From Psammoneis japonica (lineage: Eukaryota), in contig QPGO01000265.1 in NCBI GenBank assembly GCA_008632985.1, positions 1 through 64,000 on the forward strand: 64,000 bases of DNA. The letters run 5' to 3'. Position 1 is the first letter of the stretch, and the number at the start of each line of letters is the position of its first letter. The translations under genes were made by a program, and so were the position numbers. Positions 1 through 64,000 of this stretch are shown one piece after another. Below the pieces are notes generated by a model. The model had not been told where the DNA came from, searched no databases, and was given only the letters and a program-made list of their open reading frames with translations.

Positions 1-380
1 ACTTGGGACGAAATCACAGTGTGAGAACCACCCGAATCGAACAAAACACGCATCACACGATTCGACTCATGCCGTTGAATTGATTTTGCAACAAGCAGTG
101 TAGATGGAACCAATGCGGCACGCGAGACTTGCGAACTCATTTTGGGGAGAGGAACATTGTGTTCAAATGCATCTTGATCAAACACATCCCCCTCTTCATT
201 CATGTAATTTTCTGCAGCATTTTCAAATTCAATGGGTGACAATTCGTCAGGATTTTCAAAACAATCAAAAGCAAAACATTCATCATTTCATTCAGGCAAA
301 ACACAATCATTTTCTTCAACAAACACTTCTCTCACAGGCAATTGGGAGCATTCAGCTCTGGAGCATTCAGCTCCTTCTTC
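1..380 (-). pseudogene. pol: Start of A1 pol (aspartic protease)
   Basis: In frame after gag TGA; reads MRVLFDSGGSHT. Confidence 0.8.
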
Positions 381-1631
381 TCAGAACTGCCGAGGAAACT
401 GCCCGTCTGGCTGAAACCTCACCACACCTCCGCATCTTGGAGGGCCTCGTCCGATCACATCGAAATGGTGCACATCACCACGAGGAGCTTCTCGAGCCTG
501 GTTGTCATTGTTCACATTGTCTGCTTGAGCAGCACATCCGTCGGCCTGTCCTTGGCCTCCACGGTTGTTGTTTTCATTGTGGTGATGTTGACCACCACCT
601 TGGTTGCCATTGTCATTTTGATTTCCGTTGTTGTTGTTGTTGTTACAACAGGCACCACGACCTCCTTGGTTCTGGTTGCCACGACCACCAAAGCGTCCAC
701 CTCCTCCACGGCCTTGACCACAGCCTCCTTGGAAACGACCTCTGCCTCGACCTCCACCGCCACGGCCTCCTCCTCGACCGCCACGGTTCTGAGGCCCACG
801 AAAGTTAGGGTTGTTTGGATTGTCATGACATTGGCCCCACGCATGCCTTCCATGGTGCCACGGGACCGGACACAGATCACCTGCCTTCGGTTGGCCCTTG
901 CTGTCCTTCTTGTCATGGTTTCCCTTTTTGTTGCTGGAGTTCCCTCCGTTGCCATCACTGGACTTGCGCTTCTTGTCATCTTGACCGTCGGCAAACACTT
1001 TCTCGTCACTCATGTGGGCTTGGACATCCACCATAGAATCCGCAACAAGGTTCTTGCCTGCACGAATGCAGGACTGCTGCCAGGTCAAAGGGAAGGCACA
1101 AAAGATGACATTCTTCTGCTCCTGCTCTGTAAGCACAGGAACGGTGCCAGGCAAACGGTTGGTGTGACGAAACAACGTCTCCATGCGATCAATGTGAGTT
1201 TCAGATTCCGCTGAGTAAGGCTTTTTGCATGTGGGCAAGTGCATCTTCATCGTGTCGCGAGCTGTTGGTTTCACACAGCGCAGACAACAGGCTGAGACAG
1301 CCTGATCAAATCGAGCTGCCGTCCGTTGATTCTGTGGGACACCCGCGGCAATGTTCTGCCATTTCGCCTCCGCTGTTCCTTGGAGACAATCTTCGAAAGC
1401 ATCAAATAATTCCGTTCCGGCATCACAATCTAGCTGTCTTGCCACCTTCCAGAACCTGTCCTCCACGTGCAACAATGATTCAATTCCATGCTCTCCTGTG
1501 AAAATAGGACACATTTTTGAAAGTTTGGCACTGTCATCGAAGGTTTGAGTGAGCTTCACTTCCTGTAGCTCAGAATCCACGAATTTGATTTTATGCTCAA
1601 CACACGCTTTCTCCAAGGCTTCTTGACACAT
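381..1631 (-). CDS. gag: Gag of A1 (Cys/His knuckle CPVPWHHGRHAWGQC, RGG/N-rich tail)
   Basis: Open ORF 381..1643, ATG at 1631; ends at an in-frame TGA followed by the protease frame. Confidence 0.85.
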   Translation of the reverse strand: MCQEALEKACVEHKIKFVDSELQEVKLTQTFDDSAKLSKMCPIFTGEHGIESLLHVEDRFWKVARQLDCDAGTELFDAFEDCLQGTAEAKWQNIAAGVPQNQRTAARFDQAVSACCLRCVKPTARDTMKMHLPTCKKPYSAESETHIDRMETLFRHTNRLPGTVPVLTEQEQKNVIFCAFPLTWQQSCIRAGKNLVADSMVDVQAHMSDEKVFADGQDDKKRKSSDGNGGNSSNKKGNHDKKDSKGQPKAGDLCPVPWHHGRHAWGQCHDNPNNPNFRGPQNRGGRGGGRGGGGRGRGRFQGGCGQGRGGGGRFGGRGNQNQGGRGACCNNNNNNGNQNDNGNQGGGQHHHNENNNRGGQGQADGCAAQADNVNNDNQAREAPRGDVHHFDVIGRGPPRCGGVVRFQPDGQFPRQF

Positions 1632-1908
1632 GGCGATGAACAATTTCAGCGATCAAACAATCAACAATCCACAAGATAAACGAAATAAAACGCTCCCAAT
1701 TGATCCATACAACGAGAACAATCAACAACCAAACAACAACGAATTCAAGAGTGACGATGCGAGATTCGAGTTCAAACAAACGCTGCTCCGAATCGCCAAT
1801 TTCACGAGCATGATTACGCTGCTGCTCTGATCGACTTCGAATGAAATTTTCTGCACGAGCTCGTAAATAAATTTTCTCTCTTCTCGACAACACTCTTCGC
1901 GTTGTCAC
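1597..1908 (-). CDS. Small coiled-coil + transmembrane ORF upstream of and overlapping gag (start ATG mutated to GTG in this copy)
   Basis: Same ~103-aa frame is open in A2 and A3; hydrophobic run FVVVWLLIVLVVWINWERFISFILWIV. Confidence 0.6.
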   Translation of the reverse strand: MTTRRVLSRREKIYLRARAENFIRSRSEQQRNHAREIGDSEQRLFELESRIVTLEFVVVWLLIVLVVWINWERFISFILWIVDCLIAEIVHRHVSRSLGESVC

Positions 1909-1956
1909 AAAGTTGACAATGCAATGAACAAGCTGTGACAACGACTGCAATTACAG

Positions 1957-2141
1957 TGCAAGATCTAGCTTGAGATGACTTGATGAAAGTTGTGGGAGAA
2001 CCGAGAAGGGACCCGATCAACTCAATCGCTGATCGGAGAACACACTTCTAACGGCTTCCTGAATGTCTAATACGTTGGTTAATGTGTGCACATCAGAGAG
2101 GGCACACTTGGTCATAAAAGCACATGTGCCTGTCTCATTCA
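1957..2141 (-). repeat. Family A LTR (185 bp, TG..CA)
   Basis: Matches 24655-24836, 30124-30350, 36192-36376, 57007-57191. Confidence 0.92.
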
Positions 2142-2249
2142 AAAGTGAGAGGGCAACATGTGGATTTAGATGTCCTGTTCACGTAATCCCATTGTAGATT
2201 CTATGCTGAGAAGTGCGAGCGTGCCCAGTGTGACGCTCAACGTACTTTA

Positions 2250-2646
2250 GACGCGTTCCAGCTCTGGGTGGGACCTCGCACTACTGCACTGTGACATCAA
2301 CAGTTTTTTGGATCGCGTCGCATGTCGCGCACGTACATTTCTACGTGTAAAATTCTACGAAATTGTTTCACACTCCCTGTTTTGCGAAGCCAAAGGCTTT
2401 CTATTTTCAACATTTATGAGAGTGAAAACATGCTGGGTGTGTTCTTTAATGTCTGAAGAACACACCCGGGCAAACTGTCAATGATGCACTCCAAGTGTGA
2501 AGGAGGAGACACGTTCGTAAAATTGCCTCTTTTTCTGTTGGCGATCATTCATATTTTCATTGCAGTGTGAATTTACTACGGAGCTCGCACGTAGAATTCT
2601 GCGGGCCCAATGTCACACGGAGTCCCACCTGGGACTGGAACCCGTC
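2250..2646 (+). mobile_element. Non-autonomous terminal-inverted-repeat (TIR) element H1, an internal-deletion derivative of H4
   Basis: Imperfect TIR GACG(C/G)GTTCCAG..CTAGGTGGGAC; left part matches 22370-22490, right part matches 57535-57809; flanks TTTA/TTTT. Confidence 0.8.
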
Positions 2647-4061
2647 TTTTCCACGCTTTTGCGGCGACTTCCTGATGTGCCTGTGAGGAGCGTGGACTCT
2701 ACCATTGAAACGTCATTTCACATTGAGGACTCTCCGGAGCTTCGTAGTGAAAGTGACCGTGCAGCAACCATGCTAGCTGCTAAGTGCAAAAAGGCCGATC
2801 TCACTAAGATCGTACATGAAACGAAAGGCCTTGATGACATGCAGCAGAAGGAGCTGCACGCTCTTTTACTTGAGCACGAAGCGTCATTCGATGGAACGCT
2901 CGGCAGGTGGAATGGCAAACCTTGCCATGTGCAACTTGAGGAAGGAGTAAAATCACACCATGCTTGTCCATGTGCGGTGCCTAAGAGGTGTGAAAGACTG
3001 GTGTGTGATGAACTTGACAGACTCTGTGAGATTGGAGTTCTCAAGAAGGTTGGTCGATTGGAATGCGCTGCACCTTCTTTCGTGATGCCAAAAACCGATC
3101 AGATGACTCGGTTTATAAACGACTTCAGAGAACTGAACAAACGCACAGTGCGAATGCCGCATCCTCTGCCGAATGTACAAGATGTGTTGCTTCGGCTCAA
3201 GAATTTCACATGGGCTGCATCTCTAGATTTGAACATGGGATGCCACCACGTGCGACTCGATGCGAGTTCTAGACGACTCTGTACTCTCATTCTTCCTGGG
3301 GCAAACATGAGATGCAAAGCTTGCCCATGGGACTCTGCAACAGTCCAGATGTCTTTCAAGAGAAGTGTCAGACCTCTTTGCAGATCTGTGGCATGTGAGG
3401 ACTTACATTGATGATTTGCTCACAATCACAAAGGGCACCTTTGAGGACCACCTAGAAAAGTTAGACAAAGTCTTGGAAAGGCTTCAAAAGGCTGGTCTAA
3501 AGGTCAATGCATGGAAGTCTGACTTCTGCCAGACCCAAACAGAGCACTTGGGCCACCTGGTGAACAGAGAAGGCATCAAGCCAACTCCCAAAAAAGTTGC
3601 AGCAATTCAAAAGCTTGCTGCTCCCAAGACCAAGAAGCAGCTCAGAAGCTTCATTGGCCTTGTAAACTGCTGCAGGGATGTCTGGATACGAAGATCAGAC
3701 GTCCCAGCACCCCTTGCTAAGCTTGCAGGCAAGAACAGCATGTGGGAATGGACCTCAGCAGAAGAGGACGCATTTCAAACTGTAAAAAAGGTGGTGGCAG
3801 AGCAAGTGCTTCTGGTCCACCCTGACTTTTCCAACCTTTTGAGATTCACACTGATGCTTCTAAGTGTCAGTTGGGAGCAGCAACATCTCAAGATAACAAG
3901 CCAACAGCGTTCTGTAGTTGCAAACTGATGAACGCTCAGCTCAACTACACCACGACTGAACGTGAGTTGCTTTCAATCGTGGAAACGTTGAAGGAGTTCT
4001 GAAATGTACTCCTTGGTCATCGTATGATCGTGTGCACTGACCACAAAAATTTGACATGTAA

Positions 4062-4175
4062 CCTTGTGTCCAGGAGTGTCCAAAAAGTGTCCACATCCGG
4101 GTTTTTTCCTGTAGAATTTGCACTGGGAACTGTGCAGGAGAAGGATTTTCGTGTTGGCTTCGACTGGACTCAAGG
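4062..4175. mobile_element. 114-bp MITE with piggyBac-like CCTT ends
   Basis: TIR CCTTGTGTCCAG / CTGGACTCAAGG; flanks GTAA/ATAA; interrupts the RNase H motif NLT(Y)KVFN. Confidence 0.75.
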
Positions 4176-4347
4176 ATAAAGTGTTCAACACGGAGCGTGT
4201 CATGCGCTGGCAACTTCTCTGTGAAGAATGTGGCCCTGAATTACGATGTGTCAACGCCAATCACATCAGACGCTTAATGCGCGATTTTGCAACCCGCATC
4301 TGGGCCGCAAAATTTTTATCGCAAATTTTTGCGACCCACATGCGGGC

Positions 4348-4737
4348 AACGGGTTCCAGTCCTAGGTGGGACTCCGTGTGACATTGGGCCCGTAGAATTC
4401 TGCGTGCGAGCTCCGTAGTACGAGAATTTAATTAATGGATGTGTTTGTCTTCAACATCAAATAAACGGCCAAGTTTGTGGCACAATTATGCCTCTTGCCA
4501 CTCGACGTTTTTGCAAATGCGCCTGCCCTACGCGATTCTTAAGACATCATAGAATCGCGCTGTAACAAAAAATGTCAAAAGTTGTTGGACGGATCGCTCA
4601 ACAAGTGCAACGTAAAATGACACAAAATGTCGAAAAAATCACGTAGAAATCTACGTGCGCGACATACGACGTGATTCAAAAAACTGTCGATGTCACAGTT
4701 CAGCAGTACGAGGTCCCACCTAGACCTGGAACTCGTC
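4348..4737 (-). mobile_element. TIR element H2
   Basis: H-type TIRs; perfect 4-bp TSD GGGC (4344-4347 / 4738-4741); similar to 50801-51190. Confidence 0.88.
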
Positions 4738-4899
4738 GGGCCGCAAATTTGCCACAATTCTTAAAACGAAGCTTATCTCGTTGTTGTTTTTGCGCGGGAA
4801 ATCAATGTTGTAAGAGCGATGTGACATCTTGTCATTTGTTGTCGAAAGTGTTTTTTTGCACTGCTTCTATTTTTGCATCGAGCATCGATCACTGTTAAC

Positions 4900-5460
4900 A
4901 TGGACAGCGAACGTGAGCAGAACATGCGTGACGACGCATGCAAGCATCCTTTTGTTGTCGCTGACTGTCGTTCTGCCATTGTCTCTCTTATTTTGATGCC
5001 AACTACAGACTGCTTTTTTCGTCTTCTGATTTCTGAAGCTGCCGTTGTGGCATCATTCTGGGCTGCATTTGACAAAGGTTCGGAAGCGCCCATTCCGAGT
5101 GTGTCGTTCGTCCCTGCCGACGACGGTGTCACCGTAGTTGTGGACAGCGAAAAAGATGCCGACACTGCAGTGAAGGCAACGAAGGGCAGAATCACGCCCT
5201 CAGTGCATTGCCGTGATTGTGGTGACGCTCCCTGTGTCATGCCTGCCATTTATGATCACATGGTTTCAATTGGAGAGGTTGGAGAAGAAAGGGGTCTAAG
5301 CAACAAGCAGATCCGTTTCTCTCTCTACCGCGAGTCTATTTCTCTTCTACATTGACACCTTGGTCGTCATCAACGTGTTGAGCTGCCAGATTGCATTCAT
5401 CGTGAAATTCATGATCTGTGTCCCCAAACCCGTGAAGAGCCACACACGGGTTTCAAAGCC
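4900..5460 (+). pseudogene. KolX / P2X7 intracellular-domain-like protein (one premature TGA at 5353)
   Basis: CRDCGDAPC...SNKQIRFSLYR...H*HLGRHQRVELPDCIHREIHDLCP...HTGF fits the NxxxRxxxYR..GxLG..RxxLPxC..I..YP..YxGF pattern once Tyr>His/Cys is allowed; recognised by eye. Confidence 0.6.
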
Positions 5461-5970
5461 AATGGGCAGGACACCAAGTGGCTAATCATCATGCAGTTGT
5501 TTTTTGTTTTAGCCAAACCAATCTTGAAATCATCACTTGCTGGTGTGCTGTGCATGTCTTTGTAATGGTTGTAATTTTGCAACCTGCTAAAATAGATGCA
5601 ACACACAACATCGCTGCGGAAATTGGTTTCCAATGGTTTTTCCTTAGAGAACAAATGTCGTTCCTCAACTGTTCTAACAGAGTTTTTATTTTTGACAGGA
5701 TTTGAACAGGATTTGGGTGCGCGCGAAATGTCGCGCACCATTTAGTTTGCCGCGCACAGTTTTGTGTGCTCTTTAGTTCCGCGCGTACGCGCGCAATGTA
5801 GTTTGCTTTTGAGCCACACGGCTCACAAGAACAACAACAGCAGCCCGATTACACCGACTTGCACGTCTTTCGGCTCCTGCAACGGTCTCTGAGCGGAGAC
5901 TCATCTGCCATTTAGACAGCAGCAAGGAGTCATTGTTTGAATTCTTGCCATTTGCCTTCAATTTCTGTCA

Positions 5971-6440
5971 GATTGCAGCCCTTGCGCAGGCCCGCACTTT
6001 GAAACCAGTTGGGACACTCCACCCATGGCTTCCAAAGCTGCAGCCTTTGCACCCCGCAAACCACGTGCTGCCAACCTCCACGTGTCGACCGCTGTCACCC
6101 TTCACGACCTTCGTTTGGGAAGTGATGGAGATGACAACTTGCTTCTTGTATCTCCTGATGGGGAGCCTCCTGAAAGCGGTGTCAGTCGCGCCCCGCATGT
6201 CTTGACCAACCCGCCTGCCAGCAAACTCGGCCCAGTGCAGGATTGCAGCCCTTGCGCAGGCCCGCACTTCGAAACCAGTTGGGACACTCCACCCATGGCT
6301 TCCAAAGCTGCAGCCTTTGCACCCCGCAAACCACATGCTGCCAACCTCCACGTGTCGACCGCTGTCACCCTTCACGACCTTCATTTGGGAAGTGATGGAG
6401 ATGACAACTTGCTTCTCGTATCTCTTGATGGGGAGCCTCC
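5971..6440 (+). repeat. 270-bp-period tandem duplication directly after the 5' LTR of K
   Basis: GATTGCAGCCCTTGCGCAGG.. starts at both 5971 and 6241. Confidence 0.9.
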
Positions 6441-7641
6441 TTTTCCCATCATTGAATCTGTTCACAACAGTTCAACCGGTTCATCAGATGGGGAGTTCAG
6501 GACATCCAAGCAGCTTCGTTGTCTTTGGATCCTCCAAGCATCGCACCACGAGACGAGGCCTCCTGATTGGATGCCCCAAGTCTCGCACCTTGAGACCAGG
6601 CCTCCTGACTGGATGCCTCAAGTCTCGTGCCTCGAGACTGGGCCTCCTGGTTGGATGCCCCAAGTCTTGTACCTCGAGACCAGGCCTCCTGACTGGATGC
6701 CCCAAGTCTCGTGCCTTGAGACCAGGCCTCCGGATTGGATCCCTCAAGTCTCGTACCTTGAGACCAGGTCTCCTGATTGGATGTCCCAAGTCTCGTACCT
6801 CGAGACTGGGCCTCCTGATCGGATGCCTCAAGTCTCGTACATCGAGACTGGGCCTCCAGATTGGATCCTCCATGTCTCGTACCTCAAGACTCGGCCTCCG
6901 GATTGGATCCCTCAAGCCTTGCGCCACGAGACTCGGCCTCCCAATTGGATCCCCCAAGTCTCACACCTCAAGACTTGGCCTCCTGATTGGATCCCCGAAG
7001 ACTCGTGTCACAAGACTGGCAAGTCCTTTTGGATTCCAGAAGTCTTGCAGCACGGGACTGGTTGCCCCAATCAGACATCTGCAGTCTTGCACCACAAGAT
7101 GTCTTGCTCCAATCCGATCCCCAAAGGCTTGCACCTTGAGACTCGTTCCTCCAATTGGACCAGTCTCTCAGGAGATGCAGCTGAGCTTGCAGTTGGATTG
7201 GTGGAACACAAGACCACCGCTTGTGCCTTTGAACTCATGCTTGCTCTGTTCCCCGAGTCGTGCAAACGCCATGCCACCCTGCTCGAGCACTGCTCTGTTT
7301 TTCTGGCAGCAGCCCAGTGTGGCAACCGTTCCAAGAACCAACAGACAGCTGTCATTCTTTACGACCTTCGCTCAGGGAGTGAAGGTGATGTTAACTTGTT
7401 TGCATTGTCCTGCGATGTTGCCCCGCTGTTCAACATTGTCGACCAGACCAAGCTTTGCTCCTTCCATTGCAAGTGCGGATGTGGAATCCCACAAGATCCC
7501 AAGTGTGCCTTGAGCTTTGAAAAGCACAACGGCATCTGCAATTGGGGAGACGCAGCTCATCTCAAGATGACCCACTTGGAGAATGCAACGTTGCTCCAGG
7601 ATCTTGATCCTTTCTTGTCTCCTCATGTTTTGGTGCTTTGA
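6025..7641 (+). CDS. Hypothetical 538-aa repetitive ORF of element K
   Basis: Open frame spanning K interior with 14-aa repeats ETRPPDWMPQVSYL; no known domain seen. Confidence 0.35.
   Translation: MASKAAAFAPRKPRAANLHVSTAVTLHDLRLGSDGDDNLLLVSPDGEPPESGVSRAPHVLTNPPASKLGPVQDCSPCAGPHFETSWDTPPMASKAAAFAPRKPHAANLHVSTAVTLHDLHLGSDGDDNLLLVSLDGEPPFPIIESVHNSSTGSSDGEFRTSKQLRCLWILQASHHETRPPDWMPQVSHLETRPPDWMPQVSCLETGPPGWMPQVLYLETRPPDWMPQVSCLETRPPDWIPQVSYLETRSPDWMSQVSYLETGPPDRMPQVSYIETGPPDWILHVSYLKTRPPDWIPQALRHETRPPNWIPQVSHLKTWPPDWIPEDSCHKTGKSFWIPEVLQHGTGCPNQTSAVLHHKMSCSNPIPKGLHLETRSSNWTSLSGDAAELAVGLVEHKTTACAFELMLALFPESCKRHATLLEHCSVFLAAAQCGNRSKNQQTAVILYDLRSGSEGDVNLFALSCDVAPLFNIVDQTKLCSFHCKCGCGIPQDPKCALSFEKHNGICNWGDAAHLKMTHLENATLLQDLDPFLSPHVLVL
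6547..7165 (+). repeat. 42-bp minisatellite, about 14 units, degenerating 3'
   Basis: Unit ~GAGACCAGGCCTCCTGATTGGATGCCCCAAGTCTCGTACCTC. Confidence 0.9.
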
Positions 7642-7984
7642 CTCCAAAGTTCTTTAGTCAATCCGAAGTTGAATCTGTTTCTGTGACTCCTCAAGCAAAC
7701 TGGGGAGTGACAGGATTTGAACAGGATTTAGGTGCGTGCGAAATGTCGCACACAGTTTTGTGTGCTCTTCAGTTCTGCGCACACGTGCGTGATGCAGTTT
7801 GCTTTCGAGCCACATGGCTCACAAGAATGACAACAGTGGCCCGATCACACCGACTTGCACGTCTTTCGGCTCCTGCAACGGTCTCTGAGCGGAGACTCAT
7901 CTGCCATTTAGACAGCAGTGAGGAGCCATTGTTTGAATTCTTGCCATTTGCCTTCAATTTCTGTCAATTTTGCTGTCTGCTCTA

Positions 7985-8587
7985 CTAAAATGGACACAAC
8001 ATGGAGCACGAAATGCCAAAGGGCATCAGCCAGCACGAAGAAATCCACTCTGACTTTGTCAGGCTTGCCTTTGTTGCATTGTGCCTGACGGGACAATGAC
8101 GAGAACGACAGCCAACTCCACCCTTGTCGAATGTCAGATCGCCCCCCGGGATGAATGTACGTTGAGCCGCAGTGTTGAACTCATTGCCGTTTGCTTTTCG
8201 AGGACACTCCAGCATCTGCCCGTTAACTTCCATGCCGTTGATGCTTTCCTCGGCGGAATGGAGCGGCTGGTGTTGAGGATGTAAGCACATCATGTCAGAA
8301 ACAATCAACTTTTGTTTGGCAAAGCTGAATTGCACTCGAGCTCTCTTGGCGACTGGCGACTCCACAGGAAGACTTGGAGGGGGGGCATGTGCGGGTGCAG
8401 ATGGTGCTTCGGCAGTAGACTGCAACACCGGATTTTGCGGCATGTCTTGAACAGGCAAAAAAGGAAAGTCCGTTCCCGCTCCAAGCAATGCTGACACATC
8501 CAGCACTTCTCTAACGATGTTGTCAGGCGTCCGAGATTGATGGAGTGAACATCCTTCACCAGTGTGGCCCGCCGTAGGGTCCGCCAT
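7985..8587 (-). pseudogene. piggyBac transposase remnant (deleted, frameshifted)
   Basis: LTFDKGGVGCRSRHCPVR / QCNKGKPDKVRVDFFVLAD resembles the piggyBac DE..R..QY...KP.K...F.LAD block. Confidence 0.7.
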
Positions 8588-9412
8588 GGTGGAGGGAGAA
8601 ATCGGCGAAAAATTGCACGAAAATGCATGCACATTTTAGAGGCTACGACAGCAACCACTGGGACTTTTTCAACAGATGAAGTGTCGATTCCCATGTTTTC
8701 GGGTATGGAGAATTTTCGACTGTGGGGTCAATTCATCGATTGTCTCTATCATTGAAGATTTGAAAAAATTTGCGGCCCATGCATGGGCCGCAAACGGGCA
8801 TCTGATACGATTGGCGTTAAGGGCCATAAAAACCTGGTCGCTGATGCGTTAAGTCGACTTGAACTCGACCCTCCATTGCCGTCGGAATGTGACACACACG
8901 CACTGGATGCTCCCGCTATGGCCGTTAGCCGAGGCATTTGGGACTGATGACGTGGACAAAGTCACTCGCATTCCCATCCACTTCAAACAGCTTCAGAAAC
9001 TTCAACAAGCTGACAAGTCATCATTGCGAAAAGCCCGTCATTCCGACAAATGTGCAATGCGTTCTTTCCGTAGAGGAGAAACGTCTTCAAGACAGTTGAC
9101 ATGTTGTGAGGACAGAATTGTTGTCCCAAAGTCATTGCAGGAACCTGTGACTGAATGGCACCATAATCAGCTGTGTCACCCTGGCGAGACTCGGACAGTG
9201 CTCACTGTTGCCTGGAATTTCTATTGGGCCAGCATGCGCTCTACGGTGAAGTCCCCCATGCTTTAAGTGTGATTCATGCCAGAGGACAAAATGTCGAACT
9301 ATCAAATGTGGGAAACTGCCAGAAAAGCTTGCAGAAATTGTCCCGTGGGAGACCCTGTGCCCAGATTTAACAGGGCCCTACAAAATTGCCCGCAAAGGAA
9401 AGCAGACATTAA

Positions 9413-10762
9413 GAGGGCGGTCCGGAGATAGCCTGGCACACTTTTTGCGTAGAAGCTCCACGAGAGACAAGCATGTACATTCCTACACAGACGCAGCACA
9501 AAAACAGAAAGCATGACACGTCCATCAGCGACTCACGATGACACCGCGTGACGACCATGCATCAAAATGGCGTCGTCCGCATCTTTCTGCAGCTCCTCTT
9601 CCACTTGCCCGATTGCTCCAAAAGGGCCAGGGAAAGCTCACATGCTTCTGTTATGATGAAACAATGTAAACTAAAGTTGTTCTTTTCATTCCACAATCTC
9701 AGAATGCAGTGCAACAGATTGTCAAGGTGCACCCGCACGTTGGCTGCACTGTCAGCCAAATCAACGCCATTTGCTGTTCACTCTAGAACAACAATGGAGA
9801 TGTTGTGCCCCAATGTGTGCACTCTACACTCACTTGATAAATTGTGAAGCTGACGATTCTTGTTGGCTGAAACTCTTGAGCCACTTTTGAGAGTTGACAC
9901 AATGATCCATGTGTCCCGTCCTTCACCCCTCTAAATTTGTTGCATTGGCTAAAAAAATGGGGCAAATGAGTCACATGTTTCTAGGTCATAAACTACCTTA
10001 CAGCCGAAAGAAGCAATCTGTGCCTTTAGAACCACCATGATGCACTGGTCTGCCAAGTCAAACTCCGCATCACCTTCTGGATGCACGTCAAATGCGCGGC
10101 AAAATTGCTCGACGACAAGTCTGAGCTCTCAAGAGCTTGAACATCTTCAAACACCACAGACCCAAGCTTCTACATTTATGATGAAGTCATCCTGATGCTG
10201 CATCTGTGACTTGGACTTGTCGTCAGACTGCCGTGGCCATTGCAAGGTAGAAGTGACATTCAAAGCAAGCTTTTCTCTCTCAGGGATGGCTCACGGCAAG
10301 GGAGACCCTGCAGAACAAAAACAACAACGAGGAAAGACAACATGCGTGTGAGTTGAAAGAATGTGAACGTACAAGCACTCAACGAAATGCACAGCATGAA
10401 TGGTGATGCATGAGTTGCGTGTTGATGCAACAAAATCGGCGGTGTCAACACCAATCTTCAGTTCAAAATTTCACCATGATCCCACCCATGTGAACCTGGA
10501 CATTCTCAAGCTCATCTCGCATCTTATGATGTGACGTGCCAAATTCCGTTGAGAGCACACAGGTTCCAACCTCAGAGACGATCGTATTTTTCAAATCGGT
10601 GAAACGCCATTGTCCGTGTTATTTTGCGTGTTGTTTTGAGCCGCGAGCCAGAAAACACTCCCAAAAACTGTTCTACAGGGCGAAATGCACTGAATCTACA
10701 CAGATTTGGGTTGTGCCAGGCCACGTAGAAAGTGAACGGGCCGAAAACTCCGGTGCACCCAC
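9413..10762 (+). mobile_element. TTAA-targeting non-autonomous DNA element I, copy 1 (Sola3- or Kolobok-like ends)
   Basis: TTAA|GAGGGCGGTCCGGAG ... CTCCGGTGCACCCAC|TTGG; interrupts integrase; diverged inverted copy at 14551-15867. Confidence 0.75.
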
Positions 10763-11513
10763 TTGGCCCTGTGGGCCACGACTGTGATCGATCCCACGAC
10801 TGGATGGTTCGAGATCGCGGAAGTGCAGTGCCCACCAAACGCACCACCACGTCATTGAACAGACGTGGCTGTGTGGATGTCCATGGCCGAGTAAAGTCGT
10901 GTTCGACAGAGGTGCTGAGTTTGTGGCTGAGTTTAGTCAAATGATTCAAAATGACTGCGGACTCAAGGCCAGACCCACTGCCAAACGCAACCCACAAGCG
11001 AACTCCACAGTGGAACGCGCACATCAAACGATTGGTGACATGACACGTGCATTCTCAGTGCAAGACATGGAACTTGACGAAGACGACCCATGGGCTGGCA
11101 TGCTTTCTGCCGTAGCCTTTGCTGCACGTGCAACTGTGCACACCACTGTCAGGGCAACCCCGATGCAATTAGTCTTCGGACGTGATGCGATTTTGTCTGT
11201 TGCTTGTCGCGCCAAGTGGAGGCATGTCCAGAGCAGAAAGCAGAAGTTGATTCGATCTAATGACAAGCGTGAGAACTTGAAGAGGAAAGAGTGCCAATGC
11301 ACAAGGGGACAGCTTGCACTTGTCAAGCAGGAACAACGGACGAAATTTGGCACTGACAACCATGCAGGGCCAGCTGCAGTTGTTCAAGTCAATGACAAAG
11401 GCACCCTTCGTGTGCGAGAAGGTACGCTGGTGGACACGTGCAACACACGACAAATTGTCCCTCACCAGCAGTGGGCCCTTCTGTCACTCGTACGACCTTG
11501 TCACAGGGGCGAG

Positions 11514-11957
11514 TGCAGCAGGCATCCCCACCGTAGCCGCCGATGATGCTGCTTTCCTGCATCTGCAGGCTGTCCGTAGCGACGCTGATCCCGCAGAAGC
11601 GCGTGGCAAGAGAACGCGACTCCTGGAGTACGAGACCTACGACAGGCTACAGGAGTTCCATACGACCGAGACCGGCATGACTGGCCATCGTGCAAGAGTC
11701 TCGCCTGCTATGAAGGGACTGAGTAGGAGTTACGCAGCACCGAGTGTGAGCCTTTGGATTGGCTCCGCGTGAACATCAATGAATGTTACAAAAGACTTGT
11801 GCTTAAGTCTTTCCAATGACTTGTCATGTAACAAGAATTCTGGTTTCTAGAAAAAGAACACCATCGCGCATTTATGCTCTAAGTGAAACAGTCTCACAAT
11901 TTTCACAACACACCAAACATCTACCTGAGTGCTTGTGCCCTGTTCCTGCACAGGTCA
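11514..11957 (+). repeat. 3' LTR of B1
   Basis: TG..CA after PPT; shares both ends with 20776-21148. Confidence 0.85.
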
Positions 11958-12416
11958 AGACGGAAAACGTGGTCACGTGTGTGTGTTGCACGGTGTGTGT
12001 AACCACACTGCTGATGAATGCTGGGCTTTGAAATGTCAAGTTAAGAAACTCAAGACCTCAGATGCGCATGTGTCTGAATGCAAGGAAGCGCGCAAGCGCA
12101 ATGCTGACACACGCAAGGAGGAAATTAACGTCATCTCGAGAAGGCCGTTGACGCCACGTTAAAACGTAAGGCTCAGGATGACGCGAAGGTGGACGAAGAA
12201 CTCAATGCCTTCGAAACTTTGTCCCTCTCTGAGGATTCGGATGCTGACACTGATGACGTGAAAGCGAAGCGCATCTGATGTGTTGGCCGACATGGCAGTG
12301 ATCTACATGACTTTAGCAGCTTGGACAAATGTCTCAATGCTCAAGTGCAGTGTGCACGTAGCCATGTTGTAGGCCAATCGCGTAAACACTCTAAGTCGGA
12401 GCACTTGTGTCCCATG

Positions 12417-12932
12417 CAGTCTGCTCACTCTAACATGTGCTTTTTAACATGTGCCCTCTCCATCACATGCTAAAAATCCGGCCTGACCCCTTGGACAAAG
12501 GTCAGACTTCCCTGTTAACAGACAGGCCGACAGACCGACAGACCATTTCGCGAATCCGTGATGCGACTGGTTTGAGGCAATGAAACCATTAAGACCACAC
12601 TTGCAACAACTGCAAACACCCTTGTTGACCATCATTTACCTCTAAGAAGTGGTCCTGGGCTTCTTTGTACCTAGCAGGACCAAAGAATTGATGAAGACAG
12701 GTCATGAGTTTTTTCAAAAATTACAGTGGTGGCCGTGCGAACCATGGCCCCAAAGCATCGTGAGTCGTGAGGGAGAAGCGCAAGATTTCAAAGTACGTAA
12801 ATCTTGGCACTGCTTCCACGTACGTGGCAAATGTGCGTGCTTTTGTACGAGGATGGAATGACATGTGCCCTCTCCACAACATGTGCTAAAGCACCGCATG
12901 CACCCCCAGCATGTGTTGACATGAGCAGACTG
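12417..12932. mobile_element. Tc1/mariner/pogo-type MITE
   Basis: TIR CAGTCTGCTCA/TGAGCAGACTG; flanks TG and CA where a TA TSD is expected; removal restores HLCPILFVSLNT. Confidence 0.8.
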
Positions 12933-14550
12933 CACTGTTTGTCTCTCTGAACACCAGACATGGCAAAGAGGATAAACAAATCGTAAAGGCTCTTTTGGAC
13001 AGTGGTGCCAGTGGCACCCTAGTGTCCTCTAAGTGTGCAAAAAGACTAAGACAAAAAGAGTCACCCAAAAAGACCTGGGACACTGCCGCTGGCACATTTT
13101 CCACGTCTCTGGGCTGCAGAATGGACATGACATTTCCTGAACTGTCATCTACGGCGGAAACCAGACAACTGGTGCACACACATGACAGAGACCTGGGACA
13201 CTACGATGTGATCATTGGACGTGACATGCTCGAGCCTCTAGGTGCAGACATTGCATTCTCCGAACAGGCCATCAAATGGCCTAGAGCCAATGCTGACATT
13301 CCCATGAGGAGCGTGGACTCTACTGTTGAAACGTCATTTCACATCGAGGACTCTCCGGAACTTTGCAGTGAAAGTGACCGTGTGGCGACCACACTGGCCG
13401 CTAAGTACGAAAAGGCCGATCTCACGAAAGTCGTACACAAGACGAAGGGCCTTGATGAGAAGCAGCAGAAGGAACTGCACGCTCTCCCACTTGGGTGTGA
13501 AGCGTCATTTGACGGAACGCTTGGCAGGTGGAATGGAAAACCCCACCATGTGCAACTTGAAGAAGGAGCAAAACCACATCATGCACGCCCACATGCAGTG
13601 CCTAAGAGGTGCAAAAGGTTGGTGCATGATGAAGTTGACAGACTCTGTAAGATTGGAGTTCTCAAGAAGGTCAATCGGTTGGAATGGGCTGCACCTTCTT
13701 TTGTGATGCCAAAAACCAATCAACAATTCGGTTTATAAATGACTTCAGAGAACTGAATGAACGCATGGTGCGAATGCCGCATCCTCTGCCGAACATGCAA
13801 GATGTGTTGCTTCGGCTCAAGAATTTCATGTGGGCTGCATCTCTGGACCTGAACATGGGACATTGCCACCTGCACTCAAAGCAAGCTCTAGATGACTCTG
13901 CACTCTCATTCTTCCTTGGGGCAAATGTGGGATGCAAAGCTTGCCCATGGGACCATGCAATAGTCCAGATGTCTTTCAAGAGAAGATGTCAGACCTCTTT
14001 GCAGATTTGTGGCATGTGAGGACCTACATTGATGATTTGTTTACAATCACAAAGGGCACCATTGAGGACCACCTAGAAAAGCTGGACAAAGTCTTGGAAA
14101 GGCTCCAAAGGCTGGTTTGAAGGTCAATGCATGGAAGTCTGACTTCTGCCAGACCCAAGTGAGCACTTGGGCTGTCTGGTGACAGAGAAGGCATCAAACC
14201 AACTCCCAAGAAAGTTGCAGCAATTCAAAAGCTTGCTGCTCCCAAGACCAAGAAGCAGCTCAGAAGCTTTGCTGGCCTTGTGAACTGCCACAGGGATGTC
14301 TGGATGCGAAGATCAGATGTCCTGGCACCCCTTGCTGAGCTTGCAGCAAGAATGGCAAATGGGAATGGACCTCAGTTGAAGAGGCAGCTTTTCAAACTGT
14401 GAAAAGGTGGTGGCAGAGCAAGTGCTTCTGGTCCACCCTGATTTTTCCAAACCTTTTGAGATTCATGCTGATGCATCTGAGCATCAGTTAGGAACAGTGA
14501 CATCTCAAGAGAACAAGCCAATGGCGTCACAGTCGCAAACTGATGAACGC

Positions 14551-15867
14551 TGGGCGCACCACAGTTCTCGGCCCGTTCATTTTCTACGTGGCCTGGCACA
14601 ACCGAAATCTGTGTAGATTCAGCACATTTTGCCCTGTAGAAAGACTTTTGGGACTGTTTTCTGGCTCGCGGCTCAAAACAACACGCAAAATAACACGGAC
14701 AATGGCGTTTCGCCGATTTCAAAAATGCGGTTGTTTCTGAGGTGCTTTGTAGTGTACTCTCAACGGAATGTCTTACGTCATAGCATAAGGTGCGTGATGA
14801 GCTCGAGAGCACACAGGTTCACATGGGCAGCTGATGGTGAAAATTCTCACTGAAGGTTCGCGTTGACAGTGTCGCTTCTGTTGCATCACGACCGACCTCA
14901 TGCATTGCCATTCGTGCTGTGTGTTTCGTTGAGGCTTTGTGCATTGATGCCCATTTGACTTACATGTGTTGTCTCTTTCTACATTGTTCTTTTGTTCTGC
15001 AGGGTCTCCGTCATCGTAAGGTGTCCCAGAAACACTTTTTCTCGTCAAGAATGTCATTTCTGCAATGCGATGGCCGTGGCAATTCCAAAACGAGGCAAAG
15101 TCACAGACAAAGCATCAGGCTGACTTCACAACAAATGTGGTGACTTGGAGCTATGGTGTCAAAAGCTGGACAAGCTCTCAAGAGCTCAGATCCGTCACAG
15201 TGCATTTTTGACAACAGTTCTCCCCGCCTCCACTTGGTGATGCGGAGTTTGATTCGGCAGACAAGTGCATCATGGCTGTTCTGAAGGTTTAGATTGCTTC
15301 TTTTGGCTGCAAGGTAGTTCACAAGCTAGAAACATGTGGCTTGCTTGCCCAATTTGTCAGCCAATGCAACAAACTTAGAGGGTGACAGCCGGGACAGATG
15401 ATCATTGTGTCAAGTCTAAAAAGCAGCTAAAGATTGTAAACCAAAAAGAAGAACTAGCTTTAAAATTTGTCATGGGAGTGTGGACTTTATTTTGTTGGGG
15501 CATCACGTCTTTGTTGTTGTTCTAGAGTGAACATCAACTGGTGTTGTTACCGCCAACGTGCGAGTTCGCCTTGACAATCGGCTGCACTGCATTCTGAGAT
15601 TTTGGAGTAAAAAACAACTTTTGTTTACATTGCTCTATTACAAGAGAAAGCTCGTTGGCTTCCCCTCGCCTTTTTGGAGCAATCGGGTGAGTGAAAGAGG
15701 AGCTGCAGAAAGATTTGATGCATTGTCGTCAGGTGGTGTCGTCGTGAGGTCGCGTGATGGAGTGCCATGCTTTCTGTTTTGCACTGCGTCTGTGTGGGAA
15801 TGTACGTGATTGGCTCTCTGGTAGTTTCTGCGTAAAAAGTGTACCAGGCGATCTCTGGACCGCCCTC
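14551..15867 (-). mobile_element. TTAA-targeting element I, copy 2
   Basis: Ends ..GGACCGCCCTC|TTAA; reverse-complement similarity to 9413-10762; interrupts RNase H. Confidence 0.75.
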
Positions 15868-16414
15868 TTAACTGTGCCATGACTGAACGTGAGTTGCTCT
15901 CAATCGTGGAAACGCTGAAGGAGTTCCGAAATGCACTCCTTGGTCATCGTATTATCGTGTGCACTGACCATAAAAATTTAACATGTAAAGCATTCAACAC
16001 TGAGCACGTCATGCGCTGGCGACTTCTATGTGAAGAACACGGCCCTGAATTACGACATGTTAAAGGCCATAAGAATCTGGTCGTGGACGCGTTAAGTAGA
16101 TTGGAACTTGACCCTCCATTGACGTCAGAATCTGATGTACCCGCACTCGATGCCCCTGACATACGACCTTTAGCTGAAGCATTCGGAACTGATGACGTGG
16201 ACAAAGTCACTCGCATTCCCGTCAACTTTAAACAGCTTCAGAAACTTCAACAAACGGATGGGACATTGCTGCGCAAAGCTCGTCTTTCCGACAAACATAC
16301 AATGCATTCTTTCTGTGGAGGAGAAACGTCGTCAAGACAGTTGACATGTTACGAGGACAGAATTGTTGTCCCAAAGTCATTACAGGACCCAATGACTGAA
16401 TGGCACCACAATCA

Positions 16415-17097
16415 GGAGAGCACGGGAAAATTGAATGACTGTTGTTCTTCGGACATTTGTGAAAAGAAGTTATTTAATGCATTTCAAAGGGCTTGTGTAG
16501 AATTTGTATGTGGGCAATAATTGCAATCACCAAAAAAGTTTGTGTTGGCGATTTCGCTAAATGACATTGGCGAGAACGGCTTGACGTTGAGTCGTGCGGT
16601 AAAAAAAAAACAGCTTGAACGGCTCAACTTTGCATCGTCCGGTAAAAATGCTGTTCGCACACAGCATCAGCGATCGCTCTCTAATGCCACAACAAAACCA
16701 CCATGGCCTGTTGAGTCCTTCTTTCTTCCCTTAGGGCTTCGTATGATCGGATGCTTGGCGGAGGATGTGGAAAGCTCAAAGACAAACGTCAGCATGGAAA
16801 ACGTCCGTCGGTTCTCATGCTGAAACCGGAGAGGGTTTTGAATTGCGTCAACGGCAAATTAACGTCTCCGTTGCCGTACGGTAAAAAAGAATGCTATTTT
16901 TTTACCGTCCGGGAAAAAAAACTGCTCAAACGGCACGCGTTTTGGTGATCCGGTAAAAAAGAACTGCGCGGCACATCGACGTCCGAGCAAAAGCGCACGC
17001 AAATTTTTGCGATAGCCGACCGTTGAATGTGCACATGCTTCTCTAATGTGTCACACACTGTTCAACGGAAAACAAGGTAAAATTGCACACCGTCTGG
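16415..17097. other. Unclassified ~680-bp insertion in B2 integrase
   Basis: Splits WHHNQ|LCHPGE, which is intact at 9155-9185; recurrent CGGTAAAAA motifs; no clear TIR or TSD. Confidence 0.6.
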
Positions 17098-17677
17098 GCT
17101 GTGTCACCCTGGCGAGACTCGGACAGAGATTGCTGTTGCCCAACATTTCTATTGGGCAGGCATGCGCTCTACGATAAAGTCTGTATTCTCTAAGTGTGAT
17201 TCGTGCCAGAGGACAAAACGTTGAACTGTTAAATGTGGGAAACTGCCAGAAAAAATCGCAGAAATTGTCCCGTGGGAGACCCTGTGTGTAGATTTAACAG
17301 GGCCCTACAAAACAGCCTGCAAAGGAAAGCAGACATTGATCCTGTGGGCCACGACCATGATCGACACCGCGACTGGATGGTTCGAGATCGCAGAAATGTC
17401 CACCAAACGCACTGACGTGGTGGCAAACGTCATCGAACAGACGTGGTTGTGCAGGTGTCCATGGCCAAGTAAAGTCACATTCGACAGAGGTGCTGAGTTT
17501 GTGGCTGAGTTCAGTCAAATGATTCAAAATGACTGCGGGGCGAACTCCACAGTGGAACGCGCACACCAGACAATTGGTGACATGATGCGCACATTCTCAG
17601 TGCAAGACATGGAACTTGACGAAGACGACCCATGGGCTGGTGTGCTTTCTGCCGCAGCCTTTGCTGTGCGTGCAAAC

Positions 17678-20399
17678 AAGACTGGCCACATAGAAAGGTG
17701 CTAACGGAGCTCGAAATAGCTGGTGTGGTCGATTTTGAGGTGTGGATGCCGATCGAAAGCTCTTGATCTCAGCTCTTCAGCGATGTGTGTGTCAATGGCT
17801 GGCAATGCTTCCTTGACATTTTGTTAGCCACAAACTAAATTAACGGCTTGAATTGTTTACCATGAGTGTTTTGACCGTTGAGGAATTGCGCGAAATAACA
17901 TGCCAAGAAAGGCACGTGCACAAGTTGCATAAAAGCATGTAATTTTTAAGATCACACAAGTCTGCACAAATTGTCAAGCACTTGACATAAGGTTCGAATT
18001 TGAAATTCTCTTGGTGGAGGCAACAAGAGCAAGAGCAAAAGCGTCACAAAAAAAATGGCGTGGCCGAAACTAACCAAAGGCGTCAAGGACGATGAGGCGG
18101 CAGAAAAGTTCTACGATTGGCTTTCCGACCCTAACGAGTCTCCCATTTTCCATGAACATTGCACCCAGGTAACTGCAAAGAAACCTACAAAATGTCAGTG
18201 TCCACAGAAGCTAAGAGCAATGTTGGAGAACAACGACACCTCCGTCGTGAAAATGTTGAGCAACTGCCTCGTGTACTTTGAAAGACTGGGATACACAGAA
18301 ACACATGCTACTTTTACATCCTGGATCAAATGTTCTACTTTCATTCAGAAGCATGCATGCAAGGGTGATTGTCGCTGCTTTGTTTTGCCGCTGTTGAAAA
18401 CTGACGACAACGACGAGGAGGAGGCGGAGGAGGGGACGCCGCCGGACGATCATCTGGTCTGCTATAGTGCCCTCCTTGCATTGCTGGGCAAAGGGAGAAA
18501 GTTCTGGAGAACCGCCAAGTTGAGTGCAAAGAGCAGTGTCTTTCCGCAACATGGTCTCAAAGGGAAGACTGGGCAGAACGCGAACAAGACGCTTGCACCC
18601 GAAATGCACACAGCCCTTCACGCATGTTTTGATGACATAAAGGAACTTTCTGAGCCACGTGCAACGAGACTGGTTAGAGAAGAGACAGGTGTCGGCTTGA
18701 GAGATGAAGACACATGCGACTTACCTCCCACCGTGAAAAAGCGTGGATCACACAAACGGCGCGGACAAGAAAATGGTTGGACCCTCAAATCGAACCACAA
18801 AGGCAAGTTTCTTAAGGCGGAACCAATCGAAGGAGAAGACCAGCAACCAATGTGCTCCTGGGCACAATTTTGCAAGTTCTGGAAAAAGAACTATCCTGAA
18901 ATTGTCGTGAGAAGGCCCACTCGTGACATCTGCGACGAATGCTACAAGTTCGCAAATGGCTTCAGGATGAAAGCGATGAAAGAAAAGACGGGGGGTGAGA
19001 GCGACGACGACGAGGATGAGGAGGAGGAGAGCGATGATGATGAAGAAGATGGAGCAGATGCAGAGGTGAGAATGAAAGAGATTGAAGAACAGGAAAATGA
19101 AATGTCACACGCCGCAAAGCACGTCGAGTGGGCTCGAAAGCAACGGACACTCGTGCAACAGCATGTTTCGGAAGCGACAGAACACGCAAAAGCCGACAAG
19201 GCACACGGCGAGCGAACTTACGTAAGGATTGGTGACTGTTGTCAAAATGGTGGGCTTCCACATTTTGGGGCGGATCAGCCAGGGGAGACGCACTGCTTCT
19301 CTCCTTTGATGATCAACATGTTTGGGGTTGCCGATCCTGCGGGGAAAAAAGTTGTGACGGTGACGGAAGATGAGTTCAAGGATTTTTTGCATGCACACGT
19401 CTACCATGAGGGTGCTGGCCAAAAGGGAGGTGACAATGTTGCTTCCCTTGTGATGAAGCACTTGCATGATGGTGGATTGTTGGATGTCAGCAAGGGTCCA
19501 GGCGGAAAGCTCGCATTGATTTTTGACAACTGCATCGGGCAAAACAAAAACAACACGGCATTGAGACTTGCTTCTTACCTGGTGGAACAAGGACATTTCA
19601 AAGAAGTGAGCATCATTTTTTTGACAAAAGGGCACACCAAGAATGCCTGTGACAGGCTCTTCAACAGCCTCAAGCAAACTTGCCGTGACAAGAACATCGG
19701 CACGTTCCGCAAACTCTTGACAGCCTTGGACACCTCCGAATGCGTTCAGGTCGTTGAAGCGAAGGAGGAGGATTTTGTGGGGCATGGAGCGTATTTTGAC
19801 CAACATCACAAGAAGTGCAGCGCAGTTACGAAGCACCACTGCTTTGAAGTGACAGATTCTTCGGAACCTGCGGTAGTGACAATGAAAGCAGCGGACGGTG
19901 AGCCAGAAGTTAGCGAGGATCTCAAGAAGAGGAAGACAGAATCGAGCGAGCAACGAAAACAGAACTTGCAAACGTCACAACCACTTACCTCAACAGCTCC
20001 AGGTGTCAAGGACATCAAGAAGGTCGAGCTTTGTACCAAGTGTCGGCCACTTCTTGACAAGGCAGACCAAGACGAGATGTGCCCTCATCCTGGAGACGAC
20101 GTCCTCAATCGCGTTGCGAAAAGCAAGAGAGAGAAGCGGAAGAACAAGCAGGCGGAGAGCGCTGAGCAGATGGCGCGAAATAAGAAAAAGAAAACCGCCA
20201 AAGCCAATGCAGTTCTTTCGGAGAGGGACACAAATAAAAATTAACAGCAGTCCTTGTGTACACATGAATTTTATGTGATGTTTTATGTCAACACTTTAAT
20301 TGTTTGATGTCGCTCAAAAATCTTGTAAGTGCCATTTTCTCGAAACAAATTTTGAGAGCTCGAGAGCGCGCGTTAGCACCTTTTTATGTGGCCAGTCTT
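17678..20399 (+). mobile_element. Sola1-type DNA transposon, full length
   Basis: 29-bp TIR AAGACTGGCCACATA(G/A)AAAGGTGCTAACG; TSD AAAC/AAAT, matching the AWWT pattern of Sola1. Confidence 0.85.
18055..20244 (+). CDS. Sola-type DDD transposase, 729 aa, open but Tyr>Cys/His-riddled
   Basis: Motifs DICDEC, QPGETHCFSPL, YHEGAGQKGGDNVAS, FDNCIGQNKNN, FLTKGHTKNACDRLF. Confidence 0.85.
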   Translation: MAWPKLTKGVKDDEAAEKFYDWLSDPNESPIFHEHCTQVTAKKPTKCQCPQKLRAMLENNDTSVVKMLSNCLVYFERLGYTETHATFTSWIKCSTFIQKHACKGDCRCFVLPLLKTDDNDEEEAEEGTPPDDHLVCYSALLALLGKGRKFWRTAKLSAKSSVFPQHGLKGKTGQNANKTLAPEMHTALHACFDDIKELSEPRATRLVREETGVGLRDEDTCDLPPTVKKRGSHKRRGQENGWTLKSNHKGKFLKAEPIEGEDQQPMCSWAQFCKFWKKNYPEIVVRRPTRDICDECYKFANGFRMKAMKEKTGGESDDDEDEEEESDDDEEDGADAEVRMKEIEEQENEMSHAAKHVEWARKQRTLVQQHVSEATEHAKADKAHGERTYVRIGDCCQNGGLPHFGADQPGETHCFSPLMINMFGVADPAGKKVVTVTEDEFKDFLHAHVYHEGAGQKGGDNVASLVMKHLHDGGLLDVSKGPGGKLALIFDNCIGQNKNNTALRLASYLVEQGHFKEVSIIFLTKGHTKNACDRLFNSLKQTCRDKNIGTFRKLLTALDTSECVQVVEAKEEDFVGHGAYFDQHHKKCSAVTKHHCFEVTDSSEPAVVTMKAADGEPEVSEDLKKRKTESSEQRKQNLQTSQPLTSTAPGVKDIKKVELCTKCRPLLDKADQDEMCPHPGDDVLNRVAKSKREKRKNKQAESAEQMARNKKKKTAKANAVLSERDTNKN

Positions 20400-20775
20400 A
20401 AATGTGCACACCACTGCCAAGGTGACCCCGATGCAATTAGTCTTCAGACGTGATGCGACACTGTCTGTTGCCTGTCGCGCTGGGTGGAGGTGTGTCCAGA
20501 GCAGAAAGCAGAAATTGATTTGGTTAAATGACAAACGTGAAAACTTGAAGCGAAAGGAGTGCCAACATACGAAGGGACAACTTGTGCTTGTCAAGCAAGA
20601 GCAACAGACGAAATTTGGCACTGACAGTTGCACAGGGCCAGCTGCAGTTGTTCAAGTCAATGACAATGGCACCCTTCGTGTGCAAGAAGGTACGCTGGTG
20701 GTCACTCATGACACACGACAAATTGTCCCTTGCCAGCAGCAGGCCTCGCTCGTACGACCTTGTCACAGGGGCAAG

Positions 20776-21148
20776 TGCAGCAGGCATCCCTGCCGCAGCC
20801 ACCGATGATGCTGCTTTCCTGCATCTGTGGGCTGTCCATGGTGATGCTGATCCCGCAGAAGCACGCACTCTAGAAAACGTGACTCCTGGCATGAGTCCTA
20901 CGATGGGCTGCAGGAGATCCATACGACTGAGACCGGCGTGACTGGCCATCGCGCACGTGACTCACCTTGTGTGAAGGGTGCGCGTAGGATGCACGCAGTG
21001 CCGAGTGTGATTGGTTCCGCGGGAGGACTGAAGCTCTGCATGTCCCACTGTCGGGCATGCATGTGCTCTGTGTAAAACAATCTCACAATTTTCGTGCAAC
21101 ACAGAAAACCTCTGCCTGAGCACTTGTGCCCCATTCCTGCACAGGTCA
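20776..21148 (+). repeat. 3' LTR of B2
   Basis: PPT AGGGGCAAG then TG..CA; homologous to 11514-11957. Confidence 0.85.
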
Positions 21149-22345
21149 AAGGTGAGTTGTTCTAGACAAGATGCCAGAGATTTGTTGTCGCAGTGCGTTT
21201 CCATGTCTGGAACTTGTTCCAGTCAACAGCACTCCACAAAGCAGCAGACGAATCGGAAGATAGAAAGCATCCCATGTGCTTCTGCCCGGTGTGACGAAGG
21301 GCATCTGCTGAAAATGGGGCCAGCACACTCGACCAATGGAGCCCCTTCAAGCGTGATGGTCTAACCAAAGGTTGCTCCTTCGTCACTGCCAGCAGTCAAT
21401 GTCAAAGACATAAAATGTTGGACAAGCATGTCAGGCGATGCTCGAAAGTCGAGCTGTTCAAATGAAGCTGCTTCCCGCTGGGTCAAAGATTGTAGCATGG
21501 ACTGGAACGTGTCCGGCAAGCTTGAAATCGGAGGGTCCAAAACAGCAGTGCACAGGAGATCGAACACCCAACGACCATCCTCCATTGCAGACAGCTCTGC
21601 TGGGAAGGATTCTTCTGACGGGACCGGGACAGTCTCCACCTCTTCCACAGAATCAGTTCTCGTGCCATTCACTTGAAAGATGTGACACCCATTGTTGGAA
21701 CGGACGTACAAACAGTCTTTGGAAGGAGAAAACAAGCAGAAGCCTGAATGTGCATCTGAGAAGGTGGAGCTAGCCAATTGCAAAGAGGCTCCTTCAAGAT
21801 TGTTGATGCTGGTTGACACAATGTAGCACAAAATTTCTTCCAAACGGTCCAAGCTCTCTTGCCAGGTTTGTGTTGTTCAACGTTGTTCAAAGTGCTTGTG
21901 CTGCTCTGGAGCGAAGGGTCTCCAGCAATTTTTGTTGCATCTAGAGCCAATCCATCCACCAAGGCAATGTCTGACACAGACAACACTTGCAAATGCAAAT
22001 GGCAACAATTGATCCATCTTATTTCTTGGTGTGAAAAAAGTTGGGACTGGAGAACAACGTCCACAATGTGCTGGTCATTGTCCCTTTGGTGGAGGGGAAG
22101 AACACCAGTGTGTGTCAGACACACTTTACCCTGGATGCTGTGCAAGAATGAGCAGACTGAAGCAAACCAGCACGATTCCATGTGCGGGAGCACTGTGTCA
22201 ACGTCCCAGAGGAAGCTCACACCTGTTCCCAGATTGATTTGGATCCATGACACCACCATGTGAAGCAATTGGTGCGGTTGGTTCTCCCCCAACTGAAGGT
22301 TTGTGACACCTCTAGAGTGCTTGAGGCATTCACAGAACAAAGGGG
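21149..22345 (-). pseudogene. Non-LTR retrotransposon fragment (post-RT region to RNase H-like domain)
   Basis: LPHMESCWFASV, QRDNDQHIVD, INCCHLHLQVLSVSDI, KPGKRAWTVWKK, GSDEGATFG resemble stramenopile non-LTR ORF2; by eye only. Confidence 0.6.
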
Positions 22346-23049
22346 CATGGGCACGACAACTTGATTTTTGACGCGTTCCTGCTCTAGGTGGGACCTCGCA
22401 CTGCTGCACTGTGACATCAACAGTTTTTTGGATCGCGTCGCATGTCGCGCATGCACGTTTCTACGTGTCACATTCTACAAAAATGTTTCACAGACCTTTC
22501 TTCATTTCAAGATTTTTGCCTGGGTACGGACAGACTGCATGTCAAGCGGAAATTGGGCAGAATTTCTTGTTGCAACTCTCCCCCTGCGGATGTCAGACCG
22601 CGCCCCACAGCTTCTGGCACTTTTCCAACGACGAGAGCACAAATTCAAAAATCACCAACGGTGAAAATGGCGTTCGTCTCTGCGACGCTCATTTCGAAGA
22701 TGATCGGCTCCACACCGGTGACAATCCCCATCCTGTGACTGATGTGTGTGCATCATGATGTTGTGGCAAGAAAATTTATTGTGTTGAGTTGTGTTTGTGC
22801 ATCACATGGTGCAGTTTCGTGTTTTGATGCTTTTTGGGTGTGTTGTTGCCTAAACTTGTCTTGCTCACGGTTGTTCATTTCATCTCATGTTCTAGAGCAA
22901 GGTGTTGACATTCTGTCATTTGCGTTGTTGATGTGTTGTGAGTGAAGTGGATTGAGCTGTGGATTGTGGGGTCGACCTCGGTGACCAGCGCTGCTGATCA
23001 ATCTGGGGTGCATGAGGAACCGCTTCTTGTCATCAGTGCACGATAGCCA

Positions 23050-24065
23050 GACTTGGAACTCAACAAAAACACCTGGGCTGGCTTGCATGCGACAATGTTG
23101 GGCCATCATTGTGCATTTAATTTGTTTGGTCATGTATCCTTGGAGTTGAGCGTGATCAATCTCGCGCTCATCTCGTTGTTGGGCATGCTGCAACAGCCCT
23201 TGCATCGTTTGTGTGCAATGGCTGGACTTGGAACTCAACAATGACACCTGGATCGGCTTTTGCACAACAAGTTTGGATGACATTTGTGTGTTTTGTTTGT
23301 TTGGTTCACACGCATTTGCAGTGAGCGTGATCAATGTCGTGCTCATTCTCGTTGCTGGACGTGTTGGGGCCACTTTCGCGTCATTTGCACATGATGCCTC
23401 TGCTTCGAACTCAACAACAACACCTGGATTGGCTTTTGCACAACAAGTTTGGACAATGTTTGTGCATTTGATTTGTTTGCTTCATGTGTGTTCACAGTGA
23501 GCGTGATCAATCTCATGCTCATTCTCATTGCTGGACGTGTTGGGGCCGCTTTCGAGTCGTTTGCACACAATGCCTCTGCTTCGAACTCAACAACAACACC
23601 TGGATTGGCTTTTACACAACAAGTTTGGACAACATTTGTGCATTTGATTTGTTTGGTTCATGTGCATTTGCAGTGAGCGCGATCAATCTCGCGCTCATCC
23701 TTGTTGTTGGATGCATTGGAGCCGCTTTCGCGTCGTTTGTGCACGATTCCTTGGCTTGGAACTCAACAACAATGCATGGATTTTCTTTTGCACAACAAGT
23801 TTGGACAACATTTGTGTGTTTGCTTTGTTTGGTTCACATGTGTTTGCAGTGAGCGCGATCAATCTCGCGCTCATCCTCATTGTTGGACACGTTGGAGCCG
23901 CTTTCGCGTCGTTTGTGCATGATTCCTCGGCTTGGAACTCAACAACAATGCATGGATTTTCTTTTGCACAACAAGTTTGGACAACATTTGTGCATTTGAT
24001 TTGTTTGGTTCACATGCATTTGCAGTGAGCGAGATCAATCTCGCGCTCATCCTCGTTGTTGGACG
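23050..24065. repeat. 176-bp tandem array, about 5.8 units
   Basis: AACTCAACA anchors at ~23057, 23232, 23408, 23584, 23760, 23936. Confidence 0.92.
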
Positions 24066-24943
24066 TGCAGCACAGGGACCGCTTTTTCGTGTTGTTTGCG
24101 TGCGATGCCTCTGCTCTGCATGCATTTGCATTTCAGTCTAATTTAGGTGCTGTGATGCACAAGCAAGGAACTGTTCAGCTCTGCTAGATGGCAGCTCATT
24201 GCATTTTGTCTAGAGCTCTGCTGTGGCCATTGGCATGGTCGGGATGCTTTTTAAAGTCGCCGCCATTCGCCCTGCTTTGCACCGGTGGGTTGCGCACGCA
24301 CCGTACCGGCACATGCAGACCTGCGCACGTGCGTCCGGTCCACTTGCTTTTCTGCCCAAATGTCGCTTGACGTACAGTCTGTCCATCGAACTTGAAATGA
24401 AGAAAGGTCTACACTCCCTGGAAGTCACCACAAAAGCGTGGAAAGTGCGTTGAGTGTTGCACTGGACATGCTCGCACTTCTCAGCATAGAATCTGCTGTG
24501 GTGTTGTGTGAACAGGACATCTGAATCCACATGTTGCCCTGTCACTGTGTCCGTTGAAAAATGCTTGCTGCCCCATCAATTCAAACACATTGGATTGCTG
24601 CACAACGACTGTTTGATGCAGTCACAATTTAACGGAAGGCAGTCGCATCATGGATGCAAGATCTAGCTTGAGATGACTTGACAAAAGTTGTGGGAGAACC
24701 GAGAAGAGACCCGATCAGCGCAATCGCTGATCGGAACTGACTTCTAACGGCTTCCTGAACATCCAATGCGTCAGTTGATGTGCACACATCAGAGAGGGCA
24801 CACTCGGTCATAAAGTGCATGTGCCTGTCTCATTCACTCTTCCCCTCCATGGTGCAAGGAACACGCGCACCATTGGAACCACTTGACTAAAATTCAAACC
24901 CAGTGCGCATGGAGAAGGGAACCCAGACGTTGGGAAGGAACCC

Positions 24944-27900
24944 TCAACTCCGACACGGCACCACGCAGCGAATGTTAATTCGCTCAATGACGTGCGGTGC
25001 TCGCATCACCGAAACAGTCCCGTTGGCGTGGACTTGCACAATTCGAAATGGACCATGGGCTCGTTCTTCCAACTTTGAAGGATCCACCGACTTGATTAAC
25101 ACATCTTGACTAACTGGACAATCGCAGGAATGGCGCTTTGCATTCTGTCATCGCAGGTTCTCGTCGATCAACACTTGTTGGTTGGCTTGTGTCGCAGCAA
25201 GGTCGGAGACAACTGGTGAGTCCAAAATCACATCACGTTGAAACACTGGAGCTCCACTTGAAACACCCACAGACCTTGAGTGGGAGCATCGCAAAGCACA
25301 AGAGGCTGCAGCAAGGGCATCGTCCACAATCTGCTTGGCCTGTTGAACATTTAAAGGTGGGTTGGCGACAACCACAGCACGCAAGATGTTAGCTGCCGTC
25401 TGGTGCATTCGTTCACAAATGGAGTTGGCTGCAGGATTTTGAGACGTCGTCAGCGCATCAGCAATGCCCGCTTGATTTAGGAGCATTTGGAACTCGCAAC
25501 CAATGAATTCTCCACCATTGTCATGGATGCATCGATTCGGTCTGGGATGACGAGCTAACCAAAGATTGCGAAACTCGTCAGTCACATGCTGAGAAGTTTT
25601 GTTGTCAATGCGCACGAGTTCAGTCAATCCAGTGACAGCATCAATGCAAGCAAGAGCGCTGAATTCAATCTCTTGGTCTTGAATCGGCATTTTCCATGGT
25701 CCAATGAGATCAACCGCCACTTCCGTCCACGGAGCCAAAGGTGCTTGACGTTGAGGTAATTCTCCGCATCCAGGGCCCAGTTGTTTAAATCATTGACACG
25801 CATCGCAAACAAACTCGTTACAACGTCAATGCAATGCAGGATGACACATGTGAGTTCGAATGCTTTCGTGCAATCGCACGACTCCACAATGGCCCAATGC
25901 GTGATGGTGCCATGCAATGGCACCCGGCAACAATGCAGCAGGAACACAAATTTTCCAGGCTTCAGGCGGATCATTCAGATGCAAACGACAACAAATCAGG
26001 GGACGATGATTCACAATCTTGACCACGAACTGCTGCGGATTTTGTTGTCTTTGCTGATTCAGTTGGAGGTCTTCGAACTGGAGCTGTTGCATCCTCAGCA
26101 TCTCAGTGGGACTCGGCATTTCGTCCAGCATCGGGCAATTCAAAAAGCATTCAAACAATTCAGGCTCATCAAGCAGAGAGGAAAAGGCGGCATGAGACTC
26201 ATCAGAAGGATCAACAGGAGCACGGCAACACTTGAATCTGCAAGCGCCCAACTCCAAATCTTCTTCTTCCTCGGCTTTGCTCACTTCCTTGGAATCCAAC
26301 TTTTCAAAATGAACAATTTTTCCTTTGCGTTTGCTGCTTGGCCCAAGGCTCTTCCCCTCCAAAGGCGGATCCATGCGAGAAAAACAATTGGCGAGCACGT
26401 TGTCCTTGCCTTCGACATGCTTAAAGGCAGGTGCGAAATCTTCGAGGAATGGTCGCCAACGAAGGACGCGCTGCACATTCAAAGTGTGAAAGGTGAGATT
26501 TTTGTGATCAGTGTGAACAGTGACATCAGCACCGAGCAACATTGAGCGAAATTCCTTGAAGCACATGACGAAGGCCAGGAGTTCTTTTTCCATTGTTGAG
26601 CAATTGCGTTGAGCCGCCGAGAGCTTCTTAGACCAATGCACCACAGGTTTGCCATTTTGAACAACAGCAGTGCCCATCTGGCAGTCTGATGCATCGGTGC
26701 AGACATGGAATGGTGGGTTGTGGTCAGGGCAGGCCATCAACGCTTCCGCCGCGATCACCGCCTTCATCTCGTTGAATGCTTTCTGACATGATTCTGTCCA
26801 TTGGAACTGACTTTTGCCTGTCAATTCAGTCAGAGGTGCAAGCAGGTGAGAACGGCGAGGCCACATGTTGCGACAACAGGTTGCTGCACCGAGAAACGAC
26901 CGGAGCTGAGTAGCACCCCGTGGAGGTTGCATTCGTGGGATCACCTCGACTTTCTTTTTCCATGGTTCAATGCCAGTTGGAGCAAGCCAATGCCCTGGAA
27001 AATCAGTTTCTTGGACACACCACTTGCATTTCAACGGGTTAACTTTCAAACCATTCTCCTTGAGACGATGCAGCACCTTGTCAAGACGAGAGAGATGGCA
27101 ATCAAAGTCAGCATCAAATGCGCCAATGTCATCAACATAAGTTTCAACATCCAAACCATGCAGAATCTTTTCAACAATGGACTGAGCAATGTCCGGAGCT
27201 GGCTTTAATCCCACAGCCATGCGACAATGCTGGAGTTTCCCGCACAGAGTTGCAATCGTAGCGAGCTCCTTGCTTTCATCGTCCAATTCCAAATTGCAGT
27301 AGAACGCAGTGAGATCCAGTTTCGTGAAGAACTTGTAGCCCGCTCTCCGCTGTAGCACATCTTGAACAACTGGTGAAGGATGTGCTTTTCGCTTGAGGAC
27401 CTTGTTGAGCTCCCGAAAATCGGATGCCCATCGTGCTCAGCCGTCCTTCTTCGGAGCAATGAAGGCACCGGCTGCCCATTCCGTAGGTCCACATGGTCAA
27501 AGTGCTCCGAGATTCACTAAATGCTTCAGTTCCTTTTTGAACGCTTCTTCATTGACTCGAGCAACAGAAAATGGTTTTGAGTGATGAGGAGTGGCATTTT
27601 CATCCACTTCAAGGTGCACCTTTTCATGAGGACAATGCCCCAAAGTTCCGTCAAACAAGGTCGAATGTTTTTCCAACACCGTCAACAGCTTCTTCTTTTG
27701 CTCTTCTGTGAGATGGTCTAAGCTCCGAACCACTTCCGCTGGATTCGTTGCTTCATGCTTGGCGTCGAGCACACAGTTGTCATGTCCATCATCGCATCCA
27801 TGGTCCGACTCGTCCCTCACAATCTTCATCAAATTCATCCATTCGATCTAAAGCCACGTGCCAATTGCAGGATTTGGACCAATGACGAGGTTCCTTCATT

Positions 27901-28553
27901 GGGATCACACGGTCTAGCCATCGCAGTGTCCTTGCATCGTAGTTCAGGTTGAGACCAATCTTGTCCAAGAAATCTTTGACCCAAAATGATGTCATGCGCA
28001 CACGGAGCATCGAATGCGTGAGCCACACAGCCGTCAATCCTCCTGGTTTTGTCGAATTCCGGCAACACGATGTCGCTCAAGGCTGCCCAATGACCTGATT
28101 GGAAAGGACCTGCAACGGTTTGAAAAGCTCGGACTCCATGTTCGTCAACAGATGGTGCGGCTCCTCGAGGTAAAACTTGGGACGAAATCACAGTGTGAGA
28201 ACCACCCGAATCAAACAAAACACGCATCACACGATTCGACTCATGCGGTTGAATTGATTTTGCAACAAGTGGTGCAGATGGGACCAATGCGGCATGCGAG
28301 ACTTGCGAGCTCATTTTGGGGAGAGGAGTGTTGCACTCAAATGCATCTTGATCAAACAATCCCCCTCTTCATTCATGCAATTTTCTGCAGCATTTTCAAA
28401 TTCAATGGGCAACAATTCGTCAGGATTTTCAAAACAATCAAAAGCAAAACATTCATCATTTCATTCAGGCGAAACACAATCATTTTCTTCAACAAACACT
28501 TCTCTCACAGGCAATTGGGAGCATTCAGCTCCGGAGCATTCAGCTCCTTCTTC
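24944..28553 (-). pseudogene. pol: A2 pol (PR-RT-RH-IN), frameshifted
   Basis: FDSGGS, YVDD, TDASD, VDLIGPW, HDNGGEF, NSICER across ORFs 27835..28359, 25826..27358 and 25148..25738. Confidence 0.9.
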
Positions 28554-29798
28554 TCAAAACTGCCGAGGAAACCACCCGTCCGGCTGAAACCTCACCACAC
28601 CTCCACATCGTGGAGGGCCTCATCCGATCACATCGAAATGGTGCACATCACCACGAGGAGCTTCTCAAGCCTGGTTGTTGTTGTTCACATTGTCTGCTTG
28701 AGCAGCACATCCGTCGGCCTGTCCTTGGCCTCCACGGTTGTTGTTTTCATCACAACAATGTTGACCACCACCTTGGTTGCCATTGTTGTTTTGATTTCCG
28801 TTGTTGTTGTTACAATGGGCACCACGACCTCCTTGGTTCTGGTCACCACGGCCACCAAAGCGTCCACCGCCTCCACGGCCTTGACCACGGCCTCCTTGGA
28901 AATGACCTCCGCCTCGACCTCCACCGCCACGGCCTCCTCCTCGACCGCCATGGTTCTGAGGCCCACGACAGCTGGGGTTGTTTGGATCATCACAGCACTG
29001 GCCCCACGCATGCCTTCCATGGTGCCACGGGACCGGACATGGATCACCTGCCTTCGGTTGGCCCTCACTGTCTTTCTTGTCACGGTTGCCCTTTTTGTTG
29101 CTGGAGTTCCCTCCGTTGCCATTGCTGGACTTGCGTTTCTTGTTATCTTGACCGTCGGCAAACACCTTCTCGCTGCTCATGCAGGCTTGGACATCCACCA
29201 TAGAATCCGTAACAAGGTTCTTGCCCGCACGAATGTGGGACTGCTGCCAGGTCAAAGGGAAGGCACAAAAGATGACATTTTTCTGCTCCTGTTCTGTAAG
29301 TGCAGGAACGGTTCCAGGCAAACGGTTGGTGTGACGAAACAATGTTTCCACACGATCAATGTGAGTTTCAGATTCCGCTGAGTAAGGCTTTTTGCAAGTG
29401 GGCAAATGCATCTTCATCGTGTCGCGAGCTGTCGGTTTCACGCAGCGCAAACAACAGGTTGAGACAGCCTGATCAAATCGAGCTGCCATCCGTTGATTCT
29501 GTTGGACACCCGTGGCAATGTTCTGCCATTTTGCCTCCGCAGTTCCTTGGAGACAATCCTCGAAAGCATCAAACAATTCCGTTCCGGCATCACAATCTAG
29601 CTGTCTTGCTGCCTTCCAGAACCTGTCCTCCACGTGCAACAATGATTCAATTCCATGCTCTCCTGTGAAAATGGGACACATTTTTGAAAGTTTAGCACCA
29701 TCATCGAAGGTTTGAGTGAGCTTCACTTCCTGCAGTTCAGAATCCACGAATTTGGTTTTATGTTCAACACACGCTTTCTCCAAGGCTTCTTGATGCAT
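28554..29798 (-). pseudogene. gag: A2 gag (premature CGA>TGA at 28665)
   Basis: ORF 28665..29819 nearly identical to A1 gag. Confidence 0.85.
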
Positions 29799-30075
29799 GG
29801 CGATGAACAATTTCAGCAATCAAATGATCAACAATCCACAAGATAAACAAAATAAAACGTTCCCAATTGATCCACACAATGAGAACAATCAACAACCAAA
29901 CAATGACGAATTCAAGAATGGCAATACGAGACTCGAGTTCAAACAACCGCTGCTCCGAATTGCCAATTTCACGAGTGTAATCATGCTGCGATTCTGATTG
30001 ACTTCGAATGAAATTTTCTGCACGAGCTCGTAAATAAATTTTCTCTCTTCTCGACAACACTCTTCGCGTTGTCAT
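29764..30075 (-). CDS. Family A small membrane-protein ORF (103 aa)
   Basis: ATG-initiated, open, conserved in three copies, overlaps gag start by 35 nt. Confidence 0.65.
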   Translation of the reverse strand: MTTRRVLSRREKIYLRARAENFIRSQSESQHDYTREIGNSEQRLFELESRIAILEFVIVWLLIVLIVWINWERFILFILWIVDHLIAEIVHRHASRSLGESVC

Positions 30076-30849
30076 AAAGTTGACAATGCAATGAACAAGC
30101 TATGACAACGACTGTAATTACAGCGCAAGATCTAGCTTGAGATGACTTGATAAAAGTTGTGGGAGAACCGAGGAGAGACCCGATCAACTCAATCGCTGAT
30201 CAGAGAACACACTTCTAACGGCTTCCTGAATGTCCAATCGCTGATCGAAACTGACTTCTAACGGCTTCTTGAATGTCTAATGCGTCAGTTAACACACACA
30301 CATCAGAGAGGGCACACTCGGTCATAAAGCACATGTGCCTATCTCATTCAGTGGAAAGCATTCCAAGATTCAATTCTGTCATGGAAAGTCTTTACTTTCC
30401 ACCACGCTGTGGTGGAAAGCATTCCATGATGCCATTCTGTCGTGGAAAGTCATCAAATGTCATTGAAAGTCATCAATGACCACTCATCGTGGAAAGTCAT
30501 TTGTTAAATGTCAATGACTGGAAATGTCGTGATGTGACATCACACACTCTAAACAATGTCAAAGAGGGGTGAGCCACATTCCAACTGGCATTGCGCAATC
30601 GCGCACATGGTGAACGGTCTTGATAAGTTGTCCACGAATGCTTTCTAAAAATTGTGGGAAAAGCTGCGATTGACTGCAGCCACAGTGTTTGGGTTTCTGT
30701 CGCAGAATTTCTTTGACGTGTCAACAATCTCGGTCATTTGAATCTCCCGAATCTTGCAGCTGCTGACGCAATTATGATGTAGAAGTTTGCTTCACTCTTC
30801 CCTTCCGAGATTCATGCGAATGCTTTGAATCGCAATCCACTTGATCATG

Positions 30850-33800
30850 CCAAAGTCGATGCGGCAAAATGCGCTGAATGTTGATTCTTTCAAATGCATG
30901 AGGCGCTCTTTGCATGGTGATGTTTCCATTTACATGAACCTGTGTGATGGGAAAGGGACCAAAAGATCTTTCTTCCAATTTGGTGGGATCATCTGTTTTG
31001 ACCAAAATTTGTTGCCCGACACGACAGTCAAAAAAGCGTCTTTTGAGATTTTGCCAACGCAAGTCATCATCAATCAACACTTGCCGACGATTCTGAGTGG
31101 CAATTAAATCTGCAATGAGAGGCAAATCAAGGAACATGTCTCTCTGGCAGATGAGAGCTCCTGGCGAAATCCCCAAAACTCTTGAGGTGGCGCATCGTAA
31201 ACCATGCATGGTTGTGGCCAATGCATTGTCAATGATGTGTTGAGCCTCTGTCATGTTGTAAGGAGGATGTCCCCTGACTGTGGTTTGAATGATGTTGCCA
31301 GCTGTTTTGTGCATTCTTTTGCAAATGGCGTTGGCTTGAGGATTTCCAGTGGTGGTTTCCACATCTTTGATTCCAGCCCTCGCCAACAGAATCTGAAATG
31401 GCTCACCAATGAATTCACCGCCCTTGTCATGGATGCAGCGGTTTGGCTTCAGATGTCTCGCCAACCAACAATTAGCAAACTTCATCTGCGCATGATCTGA
31501 AGTCTTGTTTTGTCAATGCGAACCAATTCCACAAGGTTGGAAACAGTGTCAATCGCTGTCAATGCGCTAAATTCAACCTCCTGTTCTTGCACTTGTGCTT
31601 TCCAAGGACCAATTGAATCAACGGCCACTTCATCCCACGGAACTAAAGGAGCTTCTCTTGGTGGCAAGCAACCATGTCCAACTCCCCAAAGTTTGTTCCT
31701 TTGGCACACATCGCAATGATAATTTTCGACCAATGGGTGCAACGACGGATGATGGCAATGCAAATGAATCGTGTGACAGAGCTTTTGCACGCCACAATGC
31801 CCCAAAACTTGATGATGCCACCTGACCACAGGCGCCAACAAAGCAGTTGGCAAAGCAATTTTCCAATCATTTTCTTGAGCATTAATTTCAGGCCTCCAAC
31901 AAATTGATGGAACTCCACCGACGCATCGAGTCGGAAATCGAAGCGGATTCCTCTGCCGCTCTTGATTCAGCTCACAATCCTCAAACTGAAACCTTTGCAT
32001 GTCAGGACAATTCAAAGGGTGTTGCATTTCTTCCAGACTCGGACAATTCAAGAAACAATCTGCCAATTCTTGATCTTGAACGGTGCAGAATAGAGTGTTT
32101 AATTCCGGGCCCAAATTTTCCTCAAGCGACTCGTCTTCTGGAGCCACAGCAGCTGGAGGAACCGAAAAATCCACAACAGCACCTTTCGACTCCACTTTAG
32201 AAGAACTCTTCCCTTCCATGGTTTTCTCCACAGGAGGAAATCGTGAAAAGAAATCAGCCATAATGTTCTCTTTGCCTTTAACATGTTCAAACTTGGGTGC
32301 AAATTCTTCAAGAAAAAGTCGCCAGCGGAGCACTCGTTGTGCATTGAGCATCTTGAAAGTCAAATTCTTATGATCTGTGTAGACTGTCATTTCAGCTCCC
32401 AACAACATAGAGCAAAATTCCTTGAAACAAAGAACTGCGGCAAGAATTTCTTTCTCCACAGTAGAACAGTTCTTTTGAGCTGCATTGAGTTTTCGAGACC
32501 AACATGCGATCAGCTTGCCATTCTGCGTGATGACGGCACCAAGCTGACAGTTGCTGGCATCTGTGTAAATTTGAAAAGGAAGGTTATGATCGGGACAGGT
32601 GAGTGACACATCACCCACCACAATGGCCTCAATCTCCTCAAAGGATTTCTGACAAGCTGGAGTCCACTCAAAATGTTGTTTTCCGGTCAAATCAGTCCAT
32701 GGTGCCAAAACGTGAGATCGCCGAGGCCACATGTCACGACAACAAGTGACGGCTCCAACAAAAGATCTAAGTTGTGTGTGGTTCTTGGGAGGAGTGAGCT
32801 TAAGCACAGCCTCTGCTTTCTTCTTCCAAGGCTTAACACCTTCTGGAGTCATCCAATGTCCCAAAAAATCAGTTTCTTGAATGGCCCATTCGCACTTGAG
32901 TGGGTTCACTTTCAAACCGTTTTGTTCCAAACGTTGCAACGCGGCACTCAACACTGCCAAATGCTCAGACCAAACCATTGAGAAGAGACCAACATCATCA
33001 ATGAAACAATCCACATCAAGCTCATTCATCACTTCTTCAACAACTGCTTGAGCAACATCTGCTGCTGGTTTCAAACCCATCGCGAGTCGACAATGTTGAA
33101 ACTTGCCGCAAGGAGTGACAACAGTGCACAGTTCCTTGGATTCTTCGTCCAGCTCTAAAGCATGATAGAACACAGACAGATCCAACTTGGTGAAGTGCTT
33201 GCACCCTTTTCTCTTCTTGACAATGTCTTGCATTCTTGGCAAAGGATAGATTGGCCTCTTCAACGCCTTGTTGAGCGCACAAAAATCGGATGCCCATCGC
33301 ACTCGTTGATCCTTTTTAGGAATGACAAATGAAGGAGACGCCCAACAGGCAGGACCACATGGCCTCAGCACTTCTGTCTGAACCAAATGCTGAAGTTCTT
33401 TCTTGAAAACCTCTTCATGAACCTTTGGAACTGAGCATGGTCGAGCATGAACCGGAATCGTGTTAGGATCGATTTCCAAATGAACCAATTTATGTGGGTG
33501 TCGACCCAATTTTCCGTCGAACACTTTTGGGAACTTGGCCAGTGCTTGCTGCAACTCCAGTTGTTGCTCTCTTGACAGATGTGTTTGCCTCTTAGCTGCT
33601 TCTTCTGGAGATGCTGACTCACACTTGGCGTCCAGAATTTGCGCAGCGAATGCATAAAACTCGACTGCATCGATTTCTTCTTCTTCGACTTCTGGACCTG
33701 CCAAAGCAAAACAAGCATTCTCTGCATTGTCCCAAAAGGCAAGCTCTTTCACAGGTGTGGACTTGTCCAACCACTTGATTGTCCTTGATGAGAAATTTAC

Positions 33801-34344
33801 ATCAATTCCCACCTTGGTCAAAAAATACGATCCAAGAATCACGTTGCAACGACACGGTGTTTGAAACATCAGAGCTTTTTGGAAATCAATGCTTCTTGAT
33901 CTGTCAAATTCAGGTGGCATTTTTGTCTCCAAACCGACTGTTCTGTTGCTCTTCATTGGTCCTGCAGCTGCATTGCATGCTGCTGTCTTTTTTGAGCAGG
34001 CTTGGAGCAGCTCCACGTGCCAAACATCGCTCGTGAATGAGAGCAGTCGCACTGCCTGAATCAAATGATGCTCTCAACAAATGAGAAGAGTGAGCTCCAT
34101 TCATTTGTTTGCATGCAAGCACTGATGCAGGTGCCATGTCAGGATTCATGTTTTTTGTTTTGGGCACCGGCATGCCAGCACAAAGCAATCCCATCGGCTC
34201 TTCTTGATTTTTCGCGCCGTCGATTTCATGTGACAAACATGCATCACACAAAGATTCGTGTTCAATTGGTGCATTTGTGTCAACAGTGATGGTGTCGTCA
34301 ACTTCAAAGCTGACGCCAGGACTGGAGCAGCACTCCAAACTGGA
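30850..34344 (-). pseudogene. pol: F pol (PR-RT-RH-IN)
   Basis: FDSGSA (33910..34338), FIDD and YTDAS (31482..34064), HDKGGEF and NPQANAIC (30772..31485). Confidence 0.9.
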
Positions 34345-35662
34345 TCATAATCCAGGTCCTCTTAGATGTGGACCTCGTCCGACATCCGTTCCTCCTGACG
34401 TCTCGTCAGGACCTCCTGGTGGACCACAGCCTGCCATGTCGAAATGGTGCACATCTGCACCCCATTCTTGTGACTGAGCATCAGTCGGAGGAGCTCGTCG
34501 AGCCGGATGAGCATTTGGTTCTTCTGAACCGCTCTGCACCTGATTTTGATTCGCGTGAAAATTTTTGAGGCGAATTCTGCGGACCGCATCCTCGGCCCAT
34601 GCTGTTTTGGTTGTAAACACGGCCATGTCCGCCTTGACCACGTCCAAAACTGTTGTTGGGAGTGCATCCACCATTGCCACGTCCACGTCCAGCGTAGTTG
34701 GCGTTCTGAGGACCATAAAATCGACCTCCATAATTTCCTCGGCCTGGACATGGGTTTCGACCTCGTCCACAACCTGCATCTCGGCCTGCACTTGGTGAAC
34801 CTCGGCCACCTCTCTGAAAATGAGGATTTGGATTGTAATTTGGGCTCTTGGGATTCTCCTTGCAATTTCGCCACAGATGAGGCACTGCAGAATCCTTGTG
34901 CAACTGACAACAAGAATCGGGACCAAACTTCTTCCCATTCCCGGTAGACTCCGCATCTCTAGCCTTGCGCTTCTCAGTGTCATCATCAGGCTTAGCAGCA
35001 CTTTTTTGATCAGCAAATCCTTTCTCATTGACATGTGCTGAATGACATCTTCTAAAGAATCAGCACTGGTGTCTTTTCCAGCACGCACATGATTCTGTTT
35101 CCATGTCATCGGCATGCCTGTGAACACAACATTCTTGATTTGCTGCTCATTGAGCAAAGGTTCAGTTCCAGGTAGCTTGTTAGCATGACACGACATTTGA
35201 ATCATCCTGTCAGCATGCTCGTGAGGAGAATCACCAAAAGGTTTAGAAGAATTTTTCAAAAATTCAAACATCGCATCATGCGCTTGATGATCGCAATGTC
35301 GCTGATAAAAAGCGTGCGATTTCCACGTCAAACCTGGCCATGGTCCAATCTGCTTCCGCGATGCCTGAAACCAAATTGCTCCACACGTCTTGAGCATTGT
35401 CTTCTGATGCTTCTTCAAAATGGGTGAATTTTTCAGGTCCTTCATCACAATCCAAATGCTCAGCACAGTTCTCAAAACGCTCTGCAGTGTAGAGCAAGCA
35501 CTCAATGCCGCACTTGCCAGTGAACTGAGGGCACATTTTCTGTTTCTTAGTGCCATCGTCGTAGTTCTGTACGAGTTTCACTTTGTCCAAATCTCCGTGT
35601 TTGAAGGTTGGTTTGCACACAAAGCACGGTGCTCTCAGCAAAGCTCTCACCAAATGTGACAT
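34345..35662 (-). pseudogene. gag: F gag, frameshifted
   Basis: KMCPQFTGKCGIECLLY is homologous to A gag KMCPIFTGEHGIESLLH; RGG-rich tail. Confidence 0.8.
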
Positions 35663-36424
35663 TGCGTTTAAGGTAAAAGATGCACAACAAAGAAAGGAGA
35701 AGGAAAGAACAAGACACAGTGTGATCACAGTGAACGGTCTTGATGAGTTGTCCACGAATGCTTTCTAAAAATTGTGGGAAAAGCTGCGATTGACTGCAGC
35801 CACAGTTGTTTGGGTTTCTGTTGCAGAATTTCTTCGAGGTGCCAACAATCCCGGTCATTCGAATCTCCCGAATCTTGCAGCTGCTGACGTAATTATGATG
35901 CAGAAGTTCACTTCACATGGCCTCGAAGCATCATTGATGCTTCTTGATGCCGTGGCGAAACGTCTCCGAAAGGCATGCGAAGTTCTTGATGCGTGCATTG
36001 AAGGCCTCCTGACGAGACCGAGCCCGGCTCTTGTTGTTCCAAAAATCATGTTGGAAAATGGCAAGATTTACAGGCATCAAGGCGTTGCTGTGAGATCAAA
36101 ATTTTGTCACATGACCCCATTTTATGGGCATTTACACAAGCCTCAAAAGGTGGAAAGTCATCGTGGAAAGTCATGTGACTTTCCACGTCACTGAATGAGA
36201 CAGGCACATGCACTCTATGACCGAGTGTGCCCTCTCTGACACATGTGTGTTAACTGACGTACCAGACATTCAAGAAGCCGTTAGAAGTCAGTTCCGATCA
36301 GCGATTGTGCTGATCGGGTCTCTTCTCGGTTCTCTCGCAACCTGTTTTATCAAGTCATCTCAAGCTAGATCTTGCACTGTAATTACAGTCGTTGTCACAG
36401 CTTGCTCATTGCATCATCCATTTC

Positions 36425-36736
36425 ATGACAACGTGCAGAGCACTGTTGAAAAGAGAGAAAGCTCATTTACATGCTCATGCAGAAAATTTCATTAGAAATC
36501 AATCGGAACCTCAGCGTAATTACACTCGTGAAATTGGCGATTCGGAGCAGCATTTGTTTGAACTCGAAGCTCGTGTCACTGCGCTTGAATTTGTCATTGT
36601 TTGGTTGTTGATTGTTCTCGTTGTGTGGATCAATTGGGAGCGCATTGTCTCATTTGCTGTGTGGATTGTTGATTCTTTGATCGCTGAAATTGTTCATCGT
36701 CATGTGTCAAGAAGCCTTGGAGAAAGCGTGCATTGA
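36425..36736 (+). CDS. Family A small membrane-protein ORF (103 aa)
   Basis: ATG at 36425; same frame, length and hydrophobic segment as in A1 and A2. Confidence 0.65.
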   Translation: MTTCRALLKREKAHLHAHAENFIRNQSEPQRNYTREIGDSEQHLFELEARVTALEFVIVWLLIVLVVWINWERIVSFAVWIVDSLIAEIVHRHVSRSLGESVH

Positions 36737-37968
36737 GCATAAAACCAAATTTTTGGATTCGGAATTGCCTGAAGTGAAACTCACTCAAACTTTTGACGAT
36801 GGAACTAAACTGTCAAAGATGTGTCCCATTTTTACAGGAGAACATGGAATTGAATCACTGTTGCATGTGGAGGACCGTTTCTGGAGGGTGGCAAGACAGT
36901 TGGATTGTGACACCGGAACGGAACTCTTCGATGCTTTTGAGGATTGCTCACAAGGCACTGCAGAGGCAAAATGGCAGAATGTCACGGCAGGCATTCCACA
37001 GAATCAAAGGATGGTAGCTCGGTTCAATCAAGCCATTGCGGATTGCTGTCTGCGCTGTGTGAAGCCGACAGCTCGTGATGCGATGAAGATGTGCTTGCCT
37101 GCTTGCAAGAAACCTCACTCCGCGGAATCTGCAACACACATTGATCGTGTGGAAACTTTGTTTCGCTGTGCCAACCGTTTGCCCAGAACCGTCCCTGAAC
37201 TCACAGAGCAGGAACAGAAAAATGTTGTCTTCTGTGCCTTTCCTTTGACATGGCAGCAATCCTGTGTTCGTGCGGGGCAAGAATCATCTTGTTGCAGATT
37301 CAATGGTGGATGTTCAAGCCTGCATGAGCAATGAGAAGGTGTTTGCTGATGGTCAAGATGACAAGAAACACAAGTCCAATGATGGCAATGGAGGGAATTC
37401 CAGCAACAAAAAGGGCAACCGTGACAAGAAGGACACTGAGGGTCAACCCAAGGCTGGTGATCCATGTCCGGTCCCGTGGCATCATGGAAGACATGCATGG
37501 GGCCAGTGTTGTGACAATCCAAACAATCCCAACTATCGTGGACCTCAAAACCGCGGCGGTCAAGGTGGAGGTTGTGGCGGTGGAGGTCGAGGCGGAGGTC
37601 GCTTCCAAAGAGGCCGTGGTCCTGGCCGTGGTGGAGGTGGACGCTTTGGCGGTCGTGGCAACCAAAACCAAGGAGGTCGTGGTGCCTGTCATGATAATTA
37701 CAACAACAACAACAACAACAATGGGAATCAAAACAACAATGGCAACCAAGGTGGTGGTGGCCAACATTGTTGCAATGACAACAACAATAGTGGTGGCCAA
37801 AGTCAGGCCAACGGTCATGCTGCTCAAGCAGACAATGTGAATGACAACCAGGCTTGAGAAGCTCTTCGTGGTGAGATGCACCATTTCGATGTGATCGGAC
37901 GAGGCCCTCCACATTCCGGAGGTGTGGTGAGGTTTCAGCCAGATGGGCAGTTTCCTCGGCAGTTCTGA
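36702..37968 (+). pseudogene. gag: A3 gag (frameshift near 37280, premature TGA 37855)
   Basis: ORFs 36690..37334 and 37264..37857 match A1 gag. Confidence 0.85.
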
Positions 37969-38878
37969 GAAGAAGGAGCTGAATGCTCCAGAGCTGAATG
38001 CTCCCAATTGCCTGCATGTGAAGTGTTTGTTGAAGATGATTGTGCTGTGCCTGAAAATTTGCCTGAAAGTTTTGCTTTTGATTGTTTTGAAAATCCTGAC
38101 GAATTGTTGCCTGTTGAATTTGAAGATGCTGCAGAAAATCACATGAATGAAGAGGGGGACGTGTTCGATCAAGATGCATTTGAACACAACATTCCTCTCC
38201 CCAAAATGGGTTCGCAAGTCTCGCGTACCGCATTGGTCCCATCAACTCCATTGGTTGCCAAATCGATCCAGCGTCATGAGTCGAATTGCGTGATGCGTGT
38301 GCCATTTGATTCTGGTGGCTCTCACACTGTGATCTCTTCTCAAGTTTTACCTCGTGGAGTTGTGCCATCCATTGATGAGCAAGGAGCACGAGCTTTTCAA
38401 ACCGTTGCAGGTCCTTTTCCAGTCGGGTCGTTGGGTGGCTCTGAGTGATGTTGCACTGCCCGAATTCGACAAGACCAGAAGAGTTGATGGTTGTGTGGCT
38501 CATGTGTTTGATGCTCCGTGTGCATGTGACATTGTTTTGGGTTGAGATTTCCCAGACAAAATTGGGCTTCATTTAAATTATGACACAAGAACTCTACGTT
38601 GGTTGGACCGTGTTGTTCCGATGAAGGAGCCTTGTCATTGGTCCAAGTCCTACAACTGGTGTGTTGCACTAGACCGAATGGATGAATTCGATGAAGACTA
38701 CGAGGACGAATCGAACTACAGATGTGACGATGGATGTGACAGCCATGTGTTGGATGCTTAGCATGAAGCAACGGATCCTGCGGACGTGGTTTGCAACCTA
38801 GATTGCCTGACGGAAGAGCAAAAGAAGAAGCCATCAACAGTGTTGGAAAAATGCTCAACCTCATTTGACGGAACCTTG
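37969..38878 (+). pseudogene. pol: A3 pol, 5' part (protease)
   Basis: FDSGGSHT in ORF 38008..38448, in frame with the gag stop. Confidence 0.85.
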
Positions 38879-39429
38879 TGCCCCATGCATGTGCTAGGCG
38901 CTGAAAAAGAAGATGTGTTACGACTTTGTCGTTGTGAAAAATTATGAGCTAGTTTAGAGTAGAGAAAGTGGGATCGTGTGAACAGGGAATCTTGCCAAAT
39001 CCCTGTTCGTTTGCATTTGGATCGCATCAAATCGATCGTGCGTTCGCATTGTGGATCGTGCGAATCAAGCCATCACGCGCCATGCACGAGTGATGTCATC
39101 ATGTGGAATCACGCTGCCATCGTGGGCCAGACGACGGGCTAGTGTGCTTCACACGGATGCTCTCTTAGCATCCTTCTGGAATTGCCCAAGACCCCAGAGC
39201 CATGCCCTCCTGTGGTCGTGCTTCCCAGGTGCGCGTTAACAACACTACGTTGCCACGTACAAGAGGCTCATGCACGGTCTCGCCATGTTGTCCAGTTGCA
39301 GCATGCCTCGCTGCTTCCCAGGCATGTGTTAACAATGCTACGTTGCCACGTGCAAGAGGCTCATGCACGGTCTCGCCATGTTGTCCAGTGGCGAGGCACA
39401 CTGCACACTCCCCCATGATCAGGGCCGTT

Positions 39430-39945
39430 AAGTGACAGGATGTCTTACTGGTGATGGGGTACAATCTGCCGTAGATTGTGCGCATCTATCAGCGCTCCGT
39501 TCTGGATGCGCAACGTGCCGTTGTCATGTACACGGACAACTCTGGCGGGTCCTGCACAGCTGTCAGAACCGCATTTAGAGGATTGTTCCTGTTTGACAAG
39601 CACCAATTGCCCTGCGGTATATTGATGCTCCTTGCGTTTCTGACATTTTCACGCTTGTTATTTAAGTGGATAAGCTTCTGCTTTCTGGTTTCTATGCACT
39701 TCCACTTAGCATGATGGGCAATAGATAAAACCGCATCGCGTCCGAAGACCAATTGCATGGGGCTTGCACGCGTGGTCGTGTGTACCGTAGCTCTAATGGC
39801 GAAGGCTACTGCGGAGAGGATGCCACTCCATGGGTCATCTTCGTCCAGTTCCATGTCCTGCACTGAAAAGGAACGCACCATGTTACCAAGTGTCTGGTGT
39901 GCACATTCCACTGTGGCATTCGCCTGTGGATTCCGCTCACTCATG
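39430..39945 (-). pseudogene. pol: D integrase C-terminal part
   Basis: ERNPQANATVECAHQ..SPMQLVFGRD; joins ..KKPM at 49638. Confidence 0.85.
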
Positions 39946-40360
39946 TGCAACATGCGTTGTTGTGCACGTATTATATGTGTGTGTCTATGTGTTAAATAAA
40001 AGTACATTTCAATCGTACGTCAATCGTGGGTTCGTACGAAGTACAGATCGGTCACACAGAAGTGATCGGATGTCGAGAATCGCAAATGCGATCGTACGAT
40101 GATGTTGACATCTTGTGTGTCAATGTCAATCGTATCCGGACAATCTGTTGTCACGATCATATTCTCCGAAAGGCCTTTTGTCTGCAGGAGCAGTACAAAA
40201 GGTTTAGGCTGTTGAGAACCCGTTCGGAGAAACCCAAAATGATTGCGTAGAAATAATTCTCATAATTTTCACTTTTTGAACTTCGTTCTACTTTCGTTTA
40301 CACTCGTTCTTCGAGCACAGTGCATTGTGCACACACAACACAGAAGGTAACAAGTTCAAG

Positions 40361-41515
40361 ATGAAGCTTTCACCTCATGCAACCAACTCTAAAACTTCGT
40401 TAAGGCAGGAGAAAATCGTTCCTCAACCGCTGGAATCGAACTCCGAGCCGAAGAGCCTCAAACCGAGCCAGTGCCTCAAGATGGAGCAACGTTTTCATCC
40501 CGAGAGGAAGGACAGCCGTACCTGCACCATCAATGTCGAGCACTACAAGAAACAAGGTGTCCCCAAGTTCATCGAATTTCTCAAGAGCTACGATCAACTT
40601 CTAGTGGGCCAGAACATCAGGAAGCAATCTGACAAGTTTCGTCTCATGCGTGTGTCACTCCAAGGAGACGCTCTACGTGCTTTCGAGAATGCGGCAGCGA
40701 ACCTTGAAGACGAATCTGCAGAAGGAAGCTTCGAGAAATGCCTGCAACATCTCACGAGGCATGTGTTTCCCAAGAACGCACTTTCGGTGCAGAAACGTTA
40801 TTTGCGTCGTGATCTCAAGAAGCCGGAGTCCATGAAAGTGTGCAAAATTGCTGCTTGGGTCCAGGAAGTCAACGAAGACCTCAAGTTCTATCCTCCCTTT
40901 GGGAAGGAACAGAAGATCGAGGACGACGAGCTCAAGGACATCCTCTTCAATCTTGCACCTCGAAAGTGGCAGCGTCAGTCGACCGTCCAGGGTTTCGAAA
41001 TTTTGAAACATACCTGTGACGAGTTGGTTGAGTTCTTGGAGCGCCTGGAGGTCGCAGAAGACACATTCGATGGCATTCATGCCAAGGCTGATGGCAGTGG
41101 CGGCACTGCATCAAAAGCCAAGAGTGGTTCCCAACGTGGTTCCAAAAATGGTCACCAACATGGTGCCGAAAAATCTCAGTCCGAGAAGTGGTGCGTTTCA
41201 TGCGAGAAATCCACTCATAACACGGACAAGTGCTGGTCGATCAAAAGACTTGCGAAAGAACGCCGTGGGAACTATGAACCCGACCCGAAACGGCGCCGTT
41301 CAAATGGCAATCGCACGTGGTCTCGTCGCGATAACAACAACGCCGCTCGCAAAGAAGAGTTGAATGCTGTGGCGATCCAAGCAGTTCAAAAAATGCTCAA
41401 AGCGAGTTCCTCGAACAATGACAAAAAGCACAAGAGCAAAGATTGTGATTCTGACACCCTTGACGAGGAGAATCATCAGTTTGAAAAAATGACGCGCAGT
41501 GATTCTGAGGAATGA
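40361..41515 (+). CDS. gag: C gag (knuckle CVSCEKSTHNTDKC)
   Basis: Open ORF homologous to D gag (LQGDAL..F). Confidence 0.87.
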   Translation: MKLSPHATNSKTSLRQEKIVPQPLESNSEPKSLKPSQCLKMEQRFHPERKDSRTCTINVEHYKKQGVPKFIEFLKSYDQLLVGQNIRKQSDKFRLMRVSLQGDALRAFENAAANLEDESAEGSFEKCLQHLTRHVFPKNALSVQKRYLRRDLKKPESMKVCKIAAWVQEVNEDLKFYPPFGKEQKIEDDELKDILFNLAPRKWQRQSTVQGFEILKHTCDELVEFLERLEVAEDTFDGIHAKADGSGGTASKAKSGSQRGSKNGHQHGAEKSQSEKWCVSCEKSTHNTDKCWSIKRLAKERRGNYEPDPKRRRSNGNRTWSRRDNNNAARKEELNAVAIQAVQKMLKASSSNNDKKHKSKDCDSDTLDEENHQFEKMTRSDSEE

Positions 41516-44500
41516 CTTGCACCGCAAGAGGAGTCTTACGCTCCACTGGACATTAGGAAGCCCAGAATTAGGGCCAAAGTAATTCACACTAGTCCAGCAG
41601 TCGTCGCCCACATGAATGCTTCATTGGGTAAAGCGAAAAATAAGCCTCTACGCGTTCTCCTCGACAGCGGAACATCGTCAACCATAATTTTGCGCAAATT
41701 CACGCGGAAACTCAGAACCAAAGTATCCGCCACCAAACTCTGGGAAACCCAAGGAGGGCTCTTTACGACTGACAGTCGATGTAAGATCCAATTCTCCTTA
41801 CCCGAATTTGACAAACACAAGATGATCGAAACAACGGCACATGTTGACAACTCCCCTTCTTCTTCGAGTCGTTATGATGTGATCATGGGACGCGACTTAA
41901 TGTCAAGTCTTGGGATGATGTTGGACTTCTCCAATGAAGAGATTAAATGGGAAGATGCAACTGCTCCTATGAAGAATGTTGATGCACTCTTCGATGCCGA
42001 TGTTTTTAAGTTGATTGCCGATCACATTGAGGAATCTCATGCAGTGATCAGTCTTAATGACAGGGTCAATCGGATCCTTGACTCAGACTGTCACGCTGCA
42101 AACCTCAACAATGTGACTGCAGCAGCCACTCATCTAACTCCTGAAGAGCAGAAGCAGCTGAACTTCCTCTTAAAAAGATTTGAAAACCTTTTCGATGGTT
42201 CTCTAGGCAAATGGACCGGGAAACCGGTGGATTTGAAGTTGAAATCGGGCGTGAGTCCGCATCATGCCAAACCATTTCCCATGCCACAAGCCTTGGAGGC
42301 GACTGCTCGTAAGGAGGTTGAAAGACCATGCAAGTTGAAAGTCTTAAGAAAAATAAACTGTTCTGAATGGGCGGCTCCAACCTTTATTCAACCCAAGAAA
42401 AATGGTAGAGTTCGGTTCTTATCCGACTTTCGTGAGCTAAATAAGAGGTTAATTCGCACTCCGTTTCCTCTGCCCAACATTCAGGATATGCTACAGAAGC
42501 TCGAAGGCTTCATGCATGCAACGTCCCTAGATTTAAACATGGGATACTATCACATCGAATTGATGCCGCATGCACGTCGCTTGTGCACGATCGTCATGCC
42601 TTGGGGCAAACATGAGTGCTGTAGACTCCCGATGGGAATCTGTGGAGCTCCAGATATTTTCCAAGAGCACATGAGTGAGCTCATGGCAGGTCTGGAGTTC
42701 GTCAGAACTTATGTTGACGATATGTTGTGTCTTACAAAAGGTGATTTTCAAGACCACCTCAAGAAGCTTGAAACGGTGTTCTTACGCCTAGAACAAGCCG
42801 GATTGAAGGTCAACGCCGAGAAGTCCTTTTTCGCTAAACCCGAAGTAGACTATCTAGGCTTTCATATCACCCGTAAGGGCATCAGTCCGATTCCAAAAAA
42901 AGTAGAAGCGATTCACGCGATCGCAACTCCTAAAACTCGCAAGGAATTGCAACGCTTTATCGGCATGATCAACTGCTGTCGAGACATGTGGCCTCGACGA
43001 TCTCATGTTTTAGCTCCTTTAGCCAAACTCACTTCTACCCAAGTAAAGTGGCAATGGACCGAAACAGAACAAAAAGCCTTCGAAAATGTGAAGCGCATCA
43101 TCTCCAAAGACATGCCACCATCATACCCAAATTTTAACACACCCTTTGAGATGTGCACCGATGCTAGTAATTCTCAATTGGGGGCGGTTGTTACTCAGAA
43201 AAACCGACCAATTGCCTTCTACAGCCGCAAGCTGAATGGAGCGCAGACGCGTTGTGCTACAACGGAAAAAGAACTGTTGTCCATAGTGGAGACGTTAAAA
43301 GAGTTCCGTAACACACTGTTTGGCCAACAGATAAACACATGTGCGGATCAAAAAAATCTCACACATAAAAATTTCACAACGGACAGAGTCATGCGTTGGC
43401 GTCTAATGATAGAAGAATACAGTCCCAAAATAACATACCTTGAGGGCAAGGCAAATATTGTCGCAGATGCGATCAGCCGACTTACTGTGAAGAAAATAGA
43501 ACCTATGGAAACCCTCAGCACAGAAGAGCTAGCTGAAAAGGTCCTGCCAAAATCCTACGACAATGTCTTTCCGTTAAATTACAAAGTTCTCGATTATGAA
43601 CAAAAACGGGACAAAGACATTCTCTCCCAATTGTCAAATAAGACGTTTCATACGAAGACTTTTCGTGGAGGCGAGCGAGACCGGTTGCTCACATGTCATA
43701 AGGATAAAATTGTCGTCCCGAGGACGTTACAAAAGGCAGTGATAGATTGGTGTCATACGTACCTTCTTCACCCTGGCATAAATCGAACAGAAGAAACGAT
43801 CTCACAACACCTGTGGTGGTCCACCTTACGTGAAGACATACGAAAATGCGTGTCGAGATGTGAGACGTGCCAAAAATTCAAAAAGAAACACAAGAAATAT
43901 GGACATTTACCTCCTAAGTGCGCAGAATCCGTACCATGGGAACGACTGTGTGTGGACCTCATTGGGCCATACAAAATACGTCGTAAGGGAAAGAAAGAAC
44001 CCCTAGTCCTGAAATGTTTAACAATGATCGATCCAGCAACCGGATGGTTTGAAGTTGTGAAAATCCCAAATAAGGAGTCCACAACTGTAGCTGGACTACT
44101 AGAACGAACATGGTTAAGTAGATGTCCTTGGCCATCGTTAATTACATGTGACCGTGGAAGTGAGTTCATCGGACACCAATTTAGAGAAATGGTGCAAGAT
44201 GATTATGGCATTAAAGTCAAGCCTATAACTACACGAAATCCACAAGCAAACGCAATTATTGAACGCGTACATCAAGTGCTGGGGAACATGCTCCACACAT
44301 TTGATTTGCAACATACACCTCTAGATACTGAGGATCCTTTCGCTGGAATGCTATCAGCGGTAGCATTTGCGGTACGTTCTATGTATCACACCACTACGCA
44401 AGCTACACCAGGACAACTAGTCTTCAATAGAGACATGACATTTAACGTCCAACATGTCGCAGACTGGAAATTAATCCAGCAGCGAAAACAAGAAATCATA

Positions 44501-44716
44501 AATAAAAATAACGCTCGAGAGAATGCTTGACGTACTCCTTACACGTACAGAGTAGGAGAAAAGATACTGCTCGAGAAAGACTCGCAAAAATTAGAACAGC
44601 CCTATGTTGGACCGTACGTAATAACAACGGTACATGCTAATGGCACAGTACAGATCAAACGCGGTGACGTTATTGACACTGTCAATATTCGTCGGATAAC
44701 ACCGTTTAACGACTGA
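41516..44716 (+). CDS. pol: C pol (PR-RT-RH-IN); one premature TGA at 44528
   Basis: LLDSGTS, YVDD, TDAS, HPGINRT..CETC, VDLIGPY, DRGSEF, NPQANAIIER; frame continues to TGA 44714-44716. Confidence 0.92.
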
Positions 44717-44782
44717 CTCTAATGTGCAATTAGGGAGGCGAATGCAATGTGCGTTGTTATGTACGTATTATGTGTGTATATC

Positions 44783-47700
44783 TGCACTATGCTCGAAGAA
44801 CGAGTGTAAACGAAAGTAGAACAGTGTACGAAAAGTGGAAATTATAAGATTAAATTTTGCTCTGTGATTTTTGGTTTCTCCGAACGAGTTCTCAATGGCC
44901 TAAAGCTTCTGCACTGCTTCTACAGACAAAAGGCCTTTCGGAGAATATATTCGTGACAACAGATTGTCCGGATACGATTGCTATTGACACGTAAGATGTC
45001 AACATCGTCAATCGATCGTATTTGCAATTCTCGACATCCGATCAACTCTGTGTGATCGTTCTGTCCTTTGTACGCATCCACGACTGTGGTACGATTGACA
45101 TATAAATAATATATAATCATAAACATGTATATAATATATAGTATTACGTCGAGTATTCTCATTGACGTTCTTGTTGATATGAACACAAGGACTAATTGTC
45201 CTGGAGTAAGTGTTTTTCCTGATATCGATTGTACATAGCATCGTGCCCAGTGCTTAATGTACGCTCTTAATTATGGCGTTCACTTACTTACTTGTGGATT
45301 TCATGTAGTTTGGCGGGCTTACTTTACATGCCATATTGCTCTGCTGCACTACCACGTTTCATAAGTAACAACAAACGATGGTCAAAGATATTATGACCAT
45401 TTCGTCTTGATAATCAATCCTGTGATGGTTATGAATTCCATTATGGATTTTTTTTTTGTACTTCAACCATCTATCAGTTGGATTTTAATCGTTATTTGGA
45501 CGTTTCTTTCTGACATACCGGTGTTATTTTGTCATTCCGAAGGCACTGGTTTCGTGCACTAAGTGGATAAATGTCCATTTTTCTTTTCTTTTTCTAGATC
45601 TTTGGCACATCTCGTGTGTCGACATGATGTATATTTTAATGTCTTGCCTCGTACATTGTACAATACAACCGTGCGGGTGTTGTGAGATTGTCTTTTGCCA
45701 GTGTGAAGTGGATACGTATAATGTGTGCCAATCTGTCACTGTTTTTTCCTAAATCGTCCTTTAAAAAGGCGATTTTATCCTTGTGACATGAGCATTTTTC
45801 GATCTCGCTCGCCTCCACGAAAAGTGTTCGTATGATATGTCGCATCCGACAATTTGGAGGGAATGTCTTTATCCCGTTTTAACGGTAGGACATTGTCGTA
45901 GGATTCAATTTTCTATAGTAAGTCGGCTGATCGCGTCTATCGCGACGATGTTCGCCTTGCCCTCGTTGTATTCTAATTCGGGACTGAAGTTGTCAACGTA
46001 TGACTTTGTCCGTTGTGTCTTATGATCCGTACATGTATAAATCTGTTGGCCAAACAGTATATTTCGGAATTTTATAAGTGTTTTCACTATGGACAGAAGT
46101 TCTTTTTTCCGTTGTAACATATAACATTGAAATCCGTGTATGATAACAATATAGTTTTTGATTTGATACGCTCCACATTTTCGGAGACTTTTCGTTCCGT
46201 ACTTGTACTTTTGCCGTTTGACCTTTATTGAGGTGAATTTGGCTAGTATTGTACAGGAGATCGTTGAGACTACATGTCTCGATAATAGCAACGTATGACA
46301 ACGAGATGTCGTAGTGTTCTTTACGTTTTTCTCGTGTTGCGATTGCTTGAATCGCCTCCATTTTCTTTGTAATCGATTGCATATCGTTACGCATGGAAGT
46401 CTTGATAGTTTATTTCAAGTTAAACAGTGAAGGACTTTTGTTGTTAACCTTCTAAGCAACTGTTCTAGTCGTTTGAATGCCGCACTAAGCTGTCACTTGT
46501 ACAGGTGATATTTTGAAGTTACTTTTGTCAGGCACAAACGATCACATATAGTCGTTCTGACAACTTCAAACCTGTTGTGAGTTCACTCAAGTGTTGCACA
46601 AAAATATCTGGGGCTCTATAGATTCTCATTGGAAGTCCACAGCACTCATTTTCTCCCCACGGCATGATTTTCGTGTGAGCACGACGTGTGCTTTTTTTAT
46701 TTGACATGGTGGCATTCCATGTTTGAATCAAATAGATTACATATATGAAACGTTCTTGCTTCAACAGCATTTCCTGAATATTGGGTAAAGGATGCACCAC
46801 CTGTGTGAACCTCACACTGAGCTTCTGAGTGTCGGATGCGGTCGAACTCGACCTGTTTTCTTTAGACAATGAGTCTCAGAGCGACTCATTCAGAGTAATT
46901 TCATTCTTAAGACTTCAATCTTTCATAATAGGTCAAACTCCTTTTGATTGGACGCCTCCAAAGACTATGATAGGAGAAGGTTCTCACGCGTCGTGGAATC
47001 GCGTCAGATTTTCCACGATGAGATCCACTGATGCTTCCCATACATTCGTCTGAGGAACTTTTCAAAACGATTTCAACCTCTTAAGAAGAAGATTGAGTTG
47101 GTTGTGTTCATTTGGGTTAGATGCATCGCCGTAGTTGTCACTTGATTAAGATCGATGGCGTGACAATGTGAGTCGAGGACCATTGGTTCCGTTATTAACT
47201 CTATTCACAGCGTCATATTTTTCAATGTGATCGGTTTTCAGCTTGAAAACATCGGCATCGAAGAGTGTATGAACATTCTTCATAAGGTAATTGCTTCTTC
47301 CCATTAGATTTCTTCATTTGCGTAGTCCAATGTGACTTGTAGGACTGGACATTAAGTCGCGTCCCATGATCATATCATTTGAACCTGAAGAAAATTTGGT
47401 GTTTTCAACACACACTGTTTGCATGTCAGCATGCCTCAAATTTCGCATGGTGAGAACTGAATTCGGTGTTTACTATCAGTCGTAAAGAGCTCACCCTTGG
47501 TTTCCCAAGTTTTTGGTGGCGGATTCTTGTGTTCTCAACTTTCGCACGAATTTGCGCAAAATTATGGTTGACGATGTTCCGTTATCGATAGGAACACGTA
47601 GATGCTTTTTTTTCTCTCCTTTCCCAAGGAAGTATTCATATAAATGATGACTCCTGGACTAGCATGAATTATTTCTGCCTTTTTTCTAGGCTTCCTAACA

Positions 47701-49084
47701 TCCAGTAAAGCACATAATTCGTGAATAGACCAAAATTATTCTTCGGATTCAGTCTGGATCATCCGATCAAATTGGTATTTTTCTTCACTGAGGGTGTCAG
47801 AATCTGATTCTTTGCCCTTGTGCTCTTTTTCTTTGTTCAAGGAACTCGCTTTGAGTATTTTTTGAACCGCCTGATCAATCATGACGTTCATCTCTTTTTT
47901 TTTTGCGAGCGGCATTTTCGTTATCGCGACGCGACCGCGTGCGATTGCCATTTGAACGGCGCATTTTTGGGTCTCTTTCAGAGTCACCCTTGCACTCTTT
48001 TGCTAGTTCATTTTTAGAATAGCTTCAATCCGTGATGTGGGTATTCTTTTTTCAAAGATAAGACCTTGCATTCACTTTGGATTGTTCTGGTACCATATAG
48101 GAGACCATTTTTGGAACCAAATTTGGAACCTTTTTTATTTTGGAACCAACTGCGCTATCAGAGCCTGAGTTGATATGTTTTTTCGTCACGGACGTCATGA
48201 ACGACCTTTAGATGACTCAAAACTTAATCAGCTCATCAAGGATGAGTTGCAATAGTTGATTGTTTTGGACAGTAGACTGATGCTGCCATCCTTGCGGTGC
48301 GAGTGATAGCTGATAAATCAGCGCTCGGTTTCCCGCTAGATTCGACTTAGAATCCATCTGAGGGTCGCATAGACTCTCATCATTGACCTCTTGGGTCTAA
48401 CAGAGGCTTTCTTGCTGTCAAGCAGCTCTGGTTTCTTCAGATCGTCTTGAAAATAATAATTCTGATTCTGAAGTGCAATTCTTGGAAAGACATGAGACAT
48501 GAGACTCTTGAGGTACTTTCCAACGGTTCCATCTTGCTCTTGGACTCGAGGCTCGTTGATTCGGTCTCCAAAAACTCTCCAATAGTCTCTCCTTGCATGC
48601 CAGACGTATTTCTCGGACCTGATCGACTCGGAACTTGCATTCTCTGCAACCATGACTTGGTGTAGATTTTTTGATAATGCGGTGCACTTGAGAGCCCTTG
48701 ATCCTTGGGTGCTTGGAATAGACCGTATTAAAGCGAATCCTCTTGTCTGGTAGACGAAAAACAGCGTTCCATCTTGAGGTACTGCTCGGCTTGAGCTTCT
48801 TCCGCTCGGAAATCGATTCCAGCAGAACTGATGCGATTCGTTCCTGTTTATAGAAGAATTTGCAAAGGCACATTAGTTAAAATTTTCATTTTCCGTGCTT
48901 TTTACCTTCTGTGGTGTGTATACACAATGCACTGTGCTCGAAGAACGAGTGTAAACGAAAGTAGAATAGTGCACGAAAAGTGGAAATTATAAGATTAAAT
49001 TTTGCTCTGTGATTTTTGGTTTCTCCGAACGAGTTCTCAATGGCCTAAAGCTTCTGTACTGCTTCTACAGACAAAAGGCCTTTC
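44783..49084 (-). mobile_element. Degenerate non-autonomous derivative of C, copy E1 (5' end lies in the gap)
   Basis: LTR segments 44783-~45140 and 48928-49084 resemble the C LTR; scrambled gag/pol relics (HPLPNIQEMLLK, KELLSIVKTL, EGKANIVA). Confidence 0.85.
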
Positions 49085-49319
49085 NNNNNNNNNNNNNNNN
49101 NNNNNNNNNNNNNNNNNNNNNNNNNNNNNNNNNNNNNNNNNNNNNNNNNNNNNNNNNNNNNNNNNNNNNNNNNNNNNNNNNNNNNNNNNNNNNNNNNNNN
49201 NNNNNNNNNNNNNNNNNNNNNNNNNNNNNNNNNNNNNNNNNNNNNNNNNNNNNNNNNNNNNNNNNNNNNNNNNNNNNNNNNNNNNNNNNNNNNNNNNNNN
49301 NNNNNNNNNNNNNNNNNNN
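49085..49319. other. Assembly gap (N run)
   Basis: 235 N between inverted related LTR sequences. Confidence 0.99.
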
Positions 49320-49637
49320 TTTCAATCGTACGTCAATCGTGGGTTCGTACGAAGTACAGATCGGTCACACAGAAGTGATCGGATGTCGAGAATCGCAAAT
49401 GCGATCGTACGATGATGTTGACATCTTATGTGTCAACATCAATCGTATCCGGACAATCTGTTATCACGATCATATTCTCCGAAAGGCCTTTTGTCTGCAG
49501 GAGCAGTACAAAAGGTTTAGGCTGTTGAGAACCCGTTCGGAGAAACCCAAAATGATTGCGTAGAAATAATTCTCATAATTTTCACTTTTTGAACTTCGTT
49601 CTACTTTCGTTTACACTCGTTCTTCGAGCATAGTGCA

Positions 49638-52600
49638 CATGGGTTTCTTCAAAATCCCATGGTCATTTTTAATCATCTGGCTAAATTCTGCCATAAATTC
49701 TGTCCCACCGTCATAAACCACCTGGGTTGGCCACGGATGTCTGCATAGCCACGTTTGTTCTACGACGTTTGCTACGACGTCTGCACGTTTCGTAGACACT
49801 TCTTCAATCTCGAACCACCCGGTTGCTGGGTCGATCATTGTGACTGCCCCTAATTGCAAAGTGTCCTTTCCGCGTCTTTGAATTTTATATGGCCCTATCA
49901 TGTCTATGCATAGAGTCTCCCATGGAATTATCTCGGCGACCTTTTCTGGCAGCTTCCCATAACGCTGCGTTCGGCGTTTTGTCTTCTGACATTGATCGCA
50001 CTTAACGCACGTAGAATGCACCGCAGACCTCATGCTAGGCCAGTAGAAGTGCTGGGCAATAGATGTTTCCGCACATGTCTCACCTGGATGACACAGTGTC
50101 TCGTGGATGGTGCCATTCAGTTAGCGGAACCTGCAATGCATGACTGTGGTGCTGCGATTTTGTCCTTATGACAGATTAACTGTTGTGATGACCCTCCCCC
50201 ACGATGTGCGCGAATGGAGTAGTCGGACGAGTCCTTAGCTCGTGAGAGTAGGTGCTTGTCCTTTTGTTGTTCTTTTTGAATGCGCTTGAAGCTAATAGGC
50301 AGAGATACGCCGTCTTGCGCGTCTGCATTAAAAGCTTCATGCAAAGGACGACTCAATGGAGTGTCTTTTACATCCAGATTGGCCTCGGAAGGCAAGCTGG
50401 GTGCTAGCCAAAGGCGACTAAGAGCGTCAGCGACTAGGTTATGGGTGCCCTTGACATAGCGTAATTCGGGACCGTATTCTTCGCATGTTAACCGCCAGTG
50501 CATAACGCGCTCGGCATTGAACACTTTGTACGTAAGATTTTTATGATCAGCACACACAAGCACACGATGACCGAGGAGAATCGTTTGAAATTCTTTCAAC
50601 GTCTCCACAATGGCGAGTAATTCTCTTTCTGCTATAAAAGGCGATAGGTTTATTATCTTGGGATATAACTGCTCCCAATTGACATTTAGAGGCATCAGTG
50701 TGTATCTCAAAGGGTTTATTAAAATCAGGATGTGACAACAAAACATCATCCGACATCACCCGTTTAACGGTTTCGAACGCCTCGTCTTCAACGGACGTCC
50801 GACGGGTTCCAGTCCTAGGTGGGACTTTTTGTGACATTTGCCCCGTAGAATTCTACGTGCGAGCTCTGTAGTTCGTACTCTGGTTAATGCATATATTTAT
50901 CTTCGACATAAAAAAAATGGCCAAGTTTGTAGTACATCTATCCCTGTCTGTACTCGAAGTTTTGGACAATGCGCCTGCCCTACGCCATTCTTAAGACACT
51001 CGAGAATGGCGTAGAAGAAAAAAATATTAAAAGTTGTTCAATGGATAGCCCCGATAATTGTACTATAAAATCATACAAAATTACGCCAAAATCACGTAGA
51101 AATGTACGTGCGCGACATACGACGCGATTCAAAAAACTATCGATGTCACAGTTCAGTAGCACGAGGTCCCACCTAGACCTGGAACGCGTCGTCCACTCCC
51201 ACTTAACAGTCTCGCTTACGAGTCGTGTTAGCGGAGCCAAGACTTCAGAACGTCTAATCCACGCGTCACGGTAGTAGTTCACCATACCAATAAATGACCG
51301 TAGGTCGCGTTTATTGGTTGGGGTCGCGATTCGCTTAATGGCGTCGACTTTATTAGGTGTTGGTCATATTCCGTCTCTGTTGACCAGATAACCCAAGTAT
51401 TCTAATTGGGTTTGACAGAAGTGAGATTTAGTTGCGTTAACTTTTAGTCCTGCTTTCTGGACCCTCAATAAAACTTCTTCAAGTTTGTTGAGGTGATCTT
51501 CATAGGTGCCTTTCGTCATGACGAGAAGGTCATCTAAGTACGTTCGAACGAACGATAGATCTTCAAATAAGCCTGACATGCATTCTTGGAAAATGTCTGG
51601 CGAATTACATAACCCCATGGGCAATACCTGCATCTCATACTTGCCCCACGGGAAGATGAGCGTGCAGAGCTTCTTGCCATCAGCATCCAATCGGATGTGA
51701 TAATAGCCCATGTTTAAATCCAGCGATGTAGCCCACATAAAGCCTTCGAGCTTAAGTAGCATATCTTGGATATGAGGAATCGGATAAGGCAATCGCTTGA
51801 TCCGTTTATTGAGCTCTCTGAAATCATTAATAAAGCATACCGTTAAGTCTTTCTTCGGTATGATAAATGATGGAGCTGCCCATTGGGATCGGTTAACGCG
51901 TTTGAGAACACCGATACGCACTAGGCGTTCTACTTCTTTACGTAGCGTAGCTTCGTACGCACGAGGCACTTTATACGGACGAGCGTGGTATGGTTCTACA
52001 CCCTCCTTGAGTTGGACATGGTAGGGTTCTCCCTTCCATTCTCCTAATGTCCCATCAAATAAGGACTCGTGGCGTTTCAATAGTGCCAAAAGGTCGTTTT
52101 GTTGAACTGTAGAAAATCCTATTGCCACTCGCGTTATGTCCTCGAGGCAGGCCGGCGCGCACTTAGCGTCTAAAATACGTGAAATCCGGTCGGTTTCCGA
52201 AGATGAGGCTTCTGGATCTTTAAGATAGAAGGAGGTTTCTACCGTAGCATCTACGTGCCTCATTGGTGCTTCTCCATTGACTAATGGCCACTCTATCATC
52301 TGTTTAGAGAAGACAATGTCAATGCCTTGTGTCTCCAGAATGTCACGTCTAATAATCATATCGTACTTGCCCAACTTTCCGTTGTGTACGTGGACGGTAT
52401 GTTTAAGTTCTGCAGTTTCGAATAATTCTGATAACCGAATTTTAATGGCACAGTCGTTAGACGTACTGAACGAGCCTGCTACTGTAGTCCAGTTTGTCTC
52501 AGCCGTTGAACAGCTTCGCAGACGCTTACAGTATCGACTGTCGAGTAGAGCACTGCTGGCGCCACTATCTAGCAGTGCCTTAATGGTTTGAGTCTTGCCC

Positions 52601-52764
52601 TTGCCTTGTTTAGTGTTCATAGCCACAAACAAGATTGGAGTAAGATGAGTCTTTTTAACTCGTTTACGGGATTGGCCTACAACACGTGTACGATGGTAAT
52701 TCAGTTGTTCATTTATACATTCATCTAATGTATTAAAACTACCTGTATCGTGTCGGCCCCCTTC
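49638..52764 (-). pseudogene. pol: D pol (PR-RT-RH-IN N-part), interrupted by H3
   Basis: LLDSGAS, NMGYYH, YLDD (51364..52632), HTDAS, IDMIGPY. Confidence 0.92.
50801..51190 (-). mobile_element. TIR element H3
   Basis: H-type TIRs; perfect TSD GTCC. Confidence 0.9.
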
Positions 52765-53808
52765 TCAGGTGTCCGAATCTTCGGAATCACTTAAGTTGAG
52801 GTCGCGGAAGTGATTAAGCTCCTCCTCGCGTGCCTTGCGCTTTTTCTGAGCGTTGGCAAAGAACTCCTTGACCTTCGATCCGATGAGAGTATTGATGTCT
52901 TCCTCATTCCGAGGTTTTGCATTAGGCTTGCTGCCTCCGTCATTGGAATGTCCAGTCTTGACACGTTTCACGTGGTGCTTAAGCTGACGGCAATCCTCCG
53001 TATGATGTCCACAGTTAGTCCCGTGTAGCATACACGACTTCTGGGTGTTCCGTTGGGTCGTGATCAACGACTCAGGATTGTCCGTTCTACGTCCCCGCTT
53101 ACGTGGAATCTCAGTGTGTTGGTCCAGGTTACCTTCGGTAAGCTCGACCTGCTCGATGCGCTCGCAGAACTGTACAAATTTGGCGACAGTGTGCGCCAAC
53201 GGGTCAAAATTCTGTAACGTCATGAACTTCTGCCATGCGTTCGGCACACCGTACTCGAACATATCGCATAGTTCATCATCAGGTGATGGTGCCGGTGCTT
53301 CTCCATCCTCCGTCACGGGTGGAAACTGAGAGACACAGCCATTAATTTCAACAGCCCTTGCGACGTAGTCACGATCAGAAACCTCTGCGGGCTTGCGCAT
53401 GAAGCGCCTCAGACAATGCTTCTGCAATGGTGCCGCCCCATGTGGGAAGATACCTTCCTTTAGCTTCGCGATGCACACTGCGTACGTAGCATTGGTTTCG
53501 GATGCCTGCGTGTTAGCGGCATTGTTGAATGACGTCAGAGCATCGCCCTGTAGTAGGTCATGCATAAGGGCAAATTTTGCTGGCCCGGTCGTCATGTTTT
53601 GTCCTTCGTGCACGCGATCCACGTTGCATAGAAAGATTAGGAGTGTCTCGCATGTAGACGTAGAAAGGTACGGGATGCCCATCTCGTGCGTTGGACTATC
53701 CGGATCAGCAGGGTTGTTACGTAGTTTGAACGTCTGGCACTCGCCCTGCTGCAGCTCTTTCTTCTCTGGCCATGCGAACAGAATCGGCGGCTTAATCCGC
53801 TTCTTCAT
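52765..53808 (-). CDS. gag: D gag (knuckle CMLHGTNCGHHTEDC)
   Basis: Open ORF between the 5' LTR and in-frame pol. Confidence 0.87.
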   Translation of the reverse strand: MKKRIKPPILFAWPEKKELQQGECQTFKLRNNPADPDSPTHEMGIPYLSTSTCETLLIFLCNVDRVHEGQNMTTGPAKFALMHDLLQGDALTSFNNAANTQASETNATYAVCIAKLKEGIFPHGAAPLQKHCLRRFMRKPAEVSDRDYVARAVEINGCVSQFPPVTEDGEAPAPSPDDELCDMFEYGVPNAWQKFMTLQNFDPLAHTVAKFVQFCERIEQVELTEGNLDQHTEIPRKRGRRTDNPESLITTQRNTQKSCMLHGTNCGHHTEDCRQLKHHVKRVKTGHSNDGGSKPNAKPRNEEDINTLIGSKVKEFFANAQKKRKAREEELNHFRDLNLSDSEDSDT

Positions 53809-54334
53809 GGTCGTTTTGAGATTTGTCGGTCCTACCAACATTTCGTAGTTTCGTTTCTGTAGATTTCGTTACCTCGCACAATATGCGGGAGCAATGTTGC
53901 TGTGCCCCATGCATGTGCTAGGCACTGAAAAAGAAGATGTGTTACGACTTTGTCGTTGTGAAAATTATGAGCTAGTTTAGAGTAGAGAAAGTGGGATCGT
54001 GTGAATAGGGAATCTTGCCAAATCCCTATTCGTTCGCATTTGGATCGCATCAAATCGATCGTGTGTTCGCATTGTGGATCGTGCGAATCAAGCCATCACG
54101 CGCTGTGCACGAGTGATGTCATCGTGTGGAATCACGCTACCATCGTGGGCCAGACGACGGGCTAGTGTGCTTCACACGGATGCTCTCTTAGCATCCTTCT
54201 GGAATTGCCTAAGACCCAGAGCCATGCCCTCCTGTGGTCGTGCTTCCCAGGCACGCGTTAACAACACTACGTTGCCACGTGCAAGAGGCTTATGCACGGT
54301 CTCGCCGTGTTGTCCAGTAGCGAAGCACACTGCA

Positions 54335-56897
54335 CTTGGGTCACTATCCTCATGAAAAGGTGCACCTGGAGGTGGAAGAAAATGCTGTGCCCTGTCACTC
54401 AAAACCTTTTCCTGTCGCTTGTGTTAATGAGGAAGTGTTTAAAAAGGAACTGAAGCATTTGGTGGACCTGGGAGTCTTACAACCATGTGGACCTACGGAA
54501 TGGGCAGCTGAAGAAGGACGGCCGAGTACGATGGGCATCTGATTTCCGTGAACTGAGTGAGGTGCTCAAGCAAAAAGTCTGTCCTTTGCCGGTTGTTCAA
54601 GATGTGCTACAGTGGAGAGCGGGGTACAAGTTCTTCACCAAACTCGATCTTACTATGTTCTACTACAACTTGGAATTGGACGACGAAAGCAAGGAGCTGG
54701 CGACGATTGCAACCCCGTACGGAAAGTTCCAACACTGTCGCATGGCCATGGGATTGAAACCAGCTCCAGATGTCGCTCAGTCTATCATTGAAAAGATTTT
54801 ACATGGTTTGGACGTTGAAACTTATATTGACGATATTGGCGCTTTTGATGCTGACTTTGATTGCCATCTCTCTCATCTTGACAAAGTGTTACATCGTCTG
54901 GAAGAGAATGGATTGAAAGTAAACCCATTGAAATGCGAGTGGTGTGTCCAAGAGACGGATTTCCCAGGACATTGGCTCACTCCAACTGGTGTCAAACCGT
55001 GGAAGAAAAAAGTCGAAGCGATTCTACGAATGCAGTCTCCACAAAATGCCACGCAACTTTGCTCCTTTTTAGGTGCAGCAACCCATTGTCGTAACATGTG
55101 GCCTCGTCGTTCTCACTTGCTTGCTCCGTTAGCGGAATTGACAGGCAAAAGCCAGTTCTGTTGGTCAGGCGCATGTCAGAAAGCATTTGAGGAAATGAAA
55201 GCAGTGATCGCAGTGGAAGTTCTCATGGCCTATCCTAACCATAACCTACCGTTCCATGTGCACACCAATGCATCAGACTATCAGATGGGCGCAGCTGTTG
55301 TCCAAGATGGCAAACCTGTGGCGTGCTGGTCTAAGAAGCTCTCAGCGGCTCAACGTAACTATTCAACGATGGAAAAAGAACTCCTGGCTGTCATCATGTG
55401 CTTTAAAGAGTTTCGCACAATGTTGCTTGGTGCTGACATTGCTGTTCACACTGACCATAAAAATCTCACCTTTCGCACTTTGAATACACAGCACGTCCTT
55501 TGTTGGCATCTATTCCTCGAAGATTTCGCGCCCACCTTTAAACATGTCGAAGGCAAGGATAAAGTGCTCGCCGATTGTTTTTCTCGACTCCCGCGCATGG
55601 ATCTGCCTTCGGAGGGGAAGAGCCTTGGGCCAAGTGGCAAACACAAAGGAAAAATTATTCATTTTGAAAAGTTGGACAGCAGTGAATTGAGCAAGGCTGA
55701 GGAAGAAGAAGATTTGGAGTTGGGCGCTTGCAGGTTCAAGTGTTGCCGTGCTCCAGTCAATCCTTCTGATGAGTCTCATGCCTTTTCTTCTCTACTTGAT
55801 GAACCTGAATTGTTTGAATGCTTTTTGAATTATCCGACATTGGACGAGATGCCAAATCCTACCAAGATGTTGCGGATACAACAGTTCCAGTTTGAGGACC
55901 AGCAACTGAATCAACAGAGACAACAGAACCCACAGCAATTCGTGGTCAAGATTGTTAACCAGTGTCCTCTCACATGTTGTCGTCTGCATTTGAATGATCC
56001 GCCTGGAGTGTGGAAAATTTGTGTTCCGACTGCATTGTTGCCTGACATGCTCACGTGGTGTCATCATGTGTTGGGCCATTGTGGAGTTGTTTGTTTGTAC
56101 GAGAGCACTCGCACTCACATGCATCATCCTGCATTGCGTCGCCATTGTGATGAGTTTGTATGCGACACCTGTCAACGTTTCAAACATCTCAGTCCAGGAT
56201 ATGGAGAATTGCCTGAATGCCAAGCACCGTTAGCTCTGTGGTCGGAAGCAGCAGTTGACCTCATTGGACCGTGGAAAATGCCGATTCAAGATCAAGAAAT
56301 TGAGTTCAGTGCTCTGACTTGTATTGACACTGTTGCTGGCCTGACTGAACTCACACGCATTGACAACAAAACTTCTCAACACATGACTAACAAGTTCCGC
56401 AACCTTTGGTTAGCTCGTTGTCCCAGACCGAATCGATGCATCCATGACAATGGTGGTGAATTCATTGGTTGGGAATTTCAAATGTCATTGAACCAGGCTG
56501 GTGTCGAAGATGCTCTGACGACCTCACGGAATCCTGCAGCTAATTCGATTTGTGAACGAATGCACCAAACGGTAGCTGTTCAAGTGGAGCTTTAGTATTC
56601 CAATGAGATGTGATTTTGGATCTACCTGTTCTCTCCGATCTTGCTGCTGTTCAAGCCAACCGACAAGTGCTTGTCAACAAAAACCTACGACGACAGAATG
56701 CAAAACGCCATTCTTGTGATTATTTAGTGGGACAAGATGTGTTAATCAAGTCCGTGGATCCAGTGAAGCTAGAAGCTCGAGCTCATGGTCCGTTTCGAAT
56801 TGTACAAGTCCATGCCAACGGGACAGTTTCAGTGCTGCAAGCACCACATGTTATTGAGCAGATTGACATTCGTCGCGTGTTGCCGCACCGGAGTTGA
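54335..56897 (+). pseudogene. pol: A3 pol, 3' part (RT-RH-IN)
   Basis: YIDD, VDLIGPW, HDNGGEF in ORF 54487..56595; GPF motif in 56610..56897. Confidence 0.92.
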
Positions 56898-57849
56898 GGG
56901 TTTTTTCCCAATGTCTGGGTTCCCTTCTCCATGCGTATTTGGAGTTTAAATTTGAGTCAAGTGGTTCCAATGGTGCACGTGATTCTTGCACCATTGAGGG
57001 GAAGAGTGAATGAGATAGGCACATGTACTCTATAACCGAGTGTGCCCTCTCTGACACATGCATGCCAACTAACGTATTAGATGTTCAAGAAGCCGTTAGA
57101 AGTCAGTTCCGATCAGCGATTGTGCTGATTGGGTCTCTTCTCGGTTCTCTCACAACCTGTTTTATCAAGTCATCTCAAGCTAGATCTTGCAGTTACAACC
57201 GTGGAAAGTATTCCACGATGAAATTGTATCGTGGAAAGTCTTCACTTTCCACGACAGCATCATGGAAAGTATTCCACGATGTAGTTCTATCGTGGAAAGT
57301 CATTGATCAAAAACGGTCATAATGACCCTCTTTTAATGAACACCTCATCACCATATATAAAACATTGTCACTCAACGGTTTCGAACCAAAATTACTTAGG
57401 TTGTAAGGGCAATGTTAAAATTAAAATATGAGTTATTCATAACATAGTAATTATTTCATATATCTTATATATATGTATATTATTAATAAAGTGGAAAGTA
57501 TCCGCGACAGACTTTCCATGCTTTTGCGGCGACTTCCTGTTTTTCGAAGCCAAAGGCTTTCTATTTTCAACATTTATGAGAATGAAAATATGCTGGCTAT
57601 GTTCTTTAATGTCTGGAGAACACACCCGGGCAAACTATTGATGATGTACTGCAAGTAGTATGAAGGAGGAGATACGTTCGTAAAATTGCCTCTTTTTCTG
57701 TTGGTGATCATTCACATTTTCATTGCAGCATAAATTCACTATGGAGGTCGCACGTAGAATTCTACGGGCCCAATGTCACACGGAGTCCCACCTAGGACTG
57801 GAACCCGTCTTTTCAGGATTTTCTACTGACGGGAAACGCGTAGCGCGCT

Positions 57850-60800
57850 TGCAGTATGCGACTGTTATATACATAATAAACATGCAGTATGCAACTGTCA
57901 CGTGCATATGTATGATTATATATTATTTATATGTCAATCGTACCACAGTCGTGGATGCGTACAAAGGACAGAACGATCACACAGAGTTGATCGGATGTCG
58001 AGAATTGCAAATACGATCGATTGACGATGTTGACATCTTTCGTGTCAATGGCAATCGTATCCGGACAATCTGTTGTCACGAATATATTCTCCGAAAGGCC
58101 TTTTGTCTGTAGAAGCAGCACAGAAGCTTTAGGCCATTGAGAACTCGTTCGGAGAAACCAAAAATCACAGAGTAAAATTTAATCTCATAATTTTCACTTT
58201 TCGAACTTCATTCTACTTTCGTTTACACTCGTTCTTCAAGCATGGTGCATTGTGTATACACGCCACAGAAGGTAAAAAGCACGGAAAATGAAAATTTTAA
58301 CTAATGTGCCTTTGTAAATTCTTCTATAAACAGGGACGAATCGCATCAGTTCTGCTAGAATCGATTTCCGAGTGGAAGAAGCTCAATCCAAGCAGTGCCT
58401 CAAGATGGAACGCTGTTTTTCGTCTAGCAAATGACAAAATTCGTTCTAATGCGGTCTATTCCAAGCATCCAAGGATCAAGGACTCTACAAGCACACCGCA
58501 TTATCAAAAAATCTACACCAAGTCATGGTTGCAGAGAATGCAAGTCCCGAGTCGATCAGATCCAAGAAATACATCTACTTTGCAAGGAGAGACCATTGAA
58601 GAGTTATTGAGACCGAATCGACGAGCCTCGAGTCCAAAGAGCAAGAGGAACCGTTCAAAAGTACCTCAAGTGTCTCATAACTCATGTCCTCCGAGGAATT
58701 GCACTTCAGAATCAGAATTATTTTTTTCGAGATGATCTGAAGAAACCAAAGGCTCTCAGCAGCAAGAGAGTGCCCATTCGACCCAAGAGGTCAATGAAGA
58801 GCGTCTGTGCGACCCTTCAATCGATTCTAAGTTGAATCTAGCGGGAAACCGAGCCGTGAGCTATCAGCTATCACTCGCACCGCAAGGATGGCAGCATCAG
58901 CCTACTGTCCAAAATGTTGGATTATTGGATCATACCCTTGACGAGCTGATTGAGGTTTGAGTCGTCTAGAGGTCGGCGAGGACGTCTATGACAAAAAAAC
59001 ATATCAAATCAGGATCTGATGGCGCTGTTGATTCCAAAATCAAAAAGGTTCCAAATTTGGTTCCAAAAATGGTCTCCTATGTGGTGCCAGAACAATCCAA
59101 AGTGAGCAAAAGGTCCAATCTTTGAAAAAAGAATACCTGCATCACGGATTAATGCTATTCTGAAAATGAACTAGTAAAAGAACGCCTTGGACACTATGAA
59201 TGTGATCCAAAACGGTGCAGTTCAAATGGCAATCGCACGTGTCATCGCGACAACGAAAATGCTGCTCGCAAAAAAAGAGTTGGACGTCATGATTGATCAG
59301 GCAGTTCAAAAAATACTCAAAGCGAGTTCCTTGAACAAGAAAAAGAGCAAAAGAGTGCAAGGGTGGCTCTGAAAGAGACCCAAAAAAAAATATGATACTC
59401 TAAATGGCAATCGCACGGGAACGTGACGAGAGCAGAAATGCCTCTGTGAAAGAGGAATTGAACTGAACTATGAACTAGGCAGTTCACAAAAACTGTCAAA
59501 GCAAGTTCCTTGGCAAAGGAACGAGAAAATAAGAGCAAAAATTAAGACTCTAAAACGCTTAACGAATAAAACTATCAATTTAGAAGAATTGAACCGATCG
59601 AGTCCGATCAAAAATTTACACCGATCGAGGAGTATACCGCATTACAGGACGTCTGGAAACCCAGAAAAAACATCATAGCATGTTATACGAGTCCTATTCT
59701 CGCCGTCTATATGACTACTTCTCTGAGAAAAGCAAAAAATAAGCTTCTACCTGTTCTCTCGATAAAGAACATCGTCAGCCCATGATTTTACGCAAAATCG
59801 TGCGAAAGTTGAGAACCAAAATATCCGCCACCAAAAAACTTGGGAAACCAAGGGTGAGCTCTTTAAGACTGATAGTAGAAACCGAATTCAGTTCTCACTA
59901 TGCAAATTTAAGACGTACTGATACTCAAACAGCACATGTCGATAACACGAAATCTTCTTCAAGGTCGAGTAATATGATCATGGGACGCGACTTAATGTCC
60001 AGTCTTGTAATCATGTTAGACTACGTAAATGAAGAAGTCAAATGGGAAGAAGCAATTACCCTACCGGTATGAAGAATGTTCATACACTCTTCGATGCCGA
60101 TGTTTTCAAGCTGAAAACCGATCACATTGAAAAATATGACGCCGTGAATAGAGTTAGTAATAACAGAACCAATGGTCCTCGACTCACATTATCACGCCAT
60201 CGATCCTAATCAAGTGACAACTACGGTGATGCATCTAACCCAAATGAACACAACCAACTCAATCTTCTTCTTAAGAGGTTGAAATCTTTTTGAAAAGTTC
60301 CTCAGACGAATGTATGGGAAGCATCAGTGGATCTCATCGTGGAAAATCTGACGCGATTCCACGACGCGTGAGAACCTTCTCCTATCACAGTCTTTGGAGG
60401 CGTCCAATCAAAAGGAGTTTGACCTATTATGAAAGATTGAAGTCTTCAAAATGAAATTACTCTGAATAAGTCGCTCTGAGACTCATTGTCTAAAGAAAAC
60501 AGGTCGAGTTCGACCGCATCCGACACTCAGAAGCTTGGTAAAAGGTTCATACACGTGGTGCATCCTTTACCCAATATTCAGGAAATGCTATTGAAGCAAG
60601 AACGTTTCATATATGTAATCTATTTGATTCAAATATGGAATGCCACCATATCAAATAAAAAAAACCACACGTCGTGCTCACACGAAAATCATGCCGTAGG
60701 GAGAAAATGAGTACTATAGACTTCCAATGAGAATCTGTGGAGCCCCAGATATTTTTAAACAACACATGAGTGAACTCATAACAGGTTTGAAGTTGTCAGA

Positions 60801-62141
60801 ACGACTGTATATGATCGTTTATACCTGACAAAAGGTGACTTCAAAATATCACCTGTACAAGTGACAACTTAATACGGCATTCAAACGACTAGAACAGTCG
60901 CTTAGAAGGTTAACAACAAAAGTCCTTCACTATTTAACTTGAAATAAACTATCAAGACTTCCATACGTAACGATATGCATTCGATTACAAAGAAAATGGA
61001 GGCGATTCAAGCAATCGCAACATGAGAAAAACGTAAAGAACACTACGACATCTCGTCGTTATACGTTACTGCTATCGAGACATGTAGTCTCAACGATCTC
61101 CTGTACAATGCTAGCCAGATTCACCTCAATAAAGGTCAAACGGCAAAAGTACAAGTACGGAACGAAAAGTCTCCGAAAATATGGAGCGTATCAAATCAAA
61201 AACTATATTGTTATCATACACGTATTTCAATATTATACGTTACAACGGAAAAAAGAACTTCTGTCCATAGTGAAAACACTTAAAAAATTCCGAAATAATA
61301 TACTGTTTGGCCAACACATTTATATATATACGGATCATAAGACACAACGGACAAAGTCATACGTTGACGACTTACAATAGAAAACTTCAGTCCCGAATTA
61401 AAATACAGCGAGGGCAAGGCGAACATCGTCGCGATAGACGCGATCAGCCGACTTACTATAGAAAATTGAATCCTACGACAATGTCCTACCGTTAAAACGG
61501 GATAAAGACATTTCCCTCCAAATTGTCGGACGCGACATATCATACGAACACTTTTCGTGGAGGCGAGCGAGATCGAAAAATGCTCATATCATAAGGATAA
61601 AATCGCCTTTTTAAGGACGATTTAGGAAAAAACAGTGACAGATTGGTACACATTATACGCATCCACTTCACACTGGCAAAAGACAATCTCACAACACCCG
61701 TACGGTTGTATTGTACAATGTACGAGGCAAGACATTAAAATATACATCATGTCGACACACGAGATGTGCCAAAGATCTAGAAAAAGAAAAGAAAAATGGA
61801 CATTTATCCACTTAGTGCACGAAACCAGTGCCTTCGGAATGACAAAATAACTCCGGTGTGTCAAAAAGAAACGTCCAAATAACGATTAAAACCCAACTGA
61901 TAGATGGTTGAAGTACAAAAAATCCATAATGGAATTCATAACCATCACAGGATTGATCATCAAGACGAAATGGTCATATCCTTGACCATCGTTAATTGTT
62001 ACTTATGAAACGTGGTAGTGCAGCAGAGCAACATGGCATATAAAGTAAGCCGGCCAAACTACACGAAATCCACAAGTAAGTAAGTGAACGCCAATTAAGT
62101 GCGTACATCGAGTACTGGGCAAGATGCTATGTACAATCGAT
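57850..62141 (+). mobile_element. Degenerate C-derivative, copy E2 (3'-truncated)
   Basis: LTR 57850-58249 (TG..CA); interior is a close inverted match to 45222-48927 with the same lesions. Confidence 0.85.
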
Positions 62142-62399
62142 ACCATGAAAGAACAGCAGGACAATTGGTCCGTGTGTCCAAATGAACATGAGACAAACCA
62201 TGATGCTCTCGAAAGACATTTTCGTTTCCGCGCGAGAACGGTGAGCGTGTTTGTCTGTGAAAAAAATGTTCGGGTGTGCCAAATCAAACTGGAATTAGGA
62301 ACTTCTGAATCTTCAAAGTTTTGAAAAAAGCACACTGTCACCGCACAAAAAAAATTTGTTGCTCAGAACCGCAGTCACCATGAATTGACAACAGCCGGT

Positions 62400-64000
62400 T
62401 CTACTTCATGTAAACTGCCGACACTGAGGAAAAAATGAGATGTGTTGTCGTTCATGGTATTGTTGAGGTCATATGTCGTTTTTTCCTTAGTGTAAGATGT
62501 TTTGATGTCGTCGTTATCGACATGGTTGACAATGGCGGACGGAATCTCGGTTGCGCCTTTTTTCGTTGAAATCATCGTAGATTTCTACGTGTGGTTTGCA
62601 CTGGATTGTCGGAACGAGTTTTCGTCGACTTGTTGTCATCGATCTGACGGTAGCCTTGTTGATGGTATTTTGACTTGCCTCTCCCAGTATCTCCCATGTT
62701 TCAGCTCTCTATTGTATCTAACTATCATGCTGTGCAAAATTATTTCATCTGTAGAAGCCTAGAGAGAAAAACACAAGATCATTCTTGCCGCTCCTGACGA
62801 CGAGATTCATGCCACGATGCCGGGACGAACGAGCTTGACTGCAGGGGTGGATGAAAAGACCAGTGTGGACTATACAATGCAGCGCAGTCTTGGCATGCTT
62901 ATTAAGACTTGGTGTGATGGCAGTGGAAGTATTCTGTCGGGATCATCCGAGCTCAAATCAGCTCAGGCCGCTGTTCTCTGTTGGTTGATGAGAAATGCAC
63001 CGTCGGGCTGATACAGTAGGTCGATGATCCAGGTAAGTTCACTTGATAAGTCTTATACATTTAACATCTTGATAGTGTGGGCGATTCTAACAGGTGGAGG
63101 CAATGGAAATTGTTTGCTAGGAAGGTCCATTTTTAAACTGCTCATGAGGTCAAATCCTGCCAGTCGACGCAGGCCATGAACCAACCGACGTGCAGCAGCA
63201 GGTAATCATCTCTAGTAGTCTACTATAGTTGAATCTTACATACACAATGCCTAGAGTAACAAGTCATGTGCTTAAACTAGCCATCTAGTGCTCCCAAGCA
63301 TATTTCCTCGAGCAAAGAGTGGTCGCTGAGGGCTGAGAGGAGGTCTCAGACAAGCGTTGCTTTGCAAGCAGGGTCCACCAAAGTACAGCAGAATCTGCTG
63401 AAAGAGAAATAATGCCATGTTCACTTTCATTGTGTCCAGTCCTGCCACGGATACAAAAACACCAGCATGACTGTCAACATCAAATCGTCTTGAACGGGGC
63501 AACTTCCATGTTTTTATCGTGCAGCTCGGCTTCCAGTTCAGCCTGTCGAGAAACCAATCGTCATTCTTGCCACTTAAAACAGTCTACATTGGCACCAAGT
63601 CCATCAATCACAGCGTCAAGCTCGGCTCAATGATCGCGGTGCGATCGTTCCTGATAATGGGCCTAGCTGCTGATTTCTTGAGCCGACGCAATGTGGCAAT
63701 CGTCTTGGAATTCTCCAATTCCTCCCCGAGCTCTTCCGGAATATCGTGCCAGAATCAGCTGCCGTTCGGGACAAGACAAAAGATAATCAAAAGACGAATT
63801 GTTCAGGCGAGACGATGGAGAGGAAGGAAACCAAAAAGGCGGCAAAGGGCAAACCTTGCTGTCGAGACAGAGACTGTACTGTAGAACAATGTTGAGGAGT
63901 CGGGTGGGGATGTATGTTGGCGGGGAAGAAGGAACTTCTGACTAACACAGTTGGCAAAATTTGACTTACCTGTCTTCTCTACATGGTATGTTACAAAGGG
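62400..64000. other. Apparently unique host sequence with splice-like signals; no gene model supportable
   Basis: No match to repeats in the window; CAG|GTAAGT at ~63031 (+) with CTAACAG at ~63086; GTAAGT at 63969 (-). Confidence 0.3.

Follow-up and report, generated by a model that had tools for sequence, protein, structure and literature searches.

RIP, APOBEC and the decay of CpG all destroy G:C pairs; to our knowledge, no process that changes A:T to G:C pairs in foreign DNA within a specific sequence context was known before a preprint that appeared in 2026. In that work, Mettrop et al. (bioRxiv 10.64898/2026.01.13.699255) reported hypermutation at TpA in integrated giant-virus and virophage DNA of Bigelowiella natans: the two hypermutable regions carried 231 mutations, of which 230 were A>G or T>C changes, each at a TpA. 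The available text of this preprint describes the main target as single-copy and the TpA-depleted clusters and genes as enriched in RT and DDE domains, and it proposes an ADAT2-like deaminase as the enzyme. The preliminary description of the DNA analyzed here implied that a TpA to TpG or CpA hypermutation would be novel; this was overstated, given that the preprint reports the same change from mutation-accumulation lines.

The window, i.e. the whole 64-kb stretch of DNA that was analyzed, consists of nested transposons that include Ty3/gypsy LTR elements, one TIR DNA transposon and two tandem arrays (Table 1). Every part of it is transposon or satellite and the Pfam domains are exclusively of transposon type; no host gene was found among the Pfam matches in the 64 kb, and a comparison with Rfam gave no match in it, whether to rRNA, tRNA or another family.

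Table 1. Elements of the window, with positions, strands and the observations attached to each (O/E, observed/expected).
Feature	Position	Strand	Observation
Remnants of old nested transposons, nearly devoid of TpA, rich in TG+CA and poor in CpG	1..39000		TA O/E 0.03-0.49 per kb; Pfam domains of transposon type only
Family A repeat, copy 1	1..2141	+	Repeat comparison, outgroup-polarised counts
Family A, other copies	27641-30353; 36189-38878	+; -	TA O/E 0.14-0.18 in all three copies
B gypsy RT fragment, copy 1	2684..3936	+	Tyr>Cys/His: NMGCHH, EHLGHLV, VNCCRD
42/126-bp tandem array	6525..7059		TA/TG/CA variation among the units
B gypsy protease/RT fragment, copy 2	12920..14551	+	NMGHCH, EHLGCLV, VNCHRD, PHHARPH
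TIR (class II) DNA transposon within gypsy integrase region	17678..20399	+	29-nt terminal inverted repeats
746-aa DUF7869 ORF of the TIR transposon	18004-20244		TA O/E of element 0.15-0.31
176-bp satellite, 5.8 copies	23052..24067		TA O/E 0.06, TG+CA 1.82
Family P gypsy copy	24655..27643	-	pol ORF 25826-27436; TA O/E 0.12
Family P partner copy	54336-57191	+	TA O/E 0.33
Gypsy element with LTR pair b (30610-30795 / 35730-35916)	30610..35916	-	pol ORF 31482-34073
Young gypsy G1, LTR pair c (40007-40324 / 49320-49637)	40007..49637	+	Encloses nested G2
G1 pol, 1004-aa stop-free frame	41516-44530		11 Tyr>Cys/His
Nested gypsy G2, LTR pair d (44772-44939 / 48914-49084)	44765..49084	-
N gap inside G1	49085-49319
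D gypsy RT copy with intact Tyr codons (NMGYYH, EYLGYLV, VNYYRD, PYHARPY)	51265..52764	-	TA O/E 0.83-0.96
G3, of the family of G2	57905-62191	+

A hypermutation of TpA to TpG and CpA had been claimed for positions 1-43400, and the dinucleotide composition shows that it is real and strong. In this part the O/E ratio of TpA is 0.25, and those of TG, CA and CG are 1.50, 1.42 and 0.75, as compared with 0.66, 1.22, 1.17 and 1.04, respectively, in 43401-64000. TC (1.10) and GA (1.11) are not depleted. TpA O/E lies between 0.16 and 0.32 in every 4-kb block up to 40 kb, and values of 0.43 or less occur in 38 of the 39 1-kb windows of 1-39000 against just 4 of 25 in 39001-64000. The loss is maximal up to approximately 39 kb and intermediate (0.32-0.63) across 40-43 kb; a second TA-poor block is present at 54-57 kb (0.30-0.46), beyond the range first proposed. 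The G+C content per 2-kb block is 47-54% in the TA-poor part versus 38-49% in the less affected part, and in the 1-kb profile the effect is weaker in the younger elements. The 78 related gypsy loci taken from metagenomes (two of them on contigs that carry the label marine metagenome) have TA O/E values of 0.56-1.06 with a median of 0.74, a control biased toward unmutated relatives by the Tyr-Tyr contained in the pattern used to retrieve it. The three copies of the G family share a gradient of TA, low at the 5' end and high at the 3' end, that is apparently inherited.

The same change is visible in the encoded proteins. In the least damaged pol frame, that of G1, Cys or His occupies 11 of the 27 aligned conserved Tyr columns; each of 120 homologues has Cys or His at 0-2 of 31 such columns, where the window copy has 11. 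In the pol ORF 31482-34073 (-), Cys or His stands in place of 13 of 20 aligned conserved Tyr, and Tyr is kept at 1. When the ORF of the TIR transposon is aligned with the homologue P0121, 8 of 24 aligned Tyr are replaced (Tyr>His 6, Tyr>Cys 2) and the reverse change occurs once. All nine peptides quoted in the preliminary description were recovered: the Tyr forms at 51265-51993 (-), with NMGYYH additionally at 42536-42553 (+), and the Cys/His forms at 3232-3679 (+) and 13574-14297 (+). The two B copies often differ in outcome at one and the same codon (NMGCHH/NMGHCH, EHLGHLV/EHLGCLV, VNCCRD/VNCHRD). The replacement of Leu by Pro or Ser, described as frequent, has the expected direction and is rare, with 2 Pro in 56 conserved Leu columns of the best copy. 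With the loss of TAA and TAG, dead elements retain long open frames on both strands, which gene finders would call genes.

These observations bear on the view that no special process is involved, i.e. that selection against UpA in transcripts, GC-biased gene conversion or the arrival of families already poor in TA accounts for the composition. TpA is mildly under-represented in most genomes, as it is in the 78 related loci, and the gradient in the G family has the look of inheritance; nonetheless, the loss extends to dead nested fragments, to satellites and to both strands, conserved Tyr residues of catalytic domains are destroyed, and copies of one family are unequal in TA O/E (0.12 vs 0.33; 0.64 vs 0.77). 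Gene conversion, moreover, would raise every A/T>G/C change, whereas only TpA is affected. We regard this view as extremely unlikely.

The direction of the change was determined using outside homologues (one set of 26 conserved Tyr columns, and another of 31 columns compared with the 120 homologues) and outgroup copies; in both cases it runs from TA to TG or CA. Opposite 293 TA sites, the partner copy carries CA in 138, TG in 105 and another dinucleotide in 50, so that 83% (243/293) of the changes are transitions. The outgroup-polarised counts of TpA>G per lineage are 6/32, 4/32, 14/102 and 13/25, and 3/102 and 2/25 in less affected sister copies. Expressed per site, TpA>G amounts to 0.125-0.52 in the more depleted copies and ApA>G and GpA>G to 0.004-0.065 (5-9 events per 138-308 ApA sites and 1-6 per 112-266 GpA sites). 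Thus, in the comparison by which the preliminary description was prepared to see its claim fall, A>G is raised at TpA and both ApA and GpA are unaffected. Raised values for CpA>G and CpA>T were also obtained, which probably represent parsimony errors caused by parallel hits at CG and TA. Once the TA and CG classes are removed, the ratio of transitions to transversions is ordinary (e.g. 83:96, 117:85). In family P, 40 sites are TG or CA in the copy at 24655..27643 and TA in that at 54336-57191, and the opposite case occurs 7 times.

Both outcomes, TG and CA, occur as had been proposed, and they are interspersed site by site; three runs tests gave no significant same-strand runs of events (P 0.74-0.94). 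A processive single-strand deaminase might have produced such runs. TpA is its own reverse complement, and in every count A>G on both strands equals T>C on both strands. Regarding the flanking bases, ATAT is the lowest 4-mer in the old block (O/E 0.04), followed by ATAC/GTAT (0.09), and TTAA is the least depleted (0.39); in contrast, in the pair-based rates an A followed by a pyrimidine is only slightly favoured (0.25-0.27 vs 0.17-0.18), and the base two positions ahead of the A makes no difference. As these results conflict, we draw no firm extended motif. The surviving TAs are clustered over hundreds of bases, and no nucleosome-like period was found among them.

The comparison of LTRs and repeats dates the change to the time after insertion, as had been claimed. 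In young pairs, 13 of 45 TA sites, 5 of 59 CG sites and 3 of 693 other sites differ (TA vs other sites, Fisher P 1e-14). The LTRs of pair c are 98.4% identical, all 3 single differences are at TA and none of 23 CG sites has changed; there is also 1 TG/CA double difference, whose ancestral dinucleotide, TA or CG, is ambiguous. In pair d the differences fall at 4/13 TA, 0/6 CG and 2/130 other sites. Four older pairs contain 28, 28, 38 and 60 TG/CA doubles, which show independent hits on one ancestral dinucleotide, and TA/TG/CA differences are present in LTR pairs as well as in the consensus of the 42-bp array. Relative to other sites of the same repeats, the rate at TA is approximately 85-fold in young pairs and 32-fold in middle pairs. 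TA loss rises with the background divergence of each pair, and older copies are poorer in TA than younger ones. CpG decay, also proposed earlier, accompanies it: beside the CG deficit in composition, the CG sites that differ range from 5/59 to 73/140 per pair set, and CG divergence exceeds that of other sites in every older pair. This is a second, co-occurring process that does not explain the loss of TpA, which is approximately 3-4 times faster.

It could be supposed that RNA is edited first, an ADAR-like enzyme converting A to I in double-stranded transposon RNA that is then reverse-transcribed into new insertions. Most elements here are retrotransposons, and ADAR is stated to favour U before the edited A (bioRxiv 10.64898/2026.01.13.699255, in the text available). 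However, both LTRs derive from one template, yet they differ almost exclusively at TA; the signature is present in the TIR DNA transposon and the two satellites, the B copies show different outcomes at the same codon, and same-strand runs were not found. Of all the readings considered we give this one the least credence, in agreement with the preliminary description, which had rejected RNA editing and placed the change in integrated DNA.

Alternatively, methylated repeats might undergo repeated rounds of error-prone patch repair by an enzyme resembling polymerase eta that misinserts G opposite T at WA motifs. Polymerase eta has a WA hotspot, and the CpG decay in this DNA points to many T:G mismatches, which could set off patch repair. 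Against this, ApA>G stays at background (0.019-0.065) while TpA>G reaches the values given above, and 83% of TA changes are transitions, whereas polymerase eta also makes many transversions. In addition, the youngest pairs (c and d) differ at TA without any change at CG. The signature of this enzyme, A>G at both TA and AA together with transversions, was not observed, and we consider the idea very unlikely.

Modified bases can lead to consensus errors at particular motifs in some long-read assemblies, and systematic base-calling or assembly errors at such bases in repeats have to be weighed. Confirmation in reads had been called for, and contigs made by a separate pipeline from a public run (140.7 Mb in total, approximately 33-fold depth) provide exact matches, e.g. 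1395 bases with 0 differences at 21016-22410; this run, the sole one containing the stretch, may be the window's own source sample and is then not independent. In other copies from that run, 242 transitions and 31 transversions were counted as differences, adjacent TG/CA doubles among them, and some contigs join 17666/17669 to 20403, with the TIR element and approximately 10 flanking bases replaced by 7-10 other letters. The outcome at one site (TA, TG or CA) varies between copies, and pairs with a higher background divergence have lost more TA, neither of which a systematic error would produce, and the N gap suggests a scaffolded rather than a long-read-only assembly. An artefact is therefore hardly to be believed.

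The tRNA deaminases TadA and ADAT2 act naturally on A34, which is preceded by the universal U33, and this fits a preference for TpA. We consider it probable, on the evidence of copies and composition, that the post-insertion change is an enzyme-driven base modification at TpA, directed at chromatin that is silenced or foreign and in which CpG decay is found as well. Chemically, adenine would most likely be deaminated to hypoxanthine at 5'-TA-3', whichever strand it lies on, while the DNA is double-stranded or briefly opened, and the hypoxanthine would be read as G in the next replication. A role in genome defence, as opposed to a by-product of a chromatin mark, may be suggested. Accordingly, from the "inverse RIP" of the preliminary description we retain a directional, TpA-specific and post-insertion change; that repeats are the target, that adenine is the damaged base and that the outcome is defence do not follow from the counts.

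The main competitor to adenine deamination places the damage on thymine: a TET/JBP-type dioxygenase would mark T at TpA in silenced repeats, turning it into 5-hydroxymethyluracil (5hmU) or a related product, and T>C on either strand would follow when the marked T mispairs or is repaired wrongly. Since TpA is palindromic, all counts fit T>C equally well, and the CpG decay of the affected DNA suits a chromatin-directed mark. On the other hand, 5hmU forms a normal pair with A and has only a weak mutagenic effect, and dinoflagellates live with very large amounts of this base. In these organisms 5hmU is enriched on repeat elements and helps to silence transposons, and older work cited in the same article found T replaced preferentially in TA and TC (PMC11572971, in the part available). 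Unlike that preference, TC and GA are not depleted in the window. We judge the thymine reading unlikely, although it is the one that comes closest to adenine deamination.

If a natural adenine deaminase of duplex DNA, or a mutagenic thymine modification, underlies the pattern, it would be relevant to genome-defence research and to base editing. In such genomes RIP indices and LTR-divergence dating would mislead. In the window, the youngest LTR pair, c, differs singly at TA alone, apart from the ambiguous double.

Compared with known systems, the window and fungal RIP have in common a dinucleotide-specific hypermutation, made of transitions only, that inactivates repeated or foreign DNA and shifts its base composition. 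In RIP, as described in the sources available, the change is C>T, mainly CpA>TpA, with TpA going up and G+C down; in the window TpA is destroyed and G+C goes up, and the fungal signature was not seen (TpA O/E 0.25, CA 1.42, and a G+C content of the repeats above that of the less affected part). Methylation-driven CpG decay likewise acts on silenced repeats and yields TpG and CpA, and its hallmark, a CpG deficit with these products in repeats, is present, but it concerns another dinucleotide, runs in the opposite direction (C>T) and is slower. Animal ADAR and APOBEC editing also leaves clusters of deaminase-type transitions fixed in genomic copies of mobile elements; it acts on RNA or pre-integration cDNA and gives same-strand clusters, whereas here the change is post-integration, includes a DNA transposon and has the strands intermixed, and a pre-integration, same-strand pattern restricted to retroelements was not found. 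Dinoflagellate 5hmU is an enzymatic modification enriched on repeats with a reported preference for T in TA; the available part of the article gives no mutational outcome, and TC, also preferred there, is not depleted here (PMC11572971). A genome of dinoflagellate size is unlikely in the present case, given that the public-run contigs total just 140.7 Mb at that depth.

The closest likeness is with B. natans. As far as the available text of that preprint allows the comparison, both show a nearly exclusive A:T>G:C change at TpA, to TpG or CpA, with lasting TpA depletion and an excess of CpA and TpG in clusters; in the window, too, the changes are almost only A>G or T>C, confined to TpA in both orientations and far above the background rate. 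The depletion is deeper here (O/E 0.03-0.3 per kb, against 0.45 in the giant-virus region), the evidence is historical, from copy comparison, whereas de novo mutations were measured in B. natans, and the rate excess of approximately 85-fold and 32-fold is lower than the roughly 1000-fold of the B. natans lines, a whole-region comparison. The process here may be slower, intermittent or different. CpG decay co-occurs in the window, and the word CpG is absent from the text of the preprint. (AC)n microsatellites, common in B. natans according to the available part of a published report, are represented by 2 short loci in the window, a number that says nothing either way. The B. natans targets are viral insertions and those of the window several transposon classes and satellites. 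No other report of repeat-targeted TpA loss was found in the literature searched.

We conclude that the window is a further example of the B. natans-type signature, extended to transposons and to a near-total loss of TA: the process is not restricted to viral insertions, its erasure of TA can go almost to completion, and transposons of all classes are hit as integrated DNA, with CpG decay alongside. Tentatively, and with a probability that we rate below even, this would amount to a RIP-like, TpA-specific base editing of DNA with the opposite chemistry, which erases TA from every repeat class alongside cytosine methylation, perhaps in a eukaryote beyond B. natans. Should it hold beyond one alga, it would belong to a wider genome defence of protists rather than being an oddity of the viral insertions of one species.

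The dinucleotide TpA is scarce over most of the window. Its observed/expected ratio (O/E) is 0.25 in positions 1-43400, as compared with 0.66 in 43401-64000 and with a median of 0.74 (range 0.56-1.06) in a control set of 78 related gypsy loci from metagenomes, which was retrieved with a pattern containing Tyr-Tyr and is biased toward unmutated copies. The depletion noticed in the preliminary description therefore holds. Two of the 78 control contigs (L055 and L059) are named 'marine metagenome', and the remaining names carry no habitat. In 1-43400 the O/E values of TG, CA and CG are 1.50, 1.42 and 0.75, respectively. When 1-kb windows are considered, TpA O/E is at most 0.43 in 38 of the 39 windows up to 39 kb (lowest value, 0.03) and in 4 of the 25 windows beyond this point; three of these four are those of 54-57 kb, a second block of depletion that lies outside 1-43400. 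The CpG deficit follows the TpA deficit along the window. The three copies of the gypsy family G (40000-45000, 45000-49000 and 58000-62000) have in common a gradient of TA O/E, from approximately 0.3-0.55 at the 5' side to approximately 0.85 at the 3' side; given that all of them share it, part of the TA loss looks inherited from the active lineage and not acquired in place.

The Pfam matches in the window correspond exclusively to transposon domains, i.e. reverse transcriptase, RNase H, integrase, aspartic protease and one DUF7869, and no tRNA genes, Rfam families or host genes were found in the 64 kb. Comparison of the window with itself revealed several Ty3/gypsy families in repeated and nested copies, and two tandem arrays. 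The DUF7869 protein is encoded by a 746-aa ORF of a DNA transposon with terminal inverted repeats (TIR); its closest outside homologue is merely 35% identical, two weaker matches pair DUF7869 with a homeobox domain, and the element may represent a poorly described transposase family. Contigs from a public sequencing run (X1) that match the window bridge both sides of the gypsy integrase region, with 7-10 other letters in the place of the TIR element and about 10 flanking bases. The depth of one 330-base segment in X1 indicates that it is part of a very high-copy repeat, and the joint between the right LTR of the nested gypsy element G2 and the right LTR of gypsy element G1 rests on scaffolding, because a run of N lies there.

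Coordinates of selected features of the window
Feature	Coordinates	Character	Position or support
TIR DNA transposon	17678-20399	2.7 kb; 29-nt terminal inverted repeats, 97% complementary	inserted within gypsy integrase region
High-copy segment	22350-22683	330 bases	summed contig depth ~52,000 in X1, vs ~33 for exact single-copy pieces
Run of N	49085-49319	235 bases	separates right LTR of nested G2 from right LTR of G1

The direction of the change can be read from the conserved tyrosines. The nine peptides quoted in the preliminary description, which comprise forms with Tyr and forms with Cys or His instead, are all present and at the expected kinds of place. A set of 40 outside homologues defines 26 columns of conserved Tyr; there, the best-preserved pol frame (41516-44530) has 13 Tyr, 7 Cys and 3 His, and the frame at 31482-34073 has 1 Tyr, 7 Cys and 6 His; the conserved Phe, Gln, Trp, Cys and His columns are mostly retained in the former. 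In a comparison of 31 Tyr columns with 120 homologues, the window copy carries Cys or His at 11, whereas the homologues carry at most two (none in 88, one in 25 and two in 7). Similarly, of 24 Tyr residues in P0121, an outside homologue of the DUF7869 protein, 6 are His and 2 are Cys in the DNA transposon, with one change in the reverse direction. Tyr accounts for 0.6-1.8% of the residues in the affected pol frames versus a homologue median of 3.9%, and four pol frames together show 22 Cys and 15 His outcomes on the sense strand.

In the depleted part, the frequency per kb of the stop codons TAA and TAG is reduced 2.3-2.4-fold, and that of TGA is not reduced. As a result, 1-43400 includes many long stop-free frames: 49 reach 150 codons or more over 43.4 kb, versus 11 in the last 20.6 kb. 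They lie on both strands without a match to any family, e.g. 27990-29381(+) overlapping 28665-29819(-), and would probably be annotated as genes by gene-prediction programs.

Given that both LTRs of an element come from one template, the differences between them represent changes in integrated DNA. In the LTR pair of G1 (40007-40324 and 49320-49637, 98.4% identical), 3 of 16 TA sites differ, whereas the 23 CG sites and the 238 other sites are all identical, and there is one additional TG/CA double difference. At all three single TA differences it is the left LTR, the one next to the old depleted block, that carries the mutation, but the numbers are too small to claim a position effect. The LTR pair of G2 differs at 4/13 TA, 0/6 CG and 2/130 other sites; the youngest pairs thus carry TpA changes without CpG changes. 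When these two pairs and a third young pair are pooled, the values are 13/45 for TA, 5/59 for CG and 3/693 for other sites (Fisher test, TA versus other, P 1e-14; TA versus CG, P 0.009). Under a simple two-lineage decay model, TA is lost approximately 85 times faster than other sites in the young pairs and 32 times faster in the middle pairs, and at 2.7-4.1 times the CpG rate; these ratios are rough, since the background count of the young set is only 3. The older pairs are rich in TG/CA double differences (28, 28, 38 and 60), and two copies of family B show differing outcomes at the same codon; both observations point to independent hits after duplication. The proposal of a process that acts after insertion, at the DNA level and on both strands therefore stands, and specific counts contradict RNA editing, as well as selection or gene conversion, as the source of the changes.

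Where one copy has TA, its partner shows CA in 138 cases, TG in 105 and any other dinucleotide in 50. The TG and CA types of event are intermixed: they alternate, and no same-strand runs were detected in three tests (P 0.74-0.94). When changes were polarised with an outgroup, TpA>G per ancestral site was 6/32 and 4/32 in family A, 14/102 versus 3/102 in family G and 13/25 versus 2/25 in family P; in the same table ApA>G ranged from 0.019 to 0.065 and GpA>G from 0.004 to 0.045. The apparent "CpA>G" and "CpA>T" changes were also raised, and we infer that these are parsimony errors, produced when hypermutable CG and TA sites were hit in parallel. Error-prone repair is likewise contradicted by specific counts. 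Regarding the flanking context, ATAT is by far the most depleted NTAN word in 1-43400 (O/E 0.04, 16 counts), followed by ATAC/GTAT (0.09), and TTAA is the least depleted (0.39 in the old depleted block); in the pair-based rates a pyrimidine following the A is only weakly favoured, and no clear influence of the flanks reappears.

An artefact is also contradicted by specific counts. Of the words sampled from 14000-23999, 55% occur in run X1, whose contigs in places equal the window exactly, e.g. over the 1395 bases of 21016-22410 at a depth of approximately 33. Relative to the window, other copies in X1 carry 242 transitions and 31 transversions, including adjacent TG/CA doubles. This match speaks against an assembly slip, but it is not independent, as X1 may be the window's own source.

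The TpA signature of the window is real, striking and rare. It would be best accounted for by an enzyme that modifies TpA where chromatin is silenced or foreign, and the most likely chemistry would be deamination of adenine. RIP-like targeting and a role in genome defence, as put forward in the preliminary description, are candidate properties of the process. The main rival is a modification of thymine at TpA. In dinoflagellates, 5hmU is reported to be enriched on repeats, and a TA/TC preference of this base is cited (PMC11572971).

A full-text literature search yielded a single matching report, a bioRxiv preprint on Bigelowiella natans (10.64898/2026.01.13.699255). In its mutation-accumulation lines, 231 of 302 nuclear mutations were located in two regions, one an integrated giant virus and the other a virophage, and 230 of these 231 were A>G or T>C, every one at TpA. 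The rate there is about 6e-7 per site per generation, and hypermutation occurred in some lines only. Genome-wide, 124 clusters are poor in TpA and rich in CpA+TpG, TpA-poor genes are enriched in RT and DDE domains, and an ADAT2-like deaminase is put forward as the candidate enzyme. The process is not repeat-induced in B. natans, as its main target is single-copy. The signature is thus already in print for one organism; whereas the targets in B. natans are giant-virus and virophage regions, the window extends it to transposons of all classes, with a near-complete loss of TA.
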